Shown here piece by piece: positions 1 to 43,813 of a stretch of 43,813 nt of DNA. Positions within the stretch are counted from its first letter, which is position 1, and every line of letters starts with the position of its first letter. The stretch is from Chromatiales bacterium (GTDB lineage Bacteria > Pseudomonadota > Gammaproteobacteria > UBA6429 > Thiohalophilaceae). The notes below the pieces were generated by a model, which had not been told where the DNA came from, made no database searches, and worked only from the letters and a program-made list of their open reading frames with translations. Position numbers and translations under genes: made by a program. The stretch is taken from the NCBI GenBank assembly GCA_024641465.1, contig JAHEDB010000001.1:1-43813 (forward strand), given 5' to 3'.

Positions 1-1
1 C

Positions 2-199
2 GTCGTGCATGCAACGGATGATCCCTTTATGACCCGTGAGGCGATTCCCGGTGCGGATGAATTATCGATGCAGGTTACGCTGGAGCTGGCCACACACGGC
101 GGCCATGTCGGTTTTATCGGTGGGAACATACCCTTTCGGGCTCGTTACTGGCTGGAGGAAAGGATCAGTCGCTACTTTGCCAATCAGACTACTGCCTGA
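2..199 (+). CDS. C-terminal fragment of an alpha/beta-fold hydrolase (YheT-like); the 5' end lies outside the window
   Basis: The open frame runs in from the left edge. The tail ...THGGHVGFIGG...RYWLEERI... resembles the catalytic-His region of YheT-type esterases. Recognised by eye only. Confidence 0.45.
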   Translation, partial: VVHATDDPFMTREAIPGADELSMQVTLELATHGGHVGFIGGNIPFRARYWLEERISRYFANQTTA

Positions 200-731
200 G
201 TTCCTTCATGCGCCGCGCAATCTTCTTTTGCCAGGCCGTACCCTCAGTCAGATCATAAAAATAATTCAGCAAAGTGCGCTCATCCGGACGCCGGGTGCGC
301 GCCACCTCAAAATCAACCTGATTTTGCGCATTAATCCCCCGCACCACGATACGATGCGAACCAATGAAAGTCAGGCTGCCGGGCCGGATATTGATGACAT
401 TCTGATATGACGACTGCACACTATCGACAAGTTTATAGGTCATATCCCCGGAGTGAATTGCGGCAATATAGTATTTGCCCGGTTTGAGATTTTCCGCCAT
501 GAAATAACCGTTCTTGTAGACCAGCACCCGCGGCGGCACACGGAAGGGGGGAATATACACCACCCCGAATTCATGAAAATCAACGGCGTCGATGGGGGAA
601 TCCGCCTCCACATAACCGTACATCATGGCCATCTCCGGCGAGAGGATCTCATTGGGTGGGTGCGCAACCGCACAGGCCGCCAGCAGAACGACAGCGAAAA
701 GCAGGGTTGGAAGATGCAAGGCGGCCGGCAT
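189..731 (-). CDS. Hypothetical lipoprotein, 180 aa
   Basis: ATG start with a GGAG Shine-Dalgarno. The N-terminus MPAALHLPTLLFAVVLLAAC has a lipobox (LAAC). No family recognised. Confidence 0.6.
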   Translation of the reverse strand: MPAALHLPTLLFAVVLLAACAVAHPPNEILSPEMAMMYGYVEADSPIDAVDFHEFGVVYIPPFRVPPRVLVYKNGYFMAENLKPGKYYIAAIHSGDMTYKLVDSVQSSYQNVINIRPGSLTFIGSHRIVVRGINAQNQVDFEVARTRRPDERTLLNYFYDLTEGTAWQKKIARRMKELRQ

Positions 732-814
732 GTTTTCTCCTTCAAAACAAATTCAGGTGAAATAATGCAAGGCATGTGCCATTGAAACGGCAATGACGCA
801 TGAAAAACAGGCAA

Positions 815-842
815 TAAAAAAGGCTACCTGAGCAGCCTTTTC
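815..842 (-). terminator. Rho-independent terminator downstream of pnp
   Basis: Hairpin aaaggct/agccttt with an 8-nt loop, followed on the minus strand by TTTTTATT, 22 nt after the pnp stop. Confidence 0.6.
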
Positions 843-863
843 ATTAGTCTAGTCGAAAACCGA

Positions 864-2945
864 TTAACCGGCGGCAACGGCCTTCATACTCAGGCGAATA
901 CGGCCCTGCTTGTCGATTTCCAGAACCTTGACCTTGACCATGTCGCCCTCGGTGAGCTTGTCGCTGACGTTCTCAACGCGCTCGTCACAGATCTGCGAGA
1001 CATGGACCAGACCGTCCTTGCCCGGCAGGATGGTTACAAAGGCGCCGAAGTCCATCAGTTTGGCGACCTTGCCTTCGTAGATCTTGCCCACTTCGACATC
1101 GGCAGTGATCTGTTCCACCTGACGGCGGGCCTCTTCGGCCGCGGCACCGTCACTGGAGGCGATCTTGACCATACCATCGTCGGTAATGTCGATGGTGACA
1201 CCGGTCTCTTCGGTAATCGCACGGATGGTCGCACCACCCTTGCCAATCACATCGCGGATCTTCTCCGGATTGATCTTGAAGGTGACATAGCGTGGCGCAT
1301 GGATCGACATCTCGGTACGCGGTGTACTGATAACGGCATTCATTTTTTCGAGGATATGCAGGCGTCCTTCTTTGGCCTGCGCCAGGGCAACTTCCATGAT
1401 CTCTTTGGTGATACCGTTGATCTTGATGTCCATCTGCAGGGCGTTGACGCCCTTTGAGGTACCGGCCACCTTAAAGTCCATGTCACCCAGGTGATCTTCG
1501 TCACCCATGATGTCACTCAATACGGCAAATTTGGCGCCTTCCTTGATCAGGCCCATGGCAATACCGGCCGTCGGTGCCTTAATGGGTACACCGGCGTCCA
1601 TCATCGACAGGCTGCTGCCACAGACCGAGGCCATGGAACTGGAGCCATTCGATTCCGTGATTTCAGATACGACGCGTACGCTGTAGGGAAATTCTTCGAT
1701 AGTCGGCATCACACCCAGGACACCACGCTTGGCGAGGCGGCCATGACCGATTTCACGACGCTTGGGACTGCCAACCCGGCCGGTTTCACCGACACAGTAG
1801 GGTGGGAAATTATATTGCAACATGAAATTATCGCGATAAGACCCTTCCAGGGCATCGATGATCTGCGAATCACGCTCGGTACCCAGGGTGGTGATCACCA
1901 GGGCCTGAGTCTCGCCACGGGTAAACAGGGCGGAACCGTGGGTACGGGGCAAGACACCGACCTTGACGGTGATCGGGCGAACGGTACGGGTGTCACGACC
2001 ATCGATACGCGGCTCACCACTGATGATACTGCCACGCACAATCTTCGATTCCAGGCTCGATACGGCTTCGGATATCACGGCCGCGCTCCAGCCTGCATCC
2101 GAGGCCAGCTTATCAACCGCGGCCTTACGGATTTCTGACAGGCGGGAATAGCGGTCCTGTTTGATCTTGATTTTGTATGCGGACGCCAAATCGCCTTGAG
2201 CGATGGCAGCCACTTCACTGTGTAATTTTTCGTCTCGGGTGGGCGGAGTCCAGTCCCAGGACTGAACACCGGCTTCCTTGGCAAATTCCTTGATAGCCTT
2301 GATGATCACTTGCTGCTGCTCATGACCAAAGACCACGGCGCCGAGCATGACCTCTTCCGACAATTCCTTGGCCTCAGACTCCACCATCAATACGGCATCT
2401 TCGGTACCGGCAACCACCAGGTCCAGCTCGGATTCTTTAAGCTGGCTGAGTGAGGGATTCAGCAGATACTGGCCATCTTTGTAACCCACGCGAGCGGCGC
2501 CGATCGGGCCATGGAATGGGGTACCGGTCAGCATCAGGGCAGCCGAGGCACCGATCAAGGCAGGGACATCCGGGTCAATTTCCGGATCCATGGATACCAC
2601 GGTGGCAATAATCTGCACTTCGTTGGTAAAGCCATCGGGGAACAAGGGACGAATCGGGCGATCGATCAGGCGAGAGGTAAGTGTTTCCTTTTCTGACGGG
2701 CGACCTTCCCGCTTCAGGAAGCCACCAGGGATCCTACCTACTGCGTAGGTACGTTCCTGATAATCGACAGTCATGGGGAAAAAGTCGCGACCTTCGCCCG
2801 CGTCTTTCATCGCTACCGCCGTAACAAGCACAACGGTTTCACCCATACTGACCATAACGGCGCCGGTGGATTGACGGGCAATTTCACCGGTTTCGAGGCG
2901 TACGACGTGATCGCCGTATTTAATTTCTTTAGTTACGGGGGTCAT
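864..2945 (-). CDS. pnp: Polyribonucleotide nucleotidyltransferase (PNPase)
   Basis: Full-length match by eye to PNPase: two RNase PH domains, KH, and a C-terminal S1 (...[13 protein letters not shown]...). The ORF-track start at 2957 is TTG. The ATG at 2945 has an AAGGAAG Shine-Dalgarno and aligns with the E. coli N-terminus. Confidence 0.97.
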
Positions 2946-2972
2946 GGCTTCCTTCAAAAGGTTTTATTTAAC

Positions 2973-3242
2973 TTACTTACGCAGACCTAAATTGGTGATC
3001 AGATCGCGGTACCGTTGCACGTCCTTTTTCTTCAGGTAATCGAGCAACTTACGGCGCTGGCTCACCATACGCAGCAGACCCTGACGTGAATGGTGGTCAT
3101 GAATATGGGCCTTGAAATGGTCAGACAGATCATTGATACGGGCTGATAATAAAGCAACCTGTACTTCGGGTGAGCCAGTATCACTGGCGCCACGCTGATG
3201 TTCACTGACGATGCTTGCCTTCTGTTCGGCATTGATGGACAT
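2973..3242 (-). CDS. rpsO: 30S ribosomal protein S15
   Basis: 89 aa, [17 protein letters not shown]...[26 protein letters not shown] at 3242 with a GGAG Shine-Dalgarno. The longer ORF-track N-terminus is rejected. Confidence 0.97.
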
Positions 3243-3347
3243 CGCAAACTCCTGTTTTAAATAAAATTTACCGATAAATTGGAGGGCGTATTGTACCCGC
3301 GCCCCCAACACGACACAAGGGGAAAAACCGGCCGAAAGACCGAATCT

Positions 3348-4262
3348 TTACCCTGATTTCAATAGCCTCCGAGGGGCTATCCGACCGTCATCGAGGATTT
3401 CCCCAATGCCGATGAATTGCTGGTTTGACGACAGGCGTACCAGACCGCTGGTGGGCGCCCTGGCAACCTGAATGGGCTGCCCCCGATTGATGTAAAAGGC
3501 CGAGGTTTCCGTCAACTGGATCTCCGGCCAGTCAGCCAGGGCCTGCTCAATCGGCAGAATCACCTGATCCATGGCCGCAAAACCCTCCTCAGCCAGGGCC
3601 GCCAGGGTTTCCAGGGTCACCGCCCGTTCGAGGGTAAACGGCCCAACCTTGGTCCGTCGCAGGGCACTCAAATGGGCGCCACAACCCAGCTCACGGCCGA
3701 TATCCTCCGCCAGGGTCCGTACGTAGGTCCCCTTTGAGCAGCGCATGGCAATATCCAGCTCATCCCCGGCCAGGCGCGTCATCGTCAATTCGTGGATATG
3801 GATGGTGCGGGGCTGACGTTCGACCTCGATCCCCTGGTGGGCCAATTTATAGAGCGGCTGGCCGCCCTGCTTGATGGCCGAGTGCATGGGGGGAATTTGC
3901 TCGATAGTGCCGGTGAATTTGGCCAGCACGGCCTTGACCTGTTGTTCGGAATAATCCCCCACCGGTTTTTGCTCAATGATTTCGCCTTCGGCATCGGCCG
4001 TGGTGGTGCGCACACCCAGTTTACAGGTGCCGGTATAGGCCTTGTCGGCATCCAGCAGATAGCTGGATATCTTGGTGGCCTCCCCCAGACAAATGGGTAA
4101 TAAACCCGTGGCGAGGGGATCCAGACTGCCGGTATGGCCGGCCTTACTGGCATCAAACAGGCGTTTGACCCTCTGCAAGGCTGAGTTCGAGGTAATACCG
4201 AGCGGCTTATCCAGCAGCACAATGCCATTTATCTCACGACCACGGGGACGTCTCTTTGCCAC
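3348..4262 (-). CDS. truB: tRNA pseudouridine-55 synthase
   Basis: N-terminus ...INGIVLLDKPLGITSN... and the catalytic GHTGSLDPLATG motif. GTG start. Conserved position after rbfA. Confidence 0.95.
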   Translation of the reverse strand: MAKRRPRGREINGIVLLDKPLGITSNSALQRVKRLFDASKAGHTGSLDPLATGLLPICLGEATKISSYLLDADKAYTGTCKLGVRTTTADAEGEIIEQKPVGDYSEQQVKAVLAKFTGTIEQIPPMHSAIKQGGQPLYKLAHQGIEVERQPRTIHIHELTMTRLAGDELDIAMRCSKGTYVRTLAEDIGRELGCGAHLSALRRTKVGPFTLERAVTLETLAALAEEGFAAMDQVILPIEQALADWPEIQLTETSAFYINRGQPIQVARAPTSGLVRLSSNQQFIGIGEILDDGRIAPRRLLKSG

Positions 4263-4279
4263 GCTCTACCTCGACTAAC

Positions 4280-4645
4280 TTATTCGTCTTTTTTATCGCT
4301 CGCGATGGCCTTGTCGATCAGGGAAGACAGACGATTACCGCGTTCGATGGATTCGTCATAGACGAAGTGTAATTCGGGAATGATGCGCAGTTTGATGCGC
4401 TGTCCCAGTTCATGGCGTAAGAAACCGCTGGCGCGGGCCAGGATGGCCAGCGATTGTTGCATGCCCTCGGCATTATCGAGACTGCTGACAAAGACCTTGG
4501 CGTGGGAAAAATCGCGACTAACCTCGACCGCCTGCACAGTCAGCATCCCGATACGGGGATCCTTGATCTCCTGTTGGATGAGCTGCGCGAGTTCGCGTTG
4601 CATTTGCTCACCGACACGGCGGGTACGACTGAATTCTTTAGGCAT
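4280..4645 (-). CDS. rbfA: Ribosome-binding factor A
   Basis: 121 aa, MPKEFSRTRRVGEQMQRELAQLIQ...; conserved position between infB and truB. Confidence 0.95.
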   Translation of the reverse strand: MPKEFSRTRRVGEQMQRELAQLIQQEIKDPRIGMLTVQAVEVSRDFSHAKVFVSSLDNAEGMQQSLAILARASGFLRHELGQRIKLRIIPELHFVYDESIERGNRLSSLIDKAIASDKKDE

Positions 4646-4704
4646 GGGAACAACCCGGAATGATCCGTTTATTGGAAATTGTGTAAGGGCTACTTTGCTT
4701 CGAC

Positions 4705-7191
4705 TTACAATTTACGGGCAACCTGCACGCGCTCGTAAACCTCGATCTGATCGCCGGGCTTGACGTCATTGTAGTTCTTCACACCGATACCACACTCTGT
4801 ACCCTGCTTGACTTCATTGACATCGTCCTTGAAGCGACGCAGTGATTCCAGTTCACCTTCGTAGATCACTACGTTGTCGCGTAACACACGAATCGGGCTG
4901 CTCCGCTTGACGGTGCCTTCGATCACCATACAACCGGCAATCGCACCCAGTTTTGGCGAACGGAATACATCGCGCACCTCGGCCAGACCGATGATCTGTT
5001 CCTTGAATTCCGGCGCGAGCATACCGCTCATGGCGTGCTTCACTTCATCGATGAGATCATAGATGACACTGTAGTAATGCAGATCAACGGATTCCTCATC
5101 AATCAACCGTTTGGAGGTGCTGTCGGCACGGACATTGAAACCGATCATCACCGCATTTGAGGCCACGGCCAGATTCACATCGGATTCATTAATTCCACCC
5201 ACACCACTGGCGACAATCTTGACCTTCACTTCATCTGTAGACAAGGCCTGCAACGCATCGGAGATGGCCTCCACAGAACCCTGTACATCGGCCTTGAGGA
5301 CGATGTTGAGGGAGTTGACCTCGCCCTCTTCCATTTGCGAGAACATGTTTTCCAGTTTGGATGCCTGCTGACGCGCCAGTTTGACATCGCGGTATTTACC
5401 CTGTCGGAACAGGGCGATCTCACGCGCCTTGCGTTCATCAGAGACCACATTGGCCTCGTCACCAGCACTGGGAATTCCTGACAGACCAAGGACCTCGACC
5501 GGAATCGATGGACCAGCCTCGTCCAGCATCTTGCCGTGTTCATCGACCAGTGCGCGGACACGACCGTATTCCAGACCGGCGAGAAGGATATCGCCCTTCT
5601 TCAGCAACCCCTGCTGGATCAGCATGGTGGCAACCGGGCCCCGTCCCTTATCGAGACGGGATTCGATGATCACGCCTTTGGCATTGCCTTCGTCATGGGC
5701 CTTCAGCTCCAGGACTTCAGTCTGCAACAAAATGGCATCGAGCAATTGATCAACACCATCACCGGTGTGGGCTGAGACATGCACAAACATGGTGTCACCG
5801 CCCCAGTCTTCAGGAATCACATCTTCCTGGGCCAGTTCATTCTTGACGCGATCGGGATCGGCGCCCTGCTTATCCATCTTGTTGATAGCGATAATCAATG
5901 GTACACCGGCAGCGCGGGCGTGTTGAATGGCTTCCTTGGTTTGCGGCATAACGCCGTCATCGGCGGCAACCACCAGGATCACCAGGTCGGTTACCTTGGC
6001 GCCACGGGCGCGCATGGCGGTAAACGCCGCGTGGCCGGGGGTATCGAGGAAAGTGATATCACCGCCAGGAGTAGAAACATGATAGGCGCCGATATGCTGG
6101 GTAATTCCACCAGACTCACCCGCCGCGACACGGCTGCGTCGGATGTAATCCAGCAACGAGGTCTTGCCGTGGTCGACGTGACCCATGATGGTAACAACCG
6201 GGGCACGGGTCTTGAGTTCTCCGGTCAAGGCTTCTGACAGCGAATCCTCAATAGCATCCTCTTTCATGATCTTGGGGGTATGGCCCATTTCTTCAACGAT
6301 GATGGAGGCAGTATCCTGATCCAGCACCTGGTTGATGGTCACCATACTGCCCATTTTCATCATGACCTTGATCAGGTCAGCGGCCTTGACCGACATCTTT
6401 TGCGCCAGTTCGCCGACCGTAATCGTTTCAGGCAGGGAGACCTCGCGTATTATCGGCGCGGTTGGCCGTTGAAAACCGTGTTCTCCCGCGGCGCCCTGTG
6501 ATACCCGGCGTGATTTGGACGGTTTTTTACGCCGACCAGTCATATCAACATTGACGTGCAACTCCTTGCGGCCATAGCGTGTTTCCCGATCATCAATTCG
6601 TTCGGCCTTTTTGGCCTTCTTGGGTTTACCCGGTCGTTCTTCCTTGACGGCTTCCGCCTGACCACGGGTAATAACATCGGCCTGTTTCTTGGCCTCTTCC
6701 TCGGCAGTCTTTTCCGCCTCGGCGGCATTCTTTGCAGCTTCTTCAGCCGCCAGACGTGCCTGTTCTTCAGCCTGTTGTTTTGCAACCAGGTCATCCTGCT
6801 CCTTGCGAATACGTGCGGCCTCCTGCTCGATGGCATCCAGTCTGGCCTTTTCCTCTTCGAGACGCTGATGTTCCTCTTCCATGACCACGCTGCGTTTCAC
6901 GTAGGTGCGTTTTTTACGTACCTCAACCGTAACGGACTTGGCCTTGCCATGTGAACCCGTCTGGCGCAACTCACTGGTCTTTTTCCGGCTGAGGGTGATC
7001 TTCTTTGGCTCAGTACGTTCATTGGCGCCATGCTTGCGGCGCAGGAAACCCAGCAACTCCACTTTTTCGGATTCGCTGATGGTTGCGTCCGCATCATTGA
7101 TTTCCACGCCCGCCTCTTTCAGTTGATCCAGCAGGCGATCAATGGAAATACCAACTACTTCTGCAAACTGTCGTACCGTCACTTCAGCCAT
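4705..7191 (-). CDS. infB: Translation initiation factor IF-2
   Basis: 828 aa with a charged Glu/Lys/Ala-rich N-terminal region and a GTPase domain ([23 protein letters not shown]). Confidence 0.97.
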
Positions 7192-7218
7192 CTATTCTTT
7201 TCTCCAATTCTTCCGCGA

Positions 7219-8718
7219 TCAACTGCTCTGTGTCTCTTCGGCAAACCAGGGCGCCCTTGCAGTCATAATCAACTTGGCGGCGGCATCCTCGTCCATACCA
7301 TCCAGTTGCATCAATTCATCCACCGATTGCTCGGCCAGGTCTTCCATGGTCACCACGCCCAGGCTGGTCAGTTTGTAGGCCAGCTCCAGGTCCATTCCTT
7401 CCATCTCCAGCAGGTCCTTGGCTGGTTCCACCTGTGTCATTTCCTCTTCGCTACTGATCGCACGAGTCAACAACACATCCTTGGCGCGATTACGCAATTC
7501 TTCAACGATGTCTTCATCGAACTCTTCGATCTGCAGCATTTCTTCAACCGGGACATAGGCCACTTCATCGATAGTAGTAAAACCTTCCTGAATCAGGATT
7601 GCCGCCACTTCCGCATCGACATCGAGCTGTACCATGAAGGCCTGCATGATCTTTTCGGATTCCACCTCGCTCTTCTTCTCGGCATCGGCTTCGGACATCA
7701 CGTTGAGGGTCCATTTGGTCAGTTCACTGGCCAGTTTTACGTTCTGGCCGCTGCGACCGATGGCCTGCGACAGTTGGTCTTCAGCGACCGCGATATCCAT
7801 GCTCCTGGCGTCTTCATCCACCACGATGGATTCCACATCGGCAGGCGACATGGCATTGATCACGAACTGGGCGGGATTTTCATCCCACAGGACGATATCG
7901 ACTCGCTCACCGGCGAGTTCGTTGGATACGGCCTGTACGCGGGAACCGCGCATACCAACACAGGCCCCGACCGGATCGATGCGGGATTCATTACTGCGTA
8001 CCGCGATCTTGGCGCGAGAACCCGGGTCACGGGCCGCGCCCAGGATGTCGATCAGACCTTCGCCGATCTCGGGCACTTCGATCTTGAACAGCCCGATCAG
8101 GAAATTGGGGTCGGTGCGACTGACGTGCAATTGCGGGCCACGGGCCTCGGGATTCACTTCTTTCAGATAGCCACGCAGACGGTCACCGGGACGAACCGAT
8201 TCGCGGGGGATCATGTCTTCGCGGGGGACGATGGCGTCGATATTCTTACCGAGGTCGAGATAGACATTGCCGCGTTCGACACGTTTTACCACACCCATGA
8301 CCAATTCGCCGATCCGGTCCTTATATTCTGCAAAGACCTGGGCACGCTCGGCCTCACGGACCTTCTGTACTATAACCTGTTTGGCGGTCTGAGCAGAGAT
8401 ACGACCAAAACCGACGGATTCGATCTGTTCTTCGGTAAAGGCACCCACCTCGATTTCCGGGTCTTCCACTTGCGCGGCACTGAGGGTAGTCTGGCGTTCA
8501 GGGTGTTCCATGGCGTCGTCGGCGACGATTTCCCAGCGACGGAATGTCTCATAGTCACCGGTATCGCGATCAATACTCACCCGCACATCGATATCGGTGG
8601 TATACCGCTTTTTGGTGGCCATGGCCAATGCGGCCTCTATCGCTTCAAAAATAATGCCCTTCTCGACACCCTTCTCATTCGATACGGCTTCTACGACCAG
8701 CAAAATCTCTTTATTCAT
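7219..8718 (-). CDS. nusA: Transcription termination/antitermination factor NusA
   Basis: 499 aa, [18 protein letters not shown]..., with S1/KH regions and C-terminal acidic repeats. Lies upstream of infB. Confidence 0.97.
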
Positions 8719-8780
8719 TGCCTTACCCTTGCTTCACTCAACTTTGGGGAAATTCCCTTAACAGCCATTCATCCCGACCA

Positions 8781-9242
8781 TTACAACTCAGGATCCAGAT
8801 TGGCCTTTTCAATATTGTCATAGGCCAAACGGGTTTCCTGCCCATTTTCATCGTCACGCAGTAAAATTCCATCGCCATCCGCCGTTACCAGCACTCCGCG
8901 AAACTTGCGGGTATTACCCTCGGGTCGGCGCAGACGCAGACGCAGCCTTTCCCCCACATGCCGGATGTAATGTTCCGCCTTGAACAGGGGCCGATCCACT
9001 CCGGGTGATGAGACCTCCAGGACATACTGTCCCTTGAGGGGTTCTTCGACATCCATCACACCACTGACCTGGCGACTGACCTTCTCGCAATCCTCCAGGC
9101 CGATACCCTGTTCGCTATCTATATATAGGCGCAATACCGAATGGCGGCCTTGACCTATATATTCAATTCCTAGCAATTCATAACCCAGCCCTGCAACAAC
9201 CGGTTCAATCAGATTGGTCAGGTTTTCCGCTACCGCCGCCAT
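8781..9242 (-). CDS. rimP: Ribosome maturation factor RimP
   Basis: 153 aa from the ATG at 9242 (MAAVAENLTNLIEPVVAGLGYELLGIEY...), which aligns in length with E. coli RimP. Lies upstream of nusA. The longer ORF-track start is rejected. Confidence 0.9.
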   Translation of the reverse strand: MAAVAENLTNLIEPVVAGLGYELLGIEYIGQGRHSVLRLYIDSEQGIGLEDCEKVSRQVSGVMDVEEPLKGQYVLEVSSPGVDRPLFKAEHYIRHVGERLRLRLRRPEGNTRKFRGVLVTADGDGILLRDDENGQETRLAYDNIEKANLDPEL

Positions 9243-9443
9243 ACGCCATTTACACCTGAAAAAAAAAATGGGCCACCGGGCCCACTTCTTATTATTACTC
9301 TGTAAAAATTCAGGCAAATTATAACACCTTATTTATAAATCACCAACTCCCCGACACGCTTTCCCAGCCAAATCAGGCAGATGCCAGCCCAGGCCGGCAA
9401 CCTGTCGGGTATACCGGCAAGCTCGATACCGGTATCGTCCCTC

Positions 9444-9483
9444 AAAAAAAAACCGACTGCCGGTTAGTCCCCGGCAATCGGTT
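9444..9483 (-). terminator. Rho-independent terminator between tRNA-fMet and rimP
   Basis: 13-bp stem (aaccgattgccgg/ccggcagtcggtt, one mismatch) followed by T9 on the minus strand, immediately 3' of the tRNA. Confidence 0.65.
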
Positions 9484-9488
9484 ATAGT

Positions 9489-9565
<77 letters not shown>

Positions 9566-9674
9566 TCAGAAGGGGGGCATTCTACATAGGGCAACCGGTA
9601 TAAGCAAGCAGGGTCTTGTGCAATTTAAGCGGATTGCATTATGCAAGGAAAAAGGTAATCATTCTCAGGCCATG

Positions 9675-9691
9675 ATCAATAACTTATTGAT
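9675..9691. promoter_or_regulatory. 17-bp perfect palindrome ATCAATAAcTTATTGAT upstream of soxY (candidate operator)
   Basis: Read directly from the sequence. It lies about 92 bp upstream of the soxY ATG in a non-coding stretch. No cognate regulator is known. Confidence 0.25.
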
Positions 9692-9782
9692 TTTTAAGAA
9701 ACCACAAACATGGTATGAGTCTTGCTCTATCACGACCTACAGTACGAATACTAAATCAAGCGAGTTTGGAGGATTTACCCGA

Positions 9783-10253
9783 ATGAATAACCTACGTCGA
9801 ACCTTTCTCAAGGCTGGTATGACCACCGCTACCGTTGCGGTCGCCGCCGGTGCCGGCCTGCTCACCCCGGGCTCCGTGCTGGCCGCCTGGCCCAAATCAG
9901 CCTTTGAAACCAAAAAGATGGACGAAGCCATCAAGATCCTTAATGGCAGCGCCGCAGCCACCAACAGCAAGGACATTACCGTCGAGGCACCCGATATCGC
10001 GGAAAATGGCGCCGTGGTCTCAGTGACCGTTAAAACCAATCTGGCCAATGTCGAGAAAATCACGATTCTGGTACCAGAAAACGTTAGCCCCCTGGCTGCC
10101 AGCTATGAACTGAGCGCGCAAACAGATGGTTTCGTTACAGGCCGTATCAAAATGCGCAAAACCTCCGATGTCATCGCTATCGTCAAGGCTGGTGGCAAAC
10201 TGATGACCGCCAAAAAGCCGGTCAAGGTGACCCTGGGTGGTTGTGGCGGTTAA
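9783..10253 (+). CDS. soxY: Sulfur-carrier protein SoxY
   Basis: 156 aa from the ATG at 9783 (GGAGGA Shine-Dalgarno). Tat-like signal MNNLRRTFLKAG...AA, and the diagnostic C-terminal GGCGG* motif that carries the sulfur-binding Cys. Confidence 0.9.
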   Translation: MNNLRRTFLKAGMTTATVAVAAGAGLLTPGSVLAAWPKSAFETKKMDEAIKILNGSAAATNSKDITVEAPDIAENGAVVSVTVKTNLANVEKITILVPENVSPLAASYELSAQTDGFVTGRIKMRKTSDVIAIVKAGGKLMTAKKPVKVTLGGCGG

Positions 10254-10302
10254 TCCGCACAGGCAAATATTAAGTAACGAACAGATTTTTCGAGGATATA
10301 AC

Positions 10303-10620
10303 ATGGCAGACAACAAAATGAAAATTCGCGCCTGGATGACAGGCGACCGTGCAACGGTAAAGGCAATCCTGTTTCACCCGATGGAAACCGGTTTACGCAA
10401 AGACAAGGCTACTGGCCAGGCAATCCCGGCCCACTATATTACTGAAGTCAAATGTGAACACCAGGACAAGAATGTCCTGACCTGTCTGTGGGGACCAGGG
10501 GTATCTAAAAATCCCTTTCTGTCATTCCGCTTCAAGGGCGCGAAGGCAGGTGACAGCCTGAAGATCAGCTGGGTCGATAACAAGGGTGAATCAGCCACAA
10601 CGACATCAACTATCGGTTAA
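10303..10620 (+). CDS. soxZ: Sulfur-compound chelating protein SoxZ
   Basis: 105 aa from the ATG at 10303. MADNKMKIRA...ILFHPMETGLRKD...HYI... is the typical SoxZ fold signature. Lies directly downstream of soxY. Confidence 0.88.
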   Translation: MADNKMKIRAWMTGDRATVKAILFHPMETGLRKDKATGQAIPAHYITEVKCEHQDKNVLTCLWGPGVSKNPFLSFRFKGAKAGDSLKISWVDNKGESATTTSTIG

Positions 10621-10645
10621 TTGAGCTTCCTCCTCAATTAATTTT

Positions 10646-10674
10646 AAGCGTGCAATCCATCGCACGCTTTTTTT
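10646..10674 (+). terminator. Rho-independent terminator after soxZ
   Basis: 8-bp stem aagcgtgc/gcacgctt with an 8-nt loop, followed by T7. Confidence 0.7.
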
Positions 10675-10868
10675 ATTTCTAAAATTTACCCGCCAAGCCT
10701 ACAGCACCGCATCCACAAGATAGAACTCGTCGCACAAACTAACCCGTACCGGACTCAACTCTACATTGTTTGTATCCTGGTAATTGCGCCTTATCGCTGA
10801 CAACCCAGACTATTCGGATCCGGCGAGATGGGCAACACTCTGCTAGCACTTTTGTTTACGATTCAGGC

Positions 10869-10896
10869 AAAAAAAAACGGGCGCCAGGCGCCCGTT
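10869..10896 (-). terminator. Rho-independent terminator after the DsrE-like gene
   Basis: GC-rich hairpin cgggcg/cgcccg followed on the minus strand by T9. Confidence 0.7.
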
Positions 10897-10922
10897 TATC
10901 AGTTGACTGTTGGTATCACCGA

Positions 10923-11393
10923 TTAGGGTTTTACGTACAGGTAACCTTTCTGCTGCAGGTGAGCAACCTGGGCTACACCTGATGGGATGATTTCAGCATG
11001 TTCATTGATTTTGTTCTTGTCGATCTTTTTGCCACGGATGGTGTTGGCGCAAATCTGAAACTTCACACCACGGTTAGCCAGGCCAGCAATCATGTCCTTG
11101 AAGTCATAGACTTTACCGGTCTTGGCATCTTTCTTACCCATTGCGCCGTCAACCAGTGCAAACGCACCTGAGCTGTGAGTTACCACGATAATTTCCGCGT
11201 TCTTGTCACCCAGGGCGTTGAGGTGGTTTTTCACGTTACGCAGAGCGCCAGTTGCAGTGTCAATGTCATTGATGTGATAAACGACCTTTTGTTTGTCGTA
11301 ACCATTTTCGGCAGTACCTGCCTGAGCCGTCGATACGCCCAGACCAATCACGGCCGCCAGTGCCAGAATACCCGCTTTGGTAAATTTCATCAT
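10923..11393 (-). CDS. DsrE/DsrF-like family protein with a cleavable signal peptide (predicted periplasmic)
   Basis: 156 aa with a GGAGGAG Shine-Dalgarno and signal peptide MMKFTKAGILALAAVIGLGVSTAQA. The core ...KVVYHINDID...IIVVTHSSGAF...KFQICANT... resembles the COG1416/DsrE-like fold with a conserved Cys. Confidence 0.7.
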   Translation of the reverse strand: MMKFTKAGILALAAVIGLGVSTAQAGTAENGYDKQKVVYHINDIDTATGALRNVKNHLNALGDKNAEIIVVTHSSGAFALVDGAMGKKDAKTGKVYDFKDMIAGLANRGVKFQICANTIRGKKIDKNKINEHAEIIPSGVAQVAHLQQKGYLYVKP

Positions 11394-11472
11394 GTTGTCT
11401 CCTCCTAGTGTTATAACAACTAATATACTTAAACTCGTGCTGTCTCCAACTACAAGTCTAGATACACATAGA

Positions 11473-11488
11473 GCAAGTTTTATTCCAA
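11473..11488 (-). promoter_or_regulatory. Candidate sigma-54 (-24/-12) promoter upstream of the DsrE-like gene
   Basis: The minus strand reads TTGGAATAAAACTTGCT. GG and GC have the exact consensus spacing of TGGCAC-N5-TTGCW, with the -12 GC about 80 nt upstream of the ATG. The -24 half deviates (AAT in place of CAC). Confidence 0.35.
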
Positions 11489-11614
11489 TATTTTCAGTAT
11501 TGATTTTTATTAATAAATTTCAGATAGTTAGCACATACTATCTTAGCGCAACTAACCCTAACATAGTGTTTGCTGTTGCATTTTGCAGACATTTTTATAT
11601 TAGCAAATCGTAAT

Positions 11615-12985
11615 TTACACCCACTCAGGTTCCGATTCGTAGCGGCGCAGTTTGCGCCACAAGGTGGTCTTATCGATGCCAAGCAGTTTGGCTGCTCGTG
11701 TCTTGCGTCCTTCACAGCAGCGCAACACATGACTGATATATTCCTGTTCAAGTTCGATGAGAGAAACAAACTCCTGCTCGGAAAATCTGACCGGTAATGA
11801 TGTCTGTGGTATTCCATCGCCCTGACCGGACCATTGCAAGACAGGACCATCAGCAAGAATCACGCAACGTTCTACATTATTGCGAAGTTCCCGTATATTT
11901 CCCTTCCATTCAGCGGCACACAGACGCTTCATGGAGATCGAATCAAAACCACTGACATTACGATTGTATGTTTCGGTAAAGTCTTTCACAAAGTGTTCCA
12001 CAAGGGCCGGGATGTCATCTCTTCGTTCAGACAAGGAAGGTACATGCAGATTGACAACGTTGAGGCGATGATAAAAATCGTGGCGTATTTCACCTTTGTC
12101 TACCAGTGATTCCAGATCACGATTACTCGCTGCAACGACTCGCAGGTCAATAGGAACCGACTGGGTCCCGCCTACTCGCATAACGTGCTTCTGTTCGATT
12201 GCCCGCATCAGTTTAACCTGCATATTATCGGAGATATTACAGATCTCATCCAGAAACAGGGTGCCGCCACTGGCCTGTTCCATGAGCCCGGATTTACGCT
12301 GAGTCGCACCGGTAAAGGCGCCCTTTTCATGGCCAAATAATTCACTCTCAAGCAAGGTATCACTCAAGGCGCCACAGTCGATAGCGACAAACGGGGCATC
12401 TTTCCTTGGGCTATAGTCATGCAGGGCGCGTGCAACCAGTTCCTTACCTGTACCTGATTCTCCATTGATGATGGCGCAACAATTGACTTCTGCGACCTTT
12501 TCAATGGTGGAAAACAGACTGCGCATGGCGGGAGTATCACCGATCATGCCATAGCGATGACGCTTAGTACTCAAACGCCGCTTGAGCAGCTTGTTTTCAT
12601 TTTTCAGTTTTAATGACTGAATGGTTCGATCAATCATCAGCTTCAGTTCCTGAAAATCAAACGGTTTTTTAATAAAGTCTGTTGCACCGCGTTTCATGGC
12701 CTCAACGGCATTCTCAACCGACGAATATCCTGTCATGACCAGAACGGGTATTTCGGCATCAATTTCACGCAATTTACTCAGCAGATCAAAACCATTCATC
12801 CCCGGCATACGTAAATCGGTAATCACCAGATCAGCGGGTTGTTCGCGGAATTCATTCAGACATGCCTCGGCACTATCAAATACCTTACAGCTATATTTTG
12901 CACTGTCACAGTTACGTTGCATAACACTACCTGTGACTTCGTCATCATCGACGAACATGATATTTATTTGGCTATTAATTGACAT
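11615..12985 (-). CDS. Sigma-54-dependent response regulator (NtrC/Fis family)
   Basis: 456 aa. Receiver domain (DDDE...D), AAA+ domain with Walker A GESGTGKE and the GAFTGA sigma-54 contact motif, and a C-terminal Fis-type HTH (AAKLLGIDKTTLWRKLRRY). Confidence 0.92.
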   Translation of the reverse strand: MSINSQINIMFVDDDEVTGSVMQRNCDSAKYSCKVFDSAEACLNEFREQPADLVITDLRMPGMNGFDLLSKLREIDAEIPVLVMTGYSSVENAVEAMKRGATDFIKKPFDFQELKLMIDRTIQSLKLKNENKLLKRRLSTKRHRYGMIGDTPAMRSLFSTIEKVAEVNCCAIINGESGTGKELVARALHDYSPRKDAPFVAIDCGALSDTLLESELFGHEKGAFTGATQRKSGLMEQASGGTLFLDEICNISDNMQVKLMRAIEQKHVMRVGGTQSVPIDLRVVAASNRDLESLVDKGEIRHDFYHRLNVVNLHVPSLSERRDDIPALVEHFVKDFTETYNRNVSGFDSISMKRLCAAEWKGNIRELRNNVERCVILADGPVLQWSGQGDGIPQTSLPVRFSEQEFVSLIELEQEYISHVLRCCEGRKTRAAKLLGIDKTTLWRKLRRYESEPEWV

Positions 12986-14951
12986 CCGCTACCTCCAGTA
13001 ACAAATCATCTTTAACTATTTCCTTTATCTCGGTGGGTAATTCGATATGAACGAGTACACCACCGTCGTTGTTATTCTCTACGGCTATCTTGCCGCCATG
13101 ATGTTTGATAATTCCATAACTCACGGATAGCCCCAGACCCGTGCCCTCACCTTCCGACTTGGTGGTAAAAAACGGGTCAAAAATATGTGTCAGATCAGCT
13201 TCATCTATCCCCATGCCAGAATCGATTATCTGTAGATGAAGGGCATTTTCTGTTTGCCAGCCCTTTATGGTGATCTGCTCATTTGAACGTGATGCCTGTA
13301 TGGCGTTTAACAGAATATTGACTAATACCTGTTGTAATTGGTTGGCATCGCCAGACATGGTCAAAGGCCCATCAATTTTCATTTCCAATTTTATCGATGC
13401 GGCGTCGAGACGGTGTTTGACGAGCCTGACAGTCTCATATACCAGGTCGCTCATATCAAACTGCTCGTAGCTTGGTTTACTCTCCCTGGCAAAACTCAAA
13501 ATACCCTGCACTATCCTCGCACACCGATGACCTTCCTTCTGCAGCAGTTTAATATCGTTGTCTACAGACAGATTCTTGTCTTTTACTTCATTTTCGATGA
13601 GCGCGGCCAGTGACATGATATTCATCAATGGGTTATTTATTTCATGACCGATACCCGCAGCCAGTTGACCAACCGAGGCAAGACGATCGGATTGGCACGC
13701 CAGCCGTTCGGCCTTGTCACGCTCCCGCTCGGTATGTTCCAGCTTTTCTTTAAGGTAATTAAAGGCTTTACCGGCTAACCCGATTTCATCACGTCGTCTG
13801 TCTGAGTAGTCGACCTTATCATCACCATCCGCATATCGGGTGATGATATCCGCCAGTTCGTGTACCGGCTTGGCCAGTCTGCCCGAGGCCCAAATTGCCA
13901 CCAGCAGGCTCACCAGCACCAGCAGACCAAGGATCACCCAGATCGAATGGCGCATGCCGTTGATCTCTGACAATAAGATCTGACTGTCGGCATCAACGAT
14001 GAGTAACCATTGAGTCGGCCGGTTTTTAAACGGTGAAATTTTTTGATAAAACAACATCCGCCCGTCAGCCAGATACAGGGCGCCTTTGGAACTGGTGTTC
14101 TTGATGTATTGCCACTGTACAGCGTTAACTTCTTTGGTAAATCGATATTCGGAATTTAGCTGATCGGCAAAGCGCCGTCGTGTATCAGCGTGATACAGGT
14201 AAATGCCTTCACGGTGTGGATCTCCACTCAATTCGACAATATAGGTCTTACCCGGATAGCCTCGCAATGAGGTCTGCATCGTGGCATCGAGGCGAGAACC
14301 CCAGATATTCACCACCAGGAAACCTTCCAGTCTGTCCACTTCGTCGCGCAGCATGACGGTATAACGCACCATGGCGGGACAGAAATCCGTATCACGGCCT
14401 ACCTGGCCCAATTCAAAGTCAGACATGTTCACTTCCTGCTGACTGTTGAGGGCCTCTTTGAAAAAGCGTTTATCGGATTGATCGGCAATGAACAAACGGC
14501 CGGGAATATTGTCTGCCATTTTAGGCTCAATTGGCTTGCCCTCCTTGACCTTGACGAGGGTCTTACCCGTCGGATCTATAAAACGCAAAGCTTGTATGCT
14601 GGGTACAGCATGCTGGTAATTGAGAAAAAACTGTTCCAGCTCATCGGCATGTTGCTGATAGATTTTGCTATTGAAACTACCATGACTCATGGCTGAAACC
14701 GAGGCGGCGAAGTGTTTTACTGACGGTACCTTTGCCAGCCCCTTGGCAACTGACTCCTGGCTGTTGAGAATCAGTTTTAGTTCTTCCGCCATCCTGTCCA
14801 GGCCGGCCAATAATTCAACTTCAGTGCGATTTCGCACCTCACGTTCCATTTTGTCGACCACACCAAACAATAAAACCAATAAGGGAATACCGGTCATCAG
14901 TGCAAGGACTAGAAAGATTTTTTGTTGGAGTTGCATGCTGCAAAATGCCAC
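12975..14951 (-). CDS. Sensor histidine kinase (two TM helices, ~300-aa periplasmic sensor domain, HAMP, HisKA, HATPase)
   Basis: 658 aa with H-box AAGIGHEINNPL, N-box LLNAIQA and G-boxes DSGMGI / GTGLGLSV. Overlaps the regulator gene by 11 nt. The ORF-track start at 14951 is GTG; an alternative ATG lies at 14936. Confidence 0.88.
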   Translation of the reverse strand: MAFCSMQLQQKIFLVLALMTGIPLLVLLFGVVDKMEREVRNRTEVELLAGLDRMAEELKLILNSQESVAKGLAKVPSVKHFAASVSAMSHGSFNSKIYQQHADELEQFFLNYQHAVPSIQALRFIDPTGKTLVKVKEGKPIEPKMADNIPGRLFIADQSDKRFFKEALNSQQEVNMSDFELGQVGRDTDFCPAMVRYTVMLRDEVDRLEGFLVVNIWGSRLDATMQTSLRGYPGKTYIVELSGDPHREGIYLYHADTRRRFADQLNSEYRFTKEVNAVQWQYIKNTSSKGALYLADGRMLFYQKISPFKNRPTQWLLIVDADSQILLSEINGMRHSIWVILGLLVLVSLLVAIWASGRLAKPVHELADIITRYADGDDKVDYSDRRRDEIGLAGKAFNYLKEKLEHTERERDKAERLACQSDRLASVGQLAAGIGHEINNPLMNIMSLAALIENEVKDKNLSVDNDIKLLQKEGHRCARIVQGILSFARESKPSYEQFDMSDLVYETVRLVKHRLDAASIKLEMKIDGPLTMSGDANQLQQVLVNILLNAIQASRSNEQITIKGWQTENALHLQIIDSGMGIDEADLTHIFDPFFTTKSEGEGTGLGLSVSYGIIKHHGGKIAVENNNDGGVLVHIELPTEIKEIVKDDLLLEVADVN

Positions 14952-15059
14952 TAAAGTTGCAAGTTGCAGAATATTAGCATGACTCCACTAGCAGAGACAA
15001 ATAAAATGTATACTAATATAAATATTAGTTATCGCTAATATAGACGTATCAAGTTGTGT

Positions 15060-16505
15060 TTAGTGGTGTGTCATGGCGGTGATACAGAGGGCCATTAAGC
15101 CCCCCGGCAACAGCCCCATCCCCAGGACCAATAGACTATTCGCACTCAGGGCGACTTTGAGGTCGATATCGGCAGAAATGGCCTGTGTGTCTTCGGGTTT
15201 GTCAAAGTACATCAGCTTGATGATGCGCAGGTAATAGTAGGCACCAATGATCGAAAAGATTACCGCCACAATTGCCAGCCAGAGCAAATTACCCGTCGCC
15301 ACGACTTCTTTGAGAACGGATAACTTGGCCCAGAATCCAAGGAATGGGGGTACACCCGCCATAGAGAACATAAAGATCAGCATCATAAATGCAGCCCATG
15401 GGCTACGGTCATTTAGCCCTTTGTAGTCAGCGAGGTTATCTGCCTCAAAACCTTTACGGCTCAACAGGACAATCATTCCAAAACCACCGAGGCTCATCAG
15501 GGCATAGGAGAGGGCATAAAACATCGAGGCGGCAAAACCGGTTTGCTGACCGGTCAAGACACCCAGCATCAGAAAACCGACATGCGATATACCGGAATAG
15601 GCCAGCATACGCTTTAGATTGCCCTGGGCAATGGCAACGATATTACCTATCCCCATGGAGGCAATCGCCAGGATGATCAGGATATCCTGCCAATGCGGCT
15701 GTAGCACCAGCAAACCATCCACCAACAAGCGCATCAACATAGCAAAAGCAGCAATCTTCGGTGCACTGGCGATGTACAGCGTTACCGAGGTCGGTGCACC
15801 GTGATAAACATCCGGAACCCACATGTGGAAAGGTACCGCACCTAGTTTGAAAGCCACCCCCACGATCATGAATACCATACCAAAGACCATTAATGGTTGA
15901 TTTGCGACCGCAGCCGCCTTATGGCTGATCTCACCCAGATCCAGGCTGCCGGTGACGCCATAGATCATGGACATCCCATACAGCAGCATCCCGGAGGCAA
16001 TCGCACCCAGCACAAAATATTTCATCGCCGCTTCTGAGGCAGTCTCGGAATCACGTTGCATGGCCACCATGGCATACATTGACAGGGACAACAATTCCAG
16101 ACCCAGATACACGGTCAGCATATTATGGGCCGAGATCAGGATCATCATGCCCAGCACGCCAAACAGCCCCAGCACGTAAAACTCACCCTTGAACATTTCC
16201 CGCTGGCGAAGATAGTCCTTGGCGTACAGGAAGACGATAAATACGGCTACATAAACCCCCATCTTCAACACATCTGACATGGCATCGCGGATGAAAGTAT
16301 TATTGAAGGTGAACTGTGTTTCACCACCGGTAAAAGTACTCAGTGTCAGAATAAAGACAATCAACAAAGAGGCCTGAGATAATAGATAGGTGACGATTCG
16401 GTTATGTTGTTCTACGAACAGATCAACCACGAGGATTAAACAGGCCAGTCCAAGCAGGGTAATCTCGGGGATGGCAGGTATAATGTTGGGTGCGACTAAA
16501 TTCAT
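15060..16505 (-). CDS. nuoN: NADH-quinone oxidoreductase subunit N
   Basis: 481-aa polytopic antiporter-like subunit (ND2 family); last gene of the nuoA-N order. Confidence 0.93.
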   Translation of the reverse strand: MNLVAPNIIPAIPEITLLGLACLILVVDLFVEQHNRIVTYLLSQASLLIVFILTLSTFTGGETQFTFNNTFIRDAMSDVLKMGVYVAVFIVFLYAKDYLRQREMFKGEFYVLGLFGVLGMMILISAHNMLTVYLGLELLSLSMYAMVAMQRDSETASEAAMKYFVLGAIASGMLLYGMSMIYGVTGSLDLGEISHKAAAVANQPLMVFGMVFMIVGVAFKLGAVPFHMWVPDVYHGAPTSVTLYIASAPKIAAFAMLMRLLVDGLLVLQPHWQDILIILAIASMGIGNIVAIAQGNLKRMLAYSGISHVGFLMLGVLTGQQTGFAASMFYALSYALMSLGGFGMIVLLSRKGFEADNLADYKGLNDRSPWAAFMMLIFMFSMAGVPPFLGFWAKLSVLKEVVATGNLLWLAIVAVIFSIIGAYYYLRIIKLMYFDKPEDTQAISADIDLKVALSANSLLVLGMGLLPGGLMALCITAMTHH

Positions 16506-16530
16506 TCAGGCTGACCTTATCTAAGTAACT

Positions 16531-18048
16531 CTATAATTTGCTCTGCGTCATGTGTGCCACCAGATTGACCACACTGGCGTCCATCACTTGCAGCAAGGGT
16601 GCCGGCCATATACCGAACAACAACACCATAAACGCGAGGATGGCCAGAAACATAAATTCGCGGCGGTTGATATCCTGCAGTTTGGCAACACCATCGTTGG
16701 TCACGTCACCGAAAATAACCCGTTTGACCATCCACAGCGTATAGGCAGCACCGATAATCAAGGTGGTAGCCGCCAGGAATGCAAACCAGAAATTGGCCTT
16801 GAAACTGCTCAGGATCACCATGAACTCACCGACAAAGCCCGAGGTGCCAGGCAGGCCGGTATTGGCCATCGCGAATAACACCATGAACGCGGCAAACACC
16901 GGCATGGTATTCACGACACCGCCATAGTCCTTGATCATACGGCTGTGCATACGGTCATACATGACCCCTACGCACAGGAACAAGGCGCCGGAGATAAAGC
17001 CATGGGAAATCATTTGCACCATGCCGCCTTCGATGCCCATCACCACACCCTTGTACTCACCGGTGTTGGCGTAGATCCGCCAGGCGATAAAAAAGCCCAG
17101 CGTGACAAATCCCATGTGTGCGATCGAAGAATAAGCAATCAGTTTCTTCATATCCTGCTGTATCAGTGCCACAAAACCGATGTAGACCACGGCGATGAGT
17201 GATAGACCAATCATCAACCAGTCGAGTGAATGACTGGCGTCGGGGGTGATCGGCAGTGAAAAACGCAGGAAACCATAGGCACCGAGCTTCAGCATGATGG
17301 CCGCCAGAATGACCGAACCACCAGTCGGCGCTTCTACGTGGGCATCTGGCAACCAGGTATGCACCGGCCACATCGGGACCTTGACGGCAAAGGCAAGCAA
17401 AAAGGCGATGAATACCAGGGTCTGCGGACCCAGGCCAAACTTATATTGATGATACGCCAGGATCTCGAAACTGCCCGTCTTGAAGTACAGATACAGCAAG
17501 GCGATCAGCATGAAGACCGATCCAAAGAAGGTATACAGGAAAAACTTGATAGTGGCGTATACCCGGTTTGGACCGCCCCATACCCCGATAATAATAAACA
17601 TGGGGATCAGCATGGCTTCCCAGAAGACATAAAACAGGGCGGCATCCAGGGCGGCAAACACACCATTCATCAGACCTTCCATGATGAGGAAGGCAGCCAT
17701 ATATTGCGACTGTTTGAACTTGATCACTTCCCAACCGGCAACAATCACAATCACCGTCATAAAGGTCGTCAGTAAAATCAGTGGCATGGAAATGCCGTCA
17801 ACGCCCAGGTGATAGTTGATATTGAAGGCGCTGATCCAGCGGGTGTTTTCCTGAAACTGCATCAGGTGCGTTCCAAGATGGAAATCGCTATATAGCGGGA
17901 TAGACAGGATAAACGTCAGAATGGCCACCAGCAGCGACAAACCACGGGCCTGCATCGGGCGCGACTCGTTTGCTGTCGCCAATACGGCTATACCGCCGAT
18001 AATCGGTAACCAGATAACCAGGCTTAAAATTGGCCAATCAACAAACAT
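16531..18048 (-). CDS. nuoM: NADH-quinone oxidoreductase subunit M
   Basis: 505-aa antiporter-like subunit (ND4 family), positioned between nuoL and nuoN. Confidence 0.93.
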   Translation of the reverse strand: MFVDWPILSLVIWLPIIGGIAVLATANESRPMQARGLSLLVAILTFILSIPLYSDFHLGTHLMQFQENTRWISAFNINYHLGVDGISMPLILLTTFMTVIVIVAGWEVIKFKQSQYMAAFLIMEGLMNGVFAALDAALFYVFWEAMLIPMFIIIGVWGGPNRVYATIKFFLYTFFGSVFMLIALLYLYFKTGSFEILAYHQYKFGLGPQTLVFIAFLLAFAVKVPMWPVHTWLPDAHVEAPTGGSVILAAIMLKLGAYGFLRFSLPITPDASHSLDWLMIGLSLIAVVYIGFVALIQQDMKKLIAYSSIAHMGFVTLGFFIAWRIYANTGEYKGVVMGIEGGMVQMISHGFISGALFLCVGVMYDRMHSRMIKDYGGVVNTMPVFAAFMVLFAMANTGLPGTSGFVGEFMVILSSFKANFWFAFLAATTLIIGAAYTLWMVKRVIFGDVTNDGVAKLQDINRREFMFLAILAFMVLLFGIWPAPLLQVMDASVVNLVAHMTQSKL

Positions 18049-18069
18049 TGAGTTTACCTTTTCTTAAAA

Positions 18070-20034
18070 TTAACGTAGTACAAATACAGCCAACAGGAAC
18101 ATCAGTCCAAAGATCATCGCAAAGGCATAGTTGTAGAGAAACCCGGTCTGTATACGCCGGACAATGCCGGAAATTATACCCACGGTTCTGGCGGTACCAT
18201 TAATGATGACGCCATCAATGACCCGCACATCCCCATTCTGCCATAACACTTTACCTAACAGACGGCTACCACCGGCAAACACAATTTCATTAAACCTGTC
18301 TGCATAGTATTTATTATCCAGCACCTGATGCACAAACCTCAGCTTTTCCTGGATGATATTTGGAATATCGGGCCGCTTCATATACAGGAACCAGGCCAGC
18401 GCCACACCGGCCGCCGCAAACCAGAATGGCAGAGTCAACAGCGAATGGAACATCATGCTAAATGGACCGTGGTATTCCTCGGCCAGGGCTCCCAGTACAT
18501 CGTGTTTCGGCAAAACGGTGATGGCCCCTTCAAAGAAATCACCAAAGGCCATATCACCGACATAGATGAAACCAATAATAACGGAGGGAATCGCCAGCAG
18601 GATCAGTGGTATGGTGACGACCCACGGTGTTTCATGCAGGTGTGAACGGGTATGTTCATCCATCCTTTCCTTGCCATGGAACACCAGGAAGTACATACGG
18701 AAACTGTACAGTGCGGTGATAAATACCCCGCTCAATACCGCCGCATAGGCAAACCCTGCACCTGGTATGTGAGAATGACCGACCGCTTCAATAATCGAAT
18801 CCTTGGAATAAAATCCGGCAAACCCAGGTGTGCCGATCAGGGCCAATGAACCGATCAGAGACGTGATCCAGGTGATCGGCATGTACTTGCGCAGACCGCC
18901 CATCTTGCGCATATCCTGCTCGTGGTGCATAGCGATGATCACCGAACCCGCGCCGAGGAACAGCAGCGCCTTGAAGAAGGCGTGGGTCATAAGATGGAAA
19001 ATTCCGGCCGCATAGGCCGAGGCCCCCAGGGCCACGGTCATGTAACCCAACTGTGAAAGCGTTGAATAGGCCACGACGCGCTTGATATCGTTTTGCACCA
19101 GCCCCAACAGGCCCATAAAGAAGGCGGTAATCGCGCCAATGATGATCACCACACTCAGCGCCGTTTCGGATAATTCGAACAAGGGCGACATTCTGGCCAC
19201 CATATAGATACCTGCCGTCACCATGGTCGCGGCGTGGATCAGGGCCGAGATCGGTGTCGGGCCTTCCATGGAATCAGGCAGCCAGACATGCAGAGGGACC
19301 TGGGCCGATTTACCCATGGCGCCGATGAACAGGCTGATACAGATCAGGCTCAGCACCGACCAGTCGCTGCCGGGAAATACCTGTATGGTCTTGCCCACCA
19401 CCGGCCCGGTATTGGCAAAGACTGTTGCATAATCCAGGGTACCGAAGTACATCAATACCCCGGCAATACCCAGCAGGAAGCCAAAGTCCCCAACGCGATT
19501 GACCAGGAAGGCCTTCATATTGGCGTAGATCGCCGATTCCTTCTTAAACCAGAAACCGATCAACAGATAGGAGATCAGGCCGACGGCCTCCCAGCCAAAG
19601 AACAACTGCATGAAGTTGTTGGACATCACCAGCATCAACATGGAGAAGGTAAACAGGGCGATATAGCTGAAGAAGCGCTGATAGCCTGGGTCATCATGCA
19701 TATAACCGATGGTATAGATATGCACCATCAGTGAAACAAAGGTCACCACGACCATCATCATGGCCGACAGTTTATCGATCAGGAAGCCAACCTCAAACCG
19801 GACACCGTCACTCACCAGCCAGGTGTAAACCGTACCGTTAAACGGTTTCGCTCCATCGATCACCATATGTTTAAAGACTATCATCGACAGGATACAGGCA
19901 ACGGCCACACCGATAATGGTTGCCCAGTGAGCACCGGCCCGTCCAACCTTCTTGCCAAACAAGCCGGCAATGATCGAGCCGATCAACGGCGCCAGTACGA
20001 TCCAGATATAAATGGTCTGCATATTATCCGGCAT
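18070..20034 (-). CDS. nuoL: NADH-quinone oxidoreductase subunit L
   Basis: 654-aa antiporter-like subunit (ND5 family) with a C-terminal extension. Confidence 0.93.
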   Translation of the reverse strand: MPDNMQTIYIWIVLAPLIGSIIAGLFGKKVGRAGAHWATIIGVAVACILSMIVFKHMVIDGAKPFNGTVYTWLVSDGVRFEVGFLIDKLSAMMMVVVTFVSLMVHIYTIGYMHDDPGYQRFFSYIALFTFSMLMLVMSNNFMQLFFGWEAVGLISYLLIGFWFKKESAIYANMKAFLVNRVGDFGFLLGIAGVLMYFGTLDYATVFANTGPVVGKTIQVFPGSDWSVLSLICISLFIGAMGKSAQVPLHVWLPDSMEGPTPISALIHAATMVTAGIYMVARMSPLFELSETALSVVIIIGAITAFFMGLLGLVQNDIKRVVAYSTLSQLGYMTVALGASAYAAGIFHLMTHAFFKALLFLGAGSVIIAMHHEQDMRKMGGLRKYMPITWITSLIGSLALIGTPGFAGFYSKDSIIEAVGHSHIPGAGFAYAAVLSGVFITALYSFRMYFLVFHGKERMDEHTRSHLHETPWVVTIPLILLAIPSVIIGFIYVGDMAFGDFFEGAITVLPKHDVLGALAEEYHGPFSMMFHSLLTLPFWFAAAGVALAWFLYMKRPDIPNIIQEKLRFVHQVLDNKYYADRFNEIVFAGGSRLLGKVLWQNGDVRVIDGVIINGTARTVGIISGIVRRIQTGFLYNYAFAMIFGLMFLLAVFVLR

Positions 20035-20037
20035 GTT

Positions 20038-20343
20038 TTATCCTTTCAGGGTATCCAGGTCGTCAACATTGATAGTGCGTTTGCTGCGGAACAGCACCAC
20101 CAGAATCGCCAGGCCGATGGCTGCCTCGGCAGCGGCTACAGTCAGAATGAAAAATACAAACACCTGTCCTGCGGTATCACCCAGATAATGGGAGAAGGCG
20201 ATAAAGTTCATGTTCACGGCCAACAGCATCAGTTCAATGGCCATCAATAGAATGATCACGTTCTTTCTATTCAGAAAGATACCCGCCACGCTCAGGCAAA
20301 ACAGGATTGCCCCGAGTATGAGGAATTCAGAAAGTGCTATCAT
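20038..20343 (-). CDS. nuoK: NADH-quinone oxidoreductase subunit K
   Basis: 101 aa, three TM helices (ND4L family). Confidence 0.93.
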
Positions 20344-20357
20344 ATTCTTGTCATCCC

Positions 20358-20963
20358 CTATTTCTTTTGCTCGGCATTCATCGAAACCAGACGGACACGG
20401 TCATCGCGTTTAACGGCAATCTGCTCTTCGGGTTTCTGGTATTTGGTTGTCGGGCGGCGACGCAGGGTCAGCGCAATCGCTGCCACAATGGCCACCAGCA
20501 GAATCACCGCTGCAATCTCAAACGGATAGACATATTTGGTATACAGCACCAGTCCCAGTTCACGGGTATTGTTATAGTTGGCCACATGCCTAACAGGTTC
20601 GGCAAATTTTGCCAGACCGAAATTTTTTGAACCAACCATACTGATCAGCATACCGGCCATAACAACCGCGATAACCGCCCCAAATGGCAGATAGCGGATA
20701 AAACCTTCCCGTAATCTGGCAATATTGATATCCAGCATCATCACCACGAACAGAAACAGCACCATCACCGCACCGACATAAACCAGCACCAGGGCGATGG
20801 CCAGAAACTCTGCTTCCAGAATCATCCAGATAATTGCGCTGCTGAAAAAGGTCAATACCAGGAACAGCGCTGCCTGCACCGGGTTTCGCACAGTAATCAC
20901 CATGGTGGCACTGGCAACCATCACCAGTGCAAAAAAATAAAATACGAATTTTTCAATACCCAT
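20358..20963 (-). CDS. nuoJ: NADH-quinone oxidoreductase subunit J
   Basis: ND6 family (...[18 protein letters not shown]...). The ORF-track start at 20975 is TTG. The ATG at 20963 ([11 protein letters not shown]...) aligns better with E. coli NuoJ. Confidence 0.9.
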
Positions 20964-20980
20964 AAAATCATTCAACCTGT

Positions 20981-21469
20981 TTAGCGATATGCCGCATCCT
21001 GTTTACGAGCCGCGGCGATTTGCGCCTCATATTTATCACCCACTGCCAGCAGCTTTTCCTTGGTCATATACAGATCACCGCGCTCTTCACCGTGATACTC
21101 AAAAATATGTGTCTCAACAATCGAATCGACCGGGCAGGACTCTTCACAGTAGCCGCAGAAGATACACTTTGTCAGGTCGATATCATAGCGGGTGGTCCGG
21201 CGTGTGCCGTCAGCACGCTGCTCGGATTCGATAGTTATCGCCAGTGCCGGGCAAACAGCCTCACATAATTTGCAGGCGATACACCGCTCTTCACCGTTCG
21301 GATAACGACGCAAGGCGTGCAGGCCGCGAAAACGATTCGATAACGGGGTCTTGTCTTCTGGATATTGCTGGGTGACCTTGCGAGCAAACAGGTGTCGGCC
21401 GGTCACGGCCATGCCCTGCCTCATTTCGGAAAGCAACAAACTCTTTAAATAACGGATAATGCCATTCAT
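20981..21469 (-). CDS. nuoI: NADH-quinone oxidoreductase subunit I
   Basis: 162 aa from the ATG at 21469. Two 4Fe-4S ferredoxin motifs, [12 protein letters not shown] and [12 protein letters not shown]. Confidence 0.95.
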
Positions 21470-21486
21470 AATTACTCGTGTGCCCC

Positions 21487-22569
21487 TTATGCCGCATTCC
21501 ACCATGGACCGACCCGGCCCAGAACCATCAGACCGATGACCAGCAACCAGACGATGGTGATTGGAATAAATACCTTCCAGCCCAGGCGCATGATCTGATC
21601 ATAACGATAGCGGGGGAATGTCGCCCGCAGCCAGAGGAAGTGAAATAGAATGAAGGAGATCTTGATCAGCAACCAGTGCATACCGCCACCTAACATAGCC
21701 CCCAACACCGGGATTGTGAAGATATACTCGGGCAGGATTCCCTGTAGCGGCGAGAGCCAGCCGCCCAGGAACATGATTGATGTCAGGGCGGCGATCAGGA
21801 TCATATTGGCATATTCCGCGAGGAAGAACACGGCAAAGGCCATCCCGGAATACTCGACGTGGAAACCGGCGACGATCTCGGATTCGCCCTCGGCCACGTC
21901 GAACGGGGCACGGTTGGTCTCCGCGACACCCGAAATAAAATAGATGATAAACAGGGGTAACAGGGGTAACCAGAACCAGTGGATCACACTACCCGACTGG
22001 GCGCGAACGATGTCACCTAGGTTCAGGCTGCCTGCCGCCATCAGCACACCCACCAGGGCAAAACCCATGGCAATTTCATAGGCAACGATTTGCGCCGCCG
22101 AACGCATGGCACCGAGCAAGGCATATTTTGAGTTGGAGGCCCAGCCTGCGATGATCACGCCATATACACCGACGGAAGTCACCGCCAACAAGTAAAGTAA
22201 CCCGGCATTGATATTCGCCAGCGCCATACCATCACTAAACGGAATCACCGCCCAGGCGGCAAGCGCCGGGGCAATGGATAACACAGGGCTGATCAGGAAC
22301 AGGTATTTATTTGAGCCGGTCGGAACAATGATTTCCTTGAACATCAGCTTCACGGCATCGGCGATGGGTTGCAACCAACCCTTGGGCCCAACCCGGTTCG
22401 GGCCAAGACGAACCTGCATATAGCCGATGATCTTGCGTTCCGCATAGGTCAGATAGGCCACACACAGCATCAAGGGCAAACTGATGGCAACGATTTTCAA
22501 AATGATCAGCGTCATCGTCTGCACGGCGAGCGGCAGGCTGGTAAAAATTGCTGTGACCCATTCAAACAT
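21487..22569 (-). CDS. nuoH: NADH-quinone oxidoreductase subunit H
   Basis: 360-aa ND1-family membrane subunit (...[23 protein letters not shown]...). Confidence 0.95.
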
Positions 22570-22601
22570 ATGTATACCTGACGTTACGTCTTTTAAAATA
22601 T

Positions 22602-24980
22602 CTAACTCTTGGCCAGTTCAACCGGCCCGTAACTGCTGCCGAGATGCTCACTGCCAACAACTCCCACCGGTACCATGACACAATGCTCCGGTACGTCATC
22701 ATCGATTACTACCGGCAACACCGTCTGCACCCCACCCTGTACAAGAATACCCTGTGCGGAGCCGTTCAACTTGGTCCCGGCCAGGGTGCTGGCACTGATA
22801 TGCATGGCCGCGACAACGGCATCCCTGGTTTGCTGCAATGAGGGGGAACGGCGCACAATATTGTCCGTGGCATAGATCGGTAGTTGCCCTATTCTGGTCA
22901 GTTGGCCGGTAGCCTTTTTCAGGTTAGCGGGCTTGCGCCATTCTGTGCGCGAAGACGCTACAATATTTGCGCATTGTGCCTGACACTCGTCGCGGACTTC
23001 TTCGGCCGACATATAATCAAAGCCTTTTAGTTCCAGCAAATTACCCAGTACACGTAAAACCTTCCAGGCCGGTTTGGCATCACCCATGGGTTTGACACTG
23101 GCCGAGAAGCTCTGCCAACGGCCTTCAATATTGACAAAGGTGCCGGGTGTCTCGGTAAAAGTTGAAACAGGCAGAATGACGTCGGCATATGACTTCATTG
23201 TGTCGGTGATATAAGGCGATAGACAAATAACAAAATCACTTTCCTGCAACTTGAGCAGGGCATTGACCGGGTCCACACTATCGTACTCCGGCTCCAGATT
23301 TAACAGTAACAGCCCATTTAATGCCTCACCCAGCATGTCGCGACTGTTCATCCCTGCCTGGGCTAATGTAGCACCTGCCGGTCCACGATGTGGAATCGCA
23401 CCGGCCAGATAGGCGCCACTGCTGTTTGCCCCGGCCGGCAGATAACCAAGTTGAGCCCCACTCTGCTGTGCGATCACGTTAGCCAATGCACGGATCGTGG
23501 CAAACTCGGGTTGGTTCATCACCTGGGTGCCAATCAGTACGGTTGCCTTGTCCGCCGAATGCAGATATTTGGCAATATTGACATGTGCCTCCTGTGCCTC
23601 GGTGTTTGCTAACAGTTCAGTGAGTCCCGCCGGCGCGGTCTCACCGCTGACCGACAATAAGGCCTTGCAAATAGCTGCCATTTCCCAGCCTATATTGGCC
23701 GGGCTGGCGACAATATTTTCAGCCATCGGGAAATTGAATTCATAACTCAATGTGTTGACAAACATCATCCGCGCGCCCTTCAGGGCGGCTTTGCGCAGAC
23801 GATGGGCAATGATCGGTTGATCCTTGCGGATATTTGAACCGATCAACAAAGCCGCATTGACATTTTCCAGGTCGGCAATCGACTGCCCCAGGTTGGGCAT
23901 AAGCGGCTCGATATCCTGATCGCTGAAATCCATCTGGCGCGTGCGGTGGTCGATATTATTCGACCCCATTCCACGCATGAGTTTCTGTAGCAGGTACAGT
24001 TCCTCGACTGTAGAACAGTTGCTACCGATAGCCCCCAGTTTGTTCACCCCGTTAGCCTGTTTGGCGCGTTGCAAACCTTCCGCGGCATAGGAAAGCGCGG
24101 TCTCCCAATCGACGTGTTTCCAGGTCTTACCCTGCTTGATCATCGGTGACTCGGCGCGATCATTACTATAAAGACCGGAGTAACTAAAGCGATCCCGATC
24201 CGATAGCCAGACCTCATTAATCGATTCATTCTCACGGGGCAGTACCCGCATGACTTTGTTGCGCCGCACCTCGACGATCAGGTTTGAACCGACACAGTCG
24301 TGTGGTGAGATACTGTTATGTTGCTGGTTTTCCCAGGGGCGTCCGGTATAACGATAAGGCTTGGAAGTCAGGGCCCCCACCGGACAAAGATCGATCACAT
24401 TACCGGACATTTCGGAATCGATAGTGGATTCCACATAGGTACCGATCTCGGTGTGTTCGCCACGGCCGGTGGCACCCATCTCGCGGATACCGGCGATCTC
24501 TTCACCGAAACGTACACAACGCGTACAGTGAATACAACGGGTCATGTCGGTGGCGATCAACGGGCCGATATTCTTTTCGCGTATGACACGTTTCTTTTCC
24601 GCAAAACGGCTGACGGGACTGCCGAAACCCATGGCGATGTCCTGCAACTCACACTCACCACCCTGGTCACAGATCGGGCAATCGAGCGGATGATTGATCA
24701 GCAGAAACTCCATTACACTCTGTTGCGCCTCAAGTGCCCTGGCGGATTTGGTCTGCACCTTCATGCCTTCGGTAACCGGTGTGGCGCAGGCCGGCAAGGG
24801 CTTGGGGGCCTTTTCGACATCCACCAGACACATGCGGCAGTTGGCGGCTATCGACAGCTTCTTGTGATAACAGAAGCGCGGGATAGTGATCCCGGCGGCA
24901 TCGGCCGCTTCAATCACCATGCTGCCTTGCGGCACCTGTAATTTGATACCGTTAATCTCTATGTTCAGCGTGTCTGTCAT
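22602..24980 (-). CDS. nuoG: NADH-quinone oxidoreductase subunit G (75-kDa subunit)
   Basis: Fe-S Cys clusters ([39 protein letters not shown]) plus a molybdopterin-like domain. The ATG at 24980 ([14 protein letters not shown]...) is preferred over the GTG at 25013, which would overlap nuoF. Confidence 0.95.
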
Positions 24981-25000
24981 GTCTGTCGTTAAACCTTCAC

Positions 25001-26266
25001 CTAAACCATGCACTTGCGGTGTTCAATGTGATACTCGAATTCCTTGCGGAAATGCTTCAGAAAACTTGCCACTGGCATCGCGGCGGCATCGCCCAGGGCA
25101 CAGATGGTCCGACCGGCAATCCGGCTCGCCACATCGTCCAGCAGGTCCAGGTCTTCCGCACGCCCCTGGCCGTGTTCGATACGGTGCACCATTCTCGCCA
25201 GCCAGCCGGTGCCTTCCCGACAGGGAGTGCATTGCCCACAGGACTCTTCGTAATAAAAGTGTGACAGGCGGGCCAGGGTCTTGACCATGCAGGTGGTCTC
25301 ATCCATCACGATGACCGAGCCTGCGCCGAGCATAGTGCCCGCCTTGGACAGCGAGTCATAATCCATATCCAGATCCATCATGATCTTGCCCGGTACCACT
25401 GGTACCGATGAACCACCGGGTATGACTGCCTTCAGTTTATGACCGTTGCGTACCCCGCCGGCCATTTCCAGCAGTTTCGAAAACGGCGTACCGAGCGGTA
25501 CTTCAAAATTGCCCGGCTTGTTGACGTGGCCGGACACGCAAAATAATTTCGTCCCGCCATTATTCGGTTTACCCATTTCAAGGAACCACTTGCCGCCCTT
25601 TTCCAGGATCACCGGCACCGACGCCAGACTCTCGGTGTTATTAATGGTCGTAGGACGGCCATACAGACCAAAACCTGCCGGGAACGGTGGTTTGAAGCGG
25701 GGCTGGCCCTTCTTACCTTCGATGGATTCGAGCAGAGCGGTCTCTTCGCCACAGATGTAGGCACCAGCCCCAAGGTGAGTGGCCAGATCAAAATCCACAC
25801 CGGAACCCTTGATGTTCTTGCCGAGCAGACCGGCCTGATAGGCCTCCTGCAGGGCCGCTTCAAAGCGCTCGTAGGGTTCCCAGAATTCACCGCGGATATA
25901 GTTGTAACCCTGAGTCGCGCCGATACAATAACCGGCAATGGCCATCCCCTCGATCAACTGGTGGGGATTGAAGCGCAGGATATCCCGGTCTTTGCAGGTA
26001 CCCGGCTCGCCTTCGTCCGAGTTACAGACAATGTACTTCTGGCCGGGGGCATTACGCGGCATGAAACTCCACTTCAGACCGGTGGGAAACCCCGCCCCAC
26101 CGCGACCACGCAAAGCAGAAATTTTCAGTTGTTCGATCAATTCTTCCGGCGGGGTTTTATTTTGCAGAATGCGTTTCCATACCTGATAGCCGCCCACACT
26201 CTGGTAACTTTCCAGGGTCCACGGTTTATCAAGATGTAACGTTCTGAAACAAACCTCATTTGCCAT
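25001..26266 (-). CDS. nuoF: NADH-quinone oxidoreductase subunit F (51-kDa, NADH/FMN site)
   Basis: [20 protein letters not shown] motif and the [12 protein letters not shown] 4Fe-4S motif. Confidence 0.96.
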
Positions 26267-26288
26267 ATCAGATTCTGCCTGTCTTGAA

Positions 26289-26801
26289 TTAGTTTAAACT
26301 GCTCAAAATTTTATCGATCTTCGCCGGGGTCAGCTTCTCATGATAAGTGTCACCGATCTGGATCACCGGGGCATCCACACAGGCGCCGAGGCATTCCACT
26401 TCCTTGAGGGTGATCCGACCATCGGGGGTGGTTTGCCCGAGCTTGATCCCCAGACGGCTTTCAAGATGATTGACGATCTCATCCGAGGCACACAACATGC
26501 ATGAGATATTGGTGCAAACGCAGATCTTGTGTCGGCCGACCGGCTTCAGCTCATACATGGAGTAGAAGGTCGCCACTTCATAGACCGCGATGGACGGCAT
26601 CTCAAGATACTCCGCCACGGCATCCATCAGTTCATCGGTCAGGAAGCCGCCATTCTGGTCCTGCACGATGCGTAACGCCGCCATCACTGCCGACTGTTTT
26701 TGATTCGCAGGATACTTGGCAACCCAGCGATCAATATCGTCACGCGAAACCTGCTTGATCAGGTCCAGCTTGCTCTGTTTCTTACTACACGGTGTTGTCA
26801 T
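26289..26801 (-). CDS. nuoE: NADH-quinone oxidoreductase subunit E (24-kDa, 2Fe-2S)
   Basis: 170 aa with the thioredoxin-like 2Fe-2S Cys pattern (CVCTNISC...CLGAC). ATGA overlap with the nuoD stop. Confidence 0.94.
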
Positions 26802-28051
26802 CGATCAATTTCTCCGAACACGACATCCATGCTGCCAATGATGGCTACCACGTCGGCCAGCATGTGGCCGCTGGCCATTTCATTCATGGCTGACAGATGG
26901 ACAAAACCCGGCGCACGGATCTTCAGCCGATAGGGTTTGTTGGCGCCATCGGTCACCAGATAAATACCGAATTCACCCTTGGGATGCTCAACCGCAGCAT
27001 AGGCCTCGCCGGCCGGTAAGGTATAACCCTCGGTAAACAGCTTAAAGTGATGGATCAGGGACTCCATATTGCCCTTCATCTCTTCACGCGGTGGCGGTGT
27101 GAACTTGTGATCATCGAGCATCACCGGACCGGGGTTCTTGCGCAACCAGTCGATACACTGTTTAATAATGCGATTGGACTGGCGCAGTTCCTCGACGCGC
27201 ACCAGATAACGATCATAACAATCGCCATTAACCCCTACCGGGATATCAAACTTCACTCGGTCATAGACTTCATAGGGTTGCTTCTTGCGCAGGTCCCATT
27301 CGACACCCGAGCCGCGCAGCATGGCGCCGGTAAAGCCGAGTTGCTTGGCGCGCTCCGGTGAGACAACACCGATACCGACGGTACGCTGTTTCCAGATACG
27401 ATTGTCGGTCAGCAGGGTTTCATAATCGTCGACATAACCCGGGAAGCGATTGGTAAAGTCCTCGATGAAGTCGAGCAGTGAGCCCCGACGGTTTTCGTTC
27501 AGACGTTTGACATCCTTCTCATTCTTCCACTTGGACAGTTCGTACTGTGGCATCTGGTCCGGCAGGTCGCGATATACACCACCGGCACGGTAATAGGCGG
27601 CATGCATGCGTGCGCCGGATACCGCCTCATACATGTCCATCAGGTCTTCACGTTCGCGGAAGCAGTACAGGAATACGGTCATCGCGCCGATATCCAGCGC
27701 ATGGGTGCCGAGCCACATCATGTGGTTGAGGATACGGGTGATCTCGTCAAACATGACACGGATATACTGGGCCCGGATCGGGACTTCCACGCCGAGCATT
27801 TTTTCCAGCGCCAGCACATAACCATGCTCATTGCACATCATCGAGACATAGTCGAGGCGGTCCATATACGGGAGGCTTTGATTAAACGGCTTGGACTCTG
27901 CAAGTTTCTCCGTGCCGCGATGCAGCAGACCAACATGCGGGTCGGCGCGTTCGATCACCTCACCGTCCATCTCCAGTACCAGTCGCAACACACCGTGCGC
28001 CGCCGGATGCTGTGGGCCAAAGTTGAGGGTGTAATTACGAATCTCGGACAT
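26798..28051 (-). CDS. nuoD: NADH-quinone oxidoreductase subunit D (49-kDa)
   Basis: 417 aa, [15 protein letters not shown] signature. Separate from nuoC, not fused as in E. coli. Confidence 0.96.
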
Positions 28052-28054
28052 GGC

Positions 28055-28666
28055 TTAACTCTCTTCTGGCATCCGGCCGGTGTAACGATGGTCATCGCGC
28101 ACGACACGTACCTGATTGACACGCGGCTCGATGGTCACAGGTTGATATATGACTCGGCGTTTTTCCGGGTCATAGCGCATCTCGACATGTCCGGTGAGCG
28201 GGAAATCTTTGCGGAAGGGATGGCCGATAAAACCGTAATCGGTCAGGATGCGTCGCAGGTCGGGATGACCGTCGAACACGATACCAAACAGGTCAAAGGC
28301 CTCGCGCTCATACCAGTTGGCGGAACTCCAGATATTCACCACCGAATCCACTACCGGCATCTCATCATCGGCAAAGACCTTTACACGCAGGCGATGATTG
28401 TGTTTGATGGAAATCAGGTGATAGGCAACCGCGAAACGCGGCCCCTGCCAGATACCGTCACCATATTCGCTGTAGTCCACACCGGACAGATCAATCAGTT
28501 CTTCAAATTTGAATTCGGCCTCATCGCGCAGGGCCGTCGCAACCTGCTGCAACTGCGCCTTGTCCACCACGATATTGGCCTCACCGAAATGCACGCTTGA
28601 ACCGGTGATCGCATTTCCGAAACGGCTGGTCAGGGATTCAATCAGATTCAGATAATACTCAGACAT
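28055..28666 (-). CDS. nuoC: NADH-quinone oxidoreductase subunit C (30-kDa)
   Basis: 203 aa, ...[26 protein letters not shown]... signature. Confidence 0.95.
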
Positions 28667-28692
28667 TCAATCGATTACTCTTATATATAGTA

Positions 28693-29169
28693 TTAGCGGG
28701 CAATGGTATTGGTACGGCGAATCTTGTTCTGCAACTGGATGATGCCGTACAACAGGGCCTCGGCCGTGGGCGGGCAGCCTGGTACATAGATATCAACCGG
28801 CACAACCCGATCACATCCACGCACCACCGCATAGGAGTAGTGGTAGTAGCCACCGCCATTGGCGCACGAACCCATGGAGATCACCCAACGGGGCTCGGCC
28901 ATCTGGTCATACACCTTGCGCAGCGCCGGCGCCATCTTGTTGACCAATGTACCGGCGACGATCATTACATCGGACTGACGCGGGCTGGGTCGAAACACAA
29001 CCCCCATCCGATCCATATCATAACGGGAGGCGGCGGCCTGCATCATCTCGACCGCGCAACAGGCCAGACCGAAGGTCATCGGCCACATCGAGCCGGTGCG
29101 TGCCCAGTTGATCAGTTTGTCCGCGGTGGTGGTAAACACACCTTCGTTAAAGGTACCTTCTATTCCCAT
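28693..29169 (-). CDS. nuoB: NADH-quinone oxidoreductase subunit B (20-kDa, N2 cluster)
   Basis: 158 aa with the [19 protein letters not shown] and GCPP motifs. Confidence 0.96.
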
Positions 29170-29516
29170 TCAAGGGCCCCTTTCTTCCACTCATAGATAA
29201 AACCAATAACCAGTATCCCCAGAAAGATCGCCATGGCGGTATAACCGAACATGCCGATATCGGTCAGCACCACGGCCCAGGGGAATAAAAAGGCAATCTC
29301 TAAATCGAAAATAATAAACAGGATGGCGACGAGGTAATAGCGCACGTCGAATTTCATGCGGGCATCTTCAAATGCCTCGAATCCGCACTCGTAGGGGGAA
29401 AGCTTTTCACTATCGGGACGATTGGGCGAAAGGATGAAACCCAGCACAATCATGATACCGCCGATGGCGATGCCAACGACCATGAAAACCAGAACTGGAA
29501 GATAATTCTCCAGCAT
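29160..29516 (-). CDS. nuoA: NADH-quinone oxidoreductase subunit A
   Basis: 118 aa, three TM helices, ND3 family (...YECGFE...). First gene of the operon. Confidence 0.94.
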
Positions 29517-30040
29517 ATAATTCCTCTCTCCCCTTTGTGGCGTTGCTATTTTATGTCAACAGCAAATTAGTATTTTGTTTCTCGCCTGAGCACTAAAGGC
29601 TAGTCAGTCTAGGCAGACTGCAAGATCGTGTCAAGTTTAGTTCCTAATGAAAAAGATAATAAAAACATCAACATACTTAATTTGCTGGGGGTATAAAAAA
29701 TTTCGGTGTAAAAAAATAAATACAATACAGCACCTTCGCACAATAAAACACGTTATGCAGGATCAAATTAATTCATCCTTGTAGCTTTGGTCTGGCGTTC
29801 AGACAACACCCATCGATAATTTCAGTTACGGTTCGTTCTTTTCATAAGCATATAAGCCTTCACTAATACTCAACATTCTATCTGAGCGGTGTGTACGGAT
29901 TACTGATGTATGTCAACTGGACATGTGTTGCTGATGTAACAGCCAGATCATTTTATGGTTATTACCATAAACAAGCGCGACAAGCTGTCATGGGAAAATC
30001 ACGCCTGACCAGAGGGGATCGCCGGGTGAATTAACTCAAA

Positions 30041-31069
30041 CTAACCGATGCGCCTGAGTATCTGTACCCGCCGGTTATAGGCATCGACGATATATATATA
30101 GTATCCTGATGTCGCAATTCCACTAGGGATATTAAAGAGCCCGGGGCCCGTTCCCGCGCCACCAATGGGCAGCAGGAAGTGTCCGCCCTTGTCGTAGATC
30201 AGCAGGTGATCAAAATGGGCATCAACTATATATATAGTGTCCTGGTCATCCAGCGCGATACCCTTTGGTTTACTGAACTCACCCAAGCGATCACCCAGCT
30301 TTCCAAAGTGGCTCTTTGGGCGGTGCAATTTATCAAAAATCTGTACCCGAAAGTTCATGCTGTCTGTGACGTACAAATTGCCCTGCCGGTCGAAGGCCAG
30401 GTGGGTCGGGTAATTGAATTTGCCCGTTCCGGCCCCACGCTTGCCAAATTGCCCGAGTTTTTTACCTGACGGGTAATAGATATGGATATTGTGCCCCAGG
30501 GTATCGAGCACATAAATATTGCCCGTGACCGGTTGGACCGCGATATCGGTCGGCCGAAGCCAGGCCTTGTCCGTTATCCGGCCCAGGCTATCACCCGTTG
30601 CTGAAAGGCGGTAAATCACCCGCGCCTCGGAATCACTAACCAGGATCTCTCCCTGTGCGGTCAAGGCCGTCCCTAGCGGACTGATCAGTCTATCCTCCCC
30701 CACTTGCTGAATAAATCGATAATCATCATTTGTTGCGCCGATGATATGTATCGCGGCGGCGCCAGGATCGGTCACCACCATCAGCCCCTTGGCGGATACG
30801 GCGATATCGTGAGGTCTTTTGAAGTGACGGCTTGGCTGATCGCCAAACAGGAAACTCGTCAGCTGGGATAAAAGACCCTCGTTTTGGGTTTCCGCTTCAC
30901 CATAGATCGACGTCACATATTCGAAGCGTGCCCTGGCGGGGGGCAAGGGCCAGCGGCTCGGTATCTGACTGGCCGCCGCCGGTTCGGCAATCGCCGCCGT
31001 TGACAGCGTGGCCATCCACATAGCAGTCAACAGGCCAAACTGACCAAAGATATTAAAGTATAGTTTCAT
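30041..31069 (-). CDS. Secreted six-bladed NHL-repeat beta-propeller protein (paralog 1)
   Basis: 342 aa with a signal peptide (...LSTAAIAEP). N-terminal WPLPPARARFEY motif followed by six blades ending in the hydrophobic-Y-V/I-x-D pattern (LMVVTD, ILVSDS, IYVLDT, LYVTDS, IYIVDA, IYIVDA). ATGA overlap with the upstream gene. Confidence 0.85.
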   Translation of the reverse strand: MKLYFNIFGQFGLLTAMWMATLSTAAIAEPAAASQIPSRWPLPPARARFEYVTSIYGEAETQNEGLLSQLTSFLFGDQPSRHFKRPHDIAVSAKGLMVVTDPGAAAIHIIGATNDDYRFIQQVGEDRLISPLGTALTAQGEILVSDSEARVIYRLSATGDSLGRITDKAWLRPTDIAVQPVTGNIYVLDTLGHNIHIYYPSGKKLGQFGKRGAGTGKFNYPTHLAFDRQGNLYVTDSMNFRVQIFDKLHRPKSHFGKLGDRLGEFSKPKGIALDDQDTIYIVDAHFDHLLIYDKGGHFLLPIGGAGTGPGLFNIPSGIATSGYYIYIVDAYNRRVQILRRIG

Positions 31070-32106
31070 GGATAGGGTAGCCAGGCTTCCGGGGTGCGGC
31101 GGAAGATCTGCAGGCGTGATGAACCCATTTCGGAAGTGAACAGCCGTTGCCGGGACTGGTCAAAGCTGATATCAGTCAGTTCAACAAATTTCCCCCTGCC
31201 TCGGCCCAGGGCGCCAAGGCTGAGTATTTTCTGCCCGGCAGTATCCAGTACCACTACCTGACTCCGCTCCCTGTCGGCGATATAGATCACGTCGGTTTTT
31301 TCCACACCAATGGCCACCGGTTCACGAAAATACTCTTTATCCAGCTCGATGGTCTGCAACCAGGCACCGTGTGGACTGAATTTCTGAATGCGCCGGGTGA
31401 TAGCCTCCAGAATATAGAGGTTACCATCCATATCAGCCGTCAGGTCAGACAGCCCTGAGAAACGTCCCCTGTCCTTACCCTGTTCGCCAAACATATAAAG
31501 AAATACCCCACTCAGGCTAAACACATAGACCCGGCCCTGAAAACTATCTGCAACATAAAGGCGTTGCCTTATCTCATCCACCGCGAGCCGGTCCGGGCGA
31601 GTCCACAGTAATGCCGCACCGAACTGGCGAATAAACTGTCCGTTGTCCTGATACACAAGGACCTGCGCCTTGAGTGAGTCGAGCAGATAGATCCGTTTCA
31701 TATCATCAACGGCGACATCCTTTATGGCCGTCACAGCCCTGCCATTAGTGTATTTCAGGGTGTTGACTGTGTTTCGATATCGATCAACCACATGGGCGCT
31801 GCCGCGATCCTGATCGACAACAACCATCAGGTCCCTGCTGGCGGCCACACGGTAGGGTCTGATCATTTGCAGGTTTTGCCCGCTACCAGTGGCTATTCCA
31901 ATGTAAGCAGAGACGGCCTGGTTGATATCAACTGCTTGCTCATAGATCAGCCGTGCCGGGGTCGGTGGTAAAGGCCAAACCAGACCATCATCACCGGCCT
32001 GGGTGACCATTTGCAAAAATCCCTGACAGCCTGACAAACTCATGGCCAGCACTAAACCGGCCAGGATCATCAACCGTGTTTGCATGAGGGAGTAAGGCTT
32101 TGTCAT
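31066..32106 (-). CDS. NHL-repeat beta-propeller lipoprotein (paralog 2)
   Basis: 346 aa with lipobox LSGC, the motif VWPLPPTPARLIY and six NHL-like blades (IYLLDS, LYVADS, LYILEA, IYIADR ...). Confidence 0.85.
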   Translation of the reverse strand: MTKPYSLMQTRLMILAGLVLAMSLSGCQGFLQMVTQAGDDGLVWPLPPTPARLIYEQAVDINQAVSAYIGIATGSGQNLQMIRPYRVAASRDLMVVVDQDRGSAHVVDRYRNTVNTLKYTNGRAVTAIKDVAVDDMKRIYLLDSLKAQVLVYQDNGQFIRQFGAALLWTRPDRLAVDEIRQRLYVADSFQGRVYVFSLSGVFLYMFGEQGKDRGRFSGLSDLTADMDGNLYILEAITRRIQKFSPHGAWLQTIELDKEYFREPVAIGVEKTDVIYIADRERSQVVVLDTAGQKILSLGALGRGRGKFVELTDISFDQSRQRLFTSEMGSSRLQIFRRTPEAWLPYP

Positions 32107-32115
32107 ATACTCTGG

Positions 32116-32943
32116 TTATTTCACCGCATTCTTTGCCTGCTTGCTCACGGAGTGACAGCGATTACAATCCGCGATAGGAAACGCCACCTTGCCGTGGCAG
32201 ACACCGCAATACTCGCCACTATTGATTTTCTTCATAGTAATCGGGTTTCCACCCCGTTTCATCTGGAAAATATCGGGATGACAATTGCTACAATCCAGCC
32301 AGGCGGTATGTGCCTTATGCGGGAACAATACATTGTTCATTGTACCCGCTACCTCCATGGGTATGTTCATGTCCAGAGTAAACTGCTCCTTTGAACCAAA
32401 CTGATCCGCCCGCGGGTTGATCTGGTGTTTGTTAAGTGCGGCCACCCAGTTAACCCCATTACCGAAGGTAGCCGTTGGCAATGTCTTGAGTGCCTCCAGC
32501 GGCGGTTGCAGATCATGTAAATCCGCTGCCGGATCATGCACACCATCATCGATCAACGCCTGGACCACGGCTTTCTCGCGTTTGAATCGATAAAAGTCAT
32601 TGGGGTCCCGGCCGCGTTGTTTTGTTTCATATTTCTTTTCAATTTCCACCTTGGATTTCATGATCTTCTTGACCTGCGTCACGCGCGCGGTCTTATCGTC
32701 CTTGCCGGATGGCGCTTGTGTCTTTGCACTATCATCCTGCTGGATTTTTTCGGCTTCTTTCCTGACATCGTCCAAAGAAGGTACGACAGCCGAACTGCCG
32801 GCCGATGCATCCTGTGCCGCAGGTGCAACTATTGCCTTGTCACCACCGGTCTCCTGCTTGACGGCATCATCGGTAGTGGCGCAGGCGGTTACCGACATCA
32901 GTATCAACAGTAAAATACTTTTACGATTTTGTTTACATAACAT
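32116..32943 (-). CDS. Trihaem c-type cytochrome lipoprotein (c7/c3-like C-terminal domain behind a long charged linker)
   Basis: Three CXXCH motifs (CSNCH, CGVCH, CNRCH) within the last ~60 aa. Lipobox VTAC. The ATG at 32943 has an AGGTGA Shine-Dalgarno; the ORF-track start at 32952 is GTG. Confidence 0.85.
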   Translation of the reverse strand: MLCKQNRKSILLLILMSVTACATTDDAVKQETGGDKAIVAPAAQDASAGSSAVVPSLDDVRKEAEKIQQDDSAKTQAPSGKDDKTARVTQVKKIMKSKVEIEKKYETKQRGRDPNDFYRFKREKAVVQALIDDGVHDPAADLHDLQPPLEALKTLPTATFGNGVNWVAALNKHQINPRADQFGSKEQFTLDMNIPMEVAGTMNNVLFPHKAHTAWLDCSNCHPDIFQMKRGGNPITMKKINSGEYCGVCHGKVAFPIADCNRCHSVSKQAKNAVK

Positions 32944-32948
32944 AAGTA

Positions 32949-33320
32949 TCACCTAGTTTTCTTTACTTGCTTATCTTTTTCTTCGGTGGCTGTCCCGGTA
33001 TGACATCGATCACAATACACCGGCGCCCAGGCAATCTTGCCGTTATGACAGGCCCCGCAGAACTGGCCACCGGCAATCTTGTTCATATCTATATGATTAG
33101 CCTCACGTTTCATTTTAAATCCAAGCTGTTGATGGCAGACCAGGCAGCGGAAACGAATGCGATGAAACCAGTGCGGGAACACCGCCGGTCGCATACCGTT
33201 TTTTTCCGAGTAGTTATTTATCCGCACATCGCCGTATTCGGCCTTAGCCGTGGATATAAAGAGAAAAAATCCCAGCATAATGACGACCATCCCAATCACG
33301 CGATATATACATCGTGACAT
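32949..33320 (-). CDS. Small trihaem c-type cytochrome with an N-terminal membrane anchor or uncleaved signal
   Basis: 123 aa with a GGAGG Shine-Dalgarno. The hydrophobic segment VIGMVVIMLGFFLFISTAKA is followed by CLVCH, CGACH and CDRCH. The domain is a paralog of the C-terminus of the downstream gene. Confidence 0.85.
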   Translation of the reverse strand: MSRCIYRVIGMVVIMLGFFLFISTAKAEYGDVRINNYSEKNGMRPAVFPHWFHRIRFRCLVCHQQLGFKMKREANHIDMNKIAGGQFCGACHNGKIAWAPVYCDRCHTGTATEEKDKQVKKTR

Positions 33321-33458
33321 AATAAAAATACCTCCAAACCTATCATCTATTCCAAAAAGTAAAACCAGCCAGTTCTATGCAAGCCTTATAAAAACTTCAG
33401 CATAACTGCTATCCAATATATAACGCACAAAAATATAATCAGCACACCTCCGAATCCA

Positions 33459-35243
33459 TTACTTATCACCAAAAGAAAAATCGCGCCGCACCTTTGCAAA
33501 CCAAATCGAATCTTCCGTAACAATACCGCCAGTCTCGCTTTGCTTGCGCATAAATCCGGCTTCAGAAAACAATTTACCGAATTGATGGGTGAAACGCACA
33601 TCAAACAGTTTATTATGTTCTTCAACTCCGCTCTGGTTTGTTCTGTTTTCCGTAAGGTATGAGCCACTGCATAAAACATTGCTGCCGAATACCGGGGTGA
33701 CATAGTCAATCCGATTATAGGATGTATGTACTTCGGTATTTTCAGTCTGGGTGAATTCGGTAAATGTGGCGTTTTCCACATGCCCCTTGGTGTATGAAGA
33801 GCCGGCCTGTAGTTTAACTGTCGCCCGCTGTAATACCCTGTGCTCATAATTCAGGTAACTTCTGAATTGCTCGGAGTTGACGGTCATGTCGCTTTCCTGC
33901 TCCAAGGTGGTATAGGATACGTTTCCATTCAGACGTCCGCCCAGGACAGCGCCATCCAGGCGCAGGCCTTTTTCCTGTTGTACCGTCTTGGTTGCGTGGA
34001 TATTGGATTGCCCGTTATAGCCATAATTCACGTCATAATACGGGCTCACCATCAGGCTACCCATCTGTAACCCCAGTTCCGCCCTACCGCCGGTTTGATT
34101 AAAAGAACCATCCTGCTGCTGGGTTTCGTTTGCTGATTCAATCTGCCTTGTAAAACGACCGCCGCTTAACCTGCCCTGTAATTCAAGACTGCCGAACAAC
34201 ACGGCCCTGGTGTAAGCCAGGCCGGATCGTTTGTCCCGACTGTTATAGGCTTCCCCGTTCAGATCGGTGTGCAATTCGTAGCCGCTGGCAAAGGCCGACA
34301 AATGATCGGTCAGGTTATAATCGATATTTACCCGTCCATCGCGGGCTTCGCGCCGGCTGGCTTCGTAATCGTCGAGAAAGTAATTGCCATATACGCCGAT
34401 ATTGACCCTTTTAGTCGGGTTCCACAGCATGGAAACATTATGGCTTCGGCTGTCCTGGTCGGAATATAATGGGTCGAATGTTGCATCCGGATTATCTGAT
34501 TTACGCTGATAGTCGCTGTAAACCACGGAGGTTTGCAGCGTGTCCGATGGCCGGTACACCCAGGAACTGGTCAGGCGATTCGCCTGTGCGGAACGCGCCG
34601 TGTATTTCTCACTGTAATCACTGTTTTCATAGCGCAGGTTGGCTGTCAATCCCTCCCAGCGTTTGAACATGTTGATCCCGCCTGTGCTGCTGTCCTGTTC
34701 ACTCAAAACAGAGACAAGATTACTGCGTGTGGTCTGACCGTAGTAAAACAGGTTAGTTGTCGGTAGTGTGTAAAAATCCAGTTTCAAATCGGCCCCATAT
34801 AATTTTGTATCAATACTTGAGTCAGGACTCGTTTGCATAGTCACATCGGTATCGTTTTCGATTGCATACAAAGTCAGGGGAAAGGGACTATACGGAAATA
34901 ACTTGCCATTGAACCGATATGAAGTCAGGCTTGTCGTGCTCTCGTCTGAATCCCGGACGGTATTGCTCTCCGACAAGGTCCCGCCAAGCCGGTAATCTGC
35001 CAACCACGGTCTGTATAGATAATCGGAATAGTCCAGATTGAGGCGCTGAGTCTGGTTTTTTGTCCTGACATCATTATTGTCTGACGTAGAGGTACGACCT
35101 TGCTGGGCACCAAGTTCAATATCACCACTGACTTCTCCGGCATAAACCGGCCGGTATAAAATGTTACTCAAGGTGACACATACTATACCCAAAAAGAAAA
35201 AGCATACCTGCCGAATCATCCGCAGCCACATACACATTGACAA
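33459..35243 (-). CDS. Predicted outer-membrane beta-barrel protein (~590 aa), family not recognised
   Basis: Signal peptide ending VYA/GE and no Cys in the mature part. The composition is rich in Y/S/T/N/G/D/R with alternating hydrophobic/polar runs (LNLDYSDYLY, LKLDFYTLPTTNLFYYG, VNIDYNLTDHLSAFASGYEL, ...), typical of large porin-like barrels. The start codon is uncertain (TTG at 35243, ATG at 35237, 35231 or 35219). Confidence 0.6.
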   Translation of the reverse strand: MSMCMWLRMIRQVCFFFLGIVCVTLSNILYRPVYAGEVSGDIELGAQQGRTSTSDNNDVRTKNQTQRLNLDYSDYLYRPWLADYRLGGTLSESNTVRDSDESTTSLTSYRFNGKLFPYSPFPLTLYAIENDTDVTMQTSPDSSIDTKLYGADLKLDFYTLPTTNLFYYGQTTRSNLVSVLSEQDSSTGGINMFKRWEGLTANLRYENSDYSEKYTARSAQANRLTSSWVYRPSDTLQTSVVYSDYQRKSDNPDATFDPLYSDQDSRSHNVSMLWNPTKRVNIGVYGNYFLDDYEASRREARDGRVNIDYNLTDHLSAFASGYELHTDLNGEAYNSRDKRSGLAYTRAVLFGSLELQGRLSGGRFTRQIESANETQQQDGSFNQTGGRAELGLQMGSLMVSPYYDVNYGYNGQSNIHATKTVQQEKGLRLDGAVLGGRLNGNVSYTTLEQESDMTVNSEQFRSYLNYEHRVLQRATVKLQAGSSYTKGHVENATFTEFTQTENTEVHTSYNRIDYVTPVFGSNVLCSGSYLTENRTNQSGVEEHNKLFDVRFTHQFGKLFSEAGFMRKQSETGGIVTEDSIWFAKVRRDFSFGDK

Positions 35244-35248
35244 TACGC

Positions 35249-36265
35249 CTACCTCCCAACATATGTCGGGCCAGCACCGATGATGATTTTTGAATTATCC
35301 CGCAAACCCTGTCGCAGGTCGTCAAACCATTGCCGGTATTTCACCGTAAGCACGTCATTTTTGACCTGTTCACGGACCTCATCAAAACTAAAGGCCTGCT
35401 GCGGTACCGATTTGACTTTTTTCAACAATATATATCCATTCAGAGTAAACAACGGTTTTAAAATATCCCCATCGGCCAGCTTGTCTAGCCCTCGAACATC
35501 ATAGCCACGCATACCCTCATGAATGGTCTTCTCGGTTATCTTCAGTCCGGCTTGTTTTTTGTAAGCGTCGAAACTTTTGCTTTTCCTGACCTCTTTGTAT
35601 AGCGAATTGATCCGTTGACGTGCCTTGTCCCATTCCTGCTTGGTGGATGACGGAGGCATCTCAATCATTAACTCAACGGTCTTAATGGTTTTCGGCGAGC
35701 GGTATTTTTCACGGTGCTCGTTAAAATATGCCTCTACATCAACATCCTTCGGCATAGAGGCCTGTTTACCCTGCTCCCATAACTTTGTAATGACGTAGGA
35801 TCGCCTAAGGTCTTCATGTAACCGATTCTTCACCTCCTCATCGGCCAGCGCGAGTTGCATCTGTTTATCTGCGGTATATTTCTCGCGATATTTTGCGTAG
35901 GTAAATTCCACCCATTGTTCATCCCAGCCTATACCGCGATGCAAGGCCTCGCGATAGAACAATTCCTTATCGACGATATTTTCAATCGCCTGTTTACGGA
36001 TCGCCTGCCAGCGCTCCTTCGAGAGATTGTGATATTCAGCCACGGGTGCAAGCCGTTCGACTTCACGTGTCACTTCATCTTCGGCAATCGGCACACCATT
36101 GACAATCACAGTCGACAGGGTCTCGACCATATCGGCCTTTTCTGCCAGGACTGGACTGGACGCCAGACCGGCGAGGGGCAAGCCCCACGCCAGCACTAGC
36201 AACCAGCCGGCGACCAACACCGCCGGCCTGGGTTGAGACCGTTCCGCTACGCTTGCAGTCGTCAT
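35249..36265 (-). CDS. Periplasmic SurA/PpiD-like peptidyl-prolyl cis-trans isomerase (parvulin type)
   Basis: About 338 aa. Signal/anchor ...LVLAWGLPLAGLASSPVLA, a SurA-N-like helical region, and a parvulin-like segment (...PKTIKTVELMIEMP...GYILLKKV...). AGAGGAAGG Shine-Dalgarno. The stop lies 5 nt before the barrel gene. Confidence 0.75.
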   Translation of the reverse strand: MTTASVAERSQPRPAVLVAGWLLVLAWGLPLAGLASSPVLAEKADMVETLSTVIVNGVPIAEDEVTREVERLAPVAEYHNLSKERWQAIRKQAIENIVDKELFYREALHRGIGWDEQWVEFTYAKYREKYTADKQMQLALADEEVKNRLHEDLRRSYVITKLWEQGKQASMPKDVDVEAYFNEHREKYRSPKTIKTVELMIEMPPSSTKQEWDKARQRINSLYKEVRKSKSFDAYKKQAGLKITEKTIHEGMRGYDVRGLDKLADGDILKPLFTLNGYILLKKVKSVPQQAFSFDEVREQVKNDVLTVKYRQWFDDLRQGLRDNSKIIIGAGPTYVGR

Positions 36266-36280
36266 CACACCTTCCTCTTA

Positions 36281-37132
36281 TTACTTGATGTGACAAACCG
36301 TGCAAAGGCTGCTATTGGCCACGGTGGTACGCAGGAATGAGGGGAAAGGCGCACCAGAGGATGTTCCATCAACCGAAGTCCCGTGTGGGTTGTGACAGGA
36401 AGCGCATTGCACCTTGGTGCCATACAGACGCACTTCATTATCTTCCAGTATGCCGTCTCCATCATCAAACCAGTCAAGTCGGGCATTGCCGGTACCGCGC
36501 GTCGCGGCGGGAGCATTAAACTTCGGATCGGTATTACCGATCGTCGGATAGACAATCGATACCGGGTGGTCATCCCGCAGATCGGTTCCCAGCAGGCGCA
36601 CGTTGGGGTTACCGTTTTCATCGGAGGAAGGGAAAGTATTATTTGTACCGCTACGATTAAATACAAATCCGATGCGATTATTATTACCACCCAGGGTCGG
36701 ATCCGATGGATCGATCCAGCCACCCACACCCGGTTTGTTGACCAACAGGTCAAGCGCAACGGTACCATCATGACAGCTCAGGCATGCCAGGGAAACGCCA
36801 TCCGGTGCCGGGGCAACACCACCTACGCCACTGTCCAGTGTCGGGCTCTGATAGGATTGATAAGTGGCGGTGGTCACCCCACGGTTCCATAAGGGGGCAT
36901 CCACATTATCGCGAGATTGCGAACCGTGCGGGGTATGACAAAACACACAAGTCTGGGTGGTGTCGAAACCGGTTCCACCATCACCGGTTATCTTGACATA
37001 ATTCGCACCGGGATTGGTTGAACTCAAGTCATGCCGACTGCCAACCACCGATGCCGCCTGAACACCCCAGCCTGTTAACATACCAGCTGCGACAAAAATA
37101 CCACCTGTTATTTGTAAAATTTTTGTTTTCAT
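36281..37132 (-). CDS. Secreted tetrahaem c-type cytochrome
   Basis: 283 aa from the ATG at 37132 (GGGAGG Shine-Dalgarno), with signal peptide ...GWGVQAAS. Four CXXCH motifs (CVFCH, CLSCH, CASCH, CTVCH) and four additional conserved His (RHDL, TPH, DHP, NPH), consistent with bis-His ligation. Confidence 0.9.
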   Translation of the reverse strand: MKTKILQITGGIFVAAGMLTGWGVQAASVVGSRHDLSSTNPGANYVKITGDGGTGFDTTQTCVFCHTPHGSQSRDNVDAPLWNRGVTTATYQSYQSPTLDSGVGGVAPAPDGVSLACLSCHDGTVALDLLVNKPGVGGWIDPSDPTLGGNNNRIGFVFNRSGTNNTFPSSDENGNPNVRLLGTDLRDDHPVSIVYPTIGNTDPKFNAPAATRGTGNARLDWFDDGDGILEDNEVRLYGTKVQCASCHNPHGTSVDGTSSGAPFPSFLRTTVANSSLCTVCHIK

Positions 37133-37153
37133 AATTACCTCCCGCGGTAACAT

Positions 37154-38251
37154 TTACATTTTTTCTTCTCGTACTTCAGATTGCTGTTGAACGTCTTGCC
37201 GTATGAACTGCCAGACCTGAATACGGCGGTTATATTGGTCGGCGAAGTAGATTCGATCATTGCCATCGATCCACATGCCGGCCGGCAACCAGAACTCTCC
37301 CGCCCCCTTGCCCATGGTGCCGGCAAATAACAACAGTCGTTTGGTCTGGTCAAAAACCTGTACATTATTGAATGCGGAATCGATGACATAGATATGTCCT
37401 TCCGAATCCACCGCGATACCCTTGGGTCGGGCAAACGACCCTAGCCCGGTGCCGGCGGCGCCGAAACCGTCCAGGTATTTACCCTGGTGGTCAAAGATCT
37501 GCACCCGGAAATTGCCGGTATCGACCACATAGACATGGCCAGTAGCATCGCTACAGATATTGGTTGGGAAATTGAAATTACCCTTGTCGGCACCGCGTTT
37601 GCCAAAGTCGAACTGGTGCCGGCCTTTTGCATCAAACACACTGATGGCGTGATGCGGGCTATCCAGTGTACCGGTATTCACCACATAGATATGACCATTA
37701 AGCGGGTTTACCGTGATCCCGGTCGGCCGTGTCAATAGCTTCGGCCCACCCATGGCACGTTGATAGTTGCCCTTACTGTCATAAACGATCACCCGGGACT
37801 GATGGGCATCGGTAACATACACCATGCCTTGCTTGTCAACGGCCACTGCAATCGGCTTGTCAAGCCGACCGGCGCCTTCGCTGCCGAACACCTTAAAAGT
37901 TTTCTCGCCTTGATTAAACACCAGCAGTTTGCCGAGGATGGTATCCGTGACGTACACGGTCTTGTCGAAGGCGGCCACCCCATAGGGTTTGATCAGTGAC
38001 ACATCCTGCGCCATGCCGCCGACCAGTTGTTTGAAGTTATCGAAGGCGCTCTGTGGTTTGACATCCTTGCTGGAACGGATGCTCTCGACATATTTAAGTC
38101 GCGGCTGCTCCGGAGGCAGCGGCCAGACCCAGTGTTCATCCTGTTTTGTAACGGAACCACAGGCGGCAAGCAGGACAATACCACCCAACATCAGGACCAG
38201 TCTGGGTAAAATAGTCGGCTGGATATTCACTTGATATGGCATGTCACGCAT
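37154..38251 (-). CDS. NHL-repeat beta-propeller lipoprotein (paralog 3)
   Basis: 365 aa with lipobox LAAC, the motif VWPLPPEQPRLKY and six blades (VYVTDT, VYVTDA, IYVVNT, VYVVDT, IYVIDS, IYFADQ). Overlaps the upstream cytochrome gene by 16-25 nt. Confidence 0.85.
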   Translation of the reverse strand: MRDMPYQVNIQPTILPRLVLMLGGIVLLAACGSVTKQDEHWVWPLPPEQPRLKYVESIRSSKDVKPQSAFDNFKQLVGGMAQDVSLIKPYGVAAFDKTVYVTDTILGKLLVFNQGEKTFKVFGSEGAGRLDKPIAVAVDKQGMVYVTDAHQSRVIVYDSKGNYQRAMGGPKLLTRPTGITVNPLNGHIYVVNTGTLDSPHHAISVFDAKGRHQFDFGKRGADKGNFNFPTNICSDATGHVYVVDTGNFRVQIFDHQGKYLDGFGAAGTGLGSFARPKGIAVDSEGHIYVIDSAFNNVQVFDQTKRLLLFAGTMGKGAGEFWLPAGMWIDGNDRIYFADQYNRRIQVWQFIRQDVQQQSEVREEKM

Positions 38252-38982
38252 AGCGCACTCCCCTGCAATCCAACACGCAAAAAGGGTTTGGTCTTGGCGT
38301 TATGTACGTCATGACAACTCGCGCACTCGACCCGCCCATTAAACAACTTCACGCCATTGGCGAATTCATCACTACCCGGGCGTGGATTAAACTGCTTGTC
38401 CTGCAACAGCGCCGGATAGGTGATCGATACCGGGTGATCGTCACTCAGGTCGTTACCAAAGGCAGCGATGCCCAGGTCATGGATGCCCTTGATATTCTCA
38501 TTACCCTTGCGATGACACTGGCTGCATTGCGTGTCACCGCCGCCCCTGGCGATATGCATGTGCTTTTTCGGCAAGGCCTGTGTATCGCTGATCGGTGGCC
38601 GTTTCATTACGCGATCCACGGCTAGACTGCCGTCATGGCAGCTCAGACAGGCGAGGGTGATACCGGCGGGTTGAGAGATCGTTGCGTCGAGGGTGGGGCT
38701 TTGATACAGCTTGTATTCGGTTACCGGGTATTCGCGGTTCCACAGCGGGGCCTTGCCCTCTGAGGACTCGCTTACCGGACGGTGTGGTGTATGGCAATAA
38801 ACACAGGTGCTCTGATAATTTTCAAATGCCACACCGACCATGACCCCGGTCCCGGCACGATTGTCCAGACTGGTGAGGTCGTGTTTGCTGCCCAGCATCG
38901 ACATTGCCGAGCCGGTTTCTGTTACAGCAGCCAGTCCTGTCATCAAGACAAAGCCCAGCGCTGTTGACCTGTTACACCACAT
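38227..38982 (-). CDS. Secreted pentahaem c-type cytochrome
   Basis: Five CXXCH motifs (CVYCH, CLSCH, CSQCH, CASCH, CVTCH). The ATG at 38982 gives a plausible signal peptide, MWCNRSTALGFVLMTGLAAV.... The ORF-track start at 39018 is TTG. Confidence 0.88.
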   Translation of the reverse strand: MWCNRSTALGFVLMTGLAAVTETGSAMSMLGSKHDLTSLDNRAGTGVMVGVAFENYQSTCVYCHTPHRPVSESSEGKAPLWNREYPVTEYKLYQSPTLDATISQPAGITLACLSCHDGSLAVDRVMKRPPISDTQALPKKHMHIARGGGDTQCSQCHRKGNENIKGIHDLGIAAFGNDLSDDHPVSITYPALLQDKQFNPRPGSDEFANGVKLFNGRVECASCHDVHNAKTKPFLRVGLQGSALCVTCHIK

Positions 38983-39095
38983 GCTATATCCATCACACCC
39001 GTAAAAAAAAATAATCAAGCCAAAAAATCATTTTTCCCTGTTTTTTTACTGTTCCGTGGGGACGGAAGGATAATCAATATTAGACATCGCTGTTA

Positions 39096-39109
39096 TTGAT
39101 CTGGATCAA
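39096..39109. promoter_or_regulatory. FNR/CRP-family box 1: TTGATctggATCAA (perfect FNR consensus)
   Basis: Read directly from the sequence, in the divergent intergenic region, 87-123 bp upstream of the pentahaem gene start depending on the start choice. Confidence 0.7.
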
Positions 39110-39153
39110 GGTAAAATTGCATTACATTATTTAATTTCCGGATATAAATTTTC

Positions 39154-39167
39154 TTGATCTAGATCAA
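39154..39167. promoter_or_regulatory. FNR/CRP-family box 2: TTGATctagATCAA (perfect FNR consensus, core of the 18-bp palindrome TCTTGATCTAGATCAAGA)
   Basis: Read directly from the sequence, 58 bp centre-to-centre from box 1 and 67-82 bp upstream of the monohaem cytochrome start. Confidence 0.7.
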
Positions 39168-39248
39168 GAAATTGCTGGGGTTTCTGTAATCAAATCCCCC
39201 GCCCGTTCGGAACGGGAAAAATAACAATTTCAAATGAGGAATAAAAAT

Positions 39249-39560
39249 ATGGTATACCGCAGTAAAGTAATTCTGATAACCCTTGCCCTGGCAACATCAC
39301 CTGCCGTTGTTTTTGCAGCTAACACCCATAACGGTAACAGCCTCTTTCAGGAAAAATGCGCTGTTTGTCATGGTAAGGACGGCCATGCCGTATTGCCTGG
39401 CGCACCCAACTTTGCCAAGGGTGAGCGTATGGAAAAGCCTGATAGCACGCTCAAGGCCACGATTACCAATGGGCTGAACGTCATGCCCCCCTTCAAGGGC
39501 GCCCTGTCAGATGCCCAGATGGGTGATCTGCTGGCCTTCATCCGCACACTCAGAAAATAG
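39249..39560 (+). CDS. Periplasmic monohaem class I cytochrome c (c551/c552-like)
   Basis: Signal peptide MVYRSKVILITLALATSPAVVFA, one CAVCH motif and a distal Met in NVMPPF. The ATG at 39249 has a GAGGA Shine-Dalgarno 8 nt upstream; an alternative ATG lies at 39234. Confidence 0.88.
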   Translation: MVYRSKVILITLALATSPAVVFAANTHNGNSLFQEKCAVCHGKDGHAVLPGAPNFAKGERMEKPDSTLKATITNGLNVMPPFKGALSDAQMGDLLAFIRTLRK

Positions 39561-39568
39561 ATCACTTC

Positions 39569-39600
39569 GGGTCCATGCTGGATATGGACCCGTTTTCTTT
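39569..39600 (+). terminator. Terminator/attenuator-like hairpin between the monohaem and undecahaem cytochrome genes
   Basis: 8-bp stem gggtccat/atggaccc with a 7-nt loop, then GTTTTCTTTC. It starts 9 nt after the cytochrome c stop and covers the first two in-frame ATGs of the next ORF. Confidence 0.4.
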
Positions 39601-41899
39601 CATCATAATGAAATCCACCCCACCGGCTCAAAACAGGTTTATCAAACTGCTAGACACATGCTACGTACCTGCGTCTATCTGCCTGATAATCATCATGAAT
39701 TACTTACCCTGTGCATCGCTCTATGCGGCCCCCCAGGAAGACATACTCAATACCCGGCACAATCTCTCGGTGAGTGGCAGCGGGGAGGTGCGCGCCACCA
39801 GTGAAAACCGCGTATGTGTCTTTTGTCATACGCCCCACCGTGCCGGTAATACCGAGTATCAGGCACCCTTGTGGAACCGTGAGTTGTCCAAGGTTTATTA
39901 CAATGTCTATCAAAGTACCGCACTACAGGCCGGCCCGCTGGGCCAGCCCGATGGCAGTTCCCGACTCTGTCTGAGTTGTCATGATGGCACGATAGCCATC
40001 GGCAAGGTTAACAACCTGTGGGGACAAAGCCAGACTATCCAGATGAACGGCATAGCCAGCGATGGCACCATGCCACACGGCACCGGCGTACAAAGCGGTT
40101 TTACCCGCCGGCTGGGTTCAGATCTGACGAATGATCATCCCATCTCCTTTCGCTATGATGCGGCGCTGGCGGCCGCCGATGGTGAACTGCATATCCCACC
40201 TAATCAATATGTCCGCGCCCGCGTCCCGGGGGAGGCCCAGGTCTCCCTGCCACTGGATGAGGCCGAAAAGGTGCAATGCACCACTTGTCATAATCCGCAT
40301 CTGGCCGGTGTCGATAAATTCCTGCGCTGGCCCCTTACCCAGACCAGCGATAGCGCCAGCAGCGGTACGGGCGCCATTCTTTGCCTGCAGTGCCATGACA
40401 AGCAAAGCTGGATCGGCAGCGCCCACCAATCCGCCACTATCGCCGATGAACAATATACGCCAGGCAATTATCTCGGTAAGGAAGGGCAGGTATGGCAACA
40501 CGCCTGTCTGAATTGTCATGATACCCACACCGTGCAAGGCGCCAAACACCTGCTCAAGGAAGGCACCGATAGCCCCGCCAAACCCAAAAACGGCGGTAAT
40601 CCGGCGCAGGAACAAACCTGTTATTTATGTCATAGCCCCGCCGGTGAAAGTGTCTTGAGCGTATTTCAAAATCGACCACCGAATATCAAGTCTGAATTCG
40701 CCAAGACCTATCACATGCCGATCACCGGCAATGAGCAGGGTATCATCGGAGAAAGCCACCGTATTGAAGATGCCGATCTGACCGAACCCGCCAGCAACCT
40801 CGGTAGCCAGCGTCATGTTGAATGCAGTGACTGTCACAATCCCCATCGTGCCGGGCCGCAGCGACATAAACACAGCGCCCCCCATAGCAACCTGCTTGAG
40901 GCCAATAGCCCACTCAATGGTATGTGGGGTATCGAACCCTCGTTCAGCGGTCCGACTGCCTTTCCCGCCATTGGCCAACCCATTCTGTCGCTGTTCATCA
41001 ACTTAATGAAACCGGCCACTCGTGAATACCAGATCTGTCTCAAGTGTCATTCAAGCTATGCCTATGGTAACAATCCGCCGATGTTGAAAAGCTTTACCGG
41101 CGGCGGCTCATACGGTGTAAACGAGCTCACCCAGGCAACGGATCAGGCCAAGGAATTCAATCCCAACAATGCCTCTTATCATCCGATCATTCAATCTACA
41201 CACAGAACACTGGCAACAAGAAATATTACCGGCACCAGTCCATTCCTGGCCCCTTTTAGTCAGGTCGGTAATCAGACCATGTATTGCACCGATTGCCACG
41301 GCGCCGATACGCCCTCCGGCACATCCACCCCGCTCAGTAACACGCCGTGGGGGCCGCATGGTTCAAACAATGCCTTCGTGCTGAAGGGACGCTGGGACAT
41401 CAACGAATCGCCGCCCAATTCCAGCTGGTTGTGTTTCCGTTGTCATGATCAAAACGTATATGCCAGTCCGGCCGGTGGTGACCCCAATGTCACCGGCTAC
41501 CGTGGGCCCACCATGATGGGTGTCGTACAGAACCTGCATCGCTATCACTACTCGCGCCTCGGCAGTCAGTTCAAGTGCGTGCTGTGCCACAGCGCCGTGC
41601 CCCATGGCTGGAACGGCAATCCCGCCAATCCCCTGTATGGCACACCAAACTATGCCAAGATGTTGCTGGTGGAGCGGGACGATGCCCCGCCCTATCGCAC
41701 CAGCGCCACCCGTCTGCTGGTGGACAGCTGGGCTAACAGCGGCAGCTGGAGTTTTAATAATTGCCGCACAGCCATGCAGGGCGGCACCCTGCGCGGCCAG
41801 ACCTGGACCGGTTGTGCCGGAATGGGCGGTGGCGGTGGCGGTGGCGGCGGTGGCGGTGGCGGTGGCGGCGGTGGCGGCGGTGGCGGCGGTTTGCCATGA
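39575..41899 (+). CDS. Undecahaem (11 x CXXCH) c-type cytochrome with a C-terminal poly-glycine tail
   Basis: CVFCH, CLSCH, CTTCH, CLQCH, CLNCH, CYLCH, CSDCH, CLKCH, CTDCH, CFRCH and CVLCH. The N-terminal ~230 aa are a paralog of the tetra/pentahaem proteins. The start is uncertain: ATG at 39575 or 39584 (both inside the hairpin) or 39608 (MKSTPPAQNRFIKLL...). The stop overlaps the next gene's ATG (ATGA). Confidence 0.88.
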   Translation: MLDMDPFSFIIMKSTPPAQNRFIKLLDTCYVPASICLIIIMNYLPCASLYAAPQEDILNTRHNLSVSGSGEVRATSENRVCVFCHTPHRAGNTEYQAPLWNRELSKVYYNVYQSTALQAGPLGQPDGSSRLCLSCHDGTIAIGKVNNLWGQSQTIQMNGIASDGTMPHGTGVQSGFTRRLGSDLTNDHPISFRYDAALAAADGELHIPPNQYVRARVPGEAQVSLPLDEAEKVQCTTCHNPHLAGVDKFLRWPLTQTSDSASSGTGAILCLQCHDKQSWIGSAHQSATIADEQYTPGNYLGKEGQVWQHACLNCHDTHTVQGAKHLLKEGTDSPAKPKNGGNPAQEQTCYLCHSPAGESVLSVFQNRPPNIKSEFAKTYHMPITGNEQGIIGESHRIEDADLTEPASNLGSQRHVECSDCHNPHRAGPQRHKHSAPHSNLLEANSPLNGMWGIEPSFSGPTAFPAIGQPILSLFINLMKPATREYQICLKCHSSYAYGNNPPMLKSFTGGGSYGVNELTQATDQAKEFNPNNASYHPIIQSTHRTLATRNITGTSPFLAPFSQVGNQTMYCTDCHGADTPSGTSTPLSNTPWGPHGSNNAFVLKGRWDINESPPNSSWLCFRCHDQNVYASPAGGDPNVTGYRGPTMMGVVQNLHRYHYSRLGSQFKCVLCHSAVPHGWNGNPANPLYGTPNYAKMLLVERDDAPPYRTSATRLLVDSWANSGSWSFNNCRTAMQGGTLRGQTWTGCAGMGGGGGGGGGGGGGGGGGGGGGGLP
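41825..41890 (+). repeat. Imperfect trinucleotide repeat (GGC/GGT) x 22 encoding Gly22
   Basis: Counted codon by codon: 22 consecutive GGY codons in the cytochrome frame, followed by TTG CCA TGA. Confidence 0.95.
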
Positions 41900-42867
41900 A
41901 CCTACTCAACTATGTCAGCTCACACCGCGCAGCCTATAGCAGCATGTTGCTCGTCATGGCTGGCCTATTGCTGCGGCTTGGTTTTCCACAACAGGCCTGG
42001 TTATCGGACAGTCCGCTTTATCTGCTACTGCTATGCCTGAGTTTGTCGCTGCTCTACCACTGGCGACGGTTCATAAGCCAGCCGTTGATGCTGGTGTTTC
42101 ATCTGGGCCTGCTGTTTACCCTTGGGGCGATGTTGATCGCTCCCAACTTTCGAGCCACGGGTTATTTTGAACTGGCCGAAGGCCAGACCCTGCATGATCA
42201 CTTGATCTTTTTTGAGGGTGGACATTTTGCCGACAGTCCACCGACTGACTGGTCGCTTACTCAGGAAACGATTCACGTCGAATACCAATACGGCAACATC
42301 GGCAAGGCCATCCACACACAACTCTTCGATCAACAACAAGGCCAGACAGTGGCCATTGGTTTTATGCAGGCCGCCACCATCCATGGTTATCGTATCGAAC
42401 CCACCGGTAACATGGGCTATGCGGCGGTATTTACCTTTACCGACTTACAGGGCAAACAGACCCGTGGTGTCGTCAACTTCCCCGGTTATCCAACACAGAA
42501 ACTCCAGACCAATCCATTTAAAACCCCAAATGGCAAATGGACCAACGCGACCCTGGAAATGGAACAATGGCCCTATCAGGATCATACGGCCTGGACACTG
42601 GCTATCCCGGCATCGGCGCGCATCAAACTCAAGGCTGAACAAAACCGCTTTGTGCTTAAACCCGGCGAAATTCACAAATTGCCTTCCGGTCAATTAAAGC
42701 TCGACAAGATCAGTCGCTGGCTGGGTTATAAACTTAGTCGTGACCCACTGGCCCCCATGATATTTTTCAGCAGCCTGTTGAGTTGTCTGTCACTCGCCCT
42801 GTACTACTTGCGAACCCAAAAAATCGAGATAGTGAAATGGTACAGAGTTTTCTCTACGGCGGCTTGA
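41896..42867 (+). CDS. ResB/CcsB-like cytochrome c biogenesis protein (short form, 323 aa)
   Basis: ResB-type topology: three N-terminal TM helices (the third carries a conserved-looking His, VFHLGLLFTLG), a ~190-aa periplasmic domain and one C-terminal TM. Lies directly upstream of a CcsA-like gene. The family call is by architecture and context only. Confidence 0.6.
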   Translation: MNLLNYVSSHRAAYSSMLLVMAGLLLRLGFPQQAWLSDSPLYLLLLCLSLSLLYHWRRFISQPLMLVFHLGLLFTLGAMLIAPNFRATGYFELAEGQTLHDHLIFFEGGHFADSPPTDWSLTQETIHVEYQYGNIGKAIHTQLFDQQQGQTVAIGFMQAATIHGYRIEPTGNMGYAAVFTFTDLQGKQTRGVVNFPGYPTQKLQTNPFKTPNGKWTNATLEMEQWPYQDHTAWTLAIPASARIKLKAEQNRFVLKPGEIHKLPSGQLKLDKISRWLGYKLSRDPLAPMIFFSSLLSCLSLALYYLRTQKIEIVKWYRVFSTAA

Positions 42868-43583
42868 GCTGTTACCTGCTGGCAACCGTGATGAGCCGGT
42901 TTACCCGGCGCGGTTTGGTACCGATACTGATGATCGGCAGCACCCTGCACGGCATCGCCCTGTTGCAAGACTGGATGGACAACCAGCATGGGCCCTATCT
43001 GGGGTTATTTGATTCTCTATCGAGTAATCTGTGGACCCAACTCCTGGTGTTAGGCTTGCTGGCCAGTTTTAAGCTGTCATTTCAACGCGCCCTGCCTTAT
43101 GGCCTCGCCCTTGCCCTGCCCTTCGTTATCTGGCTGACTTTCGTCTCACCCGAACATCACTCCCTGCCACCAACCTACGCTACCCGCTGGTTCTACCTGC
43201 ACCTGTATGCCGGCAAGCTCGCCTATAGCCTGTTATTCATTGCCGTCACACTCAGTATTTATGAATGGCGCAACAAGCAAGCTATCTCATACACAACCCA
43301 ATACATCATGCTACTCGCCTTTCTCTGTCACAGCCTGCTGCTGTTTGCAGGTGGCAACTGGGCCTATCTCGCCTGGGGCAAATACTGGGACTGGAATCCG
43401 CTTGAGATCTGGAGCCTGCTGACCTGGTTGGGGTTTGGCTTATTTTTTCATCGCCGCAGTATGACAAATTGGAAATACTTGCCGGGTCAACACGGGTTTA
43501 TCACGCTGATCTATCTACTCGCGATATTGGGATTTTACGGGATTCCATTTTTGAGCAAGGCGACGCACCAGGGACTGGTTTGA
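42837..43583 (+). CDS. ccsA: CcsA-like cytochrome c assembly protein (haem-handling, WWD-domain family)
   Basis: 248 aa, polytopic. Trp-rich motif WGKYWDWNPLEIWSLLTWL followed by a His (FFHRR), and an earlier TM His (YLHLYAG). Overlaps the ResB-like gene by 31 nt. Confidence 0.8.
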   Translation: MVQSFLYGGLSCYLLATVMSRFTRRGLVPILMIGSTLHGIALLQDWMDNQHGPYLGLFDSLSSNLWTQLLVLGLLASFKLSFQRALPYGLALALPFVIWLTFVSPEHHSLPPTYATRWFYLHLYAGKLAYSLLFIAVTLSIYEWRNKQAISYTTQYIMLLAFLCHSLLLFAGGNWAYLAWGKYWDWNPLEIWSLLTWLGFGLFFHRRSMTNWKYLPGQHGFITLIYLLAILGFYGIPFLSKATHQGLV

Positions 43584-43649
43584 GGGTTGTGGATATTTCT
43601 TCAGTTTGAATCTCTGACGCGATTCATTATCAAAAGATACAAATGAAAA

Positions 43650-43675
43650 AGCCCTGCAACTTCCGTTGCAGGGCT
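43650..43675. terminator. Bidirectional rho-independent terminator between ccsA-like (+) and tRNA-Leu (-)
   Basis: 11-bp stem agccctgcaac/gttgcagggct with a 4-nt loop, flanked by A5 upstream and TTCTCTGATTTT downstream. Confidence 0.7.
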
Positions 43676-43686
43676 TTCTCTGATTT

Positions 43687-43771
43687 TGGTGCAGATGGCG
43701 AGACTCGAACTCGCACGGCTTGCGCCACTACCCCCTCAAGATAGCGTGTCTACCAATTCCACCACATCTGC
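43687..43771 (-). tRNA. tRNA-Leu (anticodon GAG)
   Basis: Reverse complement reads GCAGATGTGGTGGAATTGGTAGACACGCTATCTTGAGGGGGTAGTGGCGCAAGCCGTGCGAGTTCGAGTCTCGCCATCTGCACCA. It has a 7-bp acceptor stem, a long variable arm, the anticodon loop TTGAGGG and an encoded CCA. Confidence 0.9.
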
Positions 43772-43813
43772 TTGTCAGGTTTATCACTCCGAGACGGGAA
43801 CGTCTGACTGTGG

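Follow-up and report, generated by a model that had tools for sequence, protein, structure and literature searches.

The question raised by this locus is whether 13 genes at positions 30041-43583 of a 43,813-nt stretch of Chromatiales DNA (the whole stretch analysed, hereafter the window) encode a route for electrons across the outer membrane and, if so, whether that route is a new one. The earlier note had read the parts list as suited to a trans-outer-membrane or extracellular cytochrome system, and as matching no known architecture. The first of these views is sustained, as gene content, homologies, barrel fold prediction, conserved synteny and FNR boxes, all computed here, make extracellular electron transfer (EET) the best reading of the island's function that can be inferred. 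The second is ruled out: the series 4-haem, PPIase, barrel, trihaem, trihaem, NHL, NHL, together with an 11-haem cytochrome and CcsBA, had already been given the name uet in 2022. We favour the view, which we hold to be somewhat better than evenly probable, that the island belongs, as a divergent member, to the Uet (undecahaem electron transfer) family, which doubles as an OmcE-type module of extracellular cytochromes.

Gene content and divergent arrangement

The island consists of two divergent arms, nine genes on the minus strand and four on the plus strand. Pfam and NCBIfam searches place all nine minus-arm genes and their domains as first described, and Pfam domains and 11 CXXCH motifs likewise agree with a plus arm of 1-haem cytochrome c, 11-haem cytochrome, ResB-like and CcsA-like genes. 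A recount again gives 27 CXXCH motifs over the island, and a signal peptide or lipobox can be read from the sequence on every soluble product. The minus-arm genes overlap or are separated by small gaps, as reported, apart from a single gap of 138 nt at 33321-33458. The MAG that hosts it is gammaproteobacterial and carries sox and nuo genes; soxY is present in the same window. The features are as follows.

30041..31069, minus strand: secreted NHL β-propeller with signal peptide, UetI-like, last gene of the minus arm (Pfam NHL, E 3e-25)
31066..32106, minus strand: NHL/DUF5128 β-propeller lipoprotein, lipobox LSGC, UetH-like (Pfam DUF5128, E 1e-19; NHL, E 1e-8)
32116..32952, minus strand: UetE-like lipoprotein (lipobox VTAC), long low-complexity linker and C-terminal c7-type trihaem (TIGR04257, 72.9 bits)
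32949..33320, minus strand: c7-type trihaem with signal peptide, UetD-like (TIGR04257 nanowire_3heme, 62.8 bits, cut-off 40; Pfam Cytochrome_C7, E 2.5e-13)
33459..35243, minus strand: 28-strand outer-membrane β-barrel of 594 aa, UetC equivalent (AF2 model, Foldseek, HMM)
35249..36268, minus strand: SurA-like parvulin PPIase, UetB equivalent (Pfam Rotamase_2, E 1.4e-8; weak SurA_N_3, E 2.5e-4)
36281..37153, minus strand: 4-haem OmcE-like cytochrome, UetA equivalent (4 CXXCH; full-length 7TFS match)
37154..38251, minus strand: NHL six-bladed β-propeller lipoprotein, lipobox LLAAC (Pfam NHL, E 7e-28; DUF5128, E 2e-19)
38227..39018, minus strand: 5-haem OmcE-like cytochrome, first gene of the minus arm (5 CXXCH)
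39096..39167, no strand: two exact FNR/CRP-type palindromes, TTGATCTGGATCAA and TTGATCTAGATCAA, 58 bp apart (pattern scan)
39234..39560, plus strand: class I monohaem cytochrome c with signal peptide (Pfam Cytochrome_CBB3, E 1.5e-14)
39575..41899, plus strand: 11-haem cytochrome, UetJ equivalent (11 CXXCH)
41896..42867, plus strand: ResB/CcsB-like System II cytochrome c biogenesis protein (Pfam ResB, E 6e-8)
42783..43583, plus strand: CcsA-like haem lyase subunit (Pfam Cytochrom_C_asm, E 1e-13)
43645..43680, no strand: strong bidirectional intrinsic-terminator hairpin closing the plus arm (13-16 bp stem, 7-8 G-C pairs, T run)

Probable start codons lie within the listed frames at 38982 (ATG) for the 5-haem and at 37132 for the 4-haem cytochrome. 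The true start of the 11-haem protein is probably at 39608, in which case a terminator-like hairpin (39568-39592) falls between the cytochrome c gene and the 11-haem gene. For the ResB-like protein, the most likely start is the ATG at 41896, which overlaps the 11-haem stop as ATGA; the start listed at 41761 was rejected because it comes from reading a (GGC/GGT)n repeat in an alternative frame. Both trihaems exceed the nanowire_3heme cut-off, and the 123-aa trihaem may be processed by cleavage to a periplasmic protein instead of being anchored in the membrane, since its hydrophobic N-terminus ends AKA|E.

The FNR-type boxes mentioned in the earlier note are real, as two exact TTGATN4ATCAA palindromes (39096-39109 and 39154-39167) lie inside the 215-nt spacer between the arms. 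With one mismatch allowed, matches to the box number seven in the window against 1.9 expected, a count reached in none of 100 shuffles. The equivalent spacer of locus L001 holds one exact box, and in the sister locus L086 an Fnr-like regulator gene adjoins the cluster.

OmcE-like cytochromes and the large barrel

Sequence comparison indicates full-length homology (E about 1e-23) of the 4-haem cytochrome, the 5-haem cytochrome and the 11-haem protein's N-terminus to the filament subunit OmcE, which builds conductive 'nanowire' filaments in Geobacter. Matches of the three to the OmcE filament structures 7TFS and 9YUQ range from E 1e-15 to 1e-23; against 7TFS the 4-haem protein gives E 4e-23 across its full length, the 5-haem protein E 7e-23 (9YUQ, E 5e-21) and residues 48-275 of the 11-haem protein E 6e-23. 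In this last protein the OmcE-like 4-haem N-terminal module is followed by an extension with seven haems, and the C-terminal part has a conserved Cys...Cys loop and a tail of 22 Gly. In the 4-haem protein the four CXXCH and the distal histidines H41, H76, H196 and H257 are invariant or nearly so among 51 homologues, whereas its AlphaFold model (pLDDT 43) is too poor to bear on the OmcE fold. The 5-haem protein, 35% identical to this paralogue, has 12 His for 5 haems, and its additional CSQCH is kept in five orthologues. In the literature searched we found no paper naming UetJ together with OmcE.

The 594-aa barrel protein has no Pfam or NCBIfam family and its BLAST comparison with canonical UetC detects nothing, the link being by profile only: an HMM built from 37 UetC-position ORFs recognises it with E 1.4e-16, while the other 12 window proteins, used as negative controls, all give E > 0.1. 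Its AF2 model (pLDDT 82.9) is a 28-strand β-barrel, and its best match among solved structures (Foldseek, PDB) is MtrB (6R2Q_B, E 1.4e-9, TM 0.45). The earlier statement that the island contains no MtrB-like barrel is therefore too strong, given this match and the fact that a homologue with 42% identity passes, if only just, the Pfam MtrB_PioB threshold. The statements on Cyc2 and on the decahaem are upheld. The barrel contains no CXXCH, excluding a Cyc2-type fusion, and no decahaem of MtrA/DmsE or MtrC/OmcA type is found among the window proteins, which score far under the cut-offs (25-44 bits against 192, and 29 against 209, respectively).

The likeness to MtrB is also compatible with a plain porin-cytochrome conduit of the Mtr/Pcc kind, identical to the original Uet model, in which a UetJ or UetA monomer sits inside the barrel, the other OmcE-like proteins are monomeric surface cytochromes, no filament forms, and the NHL proteins and PPIase serve assembly only. 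Polymerisation would indeed be unnecessary for most OmcE-like tetrahaems, which occur in their thousands (7106 matches) over phyla. We nevertheless regard this conduit as less likely than the favoured reading. The mature 4-haem protein has no Met and exactly 8 His and 8 Cys, the minimum found in the filament subunit, and is far better conserved than its neighbours, with 80-84% identity among loci of the window's type against about 40% for the barrel, and the locus holds the gene set by which Petersen et al. pick nanowire-competent OmcE homologues; these observations count against a filament-free conduit but are not proof.

Conserved synteny and relation to known clusters

Relatives of UetJ occur in 437 stretches of a species-representative genome collection, with up to 46% BLASTP identity to the 11-haem protein, and most of these stretches keep the order 4-haem, PPIase, barrel, c7, NHL, 11-haem. 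One of these (L076) is from Ca. Intricatilinea gracilis, which according to the literature encodes UetJ. Among the 52 canonical loci with full flanks the barrel is present in 46, the PPIase in 44 (at the same position), at least two c7 cytochromes in 49 and an NHL protein in 49. The island is far beyond chance, since dozens of genomes carry this set of genes. The pair formed by the 5-haem and NHL genes is kept in L001, L002, L084 and L086, a homologue of the monohaem cytochrome c travels with the cluster in many canonical loci as well as in L001 and L086, and the PPIase gene is absent from L001 and L002.

These 52 loci also bear on the idea of a periplasmic redox module for a soluble substrate, such as nitrogen- or sulfur-oxyanion turnover or detoxification, with the barrel as substrate porin and the NHL proteins as enzymes. 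NHL/SGL propellers can be lactonase-like enzymes, soxY lies within the same window, and the 5-haem protein has weak matches to NrfB, NrfH and c552 models. However, the latter are far under threshold (24-26 bits against cut-offs of 134-167), a 28-strand barrel is much bigger than a solute porin, the homology to an extracellular filament subunit is strong, and across the 52 loci no gene for a catalytic subunit varies together with the cluster; we consider this explanation very improbable.

The published uetABCDEFGHIJ-ccsAB cluster of Ca. Tenderia electrophaga, also reported in Gallionella and in the Leptothrix group, comprises a 4-haem UetA, PPIase UetB, 28-strand UetC, c7 trihaems UetD/E, NHL proteins UetH/I, 11-haem UetJ and CcsBA, and is still termed a 'predicted' porin-cytochrome cluster in the 2026 literature. 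The island has counterparts of UetA, UetB, the 28-strand UetC, the c7 trihaems, the two NHL proteins, UetJ and the dedicated CcsBA, and keeps the order A-B-C-D-E...H-I. It differs in that its UetJ-ccsBA arm is divergent, behind a monohaem cytochrome c, whereas the canonical arm is co-linear downstream; it has two more genes ahead of uetA, for a 5-haem OmcE-like cytochrome and an NHL protein; and UetF (cupredoxin) and UetG (third trihaem) are missing, leaving only two trihaems. Its proteins have low identity to those of canonical loci (no more than 37% for the 4-haem protein and 46% for UetJ, the barrel being recognised by HMM only), and orthology to the Tenderia type cluster rests on its published description and on intermediate loci. 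Since the contig ends 230 nt past the terminator, nrfG and batABD are not visible. Judged by its genes, the island is thus a rare, divergent subtype of the Uet cluster, adding a variant to an already named gene set, with architectural novelty largely absent.

The earlier note's pointer to genes for NHL propellers, PPIases and barrels next to those of filament cytochromes proved a good lead, as three island products are OmcE homologues and the published minimal omcE cluster has like parts: two multihaem cytochromes, two propeller lipoproteins, OmcE and a large barrel. The island shares with the omcE clusters of Geobacter sulfurreducens and Desulfuromonas soudanensis (7TFS, 9YUQ) the full-length homology of its 4-haem protein, with four CXXCH and four distal His kept, as well as two further multihaem cytochromes and, likened by published description, a large β-barrel and β-propeller lipoproteins. 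Its 5-haem paralogue is of the kind flagged by Petersen et al. as a possible new nanowire family. In contrast to omcE, whose hosts are anaerobic metal reducers, the island resides in a sox/nuo gammaproteobacterial MAG, adds the 11-haem protein with its OmcE-like module, a PPIase and its own CcsBA pair, and lacks glycosylation genes. With MtrCAB, MtoAB and PioAB it shares the logic of a large outer-membrane barrel with multihaem cytochromes on both sides, MtrB being the closest solved structure to its barrel model, but its barrel has 28 strands against 26 and no Pfam match, and it has neither an MtrA/DmsE-type decahaem nor MtrC/OmcA. The osc (OmcS-companion) cluster of G. sulfurreducens (Shen et al. 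2025), as described where that work is cited, is similar in being a porin-like pathway for assembly of a cytochrome nanowire with several accessory proteins, and differs in that its OmcS subunit has no sequence relation to OmcE.

Proposed assembly and direction of electron flow

In the favoured assembly, a Uet family member that is also an OmcE-type module, an FNR-type regulator would act at low O2 on both inter-arm palindromes to switch on both operons, and the dedicated CcsBA (System II) pair would load haem on the 27 sites. As chaperones and scaffolds, the SurA-like PPIase and the NHL-propeller (lipo)proteins would assist assembly at the outer membrane, where the 28-strand UetC barrel would form the pore. 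The OmcE-like cytochromes (4-haem UetA, its 5-haem paralogue and 11-haem UetJ) would be threaded into or exported through this barrel and exchange electrons between the cell surface and a partner that is insoluble or lies outside the cell, and the 4-haem protein may polymerise like OmcE. The two c7-type trihaems, one of them lipoprotein-tethered by a long linker, and the monohaem cytochrome c, a candidate soluble periplasmic carrier, would provide a periplasmic relay to or from the respiratory chain.

Of the two directions, uptake of electrons that come from Fe(II), minerals or cathode-like donors, as put forward for Tenderia, would be the likelier. Most published carriers of Uet oxidise Fe(II), S or cathodes, the published model has electrons flowing inward to cbb3 oxidases, and the neighbouring monohaem cytochrome is of the class that feeds them; furthermore, the window holds no quinol dehydrogenase of CymA, ImcH or CbcL type, as had been noticed before. 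All of this speaks against outward transfer, an FNR-induced anaerobic respiration that would pass electrons to Fe(III) or Mn(IV) outside the cell or to partner cells, which concerns direction only and is compatible with the favoured assembly; we retain it as a tentative alternative. In its favour are the two exact FNR boxes in the divergent promoter, which would fit an anaerobic outward role equally well, the Fnr-like regulator beside L086, and the work of characterised OmcE proteins in Fe(III) oxide reduction and DIET. UetJ-type loci also occur in heterotrophic isolates, denitrifying heterotrophs included, which weakens a strictly lithotrophic uptake reading.

Gene content of the island and its match to the Uet cluster

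The ORF listing, domain scans and a total of 27 CXXCH motifs bear out the gene map that the earlier note had drawn for the island, and its recognition of a module of the extracellular electron transfer (EET) type was likewise correct, a function that we infer from homology and gene set.

Genes of the island, with the basis of each assignment
39018 down to 30041, minus strand: minus arm of nine genes (ORF listing and domain scans)
Minus-arm gene 1, minus strand: 5-CXXCH cytochrome (CXXCH count)
Minus-arm gene 2, upstream of the 4-haem gene, minus strand: NHL propeller lipoprotein (domain scan)
Minus-arm gene 3, minus strand: 4-CXXCH cytochrome (CXXCH count)
Minus-arm gene 4, minus strand: parvulin/SurA-like PPIase (Rotamase_2/SurA_N)
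Minus-arm gene 5, minus strand: 594-aa barrel protein (without Pfam or NCBIfam family)
Minus-arm gene 6, minus strand: 123-aa c7-type trihaem cytochrome (passes TIGR04257, the nanowire_3heme model)
32116-32952, minus strand: 278-aa lipoprotein with a c7-type trihaem domain at its C-terminal end (passes TIGR04257)
31066-32106, minus strand: NHL/DUF5128 lipoprotein (domain scan)
30041-31069, minus strand: secreted NHL protein (domain scan)
Plus arm, plus strand, in order: class I monohaem cytochrome c, 11-CXXCH protein, ResB-like protein, CcsA-like protein (domain scans)

The earlier statement that this set matches no known architecture does not hold, as the gene order, the 11-haem protein and the ccsBA pair are those of the uet cluster. 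As defined for Ca. Tenderia electrophaga and the Tenderiales, this encodes the tetrahaem UetA, the PPIase UetB, the β-barrel UetC with 28 predicted strands, the c7 trihaems UetD, UetE and UetG, the cupredoxin UetF, the NHL proteins UetH and UetI and the undecahaem UetJ, followed by ccsAB (10.1101/2022.05.06.490989). It was later found in six Gallionella genomes (PMC10734462), is also known from the Leptothrix group (PMC13386937), and in 2026 was still described as a predicted porin-cytochrome cluster. The island shares with it the order 4-haem/PPIase/barrel/trihaem/trihaem/NHL/NHL together with the 11-haem protein and private ccsBA. The PPIase gene starts 12 nt past the tetrahaem gene, a uetA-uetB pairing seen in most canonical (co-linear, one-strand) Uet loci, the barrel gene follows as uetC follows uetB, with 28 strands in both the window's AlphaFold2 model and the UetC prediction, and the 11-CXXCH protein matches UetJ. 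The genes at 31066-32106 and 30041-31069 are the UetH and UetI equivalents, and the ResB and Cytochrom_C_asm matches directly 3' of the 11-haem gene are the adjacent, dedicated ccsA/ccsB. The window differs in an extra, third NHL gene upstream and in having only two c7 trihaems, the third (UetG) being absent, whereas canonical loci usually carry four c7-type genes. UetF is absent too, with no copper-domain match in the domain scans of the window, and there is no room for it between the trihaem lipoprotein gene, ending at 32116, and the NHL gene, which begins at 32106. Compared with the published description of the Tenderia type proteins (ALP54622-ALP54631), the island is a new member of the Uet family with a rearranged gene order.

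Two details concern the trihaem proteins. The 123-aa protein may, from its N-terminal sequence, be cleaved between AKA and E instead of keeping a membrane anchor. In the lipoprotein (32116-32952) a low-complexity linker of ~100 residues, rich in Ala, Lys, Asp, Glu and Gln, separates the lipobox from the folded part, reminiscent of 'haems on chains', an idea raised for PgcA.

Membership of the other EET families was rejected, in agreement with the earlier note. There is no MtrA-like decahaem of the MtrAB/MtoAB/PioAB kind, TIGR03508 scoring 25-44 bits against a cut-off of 192 and no 10-haem protein being encoded, and the barrel contains no CXXCH, so it is not a Cyc2-type fusion of monohaem and porin. 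The Pcc (OmaB-OmbB-OmcB) and ExtABCD systems combine octahaem periplasmic and dodecahaem lipoprotein cytochromes with a porin of roughly 20 strands; the island is set apart from this arrangement by its CXXCH counts of 5, 4, 3, 3, 1 and 11 per protein and by the 28 strands of its barrel.

The AlphaFold2 model of the barrel, built from 8 sequences, has 28 β-strands after the signal helix (mean pLDDT 82.9) and is consistent with the outer membrane protein that had been proposed, predicted to be larger than a solute porin. Among solved structures (Foldseek) it comes closest to the Mtr-complex protein MtrB (6R2Q_B, E 1.4e-9, with a TM score of only 0.45), followed by LptD, TonB-dependent transporters, S-layer barrels and ushers. 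The window protein has no Pfam match at E up to 10, and a homologue 42% identical to it (P0127) scores 25.6 bits against MtrB_PioB (PF11854, cut-off 23). Word-indexed searches returned 6 homologues with the single sequence and 8 with a profile, and when 1.84 billion representatives were searched exhaustively with a profile, 85 scored E ≤ 1e-3, five of them E ≤ 1e-10, most of the 85 being weak N-terminal matches. Because these relatives were few and weak, the link to UetC was drawn from position: the ORF between the PPIase and first trihaem genes in the fetched loci is 570-810 aa long, and an HMM built from 37 such UetC-position ORFs matches the window 594-aa protein at E 1.4e-16 and the twelve other window proteins only at E > 0.1.

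Distribution of UetJ loci and the window-type subtype

A scan of a species-representative genome collection with the 11-haem protein gave 437 stretches related to UetJ, the best 80 of which show 37-44% identity over ~700 residues (E down to 9e-174). The hosts of these best 80 include Thiomicrorhabdus, Thioalkalispiraceae, Sedimenticola, Woeseiaceae, Magnetococcales, Thiobacillus, Gallionella, Rhodocyclaceae and Burkholderiales, as well as Ca. Intricatilinea gracilis (L076), a UetJ carrier according to the literature; Tenderia is not among these 80. When ORFs called in the loci were matched to the window proteins, the dominant order, all on one strand, was 4h-PPIase-[large ORF]-c7-c7-c7-c7-NHL(-NHL)-11h-ResB-CcsA, and among the loci with a full upstream flank (n=52) the barrel is present in 46, the PPIase in 44, at least two c7 genes in 49 and an NHL gene in 49.

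These loci also bear on the possibility of a periplasmic enzyme system for a soluble substrate. Across the 52 no catalytic partner gene co-varies with the cluster; a barrel of the predicted size far exceeds a solute porin; and all Nrf-type matches fall far below their cut-offs, by which a nitrite-reductase-like identity for the 5-haem protein was also rejected. Such a system is therefore unlikely.

Five of the loci (L027, L039, L051, L068 and L075) are in isolates, Thalassotalea sp. G2M2-11, Ramlibacter albus GTP1, Azospirillum sp. TSO22-1, Motiliproteus sediminis HS6 and Noviherbaspirillum denitrificans TSA40, which are not classical lithotrophs and are possible experimental hosts, culturable carriers in which genetics might be tried. 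In the N. denitrificans locus the best 4-haem match upstream of UetJ is a 1066-aa ORF with 24 CXXCH, and PPIase and trihaem-gene matches were not detected upstream of position 10001. UetJ is tandemly duplicated in Thiomicrorhabdus and Thioalkalispiraceae loci (L004, L006).

Close relatives of the window arrangement are confined to a few metagenome contigs and a single NCBI MAG (L001, L002, L084, L086). Common to them are a 5h-NHL pair at the front, no more than two c7 genes and the lack of a UetF cupredoxin and of a third trihaem. Their cytochrome c-11h-ResB-CcsA arm is on the opposite strand; in the window and in L001 it is divergent, in L086 convergent. Within this group identity is 80-84% for the 4-haem protein, 67% for UetJ, 39-65% for the barrel and about 40-76% for the NHL, ResB and CcsA proteins; by BLAST against canonical loci it is at most 37% for the 4-haem protein and at most 46% for UetJ, and no match to the barrel is detectable. 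Given so few relatives and such low identity, the Uet subtype in the window is rare and divergent. The 4-haem protein is conserved to an unusual degree, as one would predict for a subunit constrained over its entire surface. The PPIase gene, present in the window, L084 and L086, is missing from L001 and L002, and is therefore dispensable or supplied in trans in some lineages; in the latter two the barrel gene lies directly 3' of the 4-haem gene (L001 10001-12674, L002 2202-4913).

Relation of the Uet cytochromes to OmcE

In a PDB sequence search three of the window cytochromes matched the tetrahaem OmcE filament subunit of Geobacter sulfurreducens (7TFS): the 4-haem protein (E 4e-23), the 5-haem protein (E 7e-23) and the 11-haem protein over its residues 48-275 (E 6e-23). 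All three also match the OmcE bundle of D. soudanensis (9YUQ), and the matches are co-linear and span essentially the whole OmcE chain. The modules are paralogous, the 4-haem protein being 35% identical to the 5-haem protein and 31% to the 11-haem N-terminus. On this sequence evidence the Uet family and the OmcE nanowire system are homologous at their cytochrome core. Our literature search found no paper naming both UetJ and OmcE, and the homology may therefore not have been made explicit before.

In an alignment of 51 diverse 4-haem homologues the four CXXCH motifs, H76, H196 and H257 are invariant, while conservation of H41 reaches at least 90%; the four His are the 'four other histidines' of OmcE homologues whose conservation Petersen et al. 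describe (10.1101/2025.10.22.684050). The mature protein has exactly 8 His and 8 Cys and no Met, and all of these His and Cys are thus needed for four bis-His c-type haems. AlphaFold2, run on the 51-sequence alignment, gave a pLDDT of 43, as would be expected for a haem-free cytochrome that is roughly 80% coil. The 5-haem protein has 12 His for its 5 haems, and its extra CSQCH is kept in five orthologues. Five-haem OmcE-like proteins with an extra, solvent-exposed haem have been put forward as a possible new nanowire family (10.1101/2025.10.22.684050), and the window protein is, by its sequence features, one of this type.

The likeness extends to the neighbouring genes. A minimal omcE cluster encodes two multihaem cytochromes, two β-propeller lipoproteins, OmcE and a large β-barrel, and OmcE homologues with such neighbours are known in Pseudomonadota (10.1101/2025.10.22.684050). 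Alongside its OmcE-homologous subunit, with four CXXCH and four conserved distal His, the window has a large β-barrel, β-propeller lipoproteins and two further multihaem cytochromes, so that barrel, NHL and trihaem companions parallel the nanowire cluster.

It is conceivable, if rather doubtful, that Uet clusters, which occur widely in Pseudomonadota, sulfur and iron oxidisers among them, are OmcE-type cytochrome-nanowire machines and more than porin-cytochrome conduits. OmcE-type polymers are marked by a haem with a His ligand from the adjacent subunit. In this locus the 4-haem protein would polymerise, the 5-haem protein would be a 'leaky' subunit or terminator and the UetJ N-terminal module a base or tip adaptor. 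The first role is suggested by the high conservation of the 4-haem protein and its exactly 8 His for four haems, the second by the spare His and extra haem of the 5-haem protein, solvent-exposed in published models of other such proteins. A stopper or tip protein was sought in omcE operons and not found (10.1101/2025.10.22.684050). The main rival is a plain Mtr-like conduit without filaments, which is the original Uet model. Were the nanowire reading true, aerobic or microaerobic lithotrophs would use cytochrome nanowires for electron uptake.

In the proposed mechanism low O2 would induce the genes via FNR, the private CcsBA pair would attach haem, the SurA-like PPIase would act as chaperone and the NHL proteins and lipoproteins as scaffold. 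OmcE-like cytochromes would reach the surface through the 28-strand pore, or lodge inside it, and the c7 trihaems and monohaem cytochrome c would form a periplasmic relay to the respiratory chain. In the Tenderia model electrons pass to cbb3 oxidases and bc1/ACIII encoded elsewhere (10.1101/2022.05.06.490989); the window encodes no quinol dehydrogenase. Electrons could flow into the cell, the direction proposed for Tenderia, or out of it, as they do in Geobacter, and anaerobic EET directed outward is a rival that concerns direction only.

How Uet works matters for the understanding of neutrophilic iron oxidation and electroautotrophy. The homology to OmcE of UetA, of its 5-haem paralogue and of UetJ over its first 230 residues makes for a testable structural hypothesis, joins the Uet and OmcE literatures and offers the field a model of a filament, or filament-like stack, anchored in a 28-strand barrel. 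The main value lies in this bridge, in the three-paralogue arrangement, which hints at a division into subunit, terminator and adaptor, and in the culturable carriers; for the window alone the result is chiefly a correct annotation.

Regulation, transcript ends and sequence surroundings

The 215-nt spacer between the arms contains two exact TTGATN4ATCAA palindromes (FNR-type boxes), starting at 39096 and 39154 and 58 bp apart. Each box could serve one arm. With one mismatch allowed there are 7 matches in the window against 1.9 expected, and 0/100 shuffles reach 7. One exact box lies in the equivalent spacer of L001. In L086 (887-2076), as in L087, genes for a Crp/Fnr-family regulator and a bacterial globin lie directly upstream of the 5-haem gene, the L086 regulator having an N-terminal Cys cluster, C-x-C-x4-C-x2-C; this GC-richer locus has no TTGATN4ATCAA consensus box despite the adjacent Fnr-like regulator, and the L084 sequence is cut off close to the first gene of its cluster. 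The window locus belongs to a known type of predicted EET module and is a rare subtype, rearranged and probably FNR-responsive.

Within the plus arm the monohaem cytochrome c gene is separated from the probable 11-haem start by a terminator-like hairpin (39568-39592; 10-bp stem, then TTTTCTTTC), which may be an attenuator giving more cytochrome c than UetJ; a strong bidirectional terminator (43645-43680) ends the arm. The most likely start of the ResB-like gene is at 41896, where its ATG shares bases with the stop codon of the 11-haem gene (ATGA). The longer ORF, from 41761, is an out-of-frame reading through a (GGC/GGT)n trinucleotide repeat (41825-41890), which puts a spurious Arg/Trp-rich N-terminal extension on the ResB-like ORF and in the 11-haem frame encodes 22 consecutive Gly before the final Leu-Pro. 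The L001 orthologue has only 3 Gly here, and the tail may vary genuinely in length or may have arisen in the assembly. UetJ C-termini (window 41700-41899; L004-L083) share a conserved SG.W...C-G...G..WM...C..PP motif, whose Cys...Cys loop may be disulphide-bonded or may serve in sorting or docking.

Outside the island the window carries pnp, truB, infB, nusA, rimP, soxY, a sigma-54 two-component pair and nuoA-N. NuoD falls into one cluster, at 90% identity or more, with a protein of a MAG labelled 'Gammaproteobacteria bacterium'. SoxY (TIGR04488, E 9e-47) and the sigma-54-dependent pair (9618-10253; 11615-14951) lie upstream of the nuo operon. GC falls to about 0.46-0.49 at 10-16 kb and again at 32-36 kb, across the barrel, PPIase and trihaem genes.

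Follow-up and report, generated by a model that had tools for sequence, protein, structure and literature searches.

Two perfect FNR-type boxes lie in the short gap between the divergent arms of a multihaem cytochrome cluster, which its gene content assigns to the Uet-type extracellular-electron-transfer clusters, in an uncultured gammaproteobacterium, and they are very likely functional FNR-type sites that control the promoters of both arms. The best explanation overall, and one that we consider likely, is a pair of back-to-back activator-dependent promoters with one FNR-type box each; the boxes probably act by class II activation, and low oxygen, acting through FNR/ANR proper, is the signal that we cautiously favour. 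The transcription start sites, activation rather than repression, the identity of the regulator and the signal are the parts of this explanation that we infer. Throughout, the window is the whole stretch of 43,813 bp of DNA that was analysed.

As for the sites themselves, box 1 (TTGATCTGGATCAA, 39096-39109) and box 2 (TTGATCTAGATCAA, 39154-39167), both listed without a strand, match the published consensus TTGAT-N4-ATCAA (TTGATNNNNATCAA) at 10 of 10 positions, and they are 58 bp apart from centre to centre; the paper that gives this consensus also describes Fnr/Dnr sites located between divergent operons (PMC5398030). Both boxes have TTGAT/ATCAA half-sites separated by a 4-bp spacer, an arrangement of the FNR type and not of the CRP type, which has a GTGA core and a 6-bp spacer. 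On both strands of the window these are the only two exact matches; dinucleotide shuffles gave a mean of 0.07, with at least two matches in 0 of 100 shuffles, and base composition alone predicts 0.033 exact boxes. The assertion of the first-pass annotation that two such sites in one divergent control region are very unlikely by chance is therefore sound, and a chance or low-complexity origin of the boxes is ruled out by the shuffles together with the conservation discussed below.

A perfect 22-bp palindrome (39150-39171) has box 2 as its core. Two GATC sites are present in each box, which puts four of them in the 72 bp that span both boxes, and three nested inverted repeats (I1, I2 and I3) share a common centre near 39132. 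All of the sequences and positions given for the boxes by the first-pass annotation are correct, their 58-bp distance included; the two GATC per box can be read directly from the DNA, and the nested repeats agree with its description of the control region as quasi-symmetric. When up to two mismatches are allowed, the window has 46 box-like sites against 24 expected, and the majority of them are inside coding sequence.

The gap that hosts the boxes is 266 bp long with 34% GC, and it has divergent gene strings on either side; its borders are the ATG of a minus-strand pentahaem cytochrome at 38982 and the ATG of a plus-strand monohaem cytochrome c (cyt c) at 39249. Box 1 is proposed to serve the minus-strand arm and box 2 the plus-strand arm.

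Regarding their conservation, close orthologues of the cluster were reached via exact-protein look-ups of the hits from a search with the pentahaem cytochrome; scans of species-representative genomes and of JGI metagenomes returned distant homologues only, with identity of 45% or less. Two perfect boxes, 58 bp apart, recur in L162/L163 and in L171, both with 83% identity in the pentahaem cytochrome, and in L164, with 79%. In the four-species alignment, 26 of the 28 box columns are invariant (13 of 14 in box 1) versus 62 of 238 elsewhere (Fisher p = 4e-12), and pairwise identity outside the boxes is 44-58%. This contrast between invariant boxes and diverged flanks indicates that the boxes are under strong purifying selection, and it supports their reading as FNR-type regulatory sites, already advanced by the first-pass annotation.

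Since the four species that have the 58-bp layout are rather closely related, they count as approximately one lineage, to which L165 and L173 add two. In L165 (65% identity, gap of 476 bp) the cyt c side has one perfect box and the other side has two boxes with one mismatch, and in L173/L174 (61% identity, gap of 412 bp) there is one box with one mismatch per arm; the idea that each box faces one arm is thus reinforced by more distant orthologues, which also keep one box per arm. The box is absent from several orthologous or Uet-like clusters, and therefore its control is conserved within a clade and lineage-specific, not universal. L167 (68% identity) has a relic box with 2 mismatches; L172 (65%) has no box with up to 2 mismatches, and inspection by eye found what is left of the L167 site, with 3 mismatches. 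L166 (79%) has no box, and a 35-bp tandem repeat, in 10.6 copies, has taken the place of its upstream region; the box is also absent from L169 and L170 (59% and 56%, respectively, both of high GC) and from most Nitrospirota and other Uet-like loci.

Perfect boxes reappear at a greater distance. The Sneathiellales MAG L069 (60% GC) has two of them directly upstream of Uet-like genes, one in the gap that separates an NHL gene from a divergent EB_dh-haem/NapC-NirT operon, and one upstream of the multihaem cytochrome gene, and the metagenome locus L161 has one within a divergent PPIase/NHL gap; these sites suggest independent recurrences in distant lineages and lend support to the function of the box. 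Over 160 distant loci, 3 perfect boxes occur in 229 kb upstream of Uet-like genes versus 4 in 1,561 kb elsewhere, an enrichment of about five-fold that is based on very small counts.

As for the promoters, the class II layout of FNR combines a box at -41.5 with a -10 element such as TAGAAT (PMC3718329). On the cyt c side, which leads into the UetJ-like gene, the predicted -10 element is TCAAAT (39190-39195, plus strand); it would place the +1 near 39202 and the centre of box 2 at -41.5. For the minus arm it is TATCCT (39067-39072, minus strand), with the +1 near 39060 and the centre of box 1 near -42.5; both start sites were deduced from the position of the -10 element and the usual 7-nt gap to the +1. 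On the cyt c side a TATAAT-like hexamer with 4-5 of 6 matches (background probability of at least 4 matches, 0.092) begins 23 nt past the box end in six of six species (TCAAAT, TCTAAT, TTAAAT, TTAAAT, TATAAA and TATTAT), a set that includes L165 and L173, whose gap architecture differs. On the multihaem side, TATCCT, TACCCT, TATTCT and TATCTT are found at offset 24 in four species, with T-12, A-11 and T-7 invariant, and L165 has TAGAAT at offset 23. The distant boxes have similar neighbours, CATTAT at offset 23 in L161 and TATTAT at offset 22 for the second box of L069.

As -10 elements these hexamers are weak, the four closest species lacking the canonical A at -11 on the cyt c side; the -35 slots are AGAAAT and TAACAG, which are unlike TTGACA. 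Both promoters lack a recognisable -35 element and a strong -10, and so they look activator-dependent, and not constitutive and repressible. A scan for a self-sufficient sigma-70 promoter leading into either gene yielded no convincing candidate, its output being within the shuffle expectation; the single sigma-70-like match in the gap (39045-39074, plus strand) is a misfit as the cyt c promoter because both boxes are downstream of it and the cyt c ATG is 175 bp away. The suggestion of the first-pass annotation that the boxes sit near -41.5, as in class II activation, finds agreement in the -10-like hexamers at the matching offset and in the missing -35 elements, and the distance itself is counted from predicted starts.

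Two short GC hairpins near the boxes had been put forward as possible 5' ends of the two mRNAs. Both occur where they had been described: ttccgtGGGGacggaa (39052-39067, minus strand) is 43 bp outward of the centre of box 1 and is specific to the window, and cccgttcGgaacggg (39202-39216, plus strand; -7.5 kcal/mol) is 48.5 bp outward of the centre of box 2. The first overlaps the predicted -10/+1 region of the minus-arm promoter, and therefore it would lie outside the mRNA; alignments A2 and A3 with relatives show an indel at its position, and L162 does not have it. The second would start right at the +1 predicted for the cyt c mRNA, and its counterparts in relatives have weak and differently placed stems; folding of the cyt c leader compared with shuffles was not unusual (z = -1.8, 0.2, -2.0 and -0.1). 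The indel, the absence from L162 and the ordinary folding energies rule out the hairpins as conserved RNA or DNA elements, and the role of mRNA 5' end would be tenable for the cyt c-side hairpin only, given the predicted starts.

Regarding the rest of the gap, the boxes are separated by an AT-rich spacer of 44 bp (39110-39153, no strand assigned), whose length is invariant in four species while its sequence has diverged: in alignment A3, which compares these four, it has no gaps, and several indels are present in the flanks. This spacer may be a shared UP-like docking region for the alpha-CTD of RNA polymerase, or the site of a second factor. Its central motif, ATATCCGnAAAnTAAAT, is conserved, and visual comparison with the consensus sequences of ArcA, NarL and IHF gave no convincing match. 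The longest invariant run outside the boxes in the four-species alignment is the block CATCACACC (38991-38999, minus strand; its coding strand reads GGTGTGATG), placed 9-17 nt before the ATG of the pentahaem cytochrome, and it is probably part of a ribosome-binding or translation-control region. A sigma-54 promoter was also considered, as the window encodes an NtrC-type activator at 11615-12985, and the GG-N10-GC motif is absent from both strands of the gap. Rfam returned two tRNAs, and nothing else, for the whole window.

The genes on the two sides of the gap are those expected for an electron conduit of the Uet type. The minus arm starts with the pentahaem c-type cytochrome (38227-38982; five CXXCH motifs, Paired_CXXCH_1) and continues on the same strand with an NHL-repeat beta-propeller protein (37154-38251), a UetA-like tetrahaem cytochrome (36281-37153; four CXXCH), a UetB-like peptidyl-prolyl isomerase resembling SurA (35249-36268; Rotamase_2/SurA_N) and a protein of 594 amino acids with no Pfam match (33459-35243), which occupies the UetC position by gene order and is a putative beta-barrel porin. 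Then come two UetD/E/G-like proteins with three CXXCH each, namely a trihaem cytochrome c7 (32949-33320), whose Cytochrome_C7 assignment derives from its counterparts in L165, L167 and L170, and a trihaem protein with a cytochrome c7 domain (32116-32952); two UetH/I-like NHL-repeat proteins (31066-32106 and 30041-31069) follow, the second of which is the last gene of the arm. The plus arm is formed, on its strand, by the monohaem class I cytochrome c of 103 amino acids (39249-39560), the UetJ-like undecahaem cytochrome of 774 amino acids (39575-41899; 11 CXXCH and a C-terminal tail of 22 Gly), for which the true start is probably the ATG at 39608, a ResB/CcsB-like cytochrome c biogenesis protein (41896-42867) and a CcsA-like cytochrome c assembly protein (42783-43583).

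The uet (undecahaem electron transfer) cluster was named in 'Ca. Tenderia electrophaga' (bioRxiv 10.1101/2022.05.06.490989) and later found in Gallionella (PMC10734462); the published set includes the tetrahaem UetA, the PPIase UetB, the beta-barrel UetC, the c7 trihaems UetD/E/G, the NHL proteins UetH/I, UetJ and CcsAB (bioRxiv 10.1101/2022.05.06.490989). The assignment of the window cluster to this type is based on domain content, haem counts and gene order. Shared features are the 11-haem and tetrahaem cytochromes, the PPIase, a large outer-membrane protein (putative in the window), the c7 trihaems, two NHL proteins and a type II CcsBA system; the order tetrahaem, PPIase, 594-aa protein, two c7 proteins and two NHL proteins is the published one, and the UetJ-like gene is followed by the ResB-like and CcsA-like genes. 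The window cluster differs in being split into two divergent operons and in the addition of a pentahaem cytochrome, one NHL protein and a monohaem cytochrome c. Among the Pfam matches of the window there is no cupredoxin (UetF), and the minus arm has no spare open reading frame.

The remainder of the window is ordinary chromosome, with rimP-nusA-infB-rbfA-truB-rpsO-pnp, soxYZ, an NtrC-type two-component pair and nuoA-N. The best named matches of its PNPase are gammaproteobacterial MAGs with 88-89% identity, followed by Kaarinaea lacus with 77-79%, which places the host within the uncultured Gammaproteobacteria; the same sequence is also present in run SRR12825371. Horizontal acquisition of the cluster was considered and rejected: its GC and GC3 match those of the backbone, and therefore the "island" of the first-pass annotation is merely a gene cluster.

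As for the extent of the control, the genes inside each arm are tightly packed or overlapping, and a strong bidirectional terminator (43645-43680), located after the CcsA-like gene and just before a tRNA-Leu, closes the plus arm; nuoA has its own sigma-70-like promoter. Within the plus arm, a terminator-like hairpin with a U tract (39568-39592, plus strand) directly follows the cyt c stop codon, and L162, L164 and L171 retain it with stems that differ in sequence; it is probably an attenuator or a stabiliser between cyt c and the UetJ-like gene, and therefore transcription of the UetJ-like and ccsBA genes probably requires partial read-through past it. The view of the first-pass annotation that the island is switched on in its entirety is qualified by this conserved hairpin after the first gene of the plus arm.

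Regarding the regulator, no cNMP-binding or HTH_Crp domain was detected in the window open reading frames scanned, and tblastn over about 1.9 Mb of fetched loci plus the window, probed with an approximate E. coli FNR sequence, found no CRP/FNR-family gene in the vicinity of the related clusters; such a result is compatible with a global regulator whose gene lies elsewhere, and not with a dedicated local one. The genes of cbb3 oxidases are classic targets of FNR, ANR and FixK. In microaerophiles, Uet clusters have been proposed to supply cbb3 oxidases with electrons (bioRxiv 10.1101/2022.05.06.490989), and low oxygen is the most economical signal because Uet hosts are thought to be microaerophiles that use these oxidases, whose genes respond to FNR. 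The boxes of Anr and of the NO sensor Dnr are indistinguishable (PMC5398030), so that the signal, be it O2, NO or another, is not readable from the box type.

In the mechanism that we propose, each promoter would have one site for a dimer of the CRP/FNR family, centred about 41.5-42.5 bp upstream of the start and lying over the missing -35 element. The active regulator, which for FNR/ANR proper would be the [4Fe-4S] form that accumulates at low O2, would bind as one dimer per box and recruit sigma-70 RNA polymerase through direct class II contacts. This would lead to transcription of a minus-strand operon of nine genes, from 38982 to 30041, and of a plus-strand operon of four genes, from 39249 to 43583, in which read-through after the first gene would be tempered by the hairpin.

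The same sites and the same class II activation could serve another regulator, such as a NO sensor of the Dnr/NnrR type, a FixK-type protein below a FixLJ-like system or a dedicated paralogue that reads redox state or electron-donor supply, in which case the cluster would answer to NO, denitrification or another cue and not directly to low O2. We regard this as rather unlikely: the perfect boxes of the alphaproteobacterial L069 would be read by FixK/FnrL-type proteins, and the form TTGATC-N2-GATCAA, which is shared by all 8 boxes of the four closest species and exceeds what the FNR consensus demands, could mean a narrower specificity; however, the sequence favours neither NO nor any other signal over O2, and the dedicated local paralogue is opposed by the lack of an adjoining regulator gene in every locus. 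Repression is highly improbable. It would have an FNR-type protein sit over both -35 regions and shut the cluster off in anoxia, with expression in the presence of oxygen, and it can appeal to the established repression by FNR of some promoters via sites that overlap core elements, as well as to a host clade thought to use O2 as terminal acceptor; the weakness of both promoters argues instead for dependence on an activator, and the exact -41.5 register in six species is a signature of activation.

The GATC sites raise a further scenario, a switch of the kind known for pap and agn43, where competition between the regulator and Dam at the four GATC would make conduit expression heritably ON or OFF. 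Both GATC are kept in the same 8 boxes at positions that are free in the FNR consensus, and the 58-bp spacing is fixed. Against it, GATC has a neutral frequency in the window (282 observed versus 288 expected), the boxes of the more distant loci L165, L173 and L161 keep one GATC or none, and recent common ancestry can explain the conservation of the C and the G, so that this scenario is barely conceivable. The pap and agn43 systems have GATC inside regulator-binding sites of the control region, as the window does; the resemblance is limited to the presence of GATC, with no sign in the window of Dam, of partners of the Lrp or OxyR type, or of phase variation. Taken as a specialised conduit operator, whether read by a paralogue that is narrowed to TTGATC-N2-GATCAA and senses redox or NO, or acting as a Dam-sensitive ON/OFF switch, the box pair would be an improbable find.

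The two back-to-back class II promoters remain the preferred reading, and they are the first regulatory hypothesis for a Uet-type electron-transfer cluster found in our search: no paper in the literature searched mentions 'Tenderia electrophaga' together with FNR, and the terms FNR, Crp and 'transcriptional regulator' have 0 occurrences in the Tenderiales uet paper (bioRxiv 10.1101/2022.05.06.490989). Uet-type clusters are candidate conduits for electron uptake or release at minerals and electrodes, with hosts among uncultured gammaproteobacteria, Gallionella and many other lineages. If the hypothesis is true, induction of the conduit would go together with that of the respiratory regulon for low oxygen or N-oxides, for instance of cbb3 oxidases, and this could guide the conditions chosen for enrichment and expression, and help to read metatranscriptomes across oxyclines; the gap would also be a compact natural bidirectional promoter that is putatively oxygen-responsive.

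In conclusion, the regulatory logic is a textbook one, a switch of a known kind, and the new part is its Uet target. The class II promoters of E. coli FNR and of Pseudomonas ANR/DNR share with the window the consensus match of 10/10, in which the position that distinguishes FNR from CRP is T instead of G, as well as a box at -41.5/-42.5 from the (here predicted) start, a weak -10 element and no -35 (PMC3718329, PMC5398030). The window departs from them in its fixed back-to-back pair of perfect boxes, 58 bp apart and both of the form TTGATC-N2-GATCAA, and in its target, an extracellular-electron-transfer cluster instead of a classical anaerobic respiration operon. The closest parallel for the divergent arrangement is in Dinoroseobacter shibae, where CRP/FNR palindromes in the divergent gaps of nirS-nosR2 and hemA3-dnrE control both respiratory operons (PMC5398030); there, a single shared palindrome serves both directions, whereas in the window each direction would have its own class II box.

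In the minus arm, the 9-nt block CATCACACC (coding strand GGTGTGATG; window 38991-38999) is invariant in four species and, in all four, lies 9-17 nt 5' of the ATG of the pentahaem cytochrome gene; no conserved run outside the two FNR-type boxes is longer, and the block may act in ribosome binding or in the control of translation. The pentahaem cytochrome gene overlaps the NHL gene, which encodes an NHL-repeat β-propeller protein, by 25 nt (window 38227-38251), and the overlap is annotated likewise in the orthologous clusters L162, L164, and L165, suggesting that the two genes are translationally coupled. As for the 44-bp spacer between the boxes, its center holds the motif ATATCCGnAAAnTAAAT (minus strand, 5' to 3'; window 39133-39150), which is partially conserved among the window, L162, and L164; compared by eye, it matched none of the ArcA, NarL, and IHF consensus sequences.

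In the plus arm, the stop codon of the monohaem cytochrome c gene is directly followed by a terminator-like hairpin (39568-39592, plus strand), consisting of a 10-bp stem and then TTTTCTTTC; a terminator-like hairpin is retained after the cytochrome c gene in the orthologous clusters L162, L164, and L171, with different stem sequences. Because the stem of the window hairpin contains the annotated ATG (39575) of the 774-aa ORF, the UetJ-like undecahaem cytochrome, the ATG at 39608 (MKSTPP...) is probably its true start. At its other end, this cytochrome terminates in 22 consecutive glycines, for which the gene carries a (GGC/GGT)n tract (window 41826-41890, plus strand), and the probable start of the following ResB-like gene is ATG 41896, which overlaps the UetJ-like stop codon.

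The right border of the cluster is marked by a strong bidirectional terminator (43645-43680), after which comes the tRNA-Leu(gag) gene (43687-43771, minus strand). On the other side, a 524-bp gap separates the cluster from the nuo operon, and it accommodates a good sigma-70-like promoter (TTGACA-17-TAGACT; 29606-29634, minus strand) upstream of nuoA. Elsewhere in the window, a tRNA-Met gene occupies 9489-9565, and the region 9618-14951 carries soxY and soxZ alongside a DsrE-like gene and the genes for an NtrC-type response regulator and its histidine kinase, a gene content that suggests sulfur oxidation by the host.

Regarding the upstream regions at other loci, that of the pentahaem cytochrome gene in the close orthologue L166 (79% identity) consists of a 35-bp tandem repeat in 10.6 copies (positions 1-370); no FNR box occurs in this region, where the contig end falls within the repeat. 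Among the distant loci with Uet-like genes, L100 has two identical perfect boxes, TTGATTGGAATCAA, 48 bp apart (10182-10243); they are found ∼2.4 kb downstream of a Uet-like multihaem cytochrome/NHL pair (NHL gene end at 7781) and adjoin ORFs with no Pfam hit. In L069 (region 5685-10510), from a Sneathiellales MAG with 60% GC, the NHL and multihaem cytochrome genes are divergent from a tetrahaem gene of the NapC/NirT type and a haem gene of the EB_dh family; of the two perfect FNR-type boxes there, one is in the shared divergent gap and the other is upstream of the multihaem cytochrome gene.
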